In this document: one piece after another, positions 1-64,000 of the stretch
Numbering within the stretch: position 1 is the stretch's first letter
How the letters are laid out: each line of letters starts with the position of its first letter
Assembly: GCF_004010195.1 (NCBI RefSeq)
Contig: NC_057718.1
Coordinates: 63,781,905-63,845,904 of the forward strand
Direction: 5' to 3'
Length of the DNA: 64,000 nt
From: Chiloscyllium plagiosum
Taxonomy: Eukaryota
Made by a program: the position numbers and the translations under genes
Notes under the pieces: generated by a model
Databases searched by the model: none
Seen by the model: only the letters and a program-made list of their open reading frames with translations
Told to the model about the DNA's origin: nothing

Positions 1-665
1 GGTGGGGCTGAGTATGATGCGGAAGGGCCAATAGCTGCTGCCACCCCCAAGCAGGCACAGAAAGCCTTCTTCCTGCCAGGTATGCTGGCATCATTGGCCT
101 TAGGTGACTTGAGTTTAACCAGCTATGAATGAGGTGCATAATCCTGTAAGTCACCTTCCTGTTTCTGGGAAAATAGTCACACTACACATAGCCCCTGCTT
201 GCCCCATTTCCCAGCCTCAGCCGGCTCAAAAATTCTGTCTGAGCATGGGATTTAGTGCATTTTCTATCATATTGCTCAATGCTTATAAACATGGACAGAG
301 TTTACCAAAGATTTGTATTCATTAATGTTTTGAATTTAAATATACAAAATCAAAGACAAATATATTTTAAAATATGCTATTCTTTCATTGTTTTACTACT
401 CAATGCCACTGCCACATATTATGTCATGGATTAATAATTTATCATATCGTTACTACAGGTTTATTGAAGACTATGAAAATGATGACTGAGAAGACAAATT
501 AATCTTGCACATCCTATTTACTTAAAATATCTTCCAGTGTGACACATTTAGTTAGATAAAGTAGTACTTCTGGAATTTGATTAAAAATGAAATTGATGGC
601 AGAATAGTTGTTCTAATTTCTATTATGCCAGAATTCGACAATGTCATGCATGACGTGCATTACAG

Positions 666-952
666 TTCAAAGTCACTTTTATTTGGGTTAAAGCTGCAAA
701 CCATATTAATGCATTTTAATGTTCATCAGTTGGAAAACATGACCCAAGACAGTTATATCCATATGTGATTGAGGTCACTGTTACACAGTACTTCTCAGAT
801 AATATTACATGGCAGAAAGCAGTAAAAGGACAACCAGGAGTCAGTACAATAAACACCTTGAAATAGAGAAACACTGTGACGTGGAGTAATGAAATTAACA
901 TTGAAACAGAAAATATATGGTACAGAAGATTAAGTGTCACTGTTAAAGAAAG
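666..952 (+). pseudogene. Putative decayed exon encoding the N-terminal part of a C2-domain-like fold
   Basis: One frame reads FKVTFIWVKAANHINAF*CSSVGKHDPRQLYPYVIEVTVTQYFSDNITWQKAVKGQPGVSTINTLK*RNTVTWSNEINIETENIWYRRLSVTVKE, with stops at 717 and 864. It ends at donor AAG|GTAAAT (953, phase 2). The 5' boundary is uncertain (AG at 665 or 458). Confidence 0.4.
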
Positions 953-1139
953 GTAAATGCCATCATCTCCTCTCTGCTGCCTTACACTCACAGACCACGA
1001 CTCACTCTAACTCTGCCACTGCACACACACCTCACCAAGGCTCATGGACTCCAATATTTTACACATCATGTCCTTTCATTACTCTCATCCACCTTAACCT
1101 CCTAGATTACTAACCTTTCCTGCCCCTTTGCACTGCCTA

Positions 1140-1430
1140 CTCATAGAAGCACAGGTGATGTTGTGACCATATCACTGGACTCATAATCCAGAAACCCACA
1201 CTAATGTTCTGGGGAGAAGGGTTCAAATCCCACCATAGTAGATGGTGAAATCTGAATTCAATAAAGGTAAAAGCTAATGGCGACTGTTGTCTTAAAAATC
1301 TATTTAGTTCAGGAGTGCCGATTAATCCTGCCATCCTTAGTTGGTCTGTCTCACACGTGACTCCAAACCAAAGTGGTTGAACATTAACTGTCCTCTGAAA
1401 TTACCTAGCAACCCACTCAGTTATTTCAAA
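1140..1430 (+). mobile_element. tRNA-derived SINE head and body (second SINE family, also at 48160-48450)
   Basis: B-box GGTTCAAATCC at ~1220; body similar to the reverse complement of 48160-48450. Confidence 0.55.
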
Positions 1431-1881
1431 CCATATCATAGCATCAGTAGGAGTGATCACTAGACAATCCGTGTGTGGACAAAATTGTGCTGTCAGGTTG
1501 AGGATGCCCTTCATCATGTTGTATGATACTACTACCCGTGCTAAATGGGACAGACTTTGAACAGATCTCGCAACACAAAACTGGAATCTATGAGACTGTG
1601 TGTGTTATCAGTGTATTCAACTACAATCTGTAACCTTATGGCCCAGTATATTTCCCAATTTACTAGTACCACCAAATCAGCGGTCAACCCTGGTTCACTG
1701 GAGAGTGCAGGAAGTCATGCCAGGAGAAGCATAACACATTCCTAAAAATAAAGTGTAAACCTGGTTAGGCTACAATACAGGATCACTTGCATGCCAAATA
1801 GCACCAGCAACAAGTAATAGACAGCACTAAGTGATCCCACATTCAATGGATCATACTTAGCTGGGAAATCTTGCTATATAA

Positions 1882-2938
1882 CACCATAAGACCATAAGAC
1901 ATAGGAGTGGAAGTAAGGCCACTTGGCCCATTGAGTCCACTCCGCCATTTAATCATGGCTGATGGGCATTTCAACTCCACTTACCCGCACTCTCCCCATA
2001 GCCCTTAATTCCTTGCGAGATTAAGAATTTATAAATCTCTGCCTTGAAGTCATTTAATGTCTCAGCCTCCGCTGCGCTCTATGGCAATGCATTCCACAGG
2101 CCCACCATTCTCTAGCTAAAGAAATGTCTCCTCATTTCCATTTTAAGTTGATCCCCTCTAATTCTAAGGCTGTGCCCACGTGTCCTAGTGTCCCCGCTGA
2201 CAGAAACAAATTCCCAGCGTCCATCCTTTCTAAACCATGCATTATCTTGTAAGTTTCTATTTGATCTCCCTTCATCCTTCTACACTCTTATGAATAAATC
2301 ACAGGATCTTCAGCCGTTCATTGTATGTTCGGCCTACCATTCCAGGGATTATCCGTGTGAATCTCCGTTGGACATGCTCCAGTGCCAGTATGTCCTTCCT
2401 GAGGTTTGAGGCCCAAAACTGGACACAGTATTCTAAATGGGGCCTAACCCCATAAAGTCTCATTAGCACATCGCTGCTTTTACATTCCAACCCTCTTCCA
2501 ACATTAAATTTGCTTTCTTAACTACAGACTCAACCTGCAAGTCAACCTTAAGAGAATCCTTGACTAACACTCCCAGATCCCTTTATACTTTGGCTTTAGG
2601 AATTCTCTTGCCATTTAGAAAACAGTCTGTCCACGTATTATTTTTTCCAAAGTGCAAGACTTAACATTTGCTCACATTGAATTTCATCAGCCATTTCTTG
2701 GACCATTCTCCTAAACTGTCTAAATATTTCTGCAGCCTTCCCACCTCCTCAGAACTACCTCCCTGTCCGCCTAACTTCATATCATCAGTGAACTTCGCTA
2801 GAATACCCCCAGTCCCTTCATCCAGATCATTAATATATAAAGTGAACAGCTGCGGCCCCAACAGTGAACCCTGCGGGACACCGCTTGTCACTGGCTGCCA
2901 TTCCGAAAAAGAATCTCTTATCCCAACTGGATGCCTTA
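1882..2938 (-). mobile_element. CR1 LINE, 5'-truncated, with 3' end
   Basis: Minus-strand ORFs TSGVPQGSLLGPQLFTLYINDL...KFTDD and VRPHLEYCVQFW; short tandem tail (TCTTATGG)n at 1882-1900. Confidence 0.9.
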
Positions 2939-3104
2939 TGACATCCAGTCATAAATGGAAACAACTGAAAAACTAACAGGATGTGGAAGCTCCACAAATA
3001 TCCCCACTCTCAAGAATGTAGGTGCGAAGCCATCAATGTAAAGTGTAAAGTTGAAATATTTGCATCCATCTTCTGACAAAAGTACCAATTGATGTTTCTT
3101 TTTT

Positions 3105-4185
3105 TTTTGGTTTGATTTATTATTCTCACATGTACTTAGGTACAGTCAAAAGTTTGGTTTTGCATACAATACAGGCAGATCATACCATACAAAGTATGTT
3201 AAGGATAATAGAAGAGAGCGAGGAATACAATGCCATGGCTGCAGAGAAGATGCACAAACAGCAAGGTCAACATCAATTTGAGAGGTCCATTCAGAAGTTG
3301 GCTCAGTGGTTAGCACTGCTGCCTCACAGCACCAGGGACCCAGTTTCGATTCCCACTTTGAGTGACTGTCTTTATGGAGTTTGCGCATTCTCCCCGTGTC
3401 TGTGTGTTTGCTCCGCTTTCCTCCCAAAATCCAAAGATGTGCAGGTCAGGTGAATTGGTCGTGCTAATTTTCCCATAGTGTCAGATGCATTAGTCAGGGG
3501 TAAATATGGGGAAGGGGGATGGGTTGGTCTTCAGAGGGTCGGTGTGGACTTGTTGGGCCGAAGGGCCTGTTTCCATACTGTAGGCAATCTAATCTAAAAA
3601 TCTCATAATGGCAGGGATGAAGATATTCTTGAATCTGTTGGTATGTGCGCTTAAGTTTTTGTATCTTCTGCCCAATGGAAGAGATTGAAAAAGATTATAA
3701 CTGGGGCGCGAGGGGACTTTGATTATGCTGGCTCCCTTTCTGAGACAGCGCGAAGTATAGATGGAGTCAGCTGATGGAAGGTTGGCTTACATGATAGGCT
3801 GAGCTATATTCACAGCTCTCTGTAGTTTCTTATAGTCACGGGCAGAGCAATTGCTATACCATGTTGTGATACATTTGGATAGAATGCTTTCTATGGCATG
3901 TCTATAAACCTTGGTAAGAGTCTTAACAGACAAAATGAATTTCCTTACCCTCCAAAAGATGTAGAGATGTTGTGCCTTCTTGACCATTGCATCAATGTGG
4001 GTGGGCCAGGATGGATTTTTGGTAATTGTCACTTCTAGAAACCTGATGCTCTCAACCATCTCCACCTCAGCTCCATTGATGCAGGTAGGAGGCATGTCCT
4101 CCACTTTGCTTTCTGAAGTCAATGACCAGCTCTTTGGTTTGCTAATGTTAAAGAAGAGATTATTATCTTGACACATGTCCCCAAG
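3105..4185 (-). mobile_element. Rex1/Babar-like LINE 3' fragment, interrupted by an HE1 SINE
   Basis: ORF 3787-4242(-): CQDNNLxxNISK...INGAEVEMVESIRFL...KKAQ...YRHAIESILSxCITTWY, typical Rex1-type RT C-terminus. Confidence 0.75.
3299..3596 (+). mobile_element. HE1-type tRNA/V-SINE
   Basis: A-box TGGCTCAGTGG, B-box-like GTTTCGATTCC, V-domain TGGAGTTTGCxCATTCTCCCCGTG, CR1-like tail ending (AATCT)n. Confidence 0.9.
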
Positions 4186-4691
4186 CACTCTCTTTCTTGT
4201 ATTCTGTCTCATCTCAGCCTTCTCCCGCAGACCTAGCATCACAGATGATAGTCTTCAACCAACTAATGTCAAGAAATGACTGAAGACACTGGATACTGCA
4301 AAGGTTATGGATTCTGACAACATTCTGGCAATAATGTTGCAGACTTATGCTCCAGAACTAGCTACATACCTATGTAATTTGCTTCAGTATAGCTATAACA
4401 CTGGCATCTACTCACAATGTGGAAAATTGTCTAGGTATGTCCTGCATACAAGAAACAAAGGCAAATCCCATTCTACTAATTACTGGCCTATCACTTTAAT
4501 CTCAATATTTAGCAAACTGATGTTGACATTGGCAGTACTATCGAGTGGCATGTTCAAAGAAATAAACTCCTTGCTGATGCTTAATCTGGGTTCCACTAGG
4601 GTGATTTGGTTCCTTACCTCATATAGTCTTGGTCCAAACATAGAAGAGCTGACTTCCAGAGGTGAGACAAGAGTAACTGCCCTTGACAACA

Positions 4692-5362
4692 ATACAGAGG
4701 TTACTGAAATAAAAACTGAAAGTGCTACAGAAACTCAGCAGGTCTGGCAGCATTTGCGGAGAGAGAAATGAGTGAAAACTTTGAGTCCAGTGTGACTCTT
4801 CTTTGGATTTGAAAGGAGCAGGAAAATTATGGTTCTTATGCTGTTGATAGAGGGGGAGGAGGAGCAAATGGAAGAGTTTATGAAGGTCCCCAGATTAAAG
4901 AACAACGACCATGATAATTGGGGGAAAAGAGAGATAGAGATGTAAAATAAGTGTAATTGAGATATGAAAAAGAGAAAATGGGTATATACTCTGTTGAGAA
5001 CAAAATCTAAAGTACATGCCTGAGGGAGGGTGGGGATATAAGGAAAATGAAGGACTGAGGTTATATGCTAAACTTAATATTGAGTCCTAGAAGTTGTAAA
5101 GTGCCCATGTAGAAAATGAGCTGTTGGTCCTTCAGTTTATGTTGAGCTTCATTGGAAGATTGAAGCAGGCCAGGGTAGGAAATGTTAGCGCAGAAGCAAA
5201 GTAATATATTGAAATGGCAGGTAGGTGGAAGGTGAGGGTCAATCCCATGGACATAGCAAAGGTGTTCCATAAAGAAGTCACCCAGTTTATTTTTTGGTCT
5301 CCTCATTGTATTGGATTGTGAGCAGTGAACACAGGTGACAGATTGAAAGATGTATAAGCATT
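4692..5362 (-). mobile_element. Penelope-like (Neptune-type) 3' fragment: GIY-YIG C-terminus plus pLTR
   Basis: ORF 5061-5426(-): RRPKNKLGDFFMEHL...CHFN...EAQHKLKDQQLIFYMGTLQLLGLNIKF; pLTR with a degenerate hammerhead at ~4770-4805. Confidence 0.75.
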
Positions 5363-6022
5363 TGACTATGGCTTCACAGGGCTCTAGCAAAACTGAATCA
5401 ATGGAATCAGGGTGAAAGCTCGCCACTGGCCGGAGTCATACCTGGCGCAAAGGGCGATAGTTTTGTTTTTCGAGGTGAGTCATTTCAGTTCCAGCGCATC
5501 TCTGCAGGGGTTCCTCAGGTCCTAAGCCCAACAATCTTCAGTTACTTTAGCAATGACTTTCCCTTCATGGTAAGATCTAAAAAGGAGATGTTTGTTTTTG
5601 ACTATATAATGTTTAGCGTCAGACATGATTCCTCAGATGCTGAAGCAGTCTGTGTTCATTTGCAACAAGATCTGGACAGCATTGTGAATTCTGCTTTTAT
5701 GCCTAACTATCTCGATCTTCAGGGATGAGTGGATTTAGGCTCCATGGTGCCTTTGCTCTTCTTCACTTTGCAGTATCCAATAACACATCGTATGCTTCCT
5801 ATTTCTGTTTACTTTTTCCAAATGCATTATCTCACACTTCTCTGGATTAAATCCCATTAGCAATTTTTCTGCCCACCTGGCCAGTCCATTGATATAAGAC
5901 TAAAAGAGCATAAGGCATAGAAACTGAAGTAGGCCATTTGAGACTTCTCCACCATTCAATAAGGTCACGGCTGATCTAATAATCCTCAACTTTACTTTCC
6001 TGCCTTTTTCTCATAACTCTTT

Positions 6023-6427
6023 TGTAGCGATTGGAACCAGGTGGACCTCATTGACTGTGAAGTCTTTGGTTGTTAATCTGGAGAAGGTGAGGACTATAGA
6101 TGCTGGAGAGTCAGAGTTGAAAAGTGCAATGCTGGAAAAGTACAACAGGTCAGGCAGCATCTGAGAAGCAGGAGAATCAACATTTTGGGCATAAGCCCTT
6201 CATCAGGAATGTGCAAGATCACATTCCTGATGAAGGACTTATGCCCAAAATGTTGACTCTCCATTATTAATCTGGGCCAATCGGGAGGCACTGACTGACC
6301 AATATTAACAGGGGATTTAGAATCTCCTCAATTCAGGGGACTGACTCCAAGCTGGCTGGCCACAGCCAATGTACTATGCTCAAGGGTGAGTTGGTGATGG
6401 GATACTGGCCTCAGTGCAGTTATTTCA
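6023..6427 (+). repeat. 5' LTR of the Gypsy element (contains insertion 6082-6266)
   Basis: TG...TTCA termini; aligns to 11001-11223; followed by PBS-like TGGCAATGGGA at 6429. Confidence 0.85.
6082..6266. mobile_element. Head-to-head Penelope pLTR mini-element with two decayed hammerhead motifs
   Basis: Inverted arms each contain CTGATGAAGG(G/A)CTTATGCCCAAAA; TSD TTAATCTGG at 6073-6081 and 6267-6275; absent from the 3' LTR. Confidence 0.85.
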
Positions 6428-6742
6428 GTGGCAATGGGAGGAAACAGTACATGCCTGAAGAACATGGCCTCACAACAGTCATCTTTGAGTTGGGGTAAGC
6501 ATTTCTGGCATCATGCCTTTATTTGGGAAGCTTGACCTATTTGATCTTGCTGTCGAAGACTGGGAAAGAATGCAATATTTTTTCTGGGAAAATGACATTG
6601 GGGCAGATGCAAAGCAATGAGTAATTCTTCTGACTGCTTGCAGACCTGCAGCATTTTCAGTTATAAGAGGTTTAACTTTCCCAGAAGCACCTGGCATTAA
6701 AACCTTCCAAGAGTTGCAGGAGTTTGTTAAGGAATATTAAGA

Positions 6743-7285
6743 TTCTGGATTAGTGGTGCTGGAAAAGCACTGCAGTTCAGACAGCATCCGAGGAGCAGTA
6801 AAATCAATGTTTCGGGCAAAAGCCCTTCATCAGGAATACAGGCAGAGAGCCTGAAGGGTGGAGAGATAAATGAGAGGAGGGTCTCCTCAGGCACTCTGCT
6901 TGTATTCCTGATGAAGGGCTTGTGGGCGGCACGGTGGCACAGTGGTTAGCACTGCTGCCTCACAGCTCCAGAGACCCGGGTTCAATTCCCGCCTCAGGCG
7001 ACTGACTGTGTGGAGTTTGCACATTCTCCCCGTGTCTGCGTGGGTTTCCTTCGGGTGCTCCGGTTTCCTTCCACAGTCACAAAAATGTGCGGGTCAGGTG
7101 AATTGGCCATGCTAAATTACCCGTAATGTTAGGTTAAAGGGGTAAATGTAGGGGTATGGGTGGGTTGCGCTTCGGCAGGTCGGTGTGGACTTGTTGGGCC
7201 GAAGGGCCTGTTTCCACACTGTAAGTAATCTAATCTAATCTAATCCAGAGTCTGGTTTCCAGCATCTGCAGTCATTGTTTTTACC
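6743..7285. mobile_element. Head-to-head Penelope pLTR mini-element, itself interrupted by an HE1 SINE
   Basis: 15-bp TSD TAAGGAATATTAAGA at 6728-6742 and 7286-7300; minus-strand hammerhead CTGATGAAGGGCTTTTGCCCGAAACATT (~6802-6837). Confidence 0.85.
6922..7240 (+). mobile_element. HE1-type SINE, young subfamily
   Basis: GGGCGGCACGGTGGCACAGTGG A-box, GGTTCAATTCC B-box, (TAATC)n tail; nearly identical to the copies at 14124 and 31766. Confidence 0.92.
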
Positions 7286-10200
7286 TAAGGAATATTAAGA
7301 CCCTAATTCTGCATTGCTATCAGTTTTATTCAGCTGTCAAAGAACCAAAGGAATCCATAGCAGGATATTTGTCAAGGTTAAGAAGACTGGCAGAGGGATG
7401 TGATTTTGGTTAATACCGAATGAGATGCTGAAAGATTTTTGGTATCTGGGATTAATGATGTAACCATGCAGAAGCATCTTCTAGCTGAAGCCCAACTGGA
7501 CTCCAAACAGGCACTGCAGCTGTGGCAAGTAGAGCATGGGAACTACAGCGCATCCCAATGGAAGTGGACACTCTCACCTATTCAACTGAGCTTGAGGAAC
7601 ACCATATGAGTATAGGTAATTGCAGAACCTCATACAGGCAAAATCCTGAGCAGAGGGACCCTAGGCTAGCCTACAGCAGAAACCCATAAAAAAGCCAAGC
7701 CCAGGCCAAGTGGCTAAAAAGTTCTTCAGGATCTGGGTGGCAAGCCATTGTAGTTGCCTCCAGCATGTGGACTCAAGACAGCAAAGGAGTCCTACAAGGC
7801 CTGACCTGAGTGAGAAAACTCATAGGCCAGTACCCAGGAGAGTGCACACCCTGGAAAGTCCCCCTATATGTGGGTTGGAATAATTAATGGTTAGTTAAAT
7901 GGTCACCCATTTCCCAAGGAGTTCAATACTGGTGCAGCTACATCTAGTGGTATCTGTCTTTATTAAGATTTGCTTGGGTGTCCAATCTTTAAGTTTGCAC
8001 AAGACCTCAGCCAGACTGAGAATATGCACTAGGGACTCATTGCAAATTAAGGATATGGCCTTGGTTCCAGTCTCCTGTGAGAAGCAGTTGGTGCAGTTAC
8101 CAGTAAGAAGCTTGGGCCCAAGCCCATTGGAGCGGAATTAGTTGAAAAAGATACACCTAGATTGGCTGAACATTTTTCAATTGGGAAATAGCTGCCTCAG
8201 TGAAGTCCTCGTAAAATAGTCAGGAGTTTTTCAAAAAGGGCTTAGCATTATTAAAAGGGCCAAAACCACTTTACATGTTGACCAGGAAGCAATCCTGTAA
8301 GTTTGCAGAGCACAATCTGTGCCATTTGCCTTCAGGGCAAACGTAGAGGGGAAAACCAGGAGGCTGGACAGCAAAAGAGTCACTAAACTAGTGTAGCTTG
8401 CAGAATGGGCAGCACCAGTCATACCAAATGTGAAGCCGAATGGCTCCCTTCGCCTTTGCGAGGATTTTAAGTAAACAGTAAACTGCTTCTCACAGCTGGA
8501 TAAATACCCAATCCCTCACAAAGAGGACTTGTACACAACGTTGGCGGGTAGGCTGTCCTTTATGAAGCTGAACATGAGCCATGTCTACCAGCAGTTGCAA
8601 CTGGATAAGGAGTCCCAGGCGTACGCCACAATTAACACCTGTAAGGGTTTATACCAATATACAAGACTGCCATTTGGGTGATCATCAGCCTTTTCTGGCA
8701 GACCACGGTGAATGTTTTATAAGGGCTACCCGAGGTTGTCATTTGTCTAGATGACATGCTAATAACCGGGAAGACCAATATAGAGCACTTGAAGAACTTG
8801 ATCATAGTGCTTAAACATTTCTCCCAGGCTGGTGTACACTTTAGAAGGGAAAAATGAAAGTTCCAGGCACCCCAAATGACTAACTTGGGTTGCAGAGTTG
8901 ACAAAACTGGGTTACACCTGTTGAGAGATGAAGTAAAGGTGATCAAAGGTGCCCTGGTTCCTATAGCTTCGGTCTTGACTTGGGTGGATGAATTATTATA
9001 GAAAATTCATATGTAATCTGGCCTCCATCTTAGCACCTTACACCTATTATTGAAAAAGGGTCAGCCTAAGGTTGCATAGCCAAGAAGTAGCCTTTACGGA
9101 AGTTAGGATGCAGCTATCATCATCTAAGGTGTTTGCCCACTATGATCAGAAGTGAGAGGAGGTAGATACAATGCCTCCCCATGCAATGTCGAGGCTCACT
9201 GATTGCCCAATGGAGAGGAATGCCAGATAGTGTATGCTTCCTGAACTTAGGCTGATGCCGATTCAATCATGCCCAGATTGCGAGGGAAGGTTTGGCGGTC
9301 ACCTTTGGTCTGAGGAAGACTCAGTTTTATGGATAGGAATTTGTCACAGTAACAGATCACAGACTCCTACTGGAGCTACTGAAGGAAGATAAGGTGGTGC
9401 TGCCCATAGCTTCCAGTAGAATTCAGCGGTGAGCACTTATGCTCTGCACATACAAGTACCAACTAGAACACCATCCAGGAAGCTAAGTGGCTAATGCAGA
9501 TGCCCTGAAACTCCTCCCACTGGCAGATGCTCCACCAGTCGTGTCTCTCCTGGAAGAGTCCATTCTGGATTTAAATTTCCTGGACATCCCTCCGGTCACC
9601 GCTGACAATATCTGACTGCGGACACAAAAAGATCCAGTCCTAGCAAAACAAAAACAGCTGGTGGTAATGGGGGAGACAGAAGGGCCATCGCAACCAGAAC
9701 TAAAACCTTTCTGCACCCAGTGAGACTAGATCACTGTAGAGGACAGCATATTATTCTGGGGAGCAAGAGTGATTGTCCCGAGTAAAGATTGCCATCAGAT
9801 ACTGGCTGAACTCCACCAGGGTCATCGAGGCGTTTCCAAGATGAAGATGCTAGCATGAAGTTATGTCTGGTGGCCAGGATTGGATGCTGACATAGCTGCA
9901 TTGGTGGGGCAGTGCCTAGAGTGCCAACAAGGACAAAAATTATCATCAGCAGCAACAATTCATAGAAATGGCCAGGTAAACCCTGGACCAAGTTCCATGT
10001 TGACTATGCTGGACATTTCATGGCTCAATGTTCCTGGTCATTGTGTACGCCCATTCAAAGTGGTTAGACATACACAAAGTTCATTCAGCAAACTTAGAGA
10101 TGATAATTGAGAAGTTGCGAGCATCGTTCGTGATAAAGGATTCCCTGAAGTATTCGTCATGGACAATGGAACACTATTTACCAGCAAGGAATTTGATTAC

Positions 10201-11000
10201 TTCCTGAAGTTGAATGGCATTCGGCACATAATGACAGCTCCATACCAGCCAGCATCCAATGGTCCGGTGGAAACAGCAGTCCAAACAATGAAGGCAGGCT
10301 TGAAGAAGCAGCTTGAAGTCTCATTTGATACCAAACTGTTCTGGTTGCTGTTCAACAATAGGACCACCCCTCATGCACAACAGGATAGCTCTAGCAGAGT
10401 TGCCAATGTGGAGAAGATTCCACACCAATTTAAACTTGATAATCCCAGACGTGGGGGGAAGAGTGAAATGGCAGCAGCAACACCAATGCTGGCCACATGC
10501 CTCCTCTAAGCATGAGAGACAATTTAATTCAGGGGCTGAAGTTTGGGTAGGAACCATGGGAAAGGCCCTGAATAGGTACAAGATGAGATTGATGTGAGGT
10601 CAGGTCCCGTGACTTACAAAGTTTGGGAGGGTGAGGCAGTCCTGAACAAACATGTGGATAACCTAAAAGCTGTTACCTCACAAACCAGGCAGAAGCAAAA
10701 CATACCTGGCCCCTCAGGACAGCCAGAAGGCCTGTCAGAAACTGTAGGTTCTCCCCCTCTGTTTAGTGTCGAGGAAACTTTGGAGTCCAAGATGGATCCA
10801 GCCTGGGCACCATTGCTGCCGGAAGAAGAGGAGGAAACGTTCCCGAGATGGTCCAGACACTAGAGACAAACTACGGTCTGGTACACATCACCCGTGTCAG
10901 AGAGTCCAAATCAGAGGAACCAGACCTGGGGCAAAAATGTTGAAGGAATAGCCACAAGAGGAAGATCAAGTCTCCATCCCTGGTTTTAGGGAGTGAGGGA

Positions 11001-11223
11001 TTTAGTGAATGGAAATCAGGTAGACCTTATTGACTACGTGATCCTTGATTGGGGTTGTTAACCTAGGCCAATCAAGAGGCACTGGCTCCAATATTAACAG
11101 GGGAGTTAGAATCTCCTCAGTTTAGGGACTGACTCTGAACTGGCTGACCACAGCCAGTGTACTCTGCCCAAATAAATAAAGTGTGACCTGGTGACAGATA
11201 CCAGCCTCTGTGCAGTTATTTTT
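11001..11223 (+). repeat. 3' LTR of the Gypsy element
   Basis: Preceded by the polypurine tract AGGGAGTGAGGGA (10988-11000); aligns to the 5' LTR; contains AATAAA; termini decayed (TT for TG and for CA). Confidence 0.85.
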
Positions 11224-12124
11224 TCTTTGTTTCCTTGCTGATCAGTCCAGTGAATCTTCACTGAACTGCTTCCAATGTCAATAGAGAACTCCCTGAACTC
11301 CCTCCCTAGAGAAGAGGTCCAAAACTATTCACATTTTTCCAGCTGTGATCTGAATATTGCCTTAAAGAGTTTTAGCAAGACTCACATTATCTATTACTCC
11401 ATTCCCTTTGAAATAAAGGCCATCATTCCATTTGCTTTCGCTATTATTTGCTGAACATATATATTTTGAGATTTATGCATGGAAGACCTTAATCCCTCTA
11501 TGTTGTTGCTTTCTGCAATTTTTCTCCATTTAAATAATATTCAACTCGCCAATTCTTCCTTGCCAAAGTGAATAACTTCACATTTCCCCACATTATATTC
11601 CATCTGCCAGGTTTTTGTTCACTGATATAACCTGTCTACATGCCTCTATAGCCTCTTCATGTCATTCTCATCACTTATGTCATCCACCTATGTTTTATCA
11701 TCCACAACACCTAGTTATAATACATTTACATTCTGATTCAAGTCAATAAGATATATTGTAAATAAATGTGACTCTAGCACTGATCACTGTGGCATTTCAC
11801 GAGTTACAGGTTGCCTTATCTCAACTCTCTGTCTCCAATTAATTAACCAGCCCTCTATCCATGTTGATATACTGCCTCCAACACCATAGACTCTTACCTT
11901 ATTAAGTAGTTTAATGTGCAGTGCCTTATCAAATGTCTTCTGAAAATCTAAATACATTACATCTCCTTTTTTCCACTCTATTGATCCTGTTTGTTACCTC
12001 CTCAAAGAATTCTAGCAAATTAGTCAAGCATATTTTCCCCTTTGTGAAGTCATGCTGATCCTGTTTAATCATATAATGCATTACTAAATCTGCTATTATA
12101 TCCTTTGTAATGGACTCTAACTAG

Positions 12125-12456
12125 AAGGGGAAGAATCCCTATAGTGTGGAAACAGGCCCATTTGGCCCAACAAATCCACACCAATCCTCCGAAGAGTACC
12201 CACCTAGACCCATTCCCCTACCTTATATTTACCTCTGACTAATGCACCTAACCTACACATCCCTGAATATTATGGGCAATTTAGCATGGCCAATTCACCT
12301 AACCTGCACATCTTTGGACTGTGGGAAGAAACTAGAGCATTTGGAAGAAACCCACACAGACACGGGGAGAATGTGCAAACTCCACACAGACAGTCGCTCG
12401 AGGCTGGAATTGAACGCTGTGAGGCAGCAGGGCTAACCTCTGAGCCACCGTACTGC
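12125..12456 (-). mobile_element. HE1-type SINE
   Basis: Reverse complement of the HE1 head, V-domain and tail. Confidence 0.85.
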
Positions 12457-12907
12457 CTGAAATTTCCAAATCCAGATGGTAAGCTAACTGGCCTATGATT
12501 ATTGCTTTATTGTCTCATTCCATTATCAATCCTCTGGGACTTTTCCAAAATCTAAGGATTATTGGAAGATTGCTATCAATGCATCAGTAGATATTTCTTT
12601 TAATATCCTGGGACACATACCATCAGGTCCAGGGAATGTATTAGCTTTTAGCCCCATTGTTTTCCCTAGTTCTTTTTCTCTAATGAAAGTTATTGTATTT
12701 ATCTAATCTCTTATTTTTGCCATTTGTTTATTTAGTAATTTTGCTTTTAATTTCTTCTAACGTGAAGACTGCTCATTACTTATCTGACTCCTCTGCCATT
12801 TCTTGTTTCCACATCATGTCCACCTCTCTGTTTTTTTCAATATTTTTATAGAAGCTCTTGCTGTCCTTCTTGATATTACTTGCAAGTTTGCACTCTAAGT
12901 TTATTCT

Positions 12908-13259
12908 TAGTCATATAATCCCTACAGTGTGGAAACAGGGCATTTGGCCCAACAAGTCCACACTGACCCTCTGAAGAGTAGCCCAATCAGACCCAGTCCC
13001 CTACTACTTTACATTTACCCCTAACTAATGCACCGAACCTACACAACCCTGAATGTTATGGGCAATTTAGCATGGCCAATTCACCTAACCTGCATATCCT
13101 TGAATTGTGGGAGGAAACCAGAGAACCCGGAGGAAACCCACACTGACACAGGGAGAATTTACAAACTCCACAAGGACAGTCGCCCAAGGCTGGAATTGAG
13201 TCCAGGTCCCTGGCGTTGTGAGGCAGCAGCGCTAACCACTGAGCCACCGTGGTGCCCCA
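12908..13259 (-). mobile_element. HE1-type SINE
   Basis: Full head GGGGCACCACGGTGGCTCAGTGG on the minus strand, plus V-domain and tail. Confidence 0.9.
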
Positions 13260-14002
13260 TCTTTTCCATCTTAATTATATTTTTGTTTGTCTTTTGTTGT
13301 TTTTTAAAACTTTCCCAATCCTATAGCTTACAACTAATCTTTGCCACAATGTATGTTTTTCTTTTAATATGTTGCTATCCTTAACTTTCCTTGTTAACCA
13401 TGGTTAGCTTAACACCTTTCTAGAATTATTCTTACTCGCTGAGATAGATCTGAACCATGAATTATTCGCTTAAACATATCTTGTCAAGGATTCACCTCAT
13501 TATCAAGGACGCAATTATTTTGTATCATCCTCAAATTGATTAAACTTGCCCCCACCATTTAACACAATATCATTGACATGTACCACGAAAGGCAAGGGTT
13601 CTAGATCTACATCCAATTAACTTCAACTGAAAATGGTCTTCAAGTCACAAAACATCCATTGCTTACAACCACTGAACCAGCTTGCCAATGTCCCTTGAAA
13701 TCCATTGGCTCTTTCTCTATTGACTAGTCCACCATTGGAACTTTATCAAAATCTTGCTAAAATGCATGCAGACTATTACCATCTTGCTAATTACTTTTTT
13801 ACATTTGTTAGTGTCTTTATTTAAGAGTTAATAAAAATAGGTGGAGGCTATTACTTATCTGAGCATAAAGATAAGGAGTAACTATTATTCCTTATCTTTA
13901 TTCTGTGTATGTTGTGATTGGGGTAAGATTAAGGAATGCAATAAACTCCCGCAGAAGAAAAGATGAATGTGTCTTGATTTAAATATCTTCAACTGGCTTG
14001 GA

Positions 14003-14490
14003 ACAGTGAATCGGATTCCTGTAAGTGTGGTGTTGATGATCCGATGTGTGTTCTCTATTTCTGTGTTTTTAATTATTACAAAGGTGTCATCCACATATCT
14101 GACCCAGAGTTTGGGTTGAATTTAGATTAGATTAGATTACAGTGTGGAAACAGGCCCTTCGACCCAACAAGTCCACACCGACCCGCCGAAGCGAAACCCA
14201 CCCATACCCCTACATTTACCCCTTATCTAACACTACGGGCAATTTAGTATGGCCAATTCACCTGACCCTGCACATCTTTGGACTGTGGGAGGAAACCGGA
14301 GCACCCGGAGGAAACCCACGCAGACACGGGGAGAACGTGCAAACTCCACACAGTCAGTCGCCTGAGGCGGGAATTGAACCCGGGTCTCTGGCGCTGTGAG
14401 GCAGCAGTGCTAACCACTGTGCCACCGTGCCGCCCATAATTTGCGGTAAGACTGTTTGTTCTAATCTTTGCATTACTGCTTCTGCGATGT
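14003..14490 (-). mobile_element. Inverted internal Penelope RT fragment, interrupted by a SINE
   Basis: Reverse complement matches ~15633-15800 (WVRYVDDTFVIIK region) with a few substitutions. Confidence 0.85.
14124..14437 (-). mobile_element. HE1-type SINE, young subfamily
   Basis: Full length; TSD AATTT at 14119-14123 and 14438-14442. Confidence 0.92.
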
Positions 14491-16029
14491 AATGATCCAG
14501 GTAATGATTACAGATGCACACAACAGAAATTGCGCGCCAAAAAATCGTTCATTTCAAAAACCACCAATCAGGAATGGACCCGGACCATAGAACAGGCCGT
14601 CACCATAGGACAGAACAGGACCACACACCGCAAAAAAAAGGCACTAAAAGAAAAAATGGCCAAACTAACACACAACAGAGAGGACACCACAACACACGCC
14701 TGGGTTAGAAACCTCTCCCACAGACAGCTCACAGACACGGAAAGAACAATACTGGCCAAGGGACTCAACTACAACCATAGGGACGCCAAGACGGCAGACT
14801 TCCTAGCAGCACTAGAATACATACTGAGGAACAATGGACTGACAGAAGAGACACAACAAACAGTGAGACAAAGTACCGTACCCCTGATAACAAGGAAAAG
14901 ACAAACACATAACTTCAACACCAAGGAGAGGGAAGCACTAAAAGCACTAAGAAGCGATAAGAATACAATCATACTACCAGCAGACAAAGGCAGAATAACG
15001 GTCATCCTGGACAAAGCAGACTACATCCAAAAAGCGCAACAATTACTTGCAGATACCAACACCTACCAAAAAAGGGAGTTTGACCCCACCCCACAGCTCA
15101 CCAATAAGATAAATAACACACTGAGGAACCTACAAAGAAACGGACAGATAACCAGGTCGGACCTACAAAGAATAAAACCTGAAAGCAACAACATCCCCAG
15201 ATTCTACGGTCTACTTAAAGTGCACAAACCAGACATCCCACTCAGACCCATAGTATCACTACCAGGGACACCATCACACACAAACTGGCCAAAGAACTAC
15301 AGCAGAAACTGAAACACCTGATCAGCGGATCCAGACACACTATACAGTCAACACAGGAATTCTTGGACATCATCAGAAATATATACATAGACAAGGAAGA
15401 AACCATGGTCTCATTCGATGTAACGGCACTGTTCACCTCTATCGACAAAACCCTAGCCAGAGAAACAATAGCCAACCTGCTGGACATACAGAACAGACAA
15501 CAGGATATTGAACCTATCAACAAAGACGGCATACTCAAACTTCTAGACCTGTGCCTCACAACACACTTCACATTCAACAACCAAATATATGAACAAATCA
15601 ACGGCACACCCATGGGCTCACCCATCTCTGGACTCATAGCAGAAGCAGTAATGGAAAGATTAGAACAAACAGTCTTACCGCAAATTCAACCCAAACTCTG
15701 GGTCAGATATGTGGATGACACCTTTGTAATCATTAAAAACACAGAAATAGAGAACACACACTGGATCATCAACGCCACACTCACAGGAATCCGATTCACG
15801 AGAGAGGAAGAAAAGGACAACCAACTCCCATTCCTAGGCGTGATGGTACAGAGAACACCTAACAGAGAATTCACCACAAAGGTATTCAGGAAAGCCACAC
15901 ACACAGACCAAGTCCTGAACTACGAAAGCAACCACCCCAACACACACAAAAGAAGTTGCATCAAGACACTATTCAAAAGGGCCACAACACACTGCAGCAC
16001 ACCAGAACTCCAAAAAGAGGAAGAAGAAC

Positions 16030-16133
16030 NNNNNNNNNNNNNNNNNNNNNNNNNNNNNNNNNNNNNNNNNNNNNNNNNNNNNNNNNNNNNNNNNNNNNNN
16101 NNNNNNNNNNNNNNNNNNNNNNNNNNNNNNNNN
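16030..16133. other. Assembly gap (N run) inside the Penelope element
   Basis: Run of Ns between the RT thumb and the YIG motif. Confidence 1.
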
Positions 16134-16460
16134 TACATAGGACAAACAGGAAGACAGCTAACGATCCGCATCCATGAACACCAACTAGCCACGAAACGAC
16201 ACGACCAGCTATCCTTAGTAGCCACACACAGAGATGACAAGCAACATGAATTCGACTGGAACAACACTATTGGACAAGCCAAACAGAGAACAGCCAGGGA
16301 ATTCCTGGAGGCATGACACTCATCCACAGATTCAATAAATAAGCACATCGATCTGGACCAAATATACCGACCACTGCAACTGACAACCAGAAGCAGCAGA
16401 TTCAAACCACTACAAATGCCGGAGAAAAGATCACAGAAGCGCTTCACAGGAGGCTCCCAA

Positions 16461-16500
16461 GCACTGAGGATGTCACCTAGACAGGGGACGAAACGTCTGC
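16461..16500 (+). ncRNA. Minimal type-I hammerhead ribozyme motif in the Penelope pLTR
   Basis: GCA-CTGAGGA-T-GTCACCT(AGAC)AGGGGAC-GAAA-CGTC-TGC: core intact, stem I GCA/TGC, palindromic stem III ACGT, predicted cleavage after C16497. Confidence 0.8.
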
Positions 16501-16559
16501 AACACAAATTCCCAGCTCAGCGAACAGAACCACAACAATGAAATATACTTACTGTTGCA

Positions 16560-17640
16560 TGGGTTGTCAATGAGAAAATGCTCAAACTGGATGTGGAACA
16601 TGATAAGGAAATCATTTTTGGGAAGTCAGTGGAAGCCATTTCAGACAATCTGGATATTATTGTATCCCTTTAAAAAATGCTAACGTCTCTGAGCAAAATA
16701 TGAAAAAGGTGTTAATGGCATCAAAGGGAGGGAGCTTAGTGAAAAAGAGTTTAACAGTTTTCAAACTACTTTGGCAGCTTGTCTATCCATTTCTCAAGGT
16801 TAAAAATCCTGCTAAAGGTTGCAGGAGTAATTGGGTATTCTAAACTAATTTAAGAGATCAGTGATAAATTTGTAGCGTGTGCAAAATTTAAAAAGACATC
16901 ATTGCAACCCATAGTAAATTATTTGAGTAAAGTTATAGCAATGGACTTGAAGGTACCATGGAAAAAGATTGTCAACTTACACTCCAAGCTCATGGCAACT
17001 TTAATCAGTCCTGTTGCAATATATATATTGGAGAAGAAAAAAGACTGTGGACAAGAGAAATGGATAGGAATTAGACTGGGGGCTTCAACTAAGTTCCTAA
17101 TTGCAATGATAGCAGTTGCAGCAGTGTTACTGAGGAAAGGGTATTTGCTAACAATAAGTTTAAAGATATGTGTGAAAATATGCATATTTTAATTGTGTTG
17201 GAAAGCCTTTTTAGTAATTCAATTTATAAAAGAAATTATGAAATAATAGATGAGATGTTTTCTAAAATGTTAGAGGACTAACCATGTTGTAAACTAACAC
17301 CAGTTATGGTATGGGCTCCCAAGGGCACCCCATGGGAAGAATTCATAGCAGATGGTTGACATTTATTGTTCATAGCAATTGTTTTTTGGAAGAAATCCAA
17401 AATTTTCTTTAGTAATAAGCAATAGTCCCCTAGTTTGGGAAACGACTAAGATAAGCTCAAGTTTTTTTTCTGAGCAAATGTACGCAGCCAAAAGAGTATC
17501 CATTAAGATTGAGGAAGCCCGATGGCACTATGTAAGAGCAAAGTGATACATTTTAATCCAGGGGATATAGTATATTACAAAAGAAAACAGAAGTATGATG
17601 ATTGAAGTCCAGGTATGACATATATAGTGATGGTAAAATA
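16560..17640 (+). mobile_element. Highly decayed LTR-retrotransposon pol/integrase fragment
   Basis: Residual motifs such as IAMDLKV and FNPGDIVYYKR near the 3' end; many stops. Confidence 0.4.
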
Positions 17641-17681
17641 ACAATATTACAACATTGTAATTAAACTATTTAATTTTTCAG

Positions 17682-17790
17682 ATTAAATGACACTGATGAT
17701 TACTTATTCAGCTTCTGTAACTGGTATCGAACTAGTGATGGGGTACCACACACTTAGCATACAAATACGTTGGACAATTATAAGGCGCAG
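17682..17790 (+). pseudogene. Putative decayed exon (C2-like continuation)
   Basis: Acceptor TTTAATTTTTCAG|, donor GCAG|GTAACG; phase 2 in, phase 0 out; (R)LNDTDDYLFSFCNWYRTSDGVPHT*HTNTLDNYKAQ with one TAG at 17755. Confidence 0.45.
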
Positions 17791-17827
17791 GTAACGGCAG
17801 ATAAAGGACTGATTGATAATGACTTTG

Positions 17828-17965
17828 AAGCAAAAACAAAAATTCCTGGTAAAGCTCAGCAGGTTTGGCAGCACCTGTGGAGAGAAATCAAGGTTAATGT
17901 TTCAGGTTGAGTGACCCTTCCTCAGAACTCTTCTTACAGTATCCGCAGTTCTTTCGGTTTTTATT
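17828..17965 (-). mobile_element. Neptune-type Penelope pLTR fragment with degenerate hammerhead
   Basis: Minus strand CTGAGGAAGGGTCACTCAACCTGAAACATT; related pieces at ~19060-19160(+), 22420-22505(+), 39140-39240(-) and 61075-61160(+). Confidence 0.65.
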
Positions 17966-19328
17966 TAGTGATTCTAAAGAACAGATTAACTCCACTTATC
18001 CCAGAGAAGAACAACCAAAATTCATCTTTAGAGTCACAAATATGTCAGCAAGGGGCCGATGAATGGAAAGATGCCACCTTCCTTTCAATCTTGTTAAGCG
18101 AGGGTAGGAGGCATTGGGAAAAATAAAAATGCCTCCCTAGGCCTTGAATGATGTGGGCTACGGCAAGAATTTTGGGAAAATTGGGTAAGATATTAAACGA
18201 GAATGCTCTTCTTGATGTTGAGATCAAAAAATAGTATTTTCCAACCAAGTCCTAGATGTTCTCACCAGTGAGCAGTGAAAAGCATGTTAACAGGAATTAT
18301 TGCCCACTATCATCCTTATTTTTATTTAATTGCATCCTCATTAATATGCAGGCTCATAATCTCCCATCTGCCGGATAAAAACTAGATGCTGACAATTCCC
18401 GACATGAACATCAGGAGGGTATCTGGCAACTCCAGTTTGTCTTTGCTCCTTCAGGTTTCCATTTTGGAGTCGAGTACCAATATTTTAGGGCACGCTCCAT
18501 TTTGCAGTGACTGCACATGCCCCATAGACATTGGCATCCAACAAGTACTAGCTTCATCTTTTCATCATGGTACATCTCCATTCCACTTACATTATGGAAT
18601 CTTTTTAATGCTGCACTTCAGAGTGCACTCACTGGAATATTGCTGTGAGGATATAGGGACGTGTAGCTAGGTCATGAATTGGATCGCATCTCCGTGTTAT
18701 TCATTTGCTTTGTTAGTATTCACTCACTTTGTGTCTACCTGGATGCTCATAGCATCCCTGCCTTGCTTTGCCTTTTTTGTGCTTTGGCCATTTTGCCAAA
18801 TCTTTAAGAGGGAATATACTTCTGCCTGGCCTTGCTGTTTGGAGTAGACACAAAGCCAGGCAGCTTGTCATTCACATCCGCAGACAAACAGTCGTCCAAC
18901 CCTTTTTTGTCTCACAAGTATAGTGTCTGAGTAAATGAGTTTATGTCGAAACTTGTTAAAGTGTCCAAAGTGCGAGCGACAGCTCCATGCCTAACCTCCC
19001 ATTATCAGTTTGGAATATTGAAAGTACAGACAGTAGAAACTAAGTTAAGTACCACTGAAATCTGAAGAAAGATAACTGGACCTAAAACATTCACTCTGAT
19101 TTCTCTCCACAGATGCTGCCAGACCTGCGGGGTTTTTCCACCAATTTTTCTTTTTGTCTCTGAGTGAACTGAAAAGGTGACTCTAATTGACATCTTCAGA
19201 AAACCAACCAAGAAACAATCATCTACAGCTGTGGAACAACACAACATGAAAATCACTTAAGTAATCTGGCCAGTCTTGTTATTTTGTTTTATTCATCCTT
19301 AACTGTGGTTATTTGTCTGCCTGTGTTT

Positions 19329-19690
19329 GGTGTGGTGGCACGGTGGCTAGGGCGGCATGGTGACTCAGTGGTTAGCACTGCTGCCTCACAGTGCCAGGGT
19401 CGCGAAATCAATTCTAGCCTCGGGTGACTGTCTGTGTGGAGTTTGCACATTCTCCCTCCATCTGCATGGGTTTCCTCCAGGTGCTCCAGTTACCTCCCAC
19501 AATCCAAAGATGTGCGGGTTAGGTGAATTGGCCGTGCTAAATTGTGTGGAATGTGTAGGTTAGGTGCACTAGTCAGAGGTAAATGTAGAGCAATAGGGTA
19601 GGGGAATGGGTCTGAGTGGGTTACCCTTCGGAGGGACAGTGTGGACTTGTTGGGCTGAAGGGCCTGATTCCACACTGTAGGGATTCTATG
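19329..19690 (+). mobile_element. HE1-type SINE
   Basis: A-box, V-domain, tail GGGATTCTATGA; duplicated 5' start. Confidence 0.85.
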
Positions 19691-19861
19691 AATGGAGTCT
19701 GAAAACAAACGTTGTTTGGTTTAAACATAGACATCGCTTTGTTGTTTAATTTTGCTCTGCTAAAGTTACTATATTGTTAATAAGTTGCTAAATCTTATCT
19801 AAGCTACAGAGCAGTGTTGAGAATTGATCGGTTATAGAATCTGAGATTGATTATTGAAAAG

Positions 19862-20451
19862 AGTTGAAAAAATGTGGTGCTGGAAAAACACAGCAGGCCA
19901 GGCAGCATCCAAGGAGCAGGAGAATCGACGTTTCGGGCATAAGCCCTTCTTCAGGAATCTTTCCTGGTTGGGTCCAAATTGTGTTGGTTTGAATGTAGTC
20001 TGGAGTCCATGCGGGGTCAGTCGGTTCCGTAGGCAGGTGCTGAGGAAAGAGATGTGGCTGTAGTAGCGAGTTTGTCTCAGGACGTGGCTGAAGGGCTTCA
20101 GGGCAGAGGAGATGACCTGGGGGGGTGCAGTGAGAGAGGGACTCACTGAAATCCTGGTAGAGGGAGGAGGAGAGCTTCTTCAAGGTAGGCATCCTTGCAA
20201 GAGGATTCGCAGTAGGTTAAGATCAACTAGGAGAAAGTGAAGACTGCAGATGCTGGAGTACCAGAGTTGAAAGATTTGGTGCTGGAAAAACACAGTAGGC
20301 CAGGCAGCATCCGAGGAGCAGGAGAATCGACGTTTTGGGCATAAGCCCTTCTTCAGGAATCTTTTCTTTCCTGAAGATGGGCTTATGCCCGAAATGTCGA
20401 TTCTCCTGCTCCTCGGATGCTACCTGGCCTGCTGTGTTTTTCCAGCACCAT
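19862..20451 (-). mobile_element. Non-autonomous Penelope derivative: pLTR, ORF N-terminus, pLTR (minus strand) plus an inverted pLTR
   Basis: TSD ATTG(A/T)TTATTGAAAAG at 19846-19861 and 20452-20467; three hammerhead motifs; internal segment encodes MPTLKKLSSSL.../FSHVLRQTRYYSHISFLSTCLRNRLTPHGL, a PLE N-terminal HxxFLxxC-type motif. Confidence 0.85.
19921..19960 (-). ncRNA. Intact minimal type-I hammerhead ribozyme motif
   Basis: Minus strand AGATTC-CTGAAGA-A-GGGC(TTAT)GCCC-GAAA-CGTC-GATTCT: stem I 5 of 6 bp, stem II 4 bp, stem III palindrome ACGT, GUC cleavage triplet. Confidence 0.8.
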
Positions 20452-20713
20452 ATTGTTTATTGAAAAGTCTGGTTAGGAACCATTGGGGTTAATTTTGAGC
20501 ATCTTTCAAGGTTTTAATGTTACTATGCTGTGAATACAGAGGTAGGAAGACTAGTTGTCTGCTTCTGTGTCATAACATCTCTACCAAAGAGAACCTTCTG
20601 GAAGTCTAATAGTTAGTTTATTTAAAATTGCTATTTGCTTTTATCATGCCATGATTGTCTTTTAAATTATTTGCACGCACTTTACAAGAGATTTTGCCTT
20701 GTTTATAAATAAG

Positions 20714-20850
20714 AGATTTTCGTTTTATATTGGCTGAGTTCAGCAGGGGAGTGCAGTAGGAGTACAAAAAATGAGCTTCATAGAATCTGGTCAAAGGAGG
20801 ATAATTATGAGTCATGCTCCTGGTCTTTATTCAGTGACTCATTCTGGAAA
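20714..20850 (+). pseudogene. Putative decayed exon
   Basis: AG| at 20713 and |GTGAAT at 20851; phase 0 in, phase 2 out; RFSFYIG*VQQGSAVGVQKMSFIESGQRRIIMSHAPGLYSVTHSGK. Splice signals are weak. Confidence 0.3.
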
Positions 20851-21419
20851 GTGAATATATTTGCATTCAAGTGTGAAAATGATATATTTCAGTGCCTTGA
20901 GAAATACAATAAGTCATTACTTAAAATTGTGGTGCATGTATGAAAACCACAGCTTTAAGTGAAACCACTTTGAACAAATCATATTTTCTCATTAAACCAA
21001 AGTAAAATCTGTACTTGGGTTCTAAAGAACCTTTCTCATTAGAAAATTAATTAAAACACTACACCTTTTAAGTTGAAACATATTACATTGCTAAATTCCT
21101 GTATTGGTAAATGAAGTAACTTTTAAAACGAAATAGACTTTAATGTATAAAAGAGATAGGGTTAACTTTTTGCTTACAGTAGCTTCTCCTCATTGATGAT
21201 TCAGCTCTCTACACAGTCCGCGCTCTTACTCTCTCATCACACTGATCTATCCCCTTGCTGACCCTTTCCCTTGTGGACCTCTGTTGCTCCCTGACCCACT
21301 ATTTCAAAAAACATCCCTTTGCTTGAACACTTCTGCTTGTCGCTTCTCTCTCCCGAACCTTTGCTGTGAGTGAGGCTTCAAGGATGTGTTAGCAGGAGAT
21401 CTGACAGCTAGGTGAATCT

Positions 21420-21620
21420 ACGATATCTGAATTGGTGAGGACAAGATCTCCAGAGCTGCTGCAGGTACAGTCTGGCAGGTACATACTTCAGGACTTGGCA
21501 GACGTGCTCAGTATTACCGAAATACTCTTAATGATGGAGACTGAAGTCTCCCACTCAGAATACAGTCCGTGACCATGTCTCGGTGCTCTTATGGTGTTCA
21601 ACATAGAGCAGTGCTGATTC
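21420..21620 (-). mobile_element. CR1-clade LINE APE endonuclease fragment
   Basis: Minus strand VGDFSLHH*EYFG...QVLKYVPARLYLQQ...DLVLTN. Confidence 0.6.
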
Positions 21621-22799
21621 ATTAGATGAGGGAAGTTGGGTAAGTAAGTGGCCACACATTTTTCTCTGTTTTGGAACTAGAAACTGAAATGGGAGCTGGA
21701 CTGTTATAACTGAAACACCAGGAGAGTTTTGCAACTTAAAAATCAAGTTGTGCTTATTCTTTGAGCTGTGTGACACAATGATCCTTTTGAAGCAGTGAGA
21801 ATGAGAATTGGAGACTGAATGGTACCAGAGGTCTTTTATGTTAAGGAAATTCTGCCTGACAACAGTCTGTTGATTGGTTGAATTGCTAGGTGTTAATAAA
21901 CTGTTGAGTGCCAAGGTCAGCAGAGAAGAAACTTCCAGAGCCTGCAAATAAAAAGCACTCTTTCTCGGTCTTTCACTCTCTCTCTCTCTCTCTATGCAGG
22001 TGATGAAAAACAATACAGCTTAAAAGGAAGAATTCTAAAAGAAGGGACAACCTGACCAACCAGCAAATTGAAGGACAATGACACACCACAGACAACAGTG
22101 TGTTGCCATTCTTAAAAGCAAAAAGACTTCAAGAAAATAATTTCACACCTTGTTTCTGGACTTTTGATCTTCAGAATTTTGTTTACTCTGTCTATTATTT
22201 CTTACCCATGAGTAAATGGTTAGAATTTGGAATAAACTACCTAAGAGGTAGCGAAGGCAGAGTCAATCATGGCTTCCAGCAGAGAAGTGGATAATTATCT
22301 GAAGAGAAAAGAGGGCTGAATTTTACCAGGTATTAGTTCTGTATTAAATTTGGCAAGTTTATCTCCATGAGGCTGGGCAAGATTTGTTACATTATGGGCT
22401 GAATCTTGCATTCTTTCATTCTGAAGAAGGGTCACCTGACCCAAAACATTAATTCTGATTTAATGTTGCCAGATCTGCTGAGCTTTTCCAGCAACTTCCA
22501 TTTTTGAATCTTATATTTTTTGGTTAAGTCTGAGTTGTATCAGGTTATGTTCGAGGGATTTCTGCAGGAAGGCTGAATGGATTTTCTCATACTCTCTGAC
22601 CAAATTTGGTTCATTAATTACCTCCACCACCCTACAATGTCCCTCATATCTGATTCCGGTCCCATTTTACCAAGTGGTATTCCCCTCAGCAGATAGCTCA
22701 GAATTCACCCATTTCCCTTGTGTGTCTTTAAAAGCTCAATGTGAACCCACACAATTCCTATCAGTGTTGAGCTGCTCTGCACAGTTTCTGAGATTTGCT

Positions 22800-23025
22800 C
22801 TAGACATGGCAGACAAGGTGAATGCATCGCCCCACTTTGTGCGCAGGAGGTCCTGCTGGATGGGTTGTGCAGAAGTGGGATTTCCACTTCCAACAGTGGA
22901 GGCCATGACATCAGACCATGCCAACCTTTGGCCCACCCGGGTCAAAGTAGTCTCAACCATCTGGAGGAAAACCCAGCACTGGAGGAATTAGAACAATGAC
23001 CTTCTCCACTCTGCCAGTGTATGTG
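22800..23025 (+). mobile_element. Decayed PIF/Harbinger-associated Myb/SANT-like gene fragment
   Basis: ASPHF...EVLLDGL...RKTQHWRN*NNDLLHSA then GT; parallels 53320-53565. Confidence 0.45.
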
Positions 23026-23590
23026 TCAGCATTTTCTTTCCACTACCTCACTGACTCTATCTCTGCTTCTGTACACATCCCCCAGCAAGGATCAAGCTCC
23101 ATCACTCTCACTACTGCCTGCACCATTTTCCCTCAAGCACTGTCACCCACCTCAGGCCCCACTGCCACCAATCTTAGACCCCTGACACTACTAACCTTTC
23201 ATGACCTCTGAGCTACCTACTCACTCACTCAGGACAACTCCCCAACTGCACAAAATAGTAAGAGCTGTGCCACCAACTTTCATCTCCCACGATACCTGCT
23301 TCTCTCTCCTATATGGGGGTTGGAGATGTGCTGGGATCAGAGGGTTTGTAGAGGCTGCTGTATGTTGCATATCGATGTCGGTGGACATGGGGTATGGGTA
23401 ACCAGTGCCCAGGGAACATGCCCTAAGATGTTGGTGCACAGTGTCCACTTACTTTGGAGTAAGTGGTGAGTCGATTTTGCTAGGTACCTGCTCTGGTTTC
23501 CATGTTGGGTTTTCTTGATGTCTAGCTTGTTTGTCATCTTTGTGAAGTCAGAAAACTGAATAGTGATGAGGGAAGGTGGACTCTTTTAAG

Positions 23591-23810
23591 TATCTTGGAG
23601 TGGAGAGTGTGGTACTGGAAAAGCACAGAGGTCAGGCAGCATCCAAGGAGCAGCAGAATCAACAATTCGGGCATAAGCTCTTCATTAGGAATGAGGGCTT
23701 ACGCTCGAAACGTCGATTCTCCTGCTTCACAGATGCTGCCTGACTTGCTGTGCTTTTCCAGAACCACACTCTCAACTCTAATCTCTAGCATCGGCAATCT
23801 TCACTTTCTC
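23591..23810. mobile_element. Head-to-head Penelope pLTR mini-element
   Basis: TSD CTCTTTTAAG at 23581-23590 and 23811-23820; inverted arms with hammerhead remnants (GGGCTTACGCTCGAAACGTCG). Confidence 0.85.
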
Positions 23811-24129
23811 CTCTTTTAAGGAGGTGTTAAATGAGTAATAATTCCCCCTTAACTGGCAAAATGTCGCTGCTTGTCAACTGCTCCAGGCATGGCAGACAGA
23901 GGGAATCTGTAACCCCACCTTGCCAACAGGGACCTGAAGGTCTTTGTGGATAGATGGTGTGGGCAGTCACTGCCAATGGAGCATGGCATGACATATTGAT
24001 GACCACTGTCCAAGATGGAATGCCAAAGAATCTGGAGTTCCCAATTAACTATTTTGACTTTCATGTCAAGAATCGTCACTGTTAAGTTTCTATCCAGAGA
24101 ATGGAAAATTGGATAATTGCATATCAATG

Positions 24130-25510
24130 AGTTGAGATTAACTAAAAATGAAGTATTCCTGTACAGTTACAACAATGGCATATTACCTGGGTTTGTCCTA
24201 TATACAAAAAACAGGACAAATTCAAACTGGCCAATTATTGTCCCATCAGTCTACTCTCAATCATCTGGAAAGTGTCATCAACAGTGCCATCAAACAGCAA
24301 CTGCTCAGCAATAACCTGCTCAGTGATGTCCAGTTGAGGATCTGATTGGGCAACCCAGCTCCGAACCTTATTACAGCCTTGGTTCAAGCATGAACAAAAG
24401 AGCTGAATTCCGAGGTGAGGTGAGCGTGACAGAACTTGACAGCAAAGCTGCATTTGACAGCATATGGCAGCAAGGAGCCCTAGCAAAACTGGAATCAATG
24501 GGTATCGGGGCAAACTATCTGCTGGTTGGAGTTATACCTGGTGCATTGGAAGATAGTTGTGTTTGTTGGAGACCATTCATCTCTGCAGAAGTTCCTTTGG
24601 GTAGTGTCCCAGGCCCAACCATCTTCAGATGCTTCAGCAATGACCTTCTCTCCAGCATAAGGTCAGCAATGAGAATGTTCATTGATGATTGCACAATGTT
24701 CAGCACCATTCATGACTCATCAGATACTGAAGCAGTCCATATTCAAATGCAACAAGATCCAGACAACATCCAGGTTTGGGCTGACAAGTGGCAAGTAACA
24801 TTTGTGCCGTACAAATGCCAGGCAATGGCCATCTCTAACAACGAACAATCTAACCACTGCCCCATGACATTCAATGCTGTTACCAGCACTGAAATTATCA
24901 ACGCCAATTATCAAACCTAACTGGACTCATCACATAAACACAGTGGCTTAAAAAGCAGGTCAGATATTAGGAATGCTGCAGTGAGTAACTCACTTCCTGA
25001 CTTCCAAAGCGTGTCCACCATCTACAAGCACTAGACTACATTGTGATGGAATACTCCCCACTTGCCTAAATGGGTGCAGCTCCAACAACACTCAAAAAGC
25101 TTGATCAAACAGCGTGCTTGATTGGTATCACACCCACAAACATCCACCCTCTCCACCACTGATGCTCAGCAGCAGCAGTACGTACTAACTACATAATACA
25201 CTGCAGATCCTCAAACTTTACCTTCCAAACCCACAACTACAGCCATCTAGAAGCACAGAAGCATCAGATACATGGAAGCACCACCACCTGCAAGTTCCCC
25301 TCCAAGTTGCTCACCATCCTGACTTTGAAATATATCACCGTTCCTTCACTGTTGCCGGGTCAAAATCCTGGATTTCCCTCCCTAAGGGCATTGTACAGTA
25401 CATGGACTGCAGCAGTTCAAGAAAGCAGCTTCTCAAGGGGCAACAAGGGATAGGCAATAAATGTTGGCCAGTCCACAATGTCCACAACACATAGGTGAGT
25501 AAAATGAAAT
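24130..25510 (+). mobile_element. CR1-clade LINE RT region with 3' end (family of 1435-5682)
   Basis: ORF 24390-24920: LDSKAAFDSIW, VPLGSVPGPTIF, MFIDDC, QQDPDNIQVWADKWQVTFVPYKC. Confidence 0.85.
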
Positions 25511-25728
25511 AATGCATGTAAATAGCCTTGTGCTGCTCACTAGCAAAAATCTTGTCTCACTGTTCAACACATGGTTGGAAAATAGGACTTTTTTCTCTCA
25601 ATGTTGAGAATCTCCTTTCTGCTGATTTCATGCAATTTTATCAACTTTCTCGCCAATGGCCATATCATTCAGGGACTAGGAAGCCTCAGCTCAACATCGC
25701 AGAAGTTTCGGGTGGGAATGGCTCTGGA

Positions 25729-26740
25729 TGAATTGAATTGAATTTATTGTCACATGTACCGAGGCACAGTGAAAAGATTTGTCTTGCGAACAATACAGGC
25801 AGATCACAGAGTTATATAGCATAGATAAGTAAATAATAGGTAAACAGCGACAAAACAAAAACACAGGTACAGGCGAATGCTATGAGTTTGAGAACCTATT
25901 CAGTATTCTAACAACAGTAGGGTAGAAATTGTTTCAAAACTGGCTGGTGATTGTGTTCAGGCTTCTGTACCTTTCCCCGATGGTAGAGGTTGTAGAAAAG
26001 TTTTGCCAGGATAAGATGGATCTTTGAGAATGCTGGTGGCCTTTTCTTGACAGTGGGCCTGGTAGATGGATTCTATAGATTGGCCTTTGTGATTGCCGAG
26101 TTCACTACTCTTCATAACTGTCTCCGATCTTAAATAGTACAGTTGCCATACCAGGTAGTGATACTTCCAGACAGAATGCTCTCAATGGCACACCTATAAA
26201 AGTTGGCAAGGGCATTCACTGTCATGCCAAATTTTCTCAGCTGCCTGAGGAAGAAGAGACGTTGCTGGGCCTTTGTAACCAGTGCGTCCACATGAAGAGT
26301 CCAAGAAAATTTGTTGACGATTACTGCTTCCAGGAGCTTGACACTCTCCAGTCTTTCCACCTCTGTGCTGTTAATGTGTAGGGGGGCATGAGTAACACCC
26401 TGCTGAAAGTCAATAATGAGTTCCTTGGTTTTGCTGGCATTGAGAGCTAGGTTGTTCTCAGTGCCCCATTTTTCCAGATCTTCCACCTCCTATCTGTGGT
26501 CTGTTTCATTGCCGTCTGAGTTTTGACCAACTATGGTGGTGTCATCAGCGAACTTGTACATGGCTTTAGTCTGGTATTTGGTGATGTAGTCATGGGTATA
26601 CAGCAAGTACTGTAGGGGGCTGAGTAAACACCCCTGGTGGGCCCAGTGTTGAGTGTTAGTGAGGATGAAATATTGTCCCCAATCTTCACTGATTGTGGCC
26701 TGTGGGTCAGGAAACTGAGGATCCAGTTGCAGATGGGTCA
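25729..26740 (-). mobile_element. Rex1/Babar-like LINE, 5'-truncated
   Basis: [55 protein letters not shown]; tail TGACAATAAA(TTCAA)n on the minus strand. Confidence 0.88.
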
Positions 26741-27306
26741 AATGGCCTCTTGCTCTGCTGTTTCAATTCTCTGCGGCTATGAACTACTGTGATCACTGAA
26801 TTGGTCAACACCTCGGCATAATAGCATGATTTTGGAACAGATTGTTCCAGGAACTTTGCCAGTCTAGAAACTCCTCAGTGAGGTGATAATGCTTCCTTTA
26901 AATGTGCATCACTTTTTAATCGAAAAATTAATCCCAGAGATCCCTTGAGCATGAAGGCAATGACTAACAACCATCTGTGACACAGTAAGAAGAATCCTGT
27001 GGGAACAGAAATTGATGATCCTCCTGGAGAATTCTATGACAGGCACCTCATAAATTAATCCATGTAAATGAAGGGAAAGAAATGAAATAAGAATGAATGG
27101 AACACCACGTTATAAGGAAATCCAGGGGGAAAATAATTTACTGCAGTAGGCTTTCTGTTAGCTTACTATTGTAAATCTACTAAAGCCATTGACAATATTG
27201 AGTGTCAGTGTGAAATAAAACTACAATGCAGGAGGTTAGGAAAAAAATGTTCTTTCCTAATATTCTGATTTTATTTCACAAAAATGGAGGATCCACTACT
27301 GATGTG

Positions 27307-27610
27307 GAGGTGGCTCAGTGGTTAGCACTGCTGCCTCACTGCACCAAGGTCCCAGGTTCGATTCCAGCCTCTGGCGACTGTCTGCGTGGAGTTTGCACAT
27401 TCTCCCCATGTCTGCGTGGGTTTCCTCCGAGTGCTCTTGTTTCCTCCCAGGGTCCAAAGATGTGCCGGCCAGGTGAATTGGCCACGCTAAATTGCCCATA
27501 GTGTTAGGTGCATTAGTTGGAGGGAAATAGGTCTGGGTGGGTGACTCTTTGGAGGGTCGGTGTGCACAGGTTGGGCCAAAGGGCCTGTTTCCACACTATA
27601 GGTAATCTAA
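27307..27610 (+). mobile_element. HE1-type SINE
   Basis: A-box and B-box (GGTTCGATTCC), V-domain, tail. Confidence 0.88.
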
Positions 27611-27699
27611 AAAAAACTGTTTAAGGGCTGAAACTGTCAGGTGTTAAACCTCTCTCACAGAGAATTTGTAAAGGCTTATTAGAAATTCCATTTGTTTCA

Positions 27700-29472
27700 A
27701 ATTGTCCAGGCCAACCAGACATACTCAATTAATCTAGTCCTACTTGCCAGCATTTGGAACATATCTCTCTCAACCTTTCCTAATCATGAACTCATCCAGA
27801 TGCTTTTTAAATGTTTCGATTGTCGCAGCCTTCACCACTTCCTATGGCAGCTCATTCCATACACGCACCACCCTCTGCGTGAAAAGTCGTCCCTTAGATC
27901 CTTTTGAAATCTTTCCTGTCTTATCCAGCCAGGGAAAGGGTTGGCCCACTCAACAACAAAGGGGAGAATCTTTGTGTGGAGCCAGAAGAGGTAGTTGAGG
28001 TCCTAAATGAATACTTTGTATCAGTATTCACCAAAAAGAAGGAAGTGGTGGAGGATTATCTTAGGGATCAACTGGCAAGATGGATACAGAACTGGCTTAG
28101 TCATAGGAGGCTGAGGGTGGCAGTGGAAGGATGCTTTTTGGAATGGAGGGATGTGATGAGTGGTGTTCCTCAGGATTTGTAGAATCCCTGCATTGTGGAA
28201 GCAGGCCTTTCAGTTCATCGAGTCACACTAAACCCTCCAAACAGTATCCCACCCAGACGCCACGTAACCCCCATAACCCTGCAATTCCCATGTCTAACCC
28301 AATATCTTGCACATCCCTGGACACTATGGGCAATTTAGCATGGCCAATGTACCTAAACTGTACATCTTGGATTATGGGAGGAAACCGGACCACCCAGAAG
28401 AAACCTACATAGACACGGGGAGAATGTACAAACTCCACACAGACACTCGCCCGAGGCTGGAATTAAGCCCAGATCCCTGATGTTGTGAAGCAGCAGTGCT
28501 AGCCATTGAGCCACCATGCCACCCAATCAGTGCTGGGACCTCTCCTGTTCCTGGTCTATGTAAGTGATTTGAAGAAAATGCAGCTGATCTAATTAGTAAG
28601 TTTGCAAATGATACAAAGATTGGTAGAGTTGTGGTTGGTGAAGAGGATTGTCAGAGGATACAGCAGGATGTAGGTCAGTTGGAGGCATGGGCAGAAAAAT
28701 GGAAGATGGAGTTTAATCCGGACAAATGTGAGGTGCTACATTTTGGAAGGTCAAGTACAGGTAAAAATTATACAGTGAATGGCAGAACCCTTAAGTGTAT
28801 TGATATGCAGAGGGGTCTAGGTGTGCAGGTCCACAGGTCACTGAAGGTGGCAGCACAGGTAGATAAGGTAGGACAAAAGGCTTATGGCATGTTTGCCTTC
28901 AATGGAAGGGGCATTGTGTATAAGGGATAGAAAAGTTATGCTGCAGCTTTTTAGAACTTGAGTTAGGCCACACTTGGAATATTGCATACTGTTCAGGTCA
29001 CCACACTACCAGAAAGATGTGGATGCTTTGGAGACGGTACAGAAAAAGTTTACCAGGATGTTGCCTAGTATGGGGAATTTTAGCTATGAAGAAAAGTTGG
29101 ATTTGTTTTCACTGGAATGCAGGAGGTTGAGGGATGACCTGATTGTGAATGGCATGGATAGAGTGAAAAGTATGAAACTTTTTACCAGGGTGGAGGGGTC
29201 AATTACTAGAGGACACAGGTTCAAGGCGCAAAGATTGAAGTTTAAAAGAGATGTGAGAGGCAAGTTTTTCACACAAAATGTGAGTGCCTGGAACATGCTG
29301 CCAGAGGAGGTGGTTGAAGCAGACATAATGGCAGCATTCAAGAAACACCTAGACAAATTCATGAATAGGAAGGGAATAGAGGGATATGGATCCTGTAAGT
29401 GAAGAGACAGCCTTAATATGGAAGGGCAAAATATGTTGATGCAGGCTTGGAGGACCAAAGGGCTTGTTCCCA
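27700..29472 (+). mobile_element. CR1 LINE fragments: a short minus-strand 3' piece (27700-27915), then a + strand RT to 3' end containing a SINE
   Basis: SGVPQ|SINE|SVLGP junction, WKMEFNPDKCEVLHFG, RPHLEYC, FFTQ..WNMLP. Confidence 0.85.
28180..28524 (-). mobile_element. HE1-type SINE inserted in the CR1 RT
   Basis: Interrupts the GVPQGSVLGP codons. Confidence 0.85.
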
Positions 29473-29474
29473 TG

Positions 29475-31090
29475 CTGCATTGTTCTTTGTTCTAAGCCCT
29501 CTAGATCTGGACTCCCATACCCTGGATAAAAGATCTTGGCTACTCACCCTGTTGGGGCAGTCCCTGGTTCAGAGGTGGTGCAACATCCGTTGGTATAAAT
29601 ATAGCTTCAGTAACAGGATTACCTTGCCTAATCCAGTATTAAAGTGAGGTCATACATTAGTACAATAGTAGCTTTGAGAAGGAGTTATCGCAAGGTAACA
29701 GGGTCGACTTTGAACAAAAGATTTTACAAATTAACATGCCAGGAATTCTATAAAAACAACAGCTGCTGATATCTGTAGGAGATAGTTCGATAAGAGATGT
29801 TTGAGAACAGTTTGTAGTAAGCATTAAAAAGAAAAGTAGGATCCCACAATAACAGGGATAAATGATAAGGGTGGGATTATGTCTTGTAAAAATCTAGGAG
29901 ATTGGACAAGTTTATTGAGCTGTGAAAGTGATTGAGATTTAGTCTTAGTAATGAAAAATATGTCATCCTATAAGTTAAGAGAGTTAGTCAGAGTAGGGGC
30001 AGTAAATTTCATCTTAAAAGACAGTATGTGACTAGAATGAGTTATAATGCAGCTGCAAGATAGAGGGGCAGTGTCGAACTGACACTCACAGGTCAGGTAA
30101 GACAGAAACTGCTGACAACTCATGAGCTAAAGAATGTTAACGGCAGATGTAAACATAAAACTTTACATATAAAGAACTTGATAGTAGAACTGATATTAAG
30201 AATCTTGTAGCAATTAGTGAGAACTTACTTCCTTTTGTATCTCCTGTGATAAGGACAGTGGGAAATGTAAGTAACAGAATTTGATAATGATAGCAATGAA
30301 CACAATGAATAGCTGAATTTGAGCAGTCTTTAGATAGAAGCAAGTCTGGGAAATTTCTGAAAAAAGGTATAACTGTTAACTTTGGAATGTGAATTAATGG
30401 GATACATTGTAAGATCCCAAGGCTTGATGATTACAATGTCTGATAAACATCGTGAAGTCAAGGGGAACCTCAGACTGTCCATAGGGATGTCCATCATTGA
30501 TCAGGTGTTTGGATGTATAGATTAAGGGGGAAAGGAACGATGACAATGTTGCATGTAATTATTGTAATACCAAATGTATAAAAATGCTGTATCTCACCGG
30601 GAAAACCAGAGCATCATTGACTTCTCTTTTGGTCTGAGCCGGTATTAAGACAGCCACAGGGTCTCATGTGATGGCCAGATTTGGAGTAGTCTCTGGCCTC
30701 TCCCAGACATGTGTTAAAGAGCTCAAATAATGATCAATTTTACTTCTGAACACAGAACTTGAGGCTGCTCGTTGACATCTCACCCCAGAAACCCTATCCA
30801 TGCCCCTCATGGTTTTATAAACCTCTACAACCCTCAGCATCTGATGCTCCAGGGAAAATAGCCCTAACCTATTCAGCCTCTCCCTATAGCTCAAAACCTC
30901 TAGCCCTGGCAACATCCTTATAAATCTTTTCTGTACCTTTTCAAGTTTAACAATATCTTTCCTATGGCAGGGAGACCAGAATTGCACGCAATGTTCCAAA
31001 AGTGGCCCAACCAATGTCCTGTACACCTACAACATGACATCCAAACCCGAAACTCAATGCACTGACCAATAAAGGCAAATGCATCAAGCA
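29475..31090 (-). mobile_element. CR1 fragment split by the LTR-like insertion at 29550-30790
   Basis: ORF 30664-31026(-): YRTLVGPLLEHCVQFWSP...; CR1 sequence CTCACCC|...|ACCCTATCC resumes across the insert. Confidence 0.8.
29550..30790 (+). mobile_element. Probable solo LTR (~1.24 kb)
   Basis: TGTTGGGG...CCCCAGAA imperfect inverted termini; TSD ACCC at 29546-29549 and 30791-30794; TATA-like TGTATAAAAA at ~30576; non-coding. Confidence 0.6.
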
Positions 31091-31218
31091 CTTACAATTT
31101 AAGTTATGTTTAAAAACTGTTTGTGCAAATTCACATTCTTTTTGGGGTGGGATTCCTTATTGCATTCAGCCTAATTAATGGAAATGAAGAGAACTTCTAC
31201 ATGGTGAGGAGTGCCTGA

Positions 31219-31459
31219 ATTAGATTAGATTACTTACAGTGTGGAAACAGGCCCTTCGGTCCAACAAGTCCACACCAACCCGCCGAAGCGCAACCCACCT
31301 ATTACCCTACATTTACCTCTTTACCTAACACTACGGGCAATTTAGCATGGCCAATTCACCTGGCCTGCACATTTTTGGGCTGTGGGAGGAAACCGGAGCA
31401 CCCAGAGGAAACACATACAGACATGGGGAGAATGTGCAAACTCCACGCAGTCAGTCGCC
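31219..31459 (-). mobile_element. HE1-type SINE, 5'-truncated
   Basis: Tail and V-domain present, head missing. Confidence 0.85.
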
Positions 31460-31765
31460 AAGGGACAAAGGGTTTTGCAGAGACTGCTCTGCTGTCGCTC
31501 CCCTGGTACTTCTCTGCTTTTTAAAATTTGAACATGTAGAATTAGTAATGTTAATCCAAAAATCACCAAGTATCTTCCCAATCATTTCAAAAATAGTGTA
31601 AGTAAAGATTCAACACATTGTAAAACTTAAAGACATAGAAGGTATAAGCTTTAAATTCCCAATTAGAATAGAAAACTGGCACCAATATGTTTGAGAGAAG
31701 AAAATAGGTTCTTCATTGGCTCTGTTCTACATGAAAATGAACAAACAATTCAGTCTCCTGTGCTT

Positions 31766-32063
31766 TAGATTACAGTGTGGAAACAGGCCCTTCGGCCCAA
31801 CAAGTCCACACCGACCCGCCGAAGCGCAACCCACCCATACCCCTACATTTACCCCTTACCTAACACTACAGGCAATTTAGCATGGCCAATTCACCTGACC
31901 CTGCACATCTTTGGATGGTGGGAGGAAACCGGAGCACCCGGAGGAAACCCACGCAGACACGGGGAGAACGTGCAAACTCCACACAGTCAGTCGCCTGAGG
32001 CGGGAATTGAACCCGGGTCTCTGGTGCTGTGAGGCAGCAGTGCTAACCACTGTGCCACCGTGC
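31766..32063 (-). mobile_element. HE1-type SINE, young subfamily
   Basis: Nearly identical to 14124-14437. Confidence 0.92.
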
Positions 32064-33109
32064 TGCTAGCAGGGAAAGCTTTCTCTGTGCTGTTTAGAGG
32101 TGTACAAGACAAACCAATTTTCCTCATTGAATGTGAGTACAGATACAAGTACTTCCATTGTTCTAAATGTGGTTTAAGATGATACCTAAGTGCAACAACT
32201 TGTCTGACAGTAGAAGGCTAAATCCATGTGGGCACCAGCACTTAGATTACATTATCCTTCTGAGTGCTGACTAATATAAAAGATAATTTATGGCATACTA
32301 TAGCAATTTAGTTAAACCACTTAAAATTGTACTTCCTATATTTTATATAGCTGACTAATCTATGGAAAACATTTGAAACTGACTTCAATGGTGAGCAATT
32401 CATGTCAGTTCAAGTGGGTACAATTAAATAGCAATAAATTGCAGAAAAATGGCTATATTGTAACATTTTTTGGAAACCTTCACAATTCAAATGTAGCTTT
32501 TGCAAACCAACCATAAGTAACAATTACAGTGAAGCTGGGGTTTCCTATTGTTTGGAGAAAGGCAATTGTATGCAATGTACTGCCTGGCTTGTCTTAGCCC
32601 TGTGGCCTCTACCTCTGCTTTAAGTGACTATGTGTACGATTTGTGGCAGCCATTAAAAGCACAGCACTTGAAACATAGTGCCAGAAATGATGCAGCTGCA
32701 AATGTATAGAATTTCAGTGGTGTAGTTAAAAGCCAGCAAAGGAAGCAACATTCTGGAAGTAACAAAAAAAATCTGCAACTACTAGCTGAGGTAAAATGGC
32801 AGTGAACTTTTCATTCCCTACTGTTGTGGAAATGAAAGGAGATATAAAGGAGAATTGGAATTTTTTTTTCCCACTGGCAAAATGATGAAACAAGTACAAA
32901 ATTAAATATGGAGACTGTGAAAATTATAGTAGCAACCATTGTATTGGTGCTGGGGAAAGCGTGAGGCAAGTTTTATCGTGGGCAGAATCTCACTGAAGAG
33001 CAGAAAAGCCAGACAGAATTAATTTTTCAGCCTCTGAAGACATACCTTCAACCTCATATTAAAGCTACTTATGGATGATATGAGTTCAATAATACACAAC
33101 TAATCTTCA

Positions 33110-34700
33110 GGAAATGCTAGGGGACAGAGGGTCAAGCATGAAGGAGAAGCCTAAGGAAATCCTTGTTTATCAGGAAATGGCATTGGGGAATTTGATTGGA
33201 TTAAAACTAAATATGTCCCCTTGGCCTGATGCTATCCATCCCAAAATACAAGGAAGTGGCCCAAGAAATAGCAGATGCATTGGTGAACATTTTCCAGCAT
33301 TCTATATACTCTGGAAGAGTTCCAATGGACTGGAGGGCAGTGAATGTGACTCCACTCTTTAAAAAAGGAGGAAGAGGGAAATGGAAAATTATAGGCCAGC
33401 TAGCCTGACATAGTTGGTGAGGAAAATACTGGAGTCAATCATTAAGGATGTAATAACTGAGCATTTGGAACTCGTGCTTAACAAATCTTCAAGAATGTTT
33501 TGAGGATGTGACAAGTAGAGTAGACAATGATGAATCAGTAGATGTGGTGTATTTAGACTTTCAAAAAACTTTTGACAATGTTCCAGAGAAGAGATTAGTA
33601 AGGAAAATTAAAGCTCGTGGTATTGGAGGAAATACATTGACATGGATATAGAACTGTGTTTTTTTCAGAAAGGAAGCAGAGAGTTAGAATCAATGGATCC
33701 TTTTCAGAGTGGCAGGCAGTGATGGGTAGGCTGCCACAGGGTTCAGTGCTGGGACCTTAGCTGTTCACAGCGTACATTAATGATTTGGATAAAGGAATTG
33801 AATGCAATATCACCAAATTGGCACATCACACTAAGCTGGGTGGCAGTGTGTGCTGTGAAGGGAATGCTAAGAGGCTGCAGGGTGACTTGGACAGACTGGC
33901 TGAGTGGCCAAATACTGGGCAAATGCAATATAATGTGGATAAATGTGAGGTTATCCACTTTGCTCACAAAAACAGGAAGGCAGATTATTATCTAAACGGT
34001 GGCAGTTTAGGAAAAGGTGAGACGCAATGAGGCCTGGGTGTCATAGTGGAACAGTCACTGAAGGTTGGCATGCAGGTGCAGCAGGCAGTGAGGAAAGCTA
34101 ATAGCATGCTGGCCTTCATAGCGAGAGGATTTGTGTATGGCAGTAAGGATGTCTTGCTGCAGTTATACAGGGCTTTGGTGAGGTCACGCCTTGAATATTG
34201 TGCGTAGTTTTGATTTCCTAGTCTGAGGAAAGACATTCTTGCTATTGAGGGATTCCAGTGAAGGTTCACCTGGCTGACTCCCAGGACGGCAGGACTGACA
34301 TATAAGGGAAGACTGCATCGACTGGGCTTATTTCACTAGAATTTAGAAGAGTGACAGGGAATCTCATAGAAACATGTACAATTCTGATGAGACTGGACAG
34401 ACTAGATGCAGGAAGTCAAGCACAAGGGGTCACAGTTTAAGAATAAGGGCTAAGCCATTCAGGACTGAGATGAGGAAGAATTTCTTCATTCAGAGAGTTG
34501 TGAACCTGTGGAATTCATTAGATATATTCAAGAAGGAGCTGGGCATGGCCCTTGTGGCTAAAGGGATCAAGAGGTATGGGGAGAGGGCAGGAATGGGATA
34601 CTGTGATTGCATGATCAGCCATGATCGTCTTAAATTGTGGTGTAGGTTCAAATGGCGAATGGCCTATTACTGCACTTATTTTCTATGTTTCTATATTTAA
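33110..34700 (+). mobile_element. CR1 LINE RT region with 3' end
   Basis: NYRPASL, VYLDFQKTFD, PQGSVLGP, QMQYNVDKCEVIHF, FFIQRVVNLWNS, tail TTCTATG. Confidence 0.9.
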
Positions 34701-34769
34701 TATCAAAGTTTGGGGTAAAGGGTGGGCAGATGAATACAGGAGATATGGAGGGAGAAAGACATTTGATTT

Positions 34770-35930
34770 AGATGTGACCACATTGGATCCTGTGAGTTTG
34801 GACAACTGATTGATGATCTCATCAGAGATAGGATTGTCTTAGGTACTGGACACCCTGCAGTGACAGCAGGTCTTCTGAAAAATGAGGAGCATTCTCTCAA
34901 GGAAGTTACCAACATATGTAAAGGCTCTGAGGATATCAGCTACAGCACATTAATGGGAGAACAGATAAGGCTTTGCATTATGCTGAGAGACATTCCAGGC
35001 TGAATGAGAACAATAGATTGAGAAAAGGGAGAAATATTTGCAGAAAAGCCAGCAGAGAGATCAAGGCCAGAGGATGGGATGTAAATATTGCAGAGGGCAT
35101 CACACCAAAGAAAGGAACATGTAGTCAGTGTGGATAAAGCAGTGCTTCAACTTTAAAAACGGAATAACTTTGCATGTAGATGTTTAGATGGGAAGAGGCA
35201 AAGAAAGTTTATAAAATTGATGACTGCAGAAATGAACAATATGTTGGATAAATCTCTCAGCATCCTATGAGAAATTGGTATTATTAGTACTAAAGATGGT
35301 AAGTGATTTATGTTGTAAGAATAATGACTGCAGAAGAAGGAGAGCATCAAGTAAATGTGAAGCGTCAGATAGATACTCATGTTTCGTGCAACAACATGAG
35401 CTTTCAGATGTGTGTAAAGTGGCTGAAGATGGTGACCCAAAAATGATACTGTTGAAAGTAAGGTTGAGGGTCTGTGGTGGAATGATCTGCATGCCAAAAT
35501 GACCAATGGAGCTGCAGCCCATTGGAGTTCCAGAGAGTAGATGTTAAGCAATATTTCCTCACAGTTGAAGCAGCTTGAAAGCTTGGACTGGTAATCCTAA
35601 TCAGAGGAGATATGCAGAACTTCACAAGCCCACTAAACTAGTGACTGCCAAGCAGATCCTAAGATATTAAAGGGATACTTTTTACAGGTACGGGATGTTT
35701 TCCAGTGAAAATCATCTCAAAGTGGATGAGAGTGTGAGACCAATGCAGCATCTACCAGGACTGTTCCAGTTGCCCTCAGGTCCATGACAAGATAGAACTA
35801 GAGAAGAGAGTAATGAAGAAGTGGCAAACCCTACATGTGAGATTATCAACATGGTACGATGAAAGAAACGATTAAGAGCAAATGTAGATCCAAAGGATTT
35901 CAATAAAGCTTTGAAAGAAATCTCACTATT
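34770..35930 (+). mobile_element. Decayed Gypsy internal fragment (gag to start of RT)
   Basis: CEFGQLIDDLIRDRIVLG (gag); CxxCG-like knuckles; VDPKDFNKALK (start of RT). Confidence 0.6.
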
Positions 35931-38900
35931 TCATCAAAATAGATTCAGCAAATTTCTCAGCAACTCCCCTCAGATGTTTATAACTCAATGGGTCATCAAA
36001 TCTCACTAATCTGCTCAAGGGATTAAATCTTCCATTTTTTCTAATTGGCCTTGAAAATCCTTCTTAAGAATGCTCCATTCATGACTGTTCCTTTCTGGCT
36101 GATCCTGTCCTGGTTCTATACTCCCCTGGCCTTTCAAACTGCACTCTAATACTCATTAATAAACATATCTCCATCTCTTCTCTAGCAGTGGACTTCACCA
36201 GCTAGTCCTGTTCAAGGTTTCCCCTGAGCTCAAGTTTTGCTCTGTGTCATCACACAAACACTGCTCATCAGCTTTTCAAGCCCTACTGTCTGAGCTGTAC
36301 TGAAGTATAAATGCTCACAGGCTTTCTTCATGCTCCTCGTGGTTTTTTATAACTCATAGCCAGTGGCCTTTCCATGTTCTTAGCACCTCAATACATCTTC
36401 TGAGCCCAAACTCTAATTATAATTCCTACTATATATTCTTGAATTGTATCTACAGACAGACACCAGTTGACCTTGACTTATTATTGAGTCTCCTGTGTGG
36501 AATCTGTATAATTCATCTATATTCCCATCTATCCAGCTAACTGAAGCAGTCCTAACATTGAATCTGCTTTAAATCCTCTCTCACTGCCTGTGATGTTTGA
36601 ACTTCTCTTCAGTGACCCCTGAACTGTCCTGAGTGTCTTTTATAGCCTTGCAATAAGCCTCTCCCTTATTGCTGGTCAGAACCGAATTGAACCAGCAACT
36701 CTTAGAATTGTCTGTTCCATTGCCAGTATTTCTGATCTGCTCAGTATAAAAATATGGATATTGATGGAGATAGCCCTTGTAACAACTTAAGATGTGTTTA
36801 TAGCTATTGTCACCTCAAGCATATGTGTTAAAGATTAACTATATTGTGATCATCTCAGACATCACCGTAGACAGCGGATCAGGTAGATGTGATCTCTGCA
36901 TAGTAGAGAGTGAGCATTAGACCCAGAGATCTACCATTCCTCAGCAACAGAAATGGATCTTCAAGAATTACACAGCAACATCATTTACCACAGGAATGAC
37001 ACACTTCAGAGAAGAATCGCCAACTGAGGCTCAGCAGATATCAGACCAACAATCAATGTACACCCATGCTGTTTAGAGATTTGTACAATTAAAGACTATG
37101 TGAGATGAAAATGGAATTGATTCATGTTCAGACACACTTTTTTGTGACCATTGCAATGTTTTGAAGATTCAAGCACATATAGCAAGTTAAATAGGCACTC
37201 ATGACAGCATGGAAACACAACCAGACTTCATGCAAGTATAATGCTCACATAGCAATGCATGAGGGACAGAAACGGCACTGTTCTTTTGTCAGATTAAGCC
37301 CTCAGCAAGTAGTATGACAATGACACCTTAGTTCAGTCTTTTAAAGACCAGGGTAACTTAATAGGTCTGCCAGGCTAAAGCTAGACAAAGGTCTGTATCT
37401 TGTATAATTGTGTTCTGTGATTATCCATCTTCCAGAATTGTGAGGTATGATGAACAAAGCTTAAAAGCAAGGGAAGTTGTAACTTTTGCACTAAATAAAT
37501 GTATTGAAACAGGCATCCTCAGTATTAAACCTAAAATCCTATCAAAGCTTGTGAAAAGTTACTGCAAATTTATAGATGCTATCTAACATTCCTATTTTGC
37601 AAACAGAAACATGAGAGATTACAGAGCTTGTCAAGAATTCTTATAACAAAGCTATCCAAGACTATCAATAACACAATGCCTGACAGAAATCTACACTGAA
37701 AGTCTAACCACATTTCAGGAAGACTAATTTGGGTGAAATTAGCTGGAAATTAGCAAAGTCTATTTCAATCTAAATTTTAATAGCAAATCTTTCCTAATTT
37801 AAAGAAGATAAAGATTAGGTTTGATGATATTGCATTGACTAATCTGCTGATTAAATTAATTGTTATATTGACTAGTTTGTTCACTAAACTAAACTGTTTT
37901 CATTATCAGTAGTTTCACCATTTTTCTGTAACTTTTAGTGCCCTTTATGCAGTGAATATGATTAGCACCATTGTAGAAACTCTTTGCAATACATTATATT
38001 TAACTCATCTCTGCAATATTCCTGAATACATTCTTTTTGCAATGGACTACATTGACAGTGAATATTTATGGAAAGTTTTCTTATCAGGACATTTAATTGC
38101 ATACATGCTTGGGTAATGCAATTGTGTTTAAATTGTATCCATATCACTTAAATTATGTCACTGAAAATGAGTTAATCATTGCATTATGTCATACCCAACA
38201 TTTATCCCTCAAAACCACAAAAACAGAAAATCTGATCATGAATCTAATTGCAGTTTATGAAATTTTGCCATATTCAAATTGGCGGCTGCTTTTTCCAACA
38301 TTAGAATAATAACCTGGCTTCAAAAGTATGTCAATGGTTATTGAGCTTTTTTTGATCTCTACTGAAGACATGGAAGGTTTACATGAATGCAAGTTTTTCT
38401 TTTAAGTTAGCATAGACGGGAACTTCTTGTTTGTGTTTTCAACAGTTCACTAAAGCTAACCTGTCAGTATAATGCATGTGTACTTTATTCTAACATTCAT
38501 TCATGCGATTTGGTTCTTGCCTTTGAGAAGATAGTGATCTGCCTCCTTCTATTGTTGCAGCATATCTGGCGCAGGCACTCTCACAGTGCTTTAGGGGGGT
38601 GCCACCATATCAAAGGCATGGTGGTATATATTCCAGTCGGTAATGGGTGTGACTTGGAGGGGAACTTAGAAATAATTGTGTTTTGTTGCATCTACTACTC
38701 TTGTCAGGCTTGGTAAATGTCATAGCAGGTGCTGTTGAAGAGGCCTTAGCAAGCTGCTTGTGAATTGTACCATCTGTAACCATGATGCTGGAAGTGAATG
38801 GTGGTGGATGGCGTGTCCATCAATTGCTATTGTGATGTAGAGTTTTATTTTCACCTTTGAGGCATGTAGCCGGAATTGGGAAAATTCCTGCTTGTCCAGC

Positions 38901-39474
38901 TTGGAAGAGGTCCCTGCAAAGATGATATTTTCATCATGGGAGAAGTGTGTGTGCAAGGCTGCAGTCAAGTCAGATGACTCAGATCAGAAGCAGCCATTGG
39001 GGTTTCTGGGAGCATAAGTGGGTTGTTTAAAAGGCTTTACTCAGTGCTATGGGACTTTGTCCCAGTTTTAATGAAAAAGGGAAGACCCTCCAGCGCTTCG
39101 ACCTCACCTTCACACACTTCCAGACAACTATTTCCCAAAACGAAAACAGAAGTTGCTGGAGAAGCTCAGTAGGTCTGGCAGCATATGTGAAGAGAAATTA
39201 AAGTTAATGTTTCTGGTCTGGTGACCCTTCCTCAGAACTGAATGACAAAACTGGAGTTATTTTTTTCTGGATGGTCACTCTTGGCATTAACCATGAGTAT
39301 TTTAATGTTCCAGTTGGAAATTTAAAATTTTCTTTGCTTGACCACAATGATGGTGATCCCACAGGATTTTATTATCCAGCCAGGAAAAAAGCCAGATTCT
39401 TTTTGAAACAGTGATCTATTTCCAATTTCTTCTATTTTCTCCCAACTTCTTTACAGTTTCTGATGAATTGCTAT

Positions 39475-39910
39475 GCTCATTAATGTCATCGATACCAATG
39501 ACATATGTAGGGAAAGGGATGAGAGGGAACATAGGAAACTAGGCAGGAGGTGAAAACATAGGTCCTCCAGGGTAGTAATTTCTGGACTACTACTGGTGGC
39601 ATGTGCGAGTGAGAGTAGGAATAGGAGGATAGGGCAGATGAATACTTGGCTGAAGAGCTGGTGCAAGGACCAAGGATTCACATTTTTGGATCATTGGGGT
39701 CTCTTCAGGAGTAGAAATGGCATGTATAAGAGTGATGAGTTCCACCTGAATTGGAAGGGGACCAATATCCTTCTGGAGAGATTTACTCATACCACATGGG
39801 AAGCTTTAAACTAGTGGAGGGGGAGGGATGCTGGGAGCCTGAGCAATAGTGAGAAAAGAGAAAAATGTGAGGCTGGTTCAGTAGATAAGGGGAGCAGGCC
39901 AAATAGTCAA
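39475..39910 (+). mobile_element. CR1 ORF1 (SGNH esterase-like) fragment
   Basis: RVVISGLL...RRIGQMNTWLKSWCKDQGFTFLDHWGLF...DEFHLNWKGTNIL. Confidence 0.8.
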
Positions 39911-40532
39911 GACATACAAAAGCAAGGTAAGACATTCCAACTCCTATATTCAAAGACCTGACCAAAGAAGGCAAGTGTGCTAAACGCCTACTTAATCACA
40001 ATGTGTCACAAATTTCAAAGATTTACTTTCCTGAATCCCTAGGTCTCTCTGTTCGACAACACTATCCAGGGTCCTATTATAAATTATATAAGTGCTGTCC
40101 TTGTTTGTATTATCACAATGCAATACCTTGCATTTATCTAAATTAAACTCCATCTACAACTCCTCAGCCCGTCACTGTCCACTATACCAACAACTTGGTG
40201 TCATCCACAAACTTGCTAACCGTGTCTTCTTTATTTTCGCCTCAACCATTTATATAAATTCCAAACAAAGGTGGACCCAGCACCAATCCTTGTGGAACAC
40301 TGCTGATCACAGGCATCCAGTCCAAAAAACAATGCTGTGCCATCACTCTCTGTCCTTGCAATTAAGCCAATTTTGTATTTAATTGGCAAGTTCACCCTGA
40401 ATCTCATGAGATCTATCTTTACTAATGAGTCTGCCATGTAGAATGTTGTCAACGGTTTTACTAAAGTCCAAGTAAACGAAGTCTACCACTTTTGCCCTCA
40501 TTAATCTTTTTAGTTACTTCATTAAAAAAAAT

Positions 40533-41300
40533 CCAAGATGGCGGTGGTTGAGTAGCAGCGCAGTATGTGGGCTCCTCAGCCTAGTAGCCCCTAGCTCATC
40601 TGCTCCATTTGCGTTTACTATTTTTCTTTCTCTTTCACTGTTTTTAATGTTTTCAATTATCAAAATTCATCTAACCTTCATTTAAGAGCTTCAGCTGAGA
40701 GTTTCTCCTGTGTGACTTCCGGCAGTCTGGACTGGCAGACTTTCCCGGAGTGGTAGTCTCGGCCTTGCGGAGCAATGTCCTGATGGAGGGGGTTTTCCTG
40801 GTTGAGGCCACAACAGCAGTCTAGCTAAATCTTCAGCAGTGCTTCCAGCTTGGTGGTCCGATGGCCCATCATACTGTTTTCTTCCATGGCTAGCAGTCTT
40901 GTCCCGGTGGTGTTTTCTTCGGCAGATGCTTCCAGCCAAGTGATCCAACCATCTGGCATTTTAAGTGGTGTTCTTGGTGGCAGTTTTCTTCGGAGGCTTT
41001 CAACACAGTTTTCCCAGCGTCATAGCGTTTTCAGTTTACGTTCCGGCATGGTGTTCTCGTCATGGATTGGTAGTCTCACTCTGGCTGTGCGTATTATGTC
41101 TTGATCGGCTCTTTTTCTGAGACCAGGAGCCTTTAAATGGACTTTGATGAACTTTTGTCTTAAATCTACTCTTTTTTGTCAGTTATGAATTTACTTACGA
41201 CCACTGTCATTAATATAGGTGCCACGGCATGGCAACTTATAACAATTTTCATTGTATTTTTCTTGTAAAAGTACATATGACAATAAATTCTGATTTCTAA
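40533..41300 (+). mobile_element. Non-coding retroposon with a YY1-like head and a Rex1-type tail
   Basis: Starts CAAGATGGCGG; ends GTACATATGACAATAAATTCTGATT, like the Rex1-type tail at 25729-25760(-); inserted in a CR1. Confidence 0.55.
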
Positions 41301-41397
41301 AAGACAAAATTTTCTTTGCACCATGTTGACTAATCCTCCTCATTTCTTGCCTCTTCAAATGCATGTAAATCCTATCTTTCAGAATCGCCACTGACAA

Positions 41398-42335
41398 ATT
41401 TGGATGTGAGCATAAGAGGTATAGTTAGTAAGTTTGCAGATGACACTAAAATTGGAGGTGTAGTGGACAGTGAAGAAGGTTACTTCAGATTACAATGGGA
41501 TCTTGATCAGATGGGCCAATGGGCTGAGGAGTGGCAGGTGAAGTTTAATTTGGATAAATGCGAGGCGTTGTAATTTGGGAAAGCAAATCTTAGCAGGACT
41601 TATACACTTAATGGTAAGGTCCTAGGGAGTATTGCTGAGCAAAGAGACCTTGGAGTGCAGGTTCATAGCTCCTTGAAAGGAGAGCTGCAGGTAGATAGCT
41701 TAATGAAGAAGGCATTTGTTATGCTTTCCTTTCCTGGTCAGAGTACTGAATATAGGAATTTGGACGTAGGACGTTAGTTAGGCCACTTTTGGAATCTTGC
41801 ATGCAATTCTGGTCTCCTTCCTATCGGAAGGATGTTGTGAAACTTGAAAGGTTCAGAAAAGATTTACAAGGATGTTGCCAGGGTTGGAAGATCTGAGCTA
41901 CAGGGAGAGGCTGAACAGGCTGGGGCTGTTTTCCCTGGAATGTCGGAAGCTGAGAGGTGACCTTATAGAGGTTTATAAAATCATGAGGGGCTTGGGTAGG
42001 ATAAATAGATAGGGTCTTCTCCCTGGGATGGGGGAGTCTAGAACTAGAGGACAAAGCTTTAGGGTTAGACCGGAAAGATATAAAAGAGACCTAAGGGGCA
42101 ACTTTTTCACGCAGAGGGTGGTGCATGCATGAAATGAGCTGCCAGAAGAAGTAGTGGAGGCTGATACAATTGCAACATTTAAAAGGCATCTGAATGTGTA
42201 TATGAATAGGAAGGGTTTGGAGGGATATAGGTCAGGTGCTGGCGAGTGGGGCTAGATTAGATTGGGGTATCTAGTCAGCATGGACAAAATGGACCGATGG
42301 GTCTGTTTCCTTGCTGTATATCTCTATGACTCTAT
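41398..42335 (+). mobile_element. CR1 LINE, 5'-truncated, with 3' end
   Basis: SKFADDTK...RPLLE...QRVVHA; tail CTCTATGACTCTAT. Confidence 0.9.
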
Positions 42336-43959
42336 AACTTACCCACCACCAATGTCAGACTCACAGGTCTACAGGATTCTCCTTGCAGCCTTTCTTAAGC
42401 AATGGCACAATATTAGCCACCCTCCGGTCCTCCAGTACTTCACCCATGTTTACAGGTGATACAAATATTTCTGCAATGGGCCCCGAAATTTCTTCCCTAA
42501 CTTCCCACAACAACCTTGCATACTGTTGCTCAGGTCCTGGAGATTTATCTACCTGATGTTTTCTAAGACCTCCGCACTTCCTCTTCTGTAATGCAAACTG
42601 CTTTCAACACAACAGTATTTATTTCCCTGAGTTCTCTAGCCTCCATTTCTTTCTCAACAGTAAGAACTAACCTGAAATATTCATTTAATATTTCTCCCAA
42701 CTCTGAATGTTCAACACACAGATGACCTCGTTGATCTTTACAAGGTCCTACTTTCTCTTCCGTTGCTCTCTTCCTCTTAACGTATTTGTAGAATCCTTTT
42801 AGATTATCTTTCATTTTATATGCCAAGGCTGTCTCATATCCCCTCTTTGCCTTCCAGATTTCCTTCTTAAGAATGCCCTTACACACTTCATACACTTCAG
42901 GAGGTTCAGTTTATCTCAGTTGCCTACATCTGATATATGATTCTGTTTTTATTCTTGACTAGAACCTCAACATCTTTGTTCATCCATTGTTTTCTAACCT
43001 TACAGCCTTGTCTCTCACTCTAATTGGAACATAAAGCCTTTGAAGTCTCACTATCATACTTTTGAAGCCTCCCACTTATCAGTCCTTTATTTACCTGCGA
43101 ATAATCTACTCCAATCCACTTTGGAAAGTTTTTGTTTAATTCCATTAAAATTTGCCTTACTCCAAATAAGAACTTTAACTTTTATAGAAGACTTATCCTT
43201 TTCCATAACTATTTTAAAAATATGATCACTAGGCCCAAAGAATCCTCCTACTAACTCTTCAGTCACTTCCCTCGCCTTACTTCCCAAGAGAAGGTCAAGT
43301 TTTGCTCCTTCTCTCGTAGGAACATTTACATATTGATAGAGAAATTTTTCTTGAACACATTTAACAAATTCTTTACTATTCAAACCTTTAACACTATGGC
43401 AGTCCCAGTCAATGTTTGGAAAATTAAAATCCCTTTTCTTACAACCTTATTATTCTTACACATGTTTGAGATCTCTCCACATATTTCCTTCCCAATTTTC
43501 CTCTGACTATTGCAGGGCCCATTTGAGGTGATAATCTCTTTCTTATTTCTAATTTCAACCCATGTAGTTTCACTAAATGATCCCTCAGCAAAGTCTTCTC
43601 TAATTACAGAATAATGTTTTGCTTCAGCAAAAACGACACTCCCCCTCCTTTCTGTCTTTCTATAGCATCTAAAACCCTGACAATTAAGCTGCTGTCTTTC
43701 CCGCAGCCTAGTTTCTGTGGTAGCTACAATGTCTCATCCCATGTTCCCATACATGCTCTGAGTTCATCAGCCTTACCTGTAAGACCTTTTGCATTGAAAT
43801 AAATGCATTTTAATTCTTCAGAGTTACTTCATTCTTTGATTTTCACTTGTCTGTCTTTTCTAATTATCTTGCTCTTTTCTGATTCAGAACCATCCTCACT
43901 TTTCTTTCTATTTTCAGTTACTGTTACTGCCCCCATCCCTTCTCTTTAAAAGTTAAATG

Positions 43960-45640
43960 ATCAAATAGTTAAAGTTCTAAATTGGAGTAAGGCCAATTTT
44001 GATGGTAATCGACAGAAACTTCCAAAAGTTGATTGGGGGAAGCTATTTTCAGGTAAAGGGACAGTTGGGAAGTGGGAGGCCTTTAAGAATGAGATAACGA
44101 GAGTTCAGAGACAGTATGTTCCTGTTAGTGTGAAGGCCAAGACTAAAAGGTGTAAGGAATGCTGGATGACTAGAGAAATTAAGACTTTGGTTAAGAAAAA
44201 GGAGATTTTTATCAGGTCTAGGCAACTGGAATTGAGTGAATCCCTAAAAAGGTATAAGAGCAGTAGTATATTTAAGAGGGAAATCAGGAGGAAAAAAGGG
44301 TACATGAGATAGCTTTGACAAATAGAGTTAAGGAGAATCTAAAGAGATACTATAAATACATGAAATGCAAAAAAGTAACGACGGAGAGAACAGGGCCCCT
44401 TAATGATCAACAAGGCAGTCTAAGTGTGGAACCACAGGAAATGGGTGAGGTAATAAACACATATTTCATGTCAGTATTTACTGTATAACAGGACATGGAA
44501 ACTAGAGAACTTGGGAAAATAAATAGAAATATCTTGAAAAGTGTCCATGTTACAGAAGACGAGGTGTTGGAGGTCTTAAAACGCTTAAGGTAGATAAATC
44601 CCTGAGACCTGATTAGGTGTTTCCCAGAACTTTGTGGGAAGTTAGGGAAGAGATTACTAGGCTCCTTGCTGACATATTTGTATCATTGACAGGCACAAGT
44701 GAAATGCCAGAAGACTGGAGGTTGACTAATGTTCTGCCAATATTTCAAAAAGGCTGTAAGGAAAAGCCAGGGAACCAAAGAACAATGAGCCTTATGGCAG
44801 TGGTGGGTAAGTTGTTGGAGGGGATTCTGAGGGACAGAATTTACATGAATTTGGAAAAGTGAGCACTGATTAGTGATAGTCAGCATGGCGTTGTGTGCTG
44901 GAAATTGTGTCTCACTAAGTTGATTGAATGTCTTGAAGAGGTGACAAAGAAGATTGATGAAGGCAGAGCAGTTGATATTGTCTACATGGACTTCAGTAAA
45001 GTGTTCAACAAGGTTCCGCATGGTAGACTGGTTAGTAAGGTTTAGATCACATGGGATCTGGGGGAGCTAGCCAATTGGATATAAAATTGGTTTGAAGGTA
45101 GGAGACAGAGGTTGGTGGTAAAGCGATGCTTTTTGGACTGGAGGCCTGTGACCAGTGGTGTGCACAATTGGTGCTGGGTCCACTGTTTTTTGTCATTTAT
45201 ACAAATGAGTTGGATGTGAATATAAGAGGTGTGGTTAGTAGTTTACAGATGATACCAAAATAGCTGGTGTAGTGGATAGTGAAGAAGATTTCTCAAAGTA
45301 CAATGGAATTGGGATCAGATGGGCCAATGGGCCAAGAAGTGGTGGATGGAGTTTAATTTAGATAAATATAAGGTGTTGCATTCCGTCAGACAAACCAGGG
45401 CAGGACTTATACACTTAATGGGAGGGCCTTGATGAGTGTCGGCGAATAAAGAGACGTTGGAATGCAGGTACCTAGGTCCTTGAAACTGGAGTCGTAGGTA
45501 AATAGGGTGATGAAAAATGTGTTTGGCACACTTGCCTTCATTGGTCATAGCATTGAGTACAGGAGTTGGGATGTCATGTTGCGCCTGTACAACACATGGG
45601 TGAGGCCATTTTTGGAATACTGAGTACAATTCTGGTCCAC
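43960..45640 (+). mobile_element. CR1 LINE ORF2 fragment
   Basis: PEDWRLTNVLPIFQKG, VYMDFSKVF, RPFLEY. Confidence 0.88.
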
Positions 45641-46129
45641 TGGGTTAAACAGTATTAGCTGGAATAAAGTTTCTTCCACTTATCTTAAAAATGTGCTAAG
45701 TTCTCAACTCCAAACATCACCCTATCCTATACCGCGGTAGTTATTAACAGTTTTCATACTAGCCATTCTCACAGTCACTAATGTATATGTATAGAACTCA
45801 TGATGGTAGATATTGTCTGGTGAGTGTAATTTAATCTGTGCACGAATTAATGCAAAATAATAATTATCTTGCTAATGCTTCACTGAGAAACATAGATACT
45901 TTCTCGTAGCGGTATCTGACTCCCCAATGATAAATAATGTTGTTATGTTAGTTAGCAGTGTCAGCTCACACCCATGTGCAACTAGGTCAAGACTTACTGG
46001 GATAAATTTTCCATCCAGGGCCACAGACCTCGGTTGGGACTGATTCAGGTCCTGAACCCAACCATGGTGACAACAATCACGTTTTGGGATTTTTGTGATA
46101 GCATCCCCTTAATTAGCGTGGAGCCAGAC

Positions 46130-47290
46130 TCCCTGTTCAATTAACAACAATTTATATAGCACCTTCACACATTGAAATATAACAAGAGCATTATGATTCA
46201 AATTATGACACTGAATCTCGAACCTAGATATTGGGTCATACAACCAATAACTTGGTCGGAGTGGTGGGTTTTAATAAGATTTTTAAAGGAGCAAAACAAT
46301 GTAACAAAGGGAAGAGGTGTAGACAGCTTGGGGATTTGGAACTGAAAGTGCAGCCCCCCAAGTGGGCAGTGATTGTGATTGTGAATGTGCAACAGCCTGG
46401 AATTATAGAAGTGTGGGTATCTCTGAAAGTTATGGGGTTGGATGACATCACAGTAACAGGGAGGGATTCAAAATCAGGTTATGAATTTCAAAATCAAAAT
46501 GTTGCATGGCTGAGCGTCAAAATAAGTCAGTGAACACAGGAATGAGAACTTGCTGTGAATTAAGACAGGGATTTAAATGAGGTCAAGGTTGTGGAGGTAA
46601 CATTTAAGAAACCAGCCAGCAATGTTTTGGAATAGTTAAGACTAGTTGTAAAACAAAGATGAGATTTAAAGTTTCAGCAGGAGATGAGCTGCTGCAAGGG
46701 CAATGTTGAGTGAAGTTGAAGAAGTAGAAATAGGTGTTCTTGAAGATGGCATAAGTATGAGGCCGGATGCTCATCCTGAGATCAAATTTTGAACCAGGGT
46801 TCAGAACAGTCAGGTTTAGTCTCAGATTGTTGCCAGGAAGCAGGAGGGAATCAGTTGCTGGGGAATGGTGTTTGAAGTGGGGACCAAAAACAACGGTTTA
46901 ACTTCTCCAGTATTTAACTCGCGGTCATCCAGTGCTGGATGTTGAATAAGCAGCAAATAATTTAGTTCAAGTAGAGGAGTCAGGAGATGTGGTGGTGAGT
47001 TAAAACTGGGTGTTGTCAGTGTACATGTGAAAACTAATGGTGTGCCTTCAGATATAGAAGCAGCCAAGTATTGACCCTTGGGGAACATCAGAACTAACAT
47101 TGCAGAAACAGGAAGTAAAGAAAATAGCAAATTAGTCTCCAGCTATGATTAAAGGGGTAAGAATGAAACACTTGAAAGCAGCGGGACAATACTGGAGAGG
47201 TTTTTGGGCGGATGGTTTAGTCAATTGACTCAAAAGACTGTAAGCAGGTTGACAAGACAGAGAAGGGGAAGTTTACTTTGTCACACTCTC
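46130..47290 (-). mobile_element. Old L2-like LINE fragment
   Basis: Degenerate VPQGSIL-like and LNxxKxx motifs on the minus strand; similar piece at ~51790-52135. Confidence 0.45.
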
Positions 47291-47544
47291 ACAGATCCTA
47301 AAGCAGCCCGACGGGATGTATGCTGAAAAGTAGGTGCTCTTTATTTAAAACTCAAGAAACAGCCTGTACATAATCTCTCAGCCTCCAAGACCAAATAGCA
47401 CCCCTCTGCCCTCTCTCACAGGTCTCACCTTCTGCAACCTATTCTCACAGGTCAGCACCCACAACCCCACCATGGCTCTCACAACTCTGGGCTCACAGAA
47501 ATTTTCAAGTACCAACATAGTATCAATTTGAAAAATTTGGCAAA

Positions 47545-48155
47545 ATTGCCCCATTGGGAGAGACTGGAACTAGGGGACACAACTTAAAAATAAGGGGTCA
47601 GCCATTTAAGACAGAGCTGAAGAGAATATTTTATTCTCAAAGCAGGAAGAATCCTCTTCCTGCAAAAGAAGTGGAGGGAGAGAGTAGGGTAATTGAATAT
47701 TTCTAAGGTTGAGTTTGATAAATTCTTGATTAACAATGGGATCAATGGAGACAGACATCAGCCATGATCATTTTAAATGGCAAAGCAAGCCCCAGTGGGT
47801 GAATGGCTTACTCCTACTCCTATTTTTATGTTAATATGTTCAATGTTATTTGAATAGCAAATTAGGGTACTTTTTTTTATTTGGTGAGAGGGAAAAGATA
47901 TAAAAGGGGCCTAAGGGGCAACGTTTTCACGCAGAGGGTGGTATCTGTACGGAATGAGCTGCCAGAGGAAATGCTGGAGGCTGGTACAATTGCAACATTT
48001 AAAAGGCATTTGGATGGGTATATGAATAGGAAGGGTTTGGAGGGATGTCGGCCAGGTGCTGGCAGGTGGGACTAGATCGGGTTGGGATATCTGGTCAACA
48101 TGGACGGGTTGGACCAAAGGGTCTGTTTCCATGCTGTACATCTCTATGATTCTAT
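47545..48155 (+). mobile_element. Two CR1 3'-end fragments (~47545-47840 and 47881-48155)
   Basis: TRGHNLK and FTQRVVxxxNELP motifs; CTCTATGATTCTATG tail. Confidence 0.8.
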
Positions 48156-48159
48156 GAAC

Positions 48160-48450
48160 CCATGTTGGCATCATTGGCTAGGTCAGTATTTATTGCCCAT
48201 CCCTAATTGTTCAGAGGACGGTTAAAAGTCAACCACATTGCTCTGGGCTGGAGTCACATGTAGTCTAGGTTGGGTAAGGACGGCAGATTTCCTGCTCCCA
48301 AAGAACATTGGTGAACCAGATGGGTCTTTAGAATGATCAGTAACGGTTATATGGTTGCCATCAGATTAGCTTTTTATTCCAGATTTTATTGAATTCAAAT
48401 TTCACCATCTGCCTTGGTGGGATTCGAATCTATGCATTGGATTATGTACC
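48160..48450 (-). mobile_element. tRNA-derived SINE sharing its 3' tail with the 24130-25510 LINE family
   Basis: B-box-like GATTCGAATCC on the minus strand; tail AATTAGGGATGGGCAATAAAT resembles 25441-25462. Confidence 0.6.
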
Positions 48451-48591
48451 CCACATATATGTACAATGTCACTGATTTCTTCACAATGATGAAGTTGTTC
48501 CCAAAGTTGGAGGGTTAGACATCCCATGCAGAGAAAAAAGTTTGAAGTCTACAAAGACCTGTATTGTGTTAGCCAGACATCCTAGTTCTGA

Positions 48592-48776
48592 GATGGAAAT
48601 GTGTTGCTGGAGAAGCGCAGCAGGTCAGACAGCATCTAGGGAACAGGAGAATTGACGTTTCGGGCATCAGCCCGAAACGTCGATTCTCCTGTTCCCTAGA
48701 TGCTGCCTGACCTGCTGCGCTTCTCCAGCAACACATTTCCATCTCTGATCTCCAGCATCTGCAGACCTCATTTTCT
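48592..48776. mobile_element. Fold-back Penelope pLTR mini-element (near-perfect palindrome)
   Basis: TSD CATCCTAGTTCTGA at 48578-48591 and 48777-48790; arms 48590-48665 and 48670-48745. Confidence 0.9.
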
Positions 48777-49106
48777 CATCCTAGTTCTGATAACAGTGAT
48801 TGAAAGAGTGCAGAGCAGAGTTGGAATGGTGCCTCCAACATTTAAGAACTTTGCCATCATGTAGTTAACGGAGAATTGTTCTTATATAATACATCCTCGT
48901 TTTCACTGCCTTCTGAGATTTTCCTTAGTGTGTTAAAAATATGTAATCTATTATCCCCAATTACGTTAACTATGTGCCTACTAACACTTACATCACGAGT
49001 AATTTTATTGGTTGAGTTTCAAATTTAAATAAAGATTTCTATCTTGCTTCCCATAATCAACATATTTTTGTTTGATATCATGTTTCATGTTAATTTTCTT
49101 TCACAG

Positions 49107-49250
49107 AGTAGTAGCTCCAGTGCCCTATGAAATATCAAAAGAGATTACAGCTGAAAACACAGATTGTAACAAGGGTCTTTTGCTAGGCATTGAACCTCTA
49201 GCCAGTCTTGAAGCTTCAGCTTTCAACAATCCATGTTTTTTTAGAAAAGA
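49107..49250 (+). pseudogene. Candidate exon (open frame, strong acceptor)
   Basis: TAATTTTCTTTCACAG| acceptor, phase 2; VVAPVPYEISKEITAENTDCNKGLLLGIEPLASLEASAFNNPCFFRK; weak donor GTACAT. Confidence 0.3.
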
Positions 49251-49346
49251 GTACATGTTCATTGTCTAAGTGGTGCGATTATAGCTTTCAAAATATTCAA
49301 AACATTAACTTCAATTTGTGTAAAAAGTGCAAAGGACTTTGTATGG

Positions 49347-49975
49347 TGTGGGATATAGGTGAATTGATGTTATTTCTGCAGTTATAAGTTCTGATACAGA
49401 GTAAATGAATTCACATTAGTTTGGGATTGTTTCGGCCGAGAGCTGACTTAGCAAGAATGAGGGCAAAACAATGGTAGAACTACAGGCACTAGATAAAATG
49501 CTGTGAAAGAGAGGCCTGTATAAACAGTAGGTTTCCCACTTGTATGGGGACACAGGAACAAACCCTAATTAAAGAGGTCATAAAGGTCAGAGTGGCCTCC
49601 GGAGAGGAATAAATGCTGATAAAGAAAGGATATGCCTAGCGGTCATCTGCAGTGGAATGACGTCAAACAACCTTATGGGGGCCAGAGATAGGCATTTGTC
49701 ACGGACAAGGCCAGATAAACAGAAGTTGTGGGATCAGTCTTAAGGAAATGAGTGACGTAAGCGGAGGAGGGGGCAAACAATGAAATAAGAAAAAATATGG
49801 GAATTCAAACTGTATAAATTTCGAGAGTTTGTTGGATTTGATGTGTATTTGTCATTGCCTTACCTGGCATTAGACATTGCACCCACTTGCAAGTGTACAA
49901 ATAAGCGGCACTACTGTTTCAGATTTTTGGTCTCGGACTGAAATTATTGAAGTGAGTGAGCTTTTGTTTCTCACA
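49347..49975 (+). mobile_element. Solo LTR (629 bp)
   Basis: TGTGGG...CTCACA termini; perfect TSD TATGG at 49342-49346 and 49976-49980; TATA-like TGTATAAA at 49811; CRE TGACGTCA at 49658. Confidence 0.85.
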
Positions 49976-52168
49976 TATGGTATTTAAAAGATGAAATATA
50001 TGTGCAATAAATTCTTTGGAATAAGCTAAAAATCATATGTTAAACTATCTAAAACCACAAGTATTTATGATTCTGCTTTTGTGTAAATGAATGGTAATTG
50101 TTCTGTGGAGAAGATTGTTTTCCATTTTCTCCACCAAAGTGCAGTTCTGTGGTTCAAAAGATTTGGTGCTACTGGAATTTCATCCATTTTCTACAAAATC
50201 AATATGATGGAATTACTTTGAACAGAAAGCAAGGAATCAGTATGAAGGAGGGAGATAATCTTGATGCACAGGACAAGGACAGCATGAACCCTCCTCAATA
50301 TGGGAACAATGACACATTTTTTAAGTGATGTGAATAGCAGCTACTTGCAGAAGCCAGCAGCCTGCAGCTTTGACAGTATCGTTGAACTATACATCTGCAC
50401 CAACCTTAAAGTAGCCTGTTCCTTTGGGATTCTGATAGTGTTAAACCTTTGGGACAATATTTCTACTAATTTTAACAACTGAATTGAACACAAATTCATA
50501 AATGTAACGTCTGAATAAAAAGAACACAATTTGTTTTAAAGGTTGTTAAAATGCTGATTTTAAATATTAAAAAATATTTAAAAAAATAAATAATGTTTCT
50601 GTCATCAGCAAACATCTAAAGACGGTTGTCTAGAAAAGTCGATAGAGGTGATTTTGAACTATAGGTTTAACATTGTGGAATTGCGTCATTAAATTTGCGA
50701 TGCCACACAATACATTTGTTAGCACTTCACTCAATTGAACAGAAAATATATGCAATGAAATCCATGCCCACTTCAATCCATTTCAGATGGATTTTCATTT
50801 AGCTGGCCTATTTTTCTATGCACATGGCAGCTCCTTTGTAGGATTAGAAGCTGTTATTGAGGAAAATATTAATAGGTATCCTGGTGGAAAACAAATGTCT
50901 ACTGCCTGTTGTTACAGAATATTTCATTTAATTGTAGTTTTGAGCACCACCTCAAAGTAAAGCATTTTGATGTTTTAAAGTTTTAAATGCCAGCCAAGGT
51001 TGTTTCCTTACAAACATAACCAGCTTCTATTAGGTTTGAATTGGGATGTTTTGCTCCTCCGTTCACTGTGCCACAGCTCCCACCATTGAGCATGGCTGGA
51101 ATAAACATGATTCATGAGCAGCCTGGCTGTAGGTACTGAAGCTCAAGCCCTTGTGATCAAAACTACATATTTCTGCTGATTCCTCTTGGAGTGTAAAAAC
51201 AAACCTAACCTAACTTCTCTACTACAAATTACTTTCAACTTCACTCCCTTGCAGCTTCCAAACAGATGTGAATGCTGAAGGGTTCATGGGTACCTTAGTT
51301 TCCAAAATCAACATCATTCTTTTGGTGACCTCCACCTACTCACTCCCTTACCATTGCCTCAAATAATTTATTTTCTTCTTTTTCATGTACATATCTAGTT
51401 CCATGTTAAAGCAACAGTGGATTCTGCTTTCATTGTTGTCCCAGACCTTAATAAGATTCACAAATACTTATTTTAACCTCTTTCTATTTATTCTTTTGGA
51501 GTTAGCATTTATGCTCTTTAGTTGTTTATTCATCTACAAGCAGAAATAATCTTACCTAATTTATCTGATTAAAAGCCAATACAAGGTTTGAATGGCACTT
51601 TCAGATCTCTCTGTATCCTTTGTTCAAAATAGCAGTTGTCCCATTTATTTGGTATTCTCACATGATCAAGGTCTTTCATTCCAGTATCAAATTTGTGAAT
51701 CAGTTCCATAAGATGCTCACAGCATTCATTCACTCACTAAAGTAATACACTCAAAATTGTAGGCGTTATTCAATTGTACTGTAACAACAAGTTGAATTTA
51801 TTTATCAACTGAAGTGTAGTAAAATGTCCTATGGTTCTTAATAGGAACTAGATAAGATCTGATACAGAGCTACATAAAAAGACATTAAGACCATTAGATG
51901 ACCAAAACCTTGACTAAAAGGTTAGATTTCAAAGAGCATCTTAAAAGAGGAACGAGAGATAGAAAGGGAGGGAAATATCAAGTTCAAAGCCAGTACAGCT
52001 GAAGGTATAGGCATTAAAAGTGGAATAAAATAATCCGGGGACATTGAGGCTAGATAGCAAGATGAAAGGACTTGAACATAAGAATGAGCATTTTAAATTT
52101 GAAGATTGTTGAACTGGGAGTCAATGCAGCTCACACAATCTCTCTCACACAGGTACTCAGATATTTTC

Positions 52169-53159
52169 TGTTAGAATCCTCACTGATTTTTCATTATTTT
52201 AATCTTTATTCTTTTATCAATTTTGATTTAGAGCTATGAATTGGGAATTGTGAGCTGAAGGTGACTTGTGGACTTTGAGAAACATCTTGTGGTAAAAGAA
52301 AAATAACAGACCAAACAAGCTTTAGTTTATTTGTGAGGCTAGGCCTGCAGATTATTTACAGACTGATTCTTTACTAAAAGAGTTCCAACAAACACTGGGA
52401 AGAGCATTGTTTTTAAACAGGTAGCGAAAGTTGGCTATTAACAAGGTCAGTATCTGGAACTTGGATCCACCAAGTCTGGAAGAGAGCCTACTTCAAGCAA
52501 AAGGCAGTGTTGAATAGCAATTAAAGCCTTGGGAAGAGACAATTAAGCTGTTAGGACGGAACCACAATTGATTTTTTTAAGCTTTATTTTCTGAGAATAC
52601 TTGACTGTTAATGACACAGCATGAAGATTTCGAAAGGCATTGCTACTTTTCCCCGAGTGAACTGGAAAGTGACCCTGATCAATGCCTGAAATATCGCTAC
52701 CTTTCCCCGAGTGAACTGGAAAGTGACCCTGATCAATATTTCCAGAAAAACATTCAAGGAGTCCACATCTATTCCTGTGAAACAACGCATGAAAAACATT
52801 TAATCATCTGGCTGGTTTTGTTATTTTCTTTGATTTGTTGTTTGATTTTTGTGTGACTAGCATTTGAAAACACATGTTTTGGGTGTAAAGCGTAGACATT
52901 AATTAGATTACCTTATTGTTTAATTTTTTTGCTCTGTTAAAATTATTGTATATTTAATAAATTGTTAAGGCTTTTGTTTAAGATACAAAACCGGTGTTTG
53001 GAATTAGTTATTTACAAAAACTAGGATTGATCATTCAACACTCTGGTTAGGAACCCTTGGAGTAACTTGAGAGTCTTTGAATGTTTTATCTTTTCTGTGC
53101 TGCAAACACAGAGATAGAATGGCTGATTTGGTTAAGCCGTCTGTCTCTGGGTCATAGCA
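52169..53159 (+). mobile_element. Probable older solo LTR (~1 kb)
   Basis: TGTTAG...GGTCATAGCA termini; flanks TTTTC/CTTTC; AATAAA at ~52955; internal duplication with 54-bp period. Confidence 0.45.
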
Positions 53160-53319
53160 CTTTCTCAAAATGTTTTCATTCACAGATTCATCAAAATGAT
53201 CATAAATCTCTGTCACACATTCACAACCTATCTTGTAACAAGAGAGGCGAGCAGGACCTTGGCTTCACCTACTGCAAGGCACTGGGTCATCACCAGTTGT
53301 GGTAGTCTCCTTAGGGGAA

Positions 53320-54200
53320 TGGAGGGCAGGGCAATTGATTGGTCTTGTTGGCTCCTTTCTAGAACAGCGATGAAGTTTCAAGAGGCAGAGGCAGATCCTG
53401 AAGTCCTGGCTGTGAGCCAAAAAAGAGTTGGAGCCAGATGTCTTGGGTAGCGAGACAAAGGACTGGATGGCTGAAAATCAAGATGAATTCTAATATCGTG
53501 GGTTGTAAAGAAACACCCAGCAATGCAGGAAGAAGATCAGTGATCTTCAGAACTCTGCAAGGGTAAGAGCTACCATCTTATTTCTGCTACCTCGAACTCA
53601 CAGGACCACCACTCACTAACTCTCCCACTGCACCTGCTTCTCAAAAAGACTCATCTCCTCCTATTCTCCCAATGCATCGATCTTCTCCACTCAAAGCCAC
53701 TGACCCACCTAACTCTCCCAAGGTACTGCCCCTTCCTGACCTCACTCATTAGGGACAGTTTATTCCTCTCCCCTCTCTTCCTCCTGCATCATCACTAACT
53801 GTTCTTCTATACAATCCCTCCTTTTGTTTCATTGGTGGAAAATTGTCCCACAGCCAGGTCAAGAAAACCAAGTGCTGGAATTATAGCACATACTCAGTTC
53901 CTCACTCTGTACAAGGAGAAAATATGAGAATTGACAACAGAGGAGCATGATCTCTCATATGGGGATAGGAAAATCCCAGTGGCCAACCAATCCAACAAGC
54001 CTCATGTGGTATTCTGCACCGCTCTCTTATTCTCACCAGTACTAACTCATTCATAATCTATTTTTTTTTTATCACTCTTAAACAATTCATTACTTCTCTT
54101 ATGCAGTAACTAGAGATACACACCAGGAAGAGGCTAATTCTGAAGATCCCTGGCTCCACCATTTCTGAGGAGGAAGCTACTCATCCCTCAGAAAATACAC
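53320..54200 (+). mobile_element. Decayed PIF/Harbinger-associated Myb/SANT-like gene remnant
   Basis: RNTQQCRKKISDLQNSAR then donor GTAAGA (~53563); downstream KLSH...FLTLYKEK piece. Confidence 0.5.
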
Positions 54201-54205
54201 CAGCA

Positions 54206-54805
54206 AGGCTTTCACCTGCACCCACCACCAGCTCAGAGGCTTTCACTTACATCCTCTACCCGGTCAGAGGCTTTCACCTGCACCGTCCACCAGCTCAGAG
54301 GCTTTCACCTACATCCTCTACCCGGTCAGAGGCTTTCACCTGCACCATCCACCCGGTCAGAGGCTTTCACCTGCACCATCCACCCGGTCAGAGGCTTTCA
54401 CCTGCACCGTCCACCAGCTCGGAGGCTTTCACCTGCACCCACCTCCAGCTCAGAGGCTTTCACTTACATCCTCTACCCAGTCAGAGGCTTTCACCTGCAC
54501 CCTCCACCAGCTCGGAGGCTTTCACCTGCACCCTCCACCCAGTCGGAGGCTTTCACCTGCACCCTCCACCTGCTCGGAGGCTTTCACCTGCACCTCCACC
54601 TGCTCGGAGGCTTTCACCTGCACCCTCCACCTGCTCGGAGGCTTTCACCTGCACCCTCCACCCAGTCGGAGGCTTTCACCCGCACACTCCACCCGGTCGG
54701 AGGCTTTCACCTGCACCCTCCACCCAGTCGGAGGCTTTCACCCGCACCCTCCACCCGGTCGGAGACTTTCACCTGGATCCTCCACCTGCTCGGAGGCTTT
54801 CACCT
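54206..54805 (+). repeat. Minisatellite, ~31-bp unit, ~19 copies
   Basis: Unit C(G/A)GAGGCTTTCACCTGCACCCTCCACC(TGCT/CAGT/AGCT/CGGT); successive CGGAGG at 54605, 54636, 54667. Confidence 0.95.
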
Positions 54806-54899
54806 TTGTGGATACGCTATCTAGGTTAGACTTGGGGACACAATCTGATGAACACATCTCTGACATGGGTCTCCACAATTGGTCAAGGAAGAAATTCAG

Positions 54900-55063
54900 T
54901 CGCGAGTGTGTTGTTGGCAAAGCACAGCAGGTCAGGCTGCATCCAAGGAGCTTATGCCTGAAACATCGATTCTCCTGCTCCTCGGATGCTGCCAGACCTG
55001 CTGTGCTTTCCCAGCAACACTCTCTCGACACTGCTCTCCAGCATCTGCAGCCCTCACTTTCTC
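54900..55063. mobile_element. Head-to-head Penelope pLTR mini-element
   Basis: TSD AAATTCAG at 54892-54899 and 55064-55071; inverted arms. Confidence 0.8.
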
Positions 55064-55169
55064 AAATTCAGACATTTATAGGACTGTCAGACTCTAGGCA
55101 GCTGGTCATCTCCGGCAAAAAGATAATCCCATATTCTTTGCCATTAGTAATTCACCAAAATGATATTTC

Positions 55170-55392
55170 TGCATTGGGGTTTATTGACTCAGTTGGCTGG
55201 ATGGCGGTTTGTGAAGCAGTGATGTTAACAGCAATGGTTTAATTCCTGCACTGGCTGGGGTCTCCATGATCGTCCTACCTGCTCAATCACACCCCTCTAC
55301 TGAGACATGATGACCCTCAGGCCACCACCAGATGTCTCTCTCTCTTCCTCTTTCTCTCTATTATGGTCCTCTTGGACTATAGTGACTTTGCC
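55170..55392 (+). mobile_element. Old SINE-like element (third family)
   Basis: A-box-like GACTCAGTTGG, B-box-like GGTTTAATTCC, CT-rich tail. Confidence 0.4.
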
Positions 55393-56529
55393 CTTAGTGT
55401 TTCCCCAATGCATTACAGTCACTGACATCTTGTCATTGTCAGCTAGAGGAATATCACATACAGGGGAGCAATCAGACAGTTCCAAACATGGGCTTTCATT
55501 GACAGCCAGCAAAAAGGAACTCAAAGGAAACGAATATGGACTGCAGTTCACTCCCACAATGTGAATCAAATGTGCCCTTGGCAATTCTTGATGGTCTTCT
55601 GCACCCAGCTCACACTGACAGGAACCTGGGGTCAGTTGGGTCCTGTCTGCCTTGTAGGGGTTGATGCAGCTGAGCTCGATTATCTACAAGCAGAGCTCCC
55701 TCTACATCAATACCTTCACTCTTTTCCTCAAAAAGGTCGTCCTGTTCCCCAGCTCCTCATTGCTGGTTTTAACTGCACAGAGCACAGCATTCCAGGGTGG
55801 TGCAGTACCAGTCTGCCTGCACTACACTGAGAAACCAGACTTTCAGACCTACAACCTGCAACAACTCAGTGAAGACACCACACTGGCACATTATATCGAA
55901 AAGGAAGAATCTGCCATGCTCTTACCCCTTTCCCATCCCAGACCCACATCCCAGACCCTCATTAATCATTCAACTTTCTACTGCATTCAGTGGAACCTGT
56001 TGTCACATTTAACATGACAAATTATGCGGTGAGGATCCCCTCCTCCCAAAGCACACTTCCATAAGTAACCAGGCACTTTTAGATAGCAAACTCCTGCTTT
56101 TAAATGACTGGTGCTAATGTCTACATCACTAAGATGAGAATGTTAATTTAGCTCACAGCAAGGGGATACAATCTATTTTTGACGAATAATTGATGCATAA
56201 CCATGTTCACTCTGCATGCATTGCATTTAGGTGAAGAAATGTTTGGAAATGAAATATTGCTACGGTTTACAAACCCATGCTTCATATATTTGCTACTTGA
56301 GTGTCAGATATGAAGCCCTTGCCCACCCACGCTGGGTACTATCCCAGCCATTTTCCAGTTTCATTTCACATCTAGAAACGGCAAGTGATTGTATGGCATG
56401 CAGTTTGCGATGGGCCCATAATCACTAGGCTCTGCCTGGTAACCAGGTGCAACTCTATGACCCCTTTTATCTTGCCAGCCCATTTCCCTTCATATGGAGA
56501 CATACCACGTTGAACTGCACCTCTAACTG

Positions 56530-57172
56530 GGTAGCACGTTGGCACAGTGGTAAGCATTGCTGCCTCACGGTGCCAGGGATCTGGGCTTGATTCCTGCTTC
56601 CTGTGTGGACTTTGCAAGTTCTCCCTGTGTCATTGTGTCATACAGCATAGAAACAGATCCTTCAATTTAACTCATCCATGCTGACAGAGTTTCACAAACT
56701 AGTCCCAATGCCCTGTGTTTGGCCCTTATCCCTCTAAACCTTCCTATCCATGCACCTCTCCAAATGTCTTTTATAGAGTCATAGGGTCATGCAGTACAGA
56801 AACAGACTCTTCAGTCCAACTTATCCATGCTGACCAAGTTACACCTTTAAAAATAATTGATTGAAAATCATTGTAAGTCATATTAATATATTGCCTTGTT
56901 CGAGCAGTAGGGAGTCTGTTCATAAACACTGTCTGTATGAGTTTTCTACAGGTCTTCCAGATTCCACCCACAGTTCAAAGATGTGCAGATTGGGTGGATT
57001 GGCCACGTTAAATTGTAGTTTCCAGGGATATGCAGCCTAGGTAGGATAGCCATAGTAAATGCAGAATGATGGGGTTAGGGTGGATGGCTGGCTCTGGGTG
57101 GGGTAGTCTTTAGGGGTCAGTGCAGACTTAATGGGCAGAATCGCTTCCAACTGCACCATGGGGATTCTATGA
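56530..57172 (+). mobile_element. Old HE1-type SINE split by minus-strand CR1 3' pieces
   Basis: Head at 56530-56630, tail at ~56960-57172; CR1 tails at 56635-56840. Confidence 0.6.
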
Positions 57173-57624
57173 ACTGTTTTTCCTACCACCTGAACTCTGG
57201 TGTTACATCTTAAAGATGCTCATCCTGGTCCTCTCTGCTTCTCCTGTGGAGGCCATGATGGTAGTCACTGTCAATTATTTCCCGTTCCATCATCTCTCCG
57301 ATGCTGTCCTCCATACTTCTGTGCACCTTGATTTTACCGCCTTCACCAAATGTTCCTGCTTTCTCCTTCCTCCGGCTGGTCTCCTCAATGCTCCTGAATG
57401 TGCCTACAAATTGCACCTCCTTGAAACCCTCTTAACATTCAATGGATCGATACCATACTCTATTCTCTTCAGGCATCTGACTGTGATGAGCTGCCTCTAG
57501 ATATGACTGAACTGACTCCTGACCCACTGTGTTTGCAGTTCCCGACTGATAATACGTGATTCTGATGGCAGTGGTCTTACAGGGCTGACCATTACCCACT
57601 GTCCTGATGGTACTTGGACATAGT

Positions 57625-58528
57625 TGTCATTTATGTAAATGATTTGGATGAGAATATAGAAGGCATGGTTAGTAAATTTGTGGATGAAATCAAAATTGGT
57701 GGCATATAGACAGTGAAGAAAGTTTTCTAAGATTACAAAGGAATCTTTATCAAATGGGTCAATGGGCTGAAAAATAGCAGATGGAGTTCAATCTGGATAA
57801 ATGTGAGATATTGCATTTTGACACAATAAATGGGGGTAGGACTTTATACAATTTACAGTAAGGCCTTGGGTAGTGTTGTAGAGCAGAGGGTCCTAAATGT
57901 TGAGTATATAATTCTTTGACGTTTGTGTCACATATGGACAGAGTGGTTAAAAAGGCCTTAAATACACTTACCTTCCTTGCTCAGTTGAGGTTATGTAGGA
58001 CATTGGTGAGGCCTCTTCTGGAATATTGTGTCCAGTTCTGATCACCTGGTTATAGGAACAATATTATTAAGCTGGAGAGGGAGAGATTTACCAGGATGTT
58101 GCCAAGTTTGAAAGGTTTGAGTTATAAAGAAAGGCTGGATAACTGGGACTTTTTTCACTGGAGCTTAGAAAGTTGAGAGGCAACCTTGTAATAGTTATTA
58201 AAATCATGAGGAATATAAATAGGTGTCTTTTCCCCTAGGATGGGGGAATTTCAAGACTAGGAGGGGCATTTTTAAGGTGAGAGGAGAGAAATTTAAAAAA
58301 GACATGAGGAACAAATTTTTTACAGAGAGGGAAGTTCATATGTGGAATGAATATCCTGAGGAAGTGGTGGCTATGGGTACAATTACAATATTTAAAAGAC
58401 ATTTGGATATGTACAGGAATAGGAAAGTTTTGGAAGAATATGGGCCAGGAACAGGCAAGTAGGGCTAGTTTAATTATTTTCGACTTGGACTGAAGGGCCT
58501 GTTTCTGTGCTGTTGACTCTATCTCTAT
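57625..58528 (+). mobile_element. CR1 LINE, 5'-truncated, with 3' end
   Basis: YVNDLDENI, SKFVDE, RPLLEYCVQF, FFTER..WNEYP. Confidence 0.88.
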
Positions 58529-60494
58529 ATCCCCTCGCAGTGAGTGGCCTGAAATGACAACTGAATGTGGCCAAGACCTGGAACTGTGTATAGATTGTGC
58601 CAATGACTGTGGAACTGGGACCTTCTGTATGACACTGCCCTTCTCTTTCCCCACCTGACTAAATCAAAGACCTCACCCAACCAGTTTCCAGCATGCCTTT
58701 TGTTTAAATAAACATGCAGTGTGTTTTCCAAACAGCCAGCTGACAGGCACATGCTGTAGATTTAAACTGATGTCTCGATGTGCCATGCATCAAGATATCA
58801 GCCCCCTCCCCACTAACAAGCAGCCTGCCTATGTGCCTGTACATGAGAGGTCGTGAATACATCAATACTTCTGGCTCTAGCTAAAGTGCTAACTGAATGG
58901 CACGGCAGGCAGGTAAGGCACAGATACTCTAAGGGTGCAGGTTAGTGCTAAGTGAGCAAGTGCTAAGACAGCAAGCAAGCAGCCTGGCCCAGCGTGAGCT
59001 GGGTGCCTGTCCCTGTGTGCCAACTCCCTATTAGAGCTTTCAACTCCAGTTGCCAGTGCATCCTGTTGTGCATCTTAAGTCGATTGGAGAGGTGCCATGA
59101 TGGTCATGAGGGGTTCACAAATACAAAATGCCAATGTTTGTTCATGAGGGGTGTATCCACCTGGTGCCTGTTGATCATGGCCTGTGATACCATTTGATGC
59201 TGAGCAACACAGAAGCTCCTAGCACACAGCAGTGAGGTGAAGTCCTTATGATGAAGTCTTCCATTCGCCTTAAGTCCTTCCCTGTATGACTGCTAAAGTT
59301 TAGCTCTCCTAACCGGGAGTCTGCCCCTGTTTCTGTCTCTTTCTCCAATCGTCTGTCACCATAGAACTATTCTGAGTGAACCAATTAAACCCTTACAATA
59401 AGCTCTGCCCTATCACAGGGCAGAATTGAATGTTGCCACCAATCAAATCTGGAACTGAGTGTTCTCTGTATCCCTGGTACAGTGAATATGCAGGGAATGG
59501 ATTTAATCAGGAACTCCAAAATTACCTCATCAGCCATAAAGTTTTTTGGAGCATCCTGAGTTTGAAAGTTATGATGTGAATGATTTTCTTTTTTCCTTTT
59601 ACTAAAATAATGGATATGTTTTAAACCTTAGGAGCATGTTGTACTCATGTATATTCAAACAAAATTAAACTGTTAGACTAAAATAAACTGGACTTAACCG
59701 GCTTGCTTCAAACTTAAAAATGACCAGATAATCTATTTGTTTGTGTGAGATCTACAGCTAATTATTTAAACTATCTTCAACTCTACACTTTTTTTAGAGA
59801 ACTTCTCAGCTCTCTGTTTGGCTGTTTGAAATCTTTAATTCACATATGTGCTTTTTGGTTGCTTTGAAAAACACAAATGAATTCTGTAATGGAGAGATCC
59901 TTTTACTTTACTCAGTTCTTCTGTGGAATGAGAGTTGATGGTTTTGACAGATAGCTTCTGAAGAGGATTATGTTTACTTCAAGTGACTGTTCAAATTATG
60001 TTTGTTTATTTTGGACAGAACTACGAGCTAGTGGCTTTTCAAGTGTTTTGTCAAATAATGTTTCTCTGTTTTGAAAGATTTGTGAATTTCTGGAGAGGAT
60101 AATGGTTTTGAATTGCCTATTTGAATGATGTTTTATATTTACCAAAATTATGACTTGCAAACTTTTATACGTATATGGAGATGTATTGGATGAGAGGTTT
60201 GAGTTGCAGGGAGTTGAGAGGGTAGAGAGTGTAAAGGGTGCCAAGGGTGAGATGTGAATGAGTGATGACGGCATTAAAGATTATGGGGTAAAGGTACTCA
60301 AAGTTGGGTGAGGGGCCTGAAGGGAAGGATGAGAAGCATGGAAGGATGGATGAAAGTGGAATTAAAATGATTGCAGGGATGAATAGGTGGTGAAGAATGG
60401 AATGGATTGAGGGAGATAAGTGATTGGGGTAGGAGTTGAGTGTAAGGAATGGGTGATGAGGTTTAAAGGGGAGCTGAGGGAATAGGAGGATGAG

Positions 60495-60720
60495 GAAAAT
60501 CACAGCAGGTCAGGCAGCATCAGAGCAGCAGGAGAGTGGATGTTTTGAGCATAAGCCCTTTGTCAGGAATTTTTTCATCAGGAACTTTCTTGACGAAGAA
60601 CTTATGCTTGAAAAATCGATTCTGCTGCTCCTCGGATGTTGCCTGACTGATTGTGCTTTTCCAACCCTACACTCTTTGACTCTGATCTCTAGCATCTGCC
60701 GTGCTCACTTTCACCAAATC
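60495..60720. mobile_element. Head-to-head Penelope pLTR mini-element (older)
   Basis: TSD GGAGGATGAG at 60485-60494 and 60721-60730; degenerate hammerheads; inserted in a purine-rich tract. Confidence 0.8.
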
Positions 60721-61930
60721 GGAGGATGAGCAGAGTGCAGGGGTATGAAGGATGGTGAAGAGGATTGAGGAAAGTTGAAATGGAATGAAGTGAGTGTGAC
60801 AGGGGAGGATGGGTAATGAGGTTGAGAAGGCTTTTTCTGACTGTTCTGGCATTACTCTGCCTTCATCTCTCTCTCGGGGCGGCCATCTCTGTACAGGACA
60901 CAGAGGATCTTCAGATATGCCCTGGACCTTTTAACATCTTTGCTCATTGTAAAACACCAATTTCCATCAAAGAATCATCATTAAGTGAGCTCTTAAACAA
61001 CGATGTTCCATGAGAAGAACACAATCCCTAACAGTTAATGCATCTCAGAAAGGGCTAGGAGCACATTATTTTCAAAGAAGTGTAATACTGGACTGAAATT
61101 ATTAACTCTGTTTCTCTCCCCACAGAAGCTGCCAGAACTGCTAATTTTGTCCTGCACTTCCTGTGATTCGCAGCCATTGTCAGTTCAAGTTATAGTATGC
61201 AAGTTTAAGGGTGTGCGGATATGTTCGCTATACCAAATTAATCTGATGAGCAATACTAGTTTAGATCTTTTAATAAGCAGAACTTAAGTCATTTACCAGT
61301 CCTGGAGTGAGATTGATAACTTGGTGTTAGAAATCAGAAGAATGCAACATTTAGTTTGATGCCAACCTCCTGAGAGTCAGTCTCCATGAGATAATCTGAC
61401 ATATGGCAATGTAATTAAACATTGGCACAATTTAAATAACACTCTGAGGTACAGTGAGTGTAATGCTAAAGTTAAAATATAATTTTATTCATTGGCTGAG
61501 GAAAGCTGATTAATACAGTAAGTTCTGAGCTTACTTGCTTCATGAAACTTCAACCAAATGAATAAGCATTTATTATTTTCTGCTTTACATTTTTGGAGTG
61601 AGAACTGGAACTGCTTCCTCAACACAGACTCATGTTTACCATCATCACTGGGGCTTTTCTGCTGAACAGAGTCATTTTGGATTTACAAAACGATGTATTA
61701 ACTTAATTTGGTGACTAGTTTCCATGAGTCATTGAAATGAGACATTTAACGTGCATAAACATTGCATACCTCCTTATTGAATACTTCTCAGAACTTCCAT
61801 GAACAAAGATATTAAATCACCTCGCGCATTTACAACGACTTAGGTTAAATATAATTGATTATGTTAATCTTACACTGTAAACGTTTCTTTTAATACTTAG
61901 TACCATACCAATGGCTAAATAGCACACTCA

Positions 61931-62824
61931 CTTAGCGCTTTTTGAGAAGATTTGTAGCTCATGTAAATGGTAAGTCTGTAAGTTAGTTCACTGAGCTTGA
62001 AGGTTTGTTTTCAGTTGTTTCGTCACCATACTAGGTAACATCATCAGTGAGAGTCTCCCGAATAGCACTGATGGTATGTCCCGCCTCTCTATTTATAGGT
62101 CTTGGTTTCTTAAGGTGGGTAATGTCATTTCAGGTTCTTTTTCTCAACAGAAGGTAGATAGGGTCTAAGTCGATATGTTTATTGATGGAGTTCTGGTTAG
62201 AATGCCATGCCTCTAAGAATTACCACATTACCTTACATCAAAGACATATCATAAATAATTTCCAGACCCCTTGGAATCATGGTAGCCCACAAACTTACCA
62301 ACACACTTAAACAGTGACTAATGAACCTAAAGGATCCATTAGATATCACCAGCAAAACTAATACCATTTACAAGATACTATACAAGGACCGTAAAAACCA
62401 CTAAATCGGACAAACTAGCAGGAAACTTGCACCAGGATACATGAACACAAACTGGCCACCAAAAGACACGACCCACTATCACTAGTTCCTATACATACAG
62501 ACAAATAAGGACACCACTTTGACTGGGACAACACACATATCCTAGGACAGGTGAAACAAAGGCACGCACAAGAATTCTGAGAGGCATGACATTCTAACCC
62601 GAGCTCCATCAATAAACACATCAGTGTAGACCCTACCTACCTTCCCTCGAAAAAGAAAAGACCTGGAAATGACATTACCCACCTTAAGAAACCAAGACCT
62701 ATAAACAGGGAGGCAAGACATACCATCAGCACTTCACCAGAAACTCTCACTGATGATGGTACCTAGTATGGTGGTGAAACATCTGAAAACAAACCTTCAA
62801 GCTCAGCGGGCTAACTTACATACT
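61931..62824. mobile_element. Penelope (Poseidon-type) GIY-YIG/pLTR fragment with an inverted arm
   Basis: TSD TAGCACACTCA at 61920-61930 and 62825-62835; the + arm encodes IYKI...IGQTSRKLAxRIHEHKLATKRHD, HHFDWDNT; hammerhead motifs at 62011-62050(-) and 62747-62786(+). Confidence 0.88.
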
Positions 62825-63379
62825 TAGCACACTCAACGGCAGAATATTGAAAGTTGAATCTATCCTACTTGCCCATGGGATCAATATAACTGCTTCAGTC
62901 TTGTGATATTCTGGGGTTACCTTGTCCTGATCAAATTTCTTTTCTCCTGGGCATCTGCTCATCACTATCTGTAAAATAAAGACTAGAATCGAGTTTGAAT
63001 ATTTTGAAGATTTTGACTATGATCCTCCTTATTGTGGCACAAGAATGATGAGAGTAATTGAATGTGTAATCTCCTGATCACTATGACAAAAGGCTTGTCT
63101 TGTACTCTTGCTTCCTGATGACTACAATGCCTTTGATGTTTTATTGGCTTTTATTGAAATATTGTCATAGTTGCTGGAACACCAAGGAAGGTGATCAGCT
63201 CACCTCCCCATCCAGCAGTGGCCATTCTGTTTTCACAATTACTCCATCAGGAATCTTAGTTTCCGCAGAATGAAAATCCCAACTTCCATGACACTTTCTC
63301 CTAGATTCGTGGAGCCAGGAATTCAGTGAAAATTCAGGCTTATGTTTGATATATTTATTTGAGTTATTCAAAGGAGTAA

Positions 63380-64000
63380 TAAGAAAGGTGTCAACGGGGA
63401 ACTATATTTGTCATCTACTCAGCTTTCCTGAAGGCATTTGCCATGGTGCTACATCAAACGATTACTACACAGAATAATAACGTTGTAAGTAACGTATGGA
63501 TCAAGATTTGGCTAGCAAACAGGAAGAAGAGGCTGGAGATAAACAATCATTTTTGAGTTGTATATTTGTTTTTAGTGATCAGAACTCAGCGCTCAGGCCT
63601 TGACTATTTACAATCGAAATATATGACATAAATGAAGGGGCCAAATTTGTGGTTGCTAAAATCACTTATGACAGAAAATAGGGTAGGCAAAAATGTGAAG
63701 CTGTCCACCTTGGCAGGAAAAATAAATATGTGGTATATTACTTAAATGAATAGATACTGCAGAACTGTGTGCAATAAAGGGATTTGGATGTAAAGTCATT
63801 GAGGCATAGACTATTATAGCACAAAAATAGGCCCTTCAGCCCATCATATCTGCTCTGGTCATCAAGCATCTATATACTCTAGTCCCATTTCCCAGCACTG
63901 GTACATCACCTTGTCTGCTATATCATTTTGTGTGTTGATCTAAATACTTAAATGTTGTAATAGTTCCCACCTTTACCACCCTTTCAGGCAGTGAGTTACA
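63380..64000. mobile_element. Decayed CR1 fragments (+ 63380-63790; - 3' end 63800-64000)
   Basis: WIKIWLANRK and KCEAVHL remnants; CR1 3' UTR on the minus strand. Confidence 0.6.

Follow-up and report, generated by a model that had tools for sequence, protein, structure and literature searches.

Short Head-to-Head Insertions in a Shark Genome Are Very Probably Stubs of a Penelope-Like Element

Introduction

Insertions of EN+ Penelope-like elements (PLEs), as described by Arkhipova et al. (2013; PMC3846280) and Craig et al. (2021; PMC8557442), carry a head-to-head inverted, 5'-truncated copy, an optional tail of 30-40 nt on one side (a tail also described in PMC11167929) and a target-site duplication (TSD) of about 8-10 bp, together with a pLTR that enters the start of the ORF and partial tandems. 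The inverted pLTR, the tail and the TSD are already in print. For the Poseidon element of Anolis (PAc), Frangieh et al. (2024; PMC11167929) report that each of the two strands is nicked and extended in vitro, and that reverse transcription starts at two internal sites, which define the tail; hammerhead cleavage was dispensable, uncleaved RNA being the main substrate and cleavage-dead mutants inserting normally, and head-to-head joining was not reconstituted in the reactions described. The minimal hammerheads of metazoan PLEs were surveyed by Cervera and De la Pena (2014; PMC4209133), who already recorded both single motifs left by truncated PLEs and motifs paired on opposite strands at distances of 100-700 bp; the passages of that survey considered here do not mention shark elements. 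Non-LTR retrozymes (Li, Clavereau and Pollet, bioRxiv 2026.07.22.740005), with one cartilaginous fish among those reported, are, like the insertions treated below, non-coding, pLTR-derived and equipped with a type-I hammerhead; yet they form head-to-tail tandem units with a ribozyme in each, whereas the present insertions are head-to-head and dispersed. The origin of inverted and tandem PLE insertions and the role of the hammerhead are called open in this literature (PMC8557442, PMC11167929, PMC4209133), and our literature search found no description specific to sharks.

Insertion Anatomy and Target Sites

We analyzed a window of 64,000 nt from Chiloscyllium plagiosum (NC_057718.1, positions 63,781,905 to 63,845,904), for which a preliminary description had proposed seven insertions sharing one head-to-head design. 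All seven start coordinates (6082, 6743, 19862, 23591, 48592, 54900 and 60495; E1 to E7 below) proved exact, and repeat search, BLAST and alignment together placed an inverted, 5'-truncated head-to-head copy in each, the repeat search finding the inverted arms of six and BLAST and alignment those at 60495. The insertions comprise 15 pLTR arms. Arm positions are counted from the first base of helix I (+1, window position 20360 in E3), with the cleavage site between +32 and +33.

E1 (6082..6266, 185 bp) consists of a minus arm with tail (6082-6210, +1 to +129), a 12-nt centre, a plus arm (6223-6262, +1 to +40) and 4 nt of filler, within a 9-bp TSD (6073-6081 and 6267-6275). E2 (6743..7285, 543 bp; 15-bp TSD at 6728-6742 and 7286-7300) has a minus arm from 6743 to about 6884 (about -47 to +93) that includes upstream, pyrimidine-rich UTR, and a plus arm that runs from about 6881-6887 (about -20) to about 6924, where a SINE replaces about +22 to +83 before the tail continues to 7285. 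It is this nested SINE (6924..7225, plus strand; about ten related copies in the window), by name presumably the shark SINE HE1, that brings the copy to 543 bp. E3 (19862..20456, 595 bp; 11-bp TSD at 19851-19861 and 20457-20467) has three arms and 270 nt of ORF: minus arm A (19862-19958, +1 to +96), minus unit B (19960-20360, +1 to +401, with pLTR, tail and ORF start; unit length about 401-402 nt), a 7-nt centre and plus arm C (20368-20453, +2 to +87). E4 (23591..23810, 220 bp; 10-bp TSD at 23581-23590 and 23811-23820) begins with 7 nt of filler at its outer end, followed by a minus arm (23598-23692, about -3 to +97) and a plus arm with tail (23694-23810, +12 to +130). In E5 (48592..48776, 185 bp; 14-bp TSD at 48578-48591 and 48777-48790) a minus arm (+13 to +95) and a tailed plus arm (+13 to +129) overlap over the entire self-complementary helix II (48662-48673). 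E6 (54900..55063, 164 bp; 8-bp TSD at 54892-54899 and 55064-55071) joins, with a short overlap, a minus arm at 54900-54951 (+42 to +93), the sole arm to start beyond the cleavage site, to a tailed plus arm at 54945-55063 (+11 to +130). E7 (60495..60720, 226 bp; 10-bp TSD at 60485-60494 and 60721-60730) has a minus arm (60495-60570, +1 to +76), a 16-nt centre with a short re-copied piece of the minus-arm end, a tailed plus arm (60587-60715, +2 to +131) and 5 nt of filler.

The term "mini-elements" used in the preliminary description thus suits the five copies of 164-226 bp and not those at 6743 and 19862; likewise, the pairing of one full with one 3'-truncated arm holds in six insertions, where one arm has the tail and the other lacks it, and not in E3, both outer arms of which are tailless. 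Published EN+ PLE units share the inverted copy, the one-sided tail, the partial tandem and the pLTR that enters the ORF start, but those described are longer (PMC3846280, PMC8557442), whereas six of the seven insertions here are pLTR only, without ORF. Head-to-tail tandem repetition, as in retrozymes, is absent from these six and occurs only in E3, with one core carrying a changed base.

Exact TSDs flank all seven insertions (9, 15, 11, 10, 14, 8 and 10 bp in coordinate order), giving a measured range of 8-15 bp against 8-16 bp claimed earlier and about 8-10 bp in published EN+ PLE insertions (PMC3846280, PMC8557442). Among about 3,000 random pairs of 41-nt windows set 150-600 nt apart, at least 8 nt were common in 2.8% and at least 9 nt in 0.8%, and of 56 mismatched flank pairs none reached 9 nt and one reached 8. 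Compared with PAc, the AT preference is weak (TSDs 68% AT, window 58%). A DNA transposon, such as a MITE, that arose from a pLTR palindrome would also be short, palindromic, TSD-bounded and abundant, but the variation in TSD length, the asymmetric and variable ends without a fixed terminal repeat, the seven different centres and the retroelement ORF sequence in one copy leave this reading extremely improbable; the variable TSDs and ends refute it, in keeping with the retro-mobilisation first proposed. Since the seven centres all differ, the palindrome is not spreading as a unit. The idea of a distinct class doing so is also unsupported in view of the greater resemblance of arms to their partners than to other copies, and of the same head-to-head design in a copy from a different PLE family (61931-62824, 11-bp TSD) that is longer and contains EN.

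Element of Origin

The preliminary description attributed the arms to hammerhead-bearing pLTRs of an RT/GIY-YIG PLE. The ORF start in E3 (19961..20192, minus strand; ATG at 20192, +169; a frame change in a C run) and its homologs bear this out at the level of protein homology: the fragment is 81% identical to a shark protein and matches the N-terminus of homolog P0096 (E 2e-9, pairwise). Among five homologs longer than 800 aa, Pfam recognized GIY-YIG in four and RVT_1 also in three, most scores lying below the Pfam cut-off; a full HMMER search found a full-length RT fused to the N-terminus, which a word-index protein search had not, while Pfam gave no match on N-terminal fragments and a protein atlas no usable lead. 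Because the E3 pLTR enters an ORF start whose homologs have RT, a cysteine linker and GIY-YIG, the source, as traced by this homology, is an EN+ PLE, and we hold with high confidence that the insertions are stubs of it. A zinc finger-like cysteine motif lies between RT and EN in the distant homologs P0043, P0094, P0096 and P0098, and the clade, judging from these proteins, may be Neptune; such a motif is common also to Nematis (PMC8557442). PAc belongs to a different clade from these cysteine-linker homologs, and here, unlike in PAc, the long ORF appears to start past the tail (PMC11167929). Two candidates were set aside: P0075, a repeat-driven false match, and an intact-looking RT at 14440-16316, whose hammerhead and 3' end differ from those of the family.

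Hammerhead Motif

The motif, known here from its sequence, has the core bases, helices I and II, bulge after A9 and palindromic helix III of a minimal type-I hammerhead. The family's sole fully intact core lies at 19927..19954 (minus strand), with all 11 core bases, the extra base after A9, a 4-bp helix II and the palindromic helix III. It agrees with the metazoan PLE hammerheads in its type-I core, the base between 9 and 10.1, the G10.1-C11.1 pair, the short helix I and the palindromic helix III, and differs in helix II, which has 7-8 bp in Schistosoma (PMC4209133). Of nine arms covering the core, three retain all 11 bases, one of them also the palindrome. An exact search for the core pattern gives one match in the window and none in 100 shuffles, in viral or metagenome contigs or in prokaryotic genomes; with one core change allowed, a minimal-hammerhead (min-HHR) descriptor gives seven matches in the window, four of them in the family, against 0-1 in 10 shuffles. 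An Rfam search returned no hammerhead match at E<=1. In other families in the window the helix sequences differ and the pairing is maintained. Erosion of the cores at CpG sites, as initially noted, is evident: 31 of 104 CpG positions (28 of deamination type) depart from the majority base, against 71 of 895 elsewhere.

Arm Ends and the RNA Template

The 3' ends form two clusters about 35 nt apart, in agreement with the published 30-40-nt tail. All six tail arms end at +129 to +131, and six of eight tailless arms at +87 to +97, the exceptions lying at +40 and +76. The tail (20230..20265, minus strand, about +96 to +131) occupies the interval between the two end sites, and read depth falls steeply past it. 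PAc likewise has two 3' end sites, 30-40 nt apart, 111-118 nt after the stem II ATG (PMC11167929); here the corresponding distance from the equivalent ATG is about 123 nt. "Full" and "truncated" arms are thus the presence and absence of the known PLE tail.

At the 5' side, 8 of the 15 arms begin within -9 to +2, 2 further upstream (E2 reaches 20-47 nt upstream of +1), 4 at +11 to +13 and 1 at +42; none begins at +33+/-2 (95% upper bound 18%), and 14 contain the scissile position. Unlike in the published EN+ PLE units (PMC3846280, PMC8557442), the 5' ends concentrate at the border of helix I, although, counted per insertion, an arm of the +1 cluster occurs in four of seven and the clustering is marginal (p ~0.05); the sample is these seven insertions, chosen for shortness. 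The junctions, said earlier to lie at or just upstream of the hammerhead motif, do lie upstream of or inside its core, and this places them 10-40 nt before the GUC cleavage site rather than at it.

Sequencing reads were compared with a 408-nt reference that includes 7 nt upstream of +1; the rows discussed are the best supported, with 91 more joints and 1,282 more loose ends besides. About 57,000-59,000 contigs per DNA run touch the reference. Relative to the ORF start, the pLTR core is covered at least 20 times as deeply by DNA contigs and at least 65 times as deeply by RNA reads. Among the listed 5' loose ends, those at 20360 rank first (1,204 and 1,176 contigs), and the sequence beyond them agrees poorly (0.30-0.35); because the reference includes just 7 nt upstream, longer copies would produce a pile-up there too, and agreement would likewise fall if there were several subfamilies that differ in their UTRs. 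Six listed ORF-to-pLTR tandem joints from two DNA runs, of the type found inside E3, have the pLTR side at 20358-20362 and the ORF side at 19973-20164.

Could the +1 cluster reflect ordinary early 5' truncation of long PLE cDNAs, as an RT pause, an intron boundary or a homology edge? Heavy 5' truncation is usual in PLE insertions (PMC8557442, PMC8969392), E2 extends into the UTR, in D. virilis one end of an intron coincides with the helix I 5' end (PMC4209133), and the E3 arms have AG directly before +1. The other copies, however, lack this AG, and the listed tandem joints hold their pLTR side within 5 nt as the other side ranges over 190 nt. Moreover, the centres of E1, E3, E4 and E7 are just 1-16 nt long, and therefore these arms cannot reach far, whichever UTR they belong to. 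We consider this explanation unlikely; that the RNA 5' end is defined has somewhat better than even support.

Release of short RNAs by the ribozyme, mobilised in trans by the PLE protein as a dedicated non-autonomous class, was the mechanism favored at the outset. The motif matches the min-HHR descriptor, and both mobilisation in trans via the pLTR (PMC3846280) and non-autonomous PLE-derived retrozymes (bioRxiv 2026.07.22.740005) are published. Furthermore, in the best-supported listed inversion joint (20328/20360; 9 contigs in X2, 7 in X12, none in two RNA runs) one arm begins at the first base after GUC, and in one table the deepest joint listed is a tandem one from 20328. For the bulk of the copies, processing is nonetheless unsupported, because the cleavage site lies inside 14 of 15 arms and at the start of none. 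In the reads, no run has 20328 among its six listed loose-end places, and both 20328 joints are explicable by short homology: +1 to +4 are complementary to +33 to +36, and this helix-I pairing could account for the cleavage-site joint. A min-HHR needs a dimer (PMC4209133), which a head-to-head pair cannot form because its motifs sit on opposite strands; cleavage-dead anole mutants insert as normal, and no two copies have a centre in common. The model is contradicted for the bulk of copies and, as a whole, very unlikely, while the read joint hints at a minor cleaved class. RNA-end pile-ups are absent from a poly(A) single-cell library, which is uninformative for such ends. PAc genomic copies, like those here, retain the uncleaved hammerhead (PMC11167929), and we regard an uncleaved template as quite probable for most copies.

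Joining of the Arms

Partner arms resemble each other unevenly. Variants off the majority base are common to partners at 17 of 486 positions, against 16 of 4,533 between insertions, with E3's three non-independent arm pairs supplying 9 of the 17; identity in E4 (0.86) and E7 (0.79) is no closer than between unrelated arms (mean 0.85). Gene conversion could add to the likeness. We lean toward the view that each insertion is a pair of short pLTR copies set 5'-to-5' in one event on uncleaved RNA, a known insertion type in an unusually short form, with each copy likely made anew at its own target from the beginning of the element RNA.

A PLE protein would start cDNA synthesis from each nick of a staggered target cut, with uncleaved pLTR RNA as the template. 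Within the 5'-most pLTR, reverse transcription would begin near +95 or +130 and run off an RNA 5' end that would lie close to +1, probably at the transcription start, yielding a 95-130-nt cDNA akin to the retroviral strong-stop product. The far site would be used mostly at one nick and the near site at the other. Repair would then link the two cDNA ends as a blunt joint, through filler, or, once they are trimmed back, at a short complementary patch, of which helix II is an example. In L1 twin priming, too, both nicks prime and an inverted 5' part comes to lie inside the TSD; that part is copied from a different stretch of RNA, whereas here both arms copy the same stretch. Since the anole template needed about 55 nt of RNA past the downstream start, which the stubs lack, they are probably dead ends.

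Alternatively, from the same source and template, the second arm could arise by fold-back: finished cDNA, or antisense RNA, snaps back and is extended as a hairpin before it switches to the opposite end of the target. The palindromic head-to-head junctions of PLEs have been interpreted in print as products of self-priming (PMC3846280), and such priming fits the variants common to partner arms, the joins of E5 and E6 on short self-complementary patches, and tailless ends that are less tightly placed than tail ends, two of them lying apart at +40 and +76; the helix-I pairing could also yield the 20328/20360 joint. Yet six of eight tailless arms end in the 11-nt window where the anole element predicts the second RT start, in which a jump after fold-back need not end, arm C of E3 is as close to A (0.973) as to its neighbour B (0.959), and the anole protein extends both strands. 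Fold-back therefore appears possible but improbable, and two-nick priming is the mechanism we moderately favor. That strong-stop-like cDNAs in shark genomes come from a dimer priming at both nicks, with a minor class ending at the cleavage site, we advance as a doubtful proposal.

The stubs are short and very numerous, with both ends and the centre fitting within one read; therefore a genome-wide table could separate two-nick priming from fold-back, and could also measure how often the template was cleaved. If the proposal is true, shark genomes would preserve, in very large numbers, natural traces of how PLE retrotransposition begins, and the minor class would be evidence that inserted RNA is cut in vivo by a metazoan minimal hammerhead.

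Folding and Annotation

For annotation, the stubs resemble MITEs or microRNA hairpins, yet very probably derive from a retroelement. Rfam returned two miRNA matches and one snoRNA match below gathering scores, which we judged chance or hairpin matches. A>G plus T>C changes make up 68 of 215 places in RNA reads, against 37 of 170 and 40 of 184 in the DNA runs (p 0.04 versus X2), with no excess over transversions (p 0.58); because these are multi-copy pile-ups from different individuals, we do not count them as A-to-I editing. The dsRNA hairpin suggested earlier is favored by structure prediction: if transcribed, a head-to-head copy is predicted to fold into a long hairpin at -155 kcal/mol (z -23), and a single pLTR no better than shuffles (z 0.2).

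Anatomy of the Seven Insertions

Our analysis places all seven insertions (E1–E7) where the preliminary description had put them, with starts at window positions 6082, 6743, 19862, 23591, 48592, 54900, and 60495. Flank comparison gives each an exact TSD (9, 15, 11, 10, 14, 8, and 10 bp, in order), bearing out the TSDs of varying length claimed there (8–16 bp, measured here as 8–15 bp); as controls, at least 9 nt are shared by 0.8% of about 3,000 random window pairs, and 9 nt is reached by 0/56 mismatched flank pairs. Alignment resolves 15 arms, that is, pLTR copies joined head-to-head (5′-to-5′). Five of the seven insertions are 164–226 bp long; E2 is made longer by a SINE, and E3 (19862–20456) has three arms plus 270 nt of ORF. 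We number the pLTR from the first base of helix I (+1; window 20360, minus strand), with the core from +5, GUC cleavage between +32 and +33 (20328 being the first base past the cut), the tail end near +131, and the ORF ATG at +169.

All six arms with a tail end at +129 to +131 (in E2, whose tail is of a different subfamily, this end was assigned by inspection), whereas among the eight outer tailless arms six end at +87 to +97 and two at +40 and +76. The "full" and "3′-truncated" arms distinguished earlier represent a known signature, because the difference in length is the published tail of 30–40 nt, optional at one end of Penelope-like element (PLE) insertions (PMC8557442; PMC3846280). Inverted pLTRs and short 3′ extensions are likewise standard PLE features (PMC8969392). 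For an anole element, the accessible part of the report (PMC11167929) describes the tail as the interval between two internal RT start sites and both target strands as nicked and extended; core mutants insert normally, and that part gives no RNA reads ending at the cleavage site.

As an internal control, we used a third PLE family at 61931–62824, which is also head-to-head: its arms measure about 250 nt, the plus arm includes sequence coding for EN, and there are a one-sided extension, an 11-bp TSD, and hammerheads at 62014–62047 (minus) and 62750–62783 (plus). Because this different, EN-containing family is built alike, the head-to-head design is how PLEs normally insert in the Chiloscyllium plagiosum genome. 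The literature already covers the inverted pLTR, the tail, and the TSD, as well as minimal hammerheads and pairs of motifs on opposite strands. Non-autonomous pLTR derivatives are described there as tandem retrozymes (bioRxiv 2026.07.22.740005), and a literature search, with most subscription journals, Repbase, and Dfam outside its reach, found no description of these shark stubs. What remains useful is the fixed 5′ edge, together with a joint at the cleavage site that may reflect either cleavage or short homology.

Mean arm identity is 0.92 within insertions (8 pairs) versus 0.85 between them (78 pairs), and non-majority variants are held in common at 17/486 positions within insertions versus 16/4,533 between; E3 supplies 9 of these 17, and E4 and E7 are without excess likeness. 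The centres between the arms differ in seven of seven insertions. Partner-arm likeness, together with centres unique to each copy and with arms and TSDs of varying length, argues against a self-copying palindromic unit, and the proposal of a distinct class spreading as a unit is not upheld; that the copies, MITE-looking in the preliminary description, are MITEs is scarcely credible.

Hammerhead Motifs

The min-HHR descriptor has seven matches in the window, four of them within the E1–E7 family, against 0–1 in shuffles (n=10), in keeping with the claim of hammerhead-bearing arms; Rfam at E<=1 returned no matching hammerhead model. All 11 core bases are intact in three of the nine arms spanning the whole core, and among these nine only 19927–19954 combines them with the helix III palindrome. 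CpG erosion, also proposed earlier, is evident: a non-majority base occupies 31/104 CpG positions versus 71/895 others. In E3, two hammerheads on one strand lie 402 nt from each other (19927–20360, minus) and form a retrozyme-like tandem pair, whose upstream core has one base changed.

A transcript across a copy is predicted to fold into one long hairpin, as had been anticipated. Hairpins at 6825–6917 and 54924–55005 gave sub-threshold Rfam miRNA matches, and annotation might mistake pLTR stubs of this sort for microRNA precursors.

5′ Ends and Mechanism

Eight of the 15 arms start within −9 to +2 (both in E1, all three in E3, the left in E4, both in E7); two start further upstream (E2), four at +11 to +13, and one at +42. 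Compared with starts spread evenly over 110 nt, this clustering gives p 1e-4 when arms are counted, but only about 0.05 when insertions are. Arms starting inside the motif are joined via short overlaps, which in E5 span the whole of helix II. Mapped relative to the GUC, the breakpoints cluster upstream of or inside the motif, much as the preliminary description held, with none of the 15 arm starts at the cleavage site. For the bulk of the copies, the ribozyme-processed templates it postulated are contradicted by 14/15 arms containing the scissile position and 0/15 starting at +33±2. Moreover, the two motifs of a head-to-head copy sit on opposite strands, so within one copy they cannot pair as the dimer considered necessary for minimal hammerheads (PMC4209133), and mobilization of ribozyme-cut RNAs in trans seems very unlikely.

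Overall, we lean toward run-off cDNAs made on uncleaved RNA from both nicks and joined at their ends. On this view the template would begin near +1, and RT would enter its first pLTR at either of two sites, about +95 or +130, and run off its end. A staggered cut would prime such synthesis at each of its nicks; the resulting pair of cDNA ends would be joined, and the filled-in stagger would become the TSD. E3 would come from RT jumping to another template. For other PLEs, promoter activity of the pLTR, with an initiator-like element, has been published (PMC2377424; PMC3846280). A second arm made by fold-back is conceivable but doubtful. RT pausing or an intron edge, as what sets the 5′ cluster, is an improbable alternative to run-off at a transcript start. 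As for splice-like features, the tail (20227–20265, minus; also tails of E1 and E4–E7) resembles a 3′ splice site, with a motif like a branch point close to where the short arms end (about +97), then a pyrimidine tract, and an AG at +133/+134 directly past the long-end site and 35 nt ahead of the ATG. Judged by sequence, it may serve as the acceptor of an intron in the 5′ UTR, the lariat tail coinciding with the PLE tail; among the joints listed from the reads none is a splice joint, at an ORF depth too low to reveal one. Upstream of +1, the E2 UTR (6838–6884, minus) has a pyrimidine tract with terminal AG at −15/−14, a second acceptor-like site, just ahead of which the E2 plus arm begins.

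Sequencing Reads

Reads of 4 of 24 runs were placed on 19960–20367 at 80% likeness: DNA X2 (56,723 records) and X12 (59,236), raw RNA X21 (2,472), and probable RNA X17 (5,700). Depth on the core is 1–2e7 in X2 and about 1,950 in X21, versus at most 9e5 and 30 on the ORF start, and it falls off abruptly where the tail ends; therefore pLTR-only copies far outnumber ORF-bearing ones, contig depth being a poor copy count. Joints and loose ends are the best-supported ones, a further 91 and 1,282 lying beyond those listed. Among those listed, six tandem joints have their pLTR side at 20358–20362 and their ORF side at 19973, 20101, 20103, 20158, 20159, and 20164, the type found inside E3. The top listed 5′ loose ends are 20360 (1,204 and 1,176 contigs), 20359, and two positions at which alignments are clipped by variants of the reference itself; agreement past 20360 is 0.30–0.35, on a reference holding only 7 nt upstream of +1. 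Symmetric palindromes probably collapse in contigs.

The best-supported opposite-strand joint listed, 20328/20360 (9 contigs in X2, 7 in X12, 0 in X21 and X17), has one arm beginning exactly past the GUC and counts against the run-off reading. So does the joint linking 20328 with the end of the tail, the deepest of those listed in its table. Neither proves cleavage, because helix I makes +1 to +4 complementary to +33 to +36 in the former and a 3-nt homology is available to the latter. Opposite-strand joints from 20257–20258 to 20351–20360 occur in all four runs, the inverted part apparently being the tail alone, set against +1; they may represent inverted arms consisting of the tail alone, or else points at which the alignment breaks within the variable stretch. 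RNA reads map to both strands (about 60:40), the pattern to be expected of copies riding in host transcripts; they showed no pile-up of ends, in a library unsuited to reveal one. RNA editing over pLTR copies was not demonstrated in the reads examined.

Source Element and Other Features

The PLE origin proposed for the arms is supported by E3, where the pLTR runs on through the tail into the start of an ORF whose homologs carry RVT_1 and GIY-YIG. The fragment's protein matches are labelled Hemiscyllium, Stegostoma, and Rhincodon, and the 52 residues past a frame change match 6 longer proteins among 9 candidates (69–81% identity); one of these, P0003, gave 100 matches against all representatives. 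Domains were scanned in 13 proteins picked for greater length: four of the five exceeding 800 aa match GIY-YIG and three of these also RVT_1, mostly under Pfam cut-offs, the fifth being a false match. The P0096 N-terminus aligns directly with the window fragment (E 2e-9, pairwise), and P0014 bridges the same N-terminus to the region ahead of the RT in P0096. In the long homologs, RT and EN are separated by a region with a cysteine motif, a feature of Neptune and Nematis (PMC8557442), and Neptune and Poseidon are the groups given for vertebrates (bioRxiv 2026.07.22.740005). Because of these two points, the source element likely belongs to Neptune. No intact element with exactly the E1–E7 pLTR was obtained. 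In an older relative at 4720–5435 (minus), the decayed end of a GIY-YIG EN is followed by UTR sequence and by a related pLTR. The gene model P0005, annotated as acid phosphatase-like, has the N-terminal domain of this PLE at its end and is probably a misjoined or exonised insertion.

A second PLE family (14006–16540, plus) retains an RT (Pfam RVT_1), an EN end, and a hammerhead at 16464–16497; a search for its TSD found none. Ahead of these lies, in inverted orientation, a copy of a piece internal to the RT (15635–15799); a SINE later split this copy. Solo hammerheads at 17896–17925, 22421–22450, and 39206–39235 are older relatives of the E1–E7 family, with a longer helix II and a different yet pairing helix I. 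A tandem repeat array (54206–54805) lies just upstream of E6, and 10111–10509 is presumably an integrase-like fragment.

Follow-up and report, generated by a model that had tools for sequence, protein, structure and literature searches.

The 590-base insertion described here is very likely a one-off insertion of a known kind, left by a Penelope-like element (PLE), and not part of a retrozyme family. We consider it fairly probable that it was made during target-primed reverse transcription (TPRT) by cap run-off and re-priming of the reverse transcriptase (RT) on one linear, uncleaved and capped RNA. The start site and the cap in this reading come from DNA joins, together with the initiator consensus and the cap-G signature. 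All positions refer to the window, which is the whole stretch of 64,000 nucleotides of the Chiloscyllium plagiosum genome that was analysed and which forms part of contig C9 in the 3.56-Gb assembly.

Read in element sense, on the minus strand, the insertion runs from a TSD copy through the inverted arm (20451-20368), a 7-nt filler and the pLTR with hammerhead from 20360 into the tail, the 5' UTR and about 77 ORF codons, and then across a 2-3-nt filler into the second pLTR with hammerhead (19958-19862) and the TSD (Table 1). The first-pass annotation had described tandem hammerheads 402 nt apart around a Penelope ORF stub. This arrangement is borne out by a 98-nt direct repeat (19868-19965 and 20270-20367) with 94% identity and a spacing of 402. 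The TSD had also been recognised correctly, with 16 nt on each side and one mismatch between the copies. The third, inverted hammerhead arm is present and is 93% complementary to both direct-repeat arms over 20368-20458; its position is refined to 5' of the upstream arm in element sense. Similarly, what had been given as about 270 nt of Penelope 5' sequence is Penelope-derived, and is better divided into about 231 nt of ORF plus the 5' UTR. Both direct arms begin at the same A, four bases 5' of the core, and differ from each other at a handful of sites. The tail is missing from both arms at the locus, in contrast to all 22 inverted pairs that were scored. The left join of flank and element is also found in DNA contigs of run X15 (one mismatch, one gap), which shows that the insertion was not created by an assembly error. 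Six of 51 nearby ORFs were scanned, and none of them was identified as a host exon.

Table 1. Parts of the insertion and its target site duplication in window coordinates.
Feature	Position	Strand	Remarks
TSD, left copy, AT-rich	19846..19861	none	basis: repeat analysis
Downstream (3') pLTR arm	19862..19958	-	3' end near core+93, in the first of two clusters of 3' ends known from the family
Intact minimal type I hammerhead	19917..19966	-	core 19927-19954, 4-bp stem II, ACGU helix III, cleavage 3' of 19927
Junction filler, 2-3 bases foreign to both parent segments	19959..19961	-	last base a non-native G
ORF stub, first ~77 codons of a putative Neptune-type PLE protein	19962..20192	-	ATG 20192, frameshift near 20119
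5' UTR	20193..20270	-	contains the ~40-nt 'tail' at about 20231-20270, which separates the two clusters of 3' ends in the family
Upstream pLTR arm with hammerhead core 20329-20356	20271..20360	-	G12>A at 20336
Filler between upstream and inverted arms, 7 nt	20361..20367	-	last base again a non-native G
Inverted pLTR arm, head-to-head	20368..20451	+	core 20371-20398, end at about core+81
TSD, right copy	20452..20467	none	basis: repeat analysis

A hammerhead pattern matched three times at the locus, at 19928-19954 (minus strand, no mismatch), 20330-20356 (minus strand, one mismatch) and 20371-20397 (plus strand, two mismatches), and never in 100 shuffles of the window. These matches agree with the cleavage positions 19927 and 20329 proposed before and with an intact downstream ribozyme; the minimal hammerheads with an ACGU helix III are likewise supported. 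The change from GAAA to AAAA in the upstream core had been put down to CpG-type decay, and the substitution indeed lies within a CpG. It is predicted to inactivate the upstream hammerhead. An Rfam scan returned no hammerhead at E<=5 and only hairpin look-alikes under the gathering score, a silence that is expected for the minimal type I motif. Stem I of the downstream ribozyme is lengthened by stub-derived bases at the junction, and its predicted fold reaches -14.7 kcal/mol, compared with -8.8 for a native-context copy without stem I. Folding predictions pair the upstream core with the inverted arm and, in the full transcript, the inverted arm with the downstream arm. There were probably two intact cores at the time of insertion. 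The missing G12, the frameshift in the ORF and the predicted sequestration of the arms make it most likely that the locus is inert today.

In the poly(A) single-cell RNA run X20, which is no test for circles, read depth over the stub was mostly 0-3 and over the unique flank zero. Reads ran in both directions, most of them derived from embedded pLTRs, and showed neither abrupt starts or ends nor a pile-up of molecule starts. Run X21 gave no aligned reads. A joint in X20 that goes back 391 was set aside as the normal pLTR-tail continuity of other copies, and it is present in X15, X19 and X1 too.

The ATG at 20192, already singled out in the first-pass annotation, is the first methionine of the parent ORF frame in longer copies. 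Its frame is broken by one extra C in a C-run of variable length (seven C at the locus and six in the copies L100-L102), and the N-terminal peptide goes on in another frame. A Pfam scan of the 52-residue stub gave nothing. The Penelope origin is supported by the 91-96% identity of the stub to 11 longer family copies and by RT and endonuclease motifs in longer copies of the family. Longer copies carry the stub onward into an RT-bearing ORF (RVT_1 E=8e-6, below the Pfam cut-off), and other longer copies show a CX4CxxC linker together with a GIY-YIG domain that has the CCHH cysteines. The CX2-5CxxC linker before the endonuclease is present in L095, which also holds the stub, and in L105. This linker is a mark of Neptune and Nematis (PMC8557442), and judging from these motifs the parent is a putative Neptune-type PLE, with a linker motif common to both groups. 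Most of the long copies retrieved are interrupted by N runs, either within the RT region or beyond it. The locus itself shows what is expected of an EN+ PLE insertion, i.e. a minimal-hammerhead pLTR, tandem and inverted arms, a TSD of the variable-length kind and a tail; the RT with C-terminal GIY-YIG/CCHH is found in longer family copies, outside this locus. The exact 29-nt hammerhead core occurs 31,178 times in the genome. In three copies, L039, L044 and L052, the ORF stub is joined to the endonuclease region at nearly one point, and these could be a true short non-autonomous subfamily, unlike the 402-nt locus.

Several other repeats lie in the window. A near-full-length, broken Penelope-like element of another family spans 14440-16516 on the plus strand, with RT motifs (RVT_1 E=7e-10), an endonuclease motif and an internal N run; beside it there is an inverted RT fragment (13885-14121), with a SINE-like piece between them. 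Related pLTR subfamilies are represented by a head-to-head pair with tail at 6080-6260 (cores 6180-6206 and 6227-6253) and by a solo pLTR at 6740-6920 (core 6807-6833) with about 90 nt of native upstream sequence. There is also a pLTR-like piece near 23700-23819, and a LINE-type RT fragment at 24327-24920 on the plus strand (RVT_1 E=3.5e-15). The tRNA-headed SINE-like repeat at 19345-19690 on the plus strand is highly abundant in read data, and we presume a family likeness to shark SINEs.

The first-pass annotation had suggested a retrozyme-like element whose junction of ORF stub and pLTR might recur across the genome. A 30-mer across this junction finds only itself in the 3.56 Gb, with up to two mismatches allowed; on the DNA side this is the outcome that the first-pass annotation itself had named as refuting its proposal. 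Scoring the best 40 of 1,293 candidates gave 30 loci with a similar junction, and these have many different breakpoints and fillers. In stub-only searches the joins are distributed all along the ORF; a hot spot near 402 nt seen among the clustered junctions was thereby recognised as query selection and rejected. The tandem set was built from 53 same-strand core pairs, 23 of which were left out because their coverage was low or their 5' piece short. The 30 contiguous tandems include 12 chosen for a junction resembling this locus and 18 unselected ones. Their spacings form a continuum from 256 to 2147 nt, and one of the 18 tandems not selected by junction likeness falls within 402+/-15. Directly upstream of the first 100 exact cores on contig C1 the ORF stub was never found, thus stub-joined tandems are a rare product.

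Compared with what is described for retrozymes, the locus has the geometry that had been proposed, with same-strand type I hammerheads 402 nt apart (150-450 nt in retrozymes). The other retrozyme characters were not found. Instead of two or more consecutive units with complete hammerheads there are about 1.2 repeat units, no tandem array was found, and the upstream core carries G12>A. A retrozyme monomer would be recurrent, low in GC (<45-50%) and strongly self-paired, and the would-be 402-nt monomer has 52% GC and 49% paired bases and folds no better than shuffles (z -0.6). The proposal of a retrozyme element is therefore not upheld, given the unique junction, the differing breakpoints and fillers in similar loci, the continuous spacings and joins that lie off the cleavage site.

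The ends of family copies were studied in the same first 100 exact cores of contig C1. The 3' ends fall into two clusters, core+85-99 in 56 copies and core+123-131 in 35. Upstream of the core, 36 copies continue into a head-to-head partner, 38 into flank, 25 into native 3' UTR and one into N. The non-native 5' starts lie 0-5 nt before the core in 69 of 74 cases; because the searches were anchored on the core and are blind to ends within it, the information in this distribution lies in its sharp upstream edge. We take the context of the A four bases before the core to fit the initiator consensus. A splice acceptor as the source of this pile-up was rejected, as native copies have no AG before that A. 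Of the 22 head-to-head pairs scored, a few of which entered the count from both arms, 21 carry the tail on one arm and not on the other. This points to priming of the two target strands at different RNA sites and suggests that they prime in coordination, perhaps via an RT dimer. The two 3' end clusters resemble the two internal RT start sites and the tail demonstrated in vitro for the anole PLE (PMC11167929). At one site of a repeated host sequence, pLTR insertions were found on three different contigs (L269, L282 and L287), indicating a preferred target within another repeat.

Many copies carry an extra G before the start. Among the 31,178 exact cores, 5,033 have a non-native base before ATTC, and in the first 100 of these, counted by hand, it is G in 68, A in 18 and T in 14. 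One base further up, 100 of 2,616 cores gave G in 20, A in 17 and C in 63, and the G:A contrast between the two positions is significant (Fisher p=0.008). The G is found at joins without target DNA as well, where the untemplated last base is G in 13 of 15 by script, compared with 9 of 37 at other breaks. After four doubtful calls were removed by eye it is G in 9 of 11, and in loci not selected for G in 6 of 8 (p=0.02). Eight of nine solo insertions have the G within the TSD, so a target preference could explain part of the genome-wide excess. An extra G is the signature of an RT that copies a cap. The non-native G that closes the junction filler of this locus would then be a copy of the RNA cap. 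For the R2 RT, non-templated addition is described as a condition for template jumping (PMC8857657).

In the tandems, the two arms tend to have a common 5' end. Native upstream sequence is present before both arms in five tandems and before neither in 25, so that the arms agree in 30 of 30 (p=7e-6) and in 18 of 18 unselected tandems (p=1e-4). The exact 5' break is common to both arms in 10 of the 25 non-native tandems (permutation p=0.0003). In 8 of the 25 the first foreign base agrees as well (p=8e-5), and in 15 the break differs between the arms. In four of the five native pairs the upstream lengths differ or are cut by N and cannot be measured. Arm identity is 92% within tandems and 88% between them. 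The best individual example of an RNA that was copied two times is L033 (C35:40979388-40982511), a 569-nt tandem in which both arms carry the same 32-nt foreign leader of inverted 3' UTR sequence, ending at the same base. Another example is L045, with a 144-nt native leader that ends at the same base in both arms.

Based on these joins, the whole insertion would consist of three front-end pieces of the element, joined in one round of TPRT. The endonuclease would nick both strands about 16 bp apart. The RT would then begin inside the RNA, about 95 nt from the capped 5' end, copy the uncleaved hammerhead and run off at the RNA end, adding a C opposite the cap plus one or two extra bases. It would prime again within the ORF of this RNA, about 400 nt from the 5' end, and copy back to the cap a second time. 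Finally, the opposite nick would prime a second short cDNA, joined head-to-head. The 402-nt spacing would be an accident of the re-priming site. More tentatively, and with somewhat less confidence than an even chance, PLE pLTR tandems in general may be built by such a strong-stop-like cycle on one linear capped RNA, i.e. internal priming, cap run-off and re-priming downstream.

A one-off insertion could also have arisen if the RT jumped to a second RNA molecule, or if it began in a 3' pLTR and was halted by the folded hammerhead and not by a cap. A preference for certain targets, microhomology or a slip by one base onto the GAUUC that follows the cleavage site would then account for the G. We regard this explanation as unlikely. 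In its favour, the break is not common to the arms in 15 of 25 tandems, in 8 of 9 solos the G is part of the TSD, many joins show microhomology, and native 3' UTR in 25 of 100 copies is what the standard 5'-truncation model expects. It is contradicted by the concordance of native or non-native status in 30 of 30 tandems, by the exact repetition of the 32-nt leader in L033 and by the untemplated G at joins without target DNA; moreover, a longer slip product was seen at no join. A full-length pLTR-ORF-pLTR copy that later lost about 3 kb by a DNA deletion is very improbable. Family copies with internal deletions do exist (L039, L044, L047 and L052). Here the right-hand break lies at the family's 5'-end hot spot with non-native G and filler, the upstream arm begins at the same base, and the breaks of 25 of 30 tandems, which could lie anywhere in the roughly 3 kb, are no more than 14 nt away from the core.

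According to the earlier proposal and the circle model of PMC4209133, the hammerheads would cut out a 402-nt monomer that is circularised and inserted after more-than-unit reverse transcription, so that the locus would be an incipient retrozyme. We judge this improbable. The spacing does lie within the 150-450 bp of animal retrozymes (PMC7229834), the junction lengthens stem I of the downstream ribozyme, and a preprint derives retrozymes from pLTRs and reports one chondrichthyan with them, at a mean of 363 bp (bioRxiv 10.64898/2026.07.22.740005). The 7 nt before the two arms of the locus match at six positions, as a second lap could leave, and this was rejected as proof of a circle: the 7-mer precedes 33 cores, mostly at head-to-head joins, and among 30 that were read only this locus has the stub before it. 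A lap round a circle would often leave stub sequence before the upstream arm, and none of the 25 non-native tandems has any (only L033 matches, via its non-ORF leader), which counts against the circle, as do the unique junction without a tandem array and the GC content and fold of the monomer. Cleavage-site starts are also rare. A purine precedes the 33-mer that follows the cleavage site in 261 of 29,703 copies, an upper limit of about 1% on such starts; 20 of these copies were read, and six are point mutants of an intact core and two show apparent internal deletions. Cleaved RNA is thus rarely the template, in agreement with PMC11167929, and the joins at the locus and its relatives lie at the 5' edge of the ribozyme, away from the cleavage site. 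Furthermore, minimal PLE hammerheads cleave weakly even as dimers (PMC4209133), and one of nine Xenopus dimers was cleaved (bioRxiv 10.64898/2026.07.22.740005).

EN+ Neptune PLEs (PMC8557442) are among the known systems close to the locus. They share the hammerhead pLTR, the inverted 5' copy, the variable TSD and the tail on one end, as well as a parent family with RT, CCHH GIY-YIG and the CX2-5CxxC linker, and they are reported with partial-tandem and inverted pLTRs and a 30-40-bp tail. The published arrangement is a 5'-truncated copy before a full-length one, whereas here a front end cut off on its 3' side forms the downstream unit and passes directly into a new pLTR beginning at the inferred RNA 5' end. 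The Poseidon element PAc of Anolis carolinensis (PMC11167929) is similar in its two internal RT start sites a tail apart, the extension of both target strands, the AT-rich target and the uncleaved RNA template. It belongs to another clade, and the main text reports no cap run-off, re-priming or tandem formation. Animal non-LTR retrozymes (PMC7229834; bioRxiv 10.64898/2026.07.22.740005) have same-strand type I hammerheads about 400 nt apart that are pLTR-derived, with a dimer-dependent helix III; in contrast, the locus is single-copy, has 1.2 units, one dead core, 52% GC and an ORF-derived body, and is known here from DNA. The PLE family of the locus may be listed among the chondrichthyan retrozymes in the supplements of the preprint. 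The minimal hammerheads of PLE pLTRs (PMC4209133) agree in the core, the unpaired base before stem II and the palindromic 15.2-16.2 positions, and likewise occur as thousands of dispersed single motifs. That work proposes circular templates for tandems, whereas the joins at the locus and its relatives point to a linear template. The formation of PLE tandems and inversions is stated as unresolved in PMC2377424 and PMC8557442. In the literature covered, which leaves out most subscription papers including older PLE reviews, we found no description of a PLE whose RT runs off at the cap and then primes again.

As one of tens of thousands of traces left by an element class already known, the locus is unremarkable in itself, and its value lies in what it reveals of the mechanism. 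The junctions of the family can be counted, and the counts favour a single linear, probably capped RNA that was copied repeatedly. This reading leads directly to a prediction for the in vitro PLE assay that is already available. If it is true, a telomerase-related RT would perform repeat synthesis on one template, and re-priming at the RNA 3' end would regenerate the full pLTR-ORF-pLTR element. Re-priming inside the ORF would keep seeding twin-hammerhead units of every length as raw material for occasional retrozyme selection, which offers a route from PLE to retrozyme that needs no circle at the first step.
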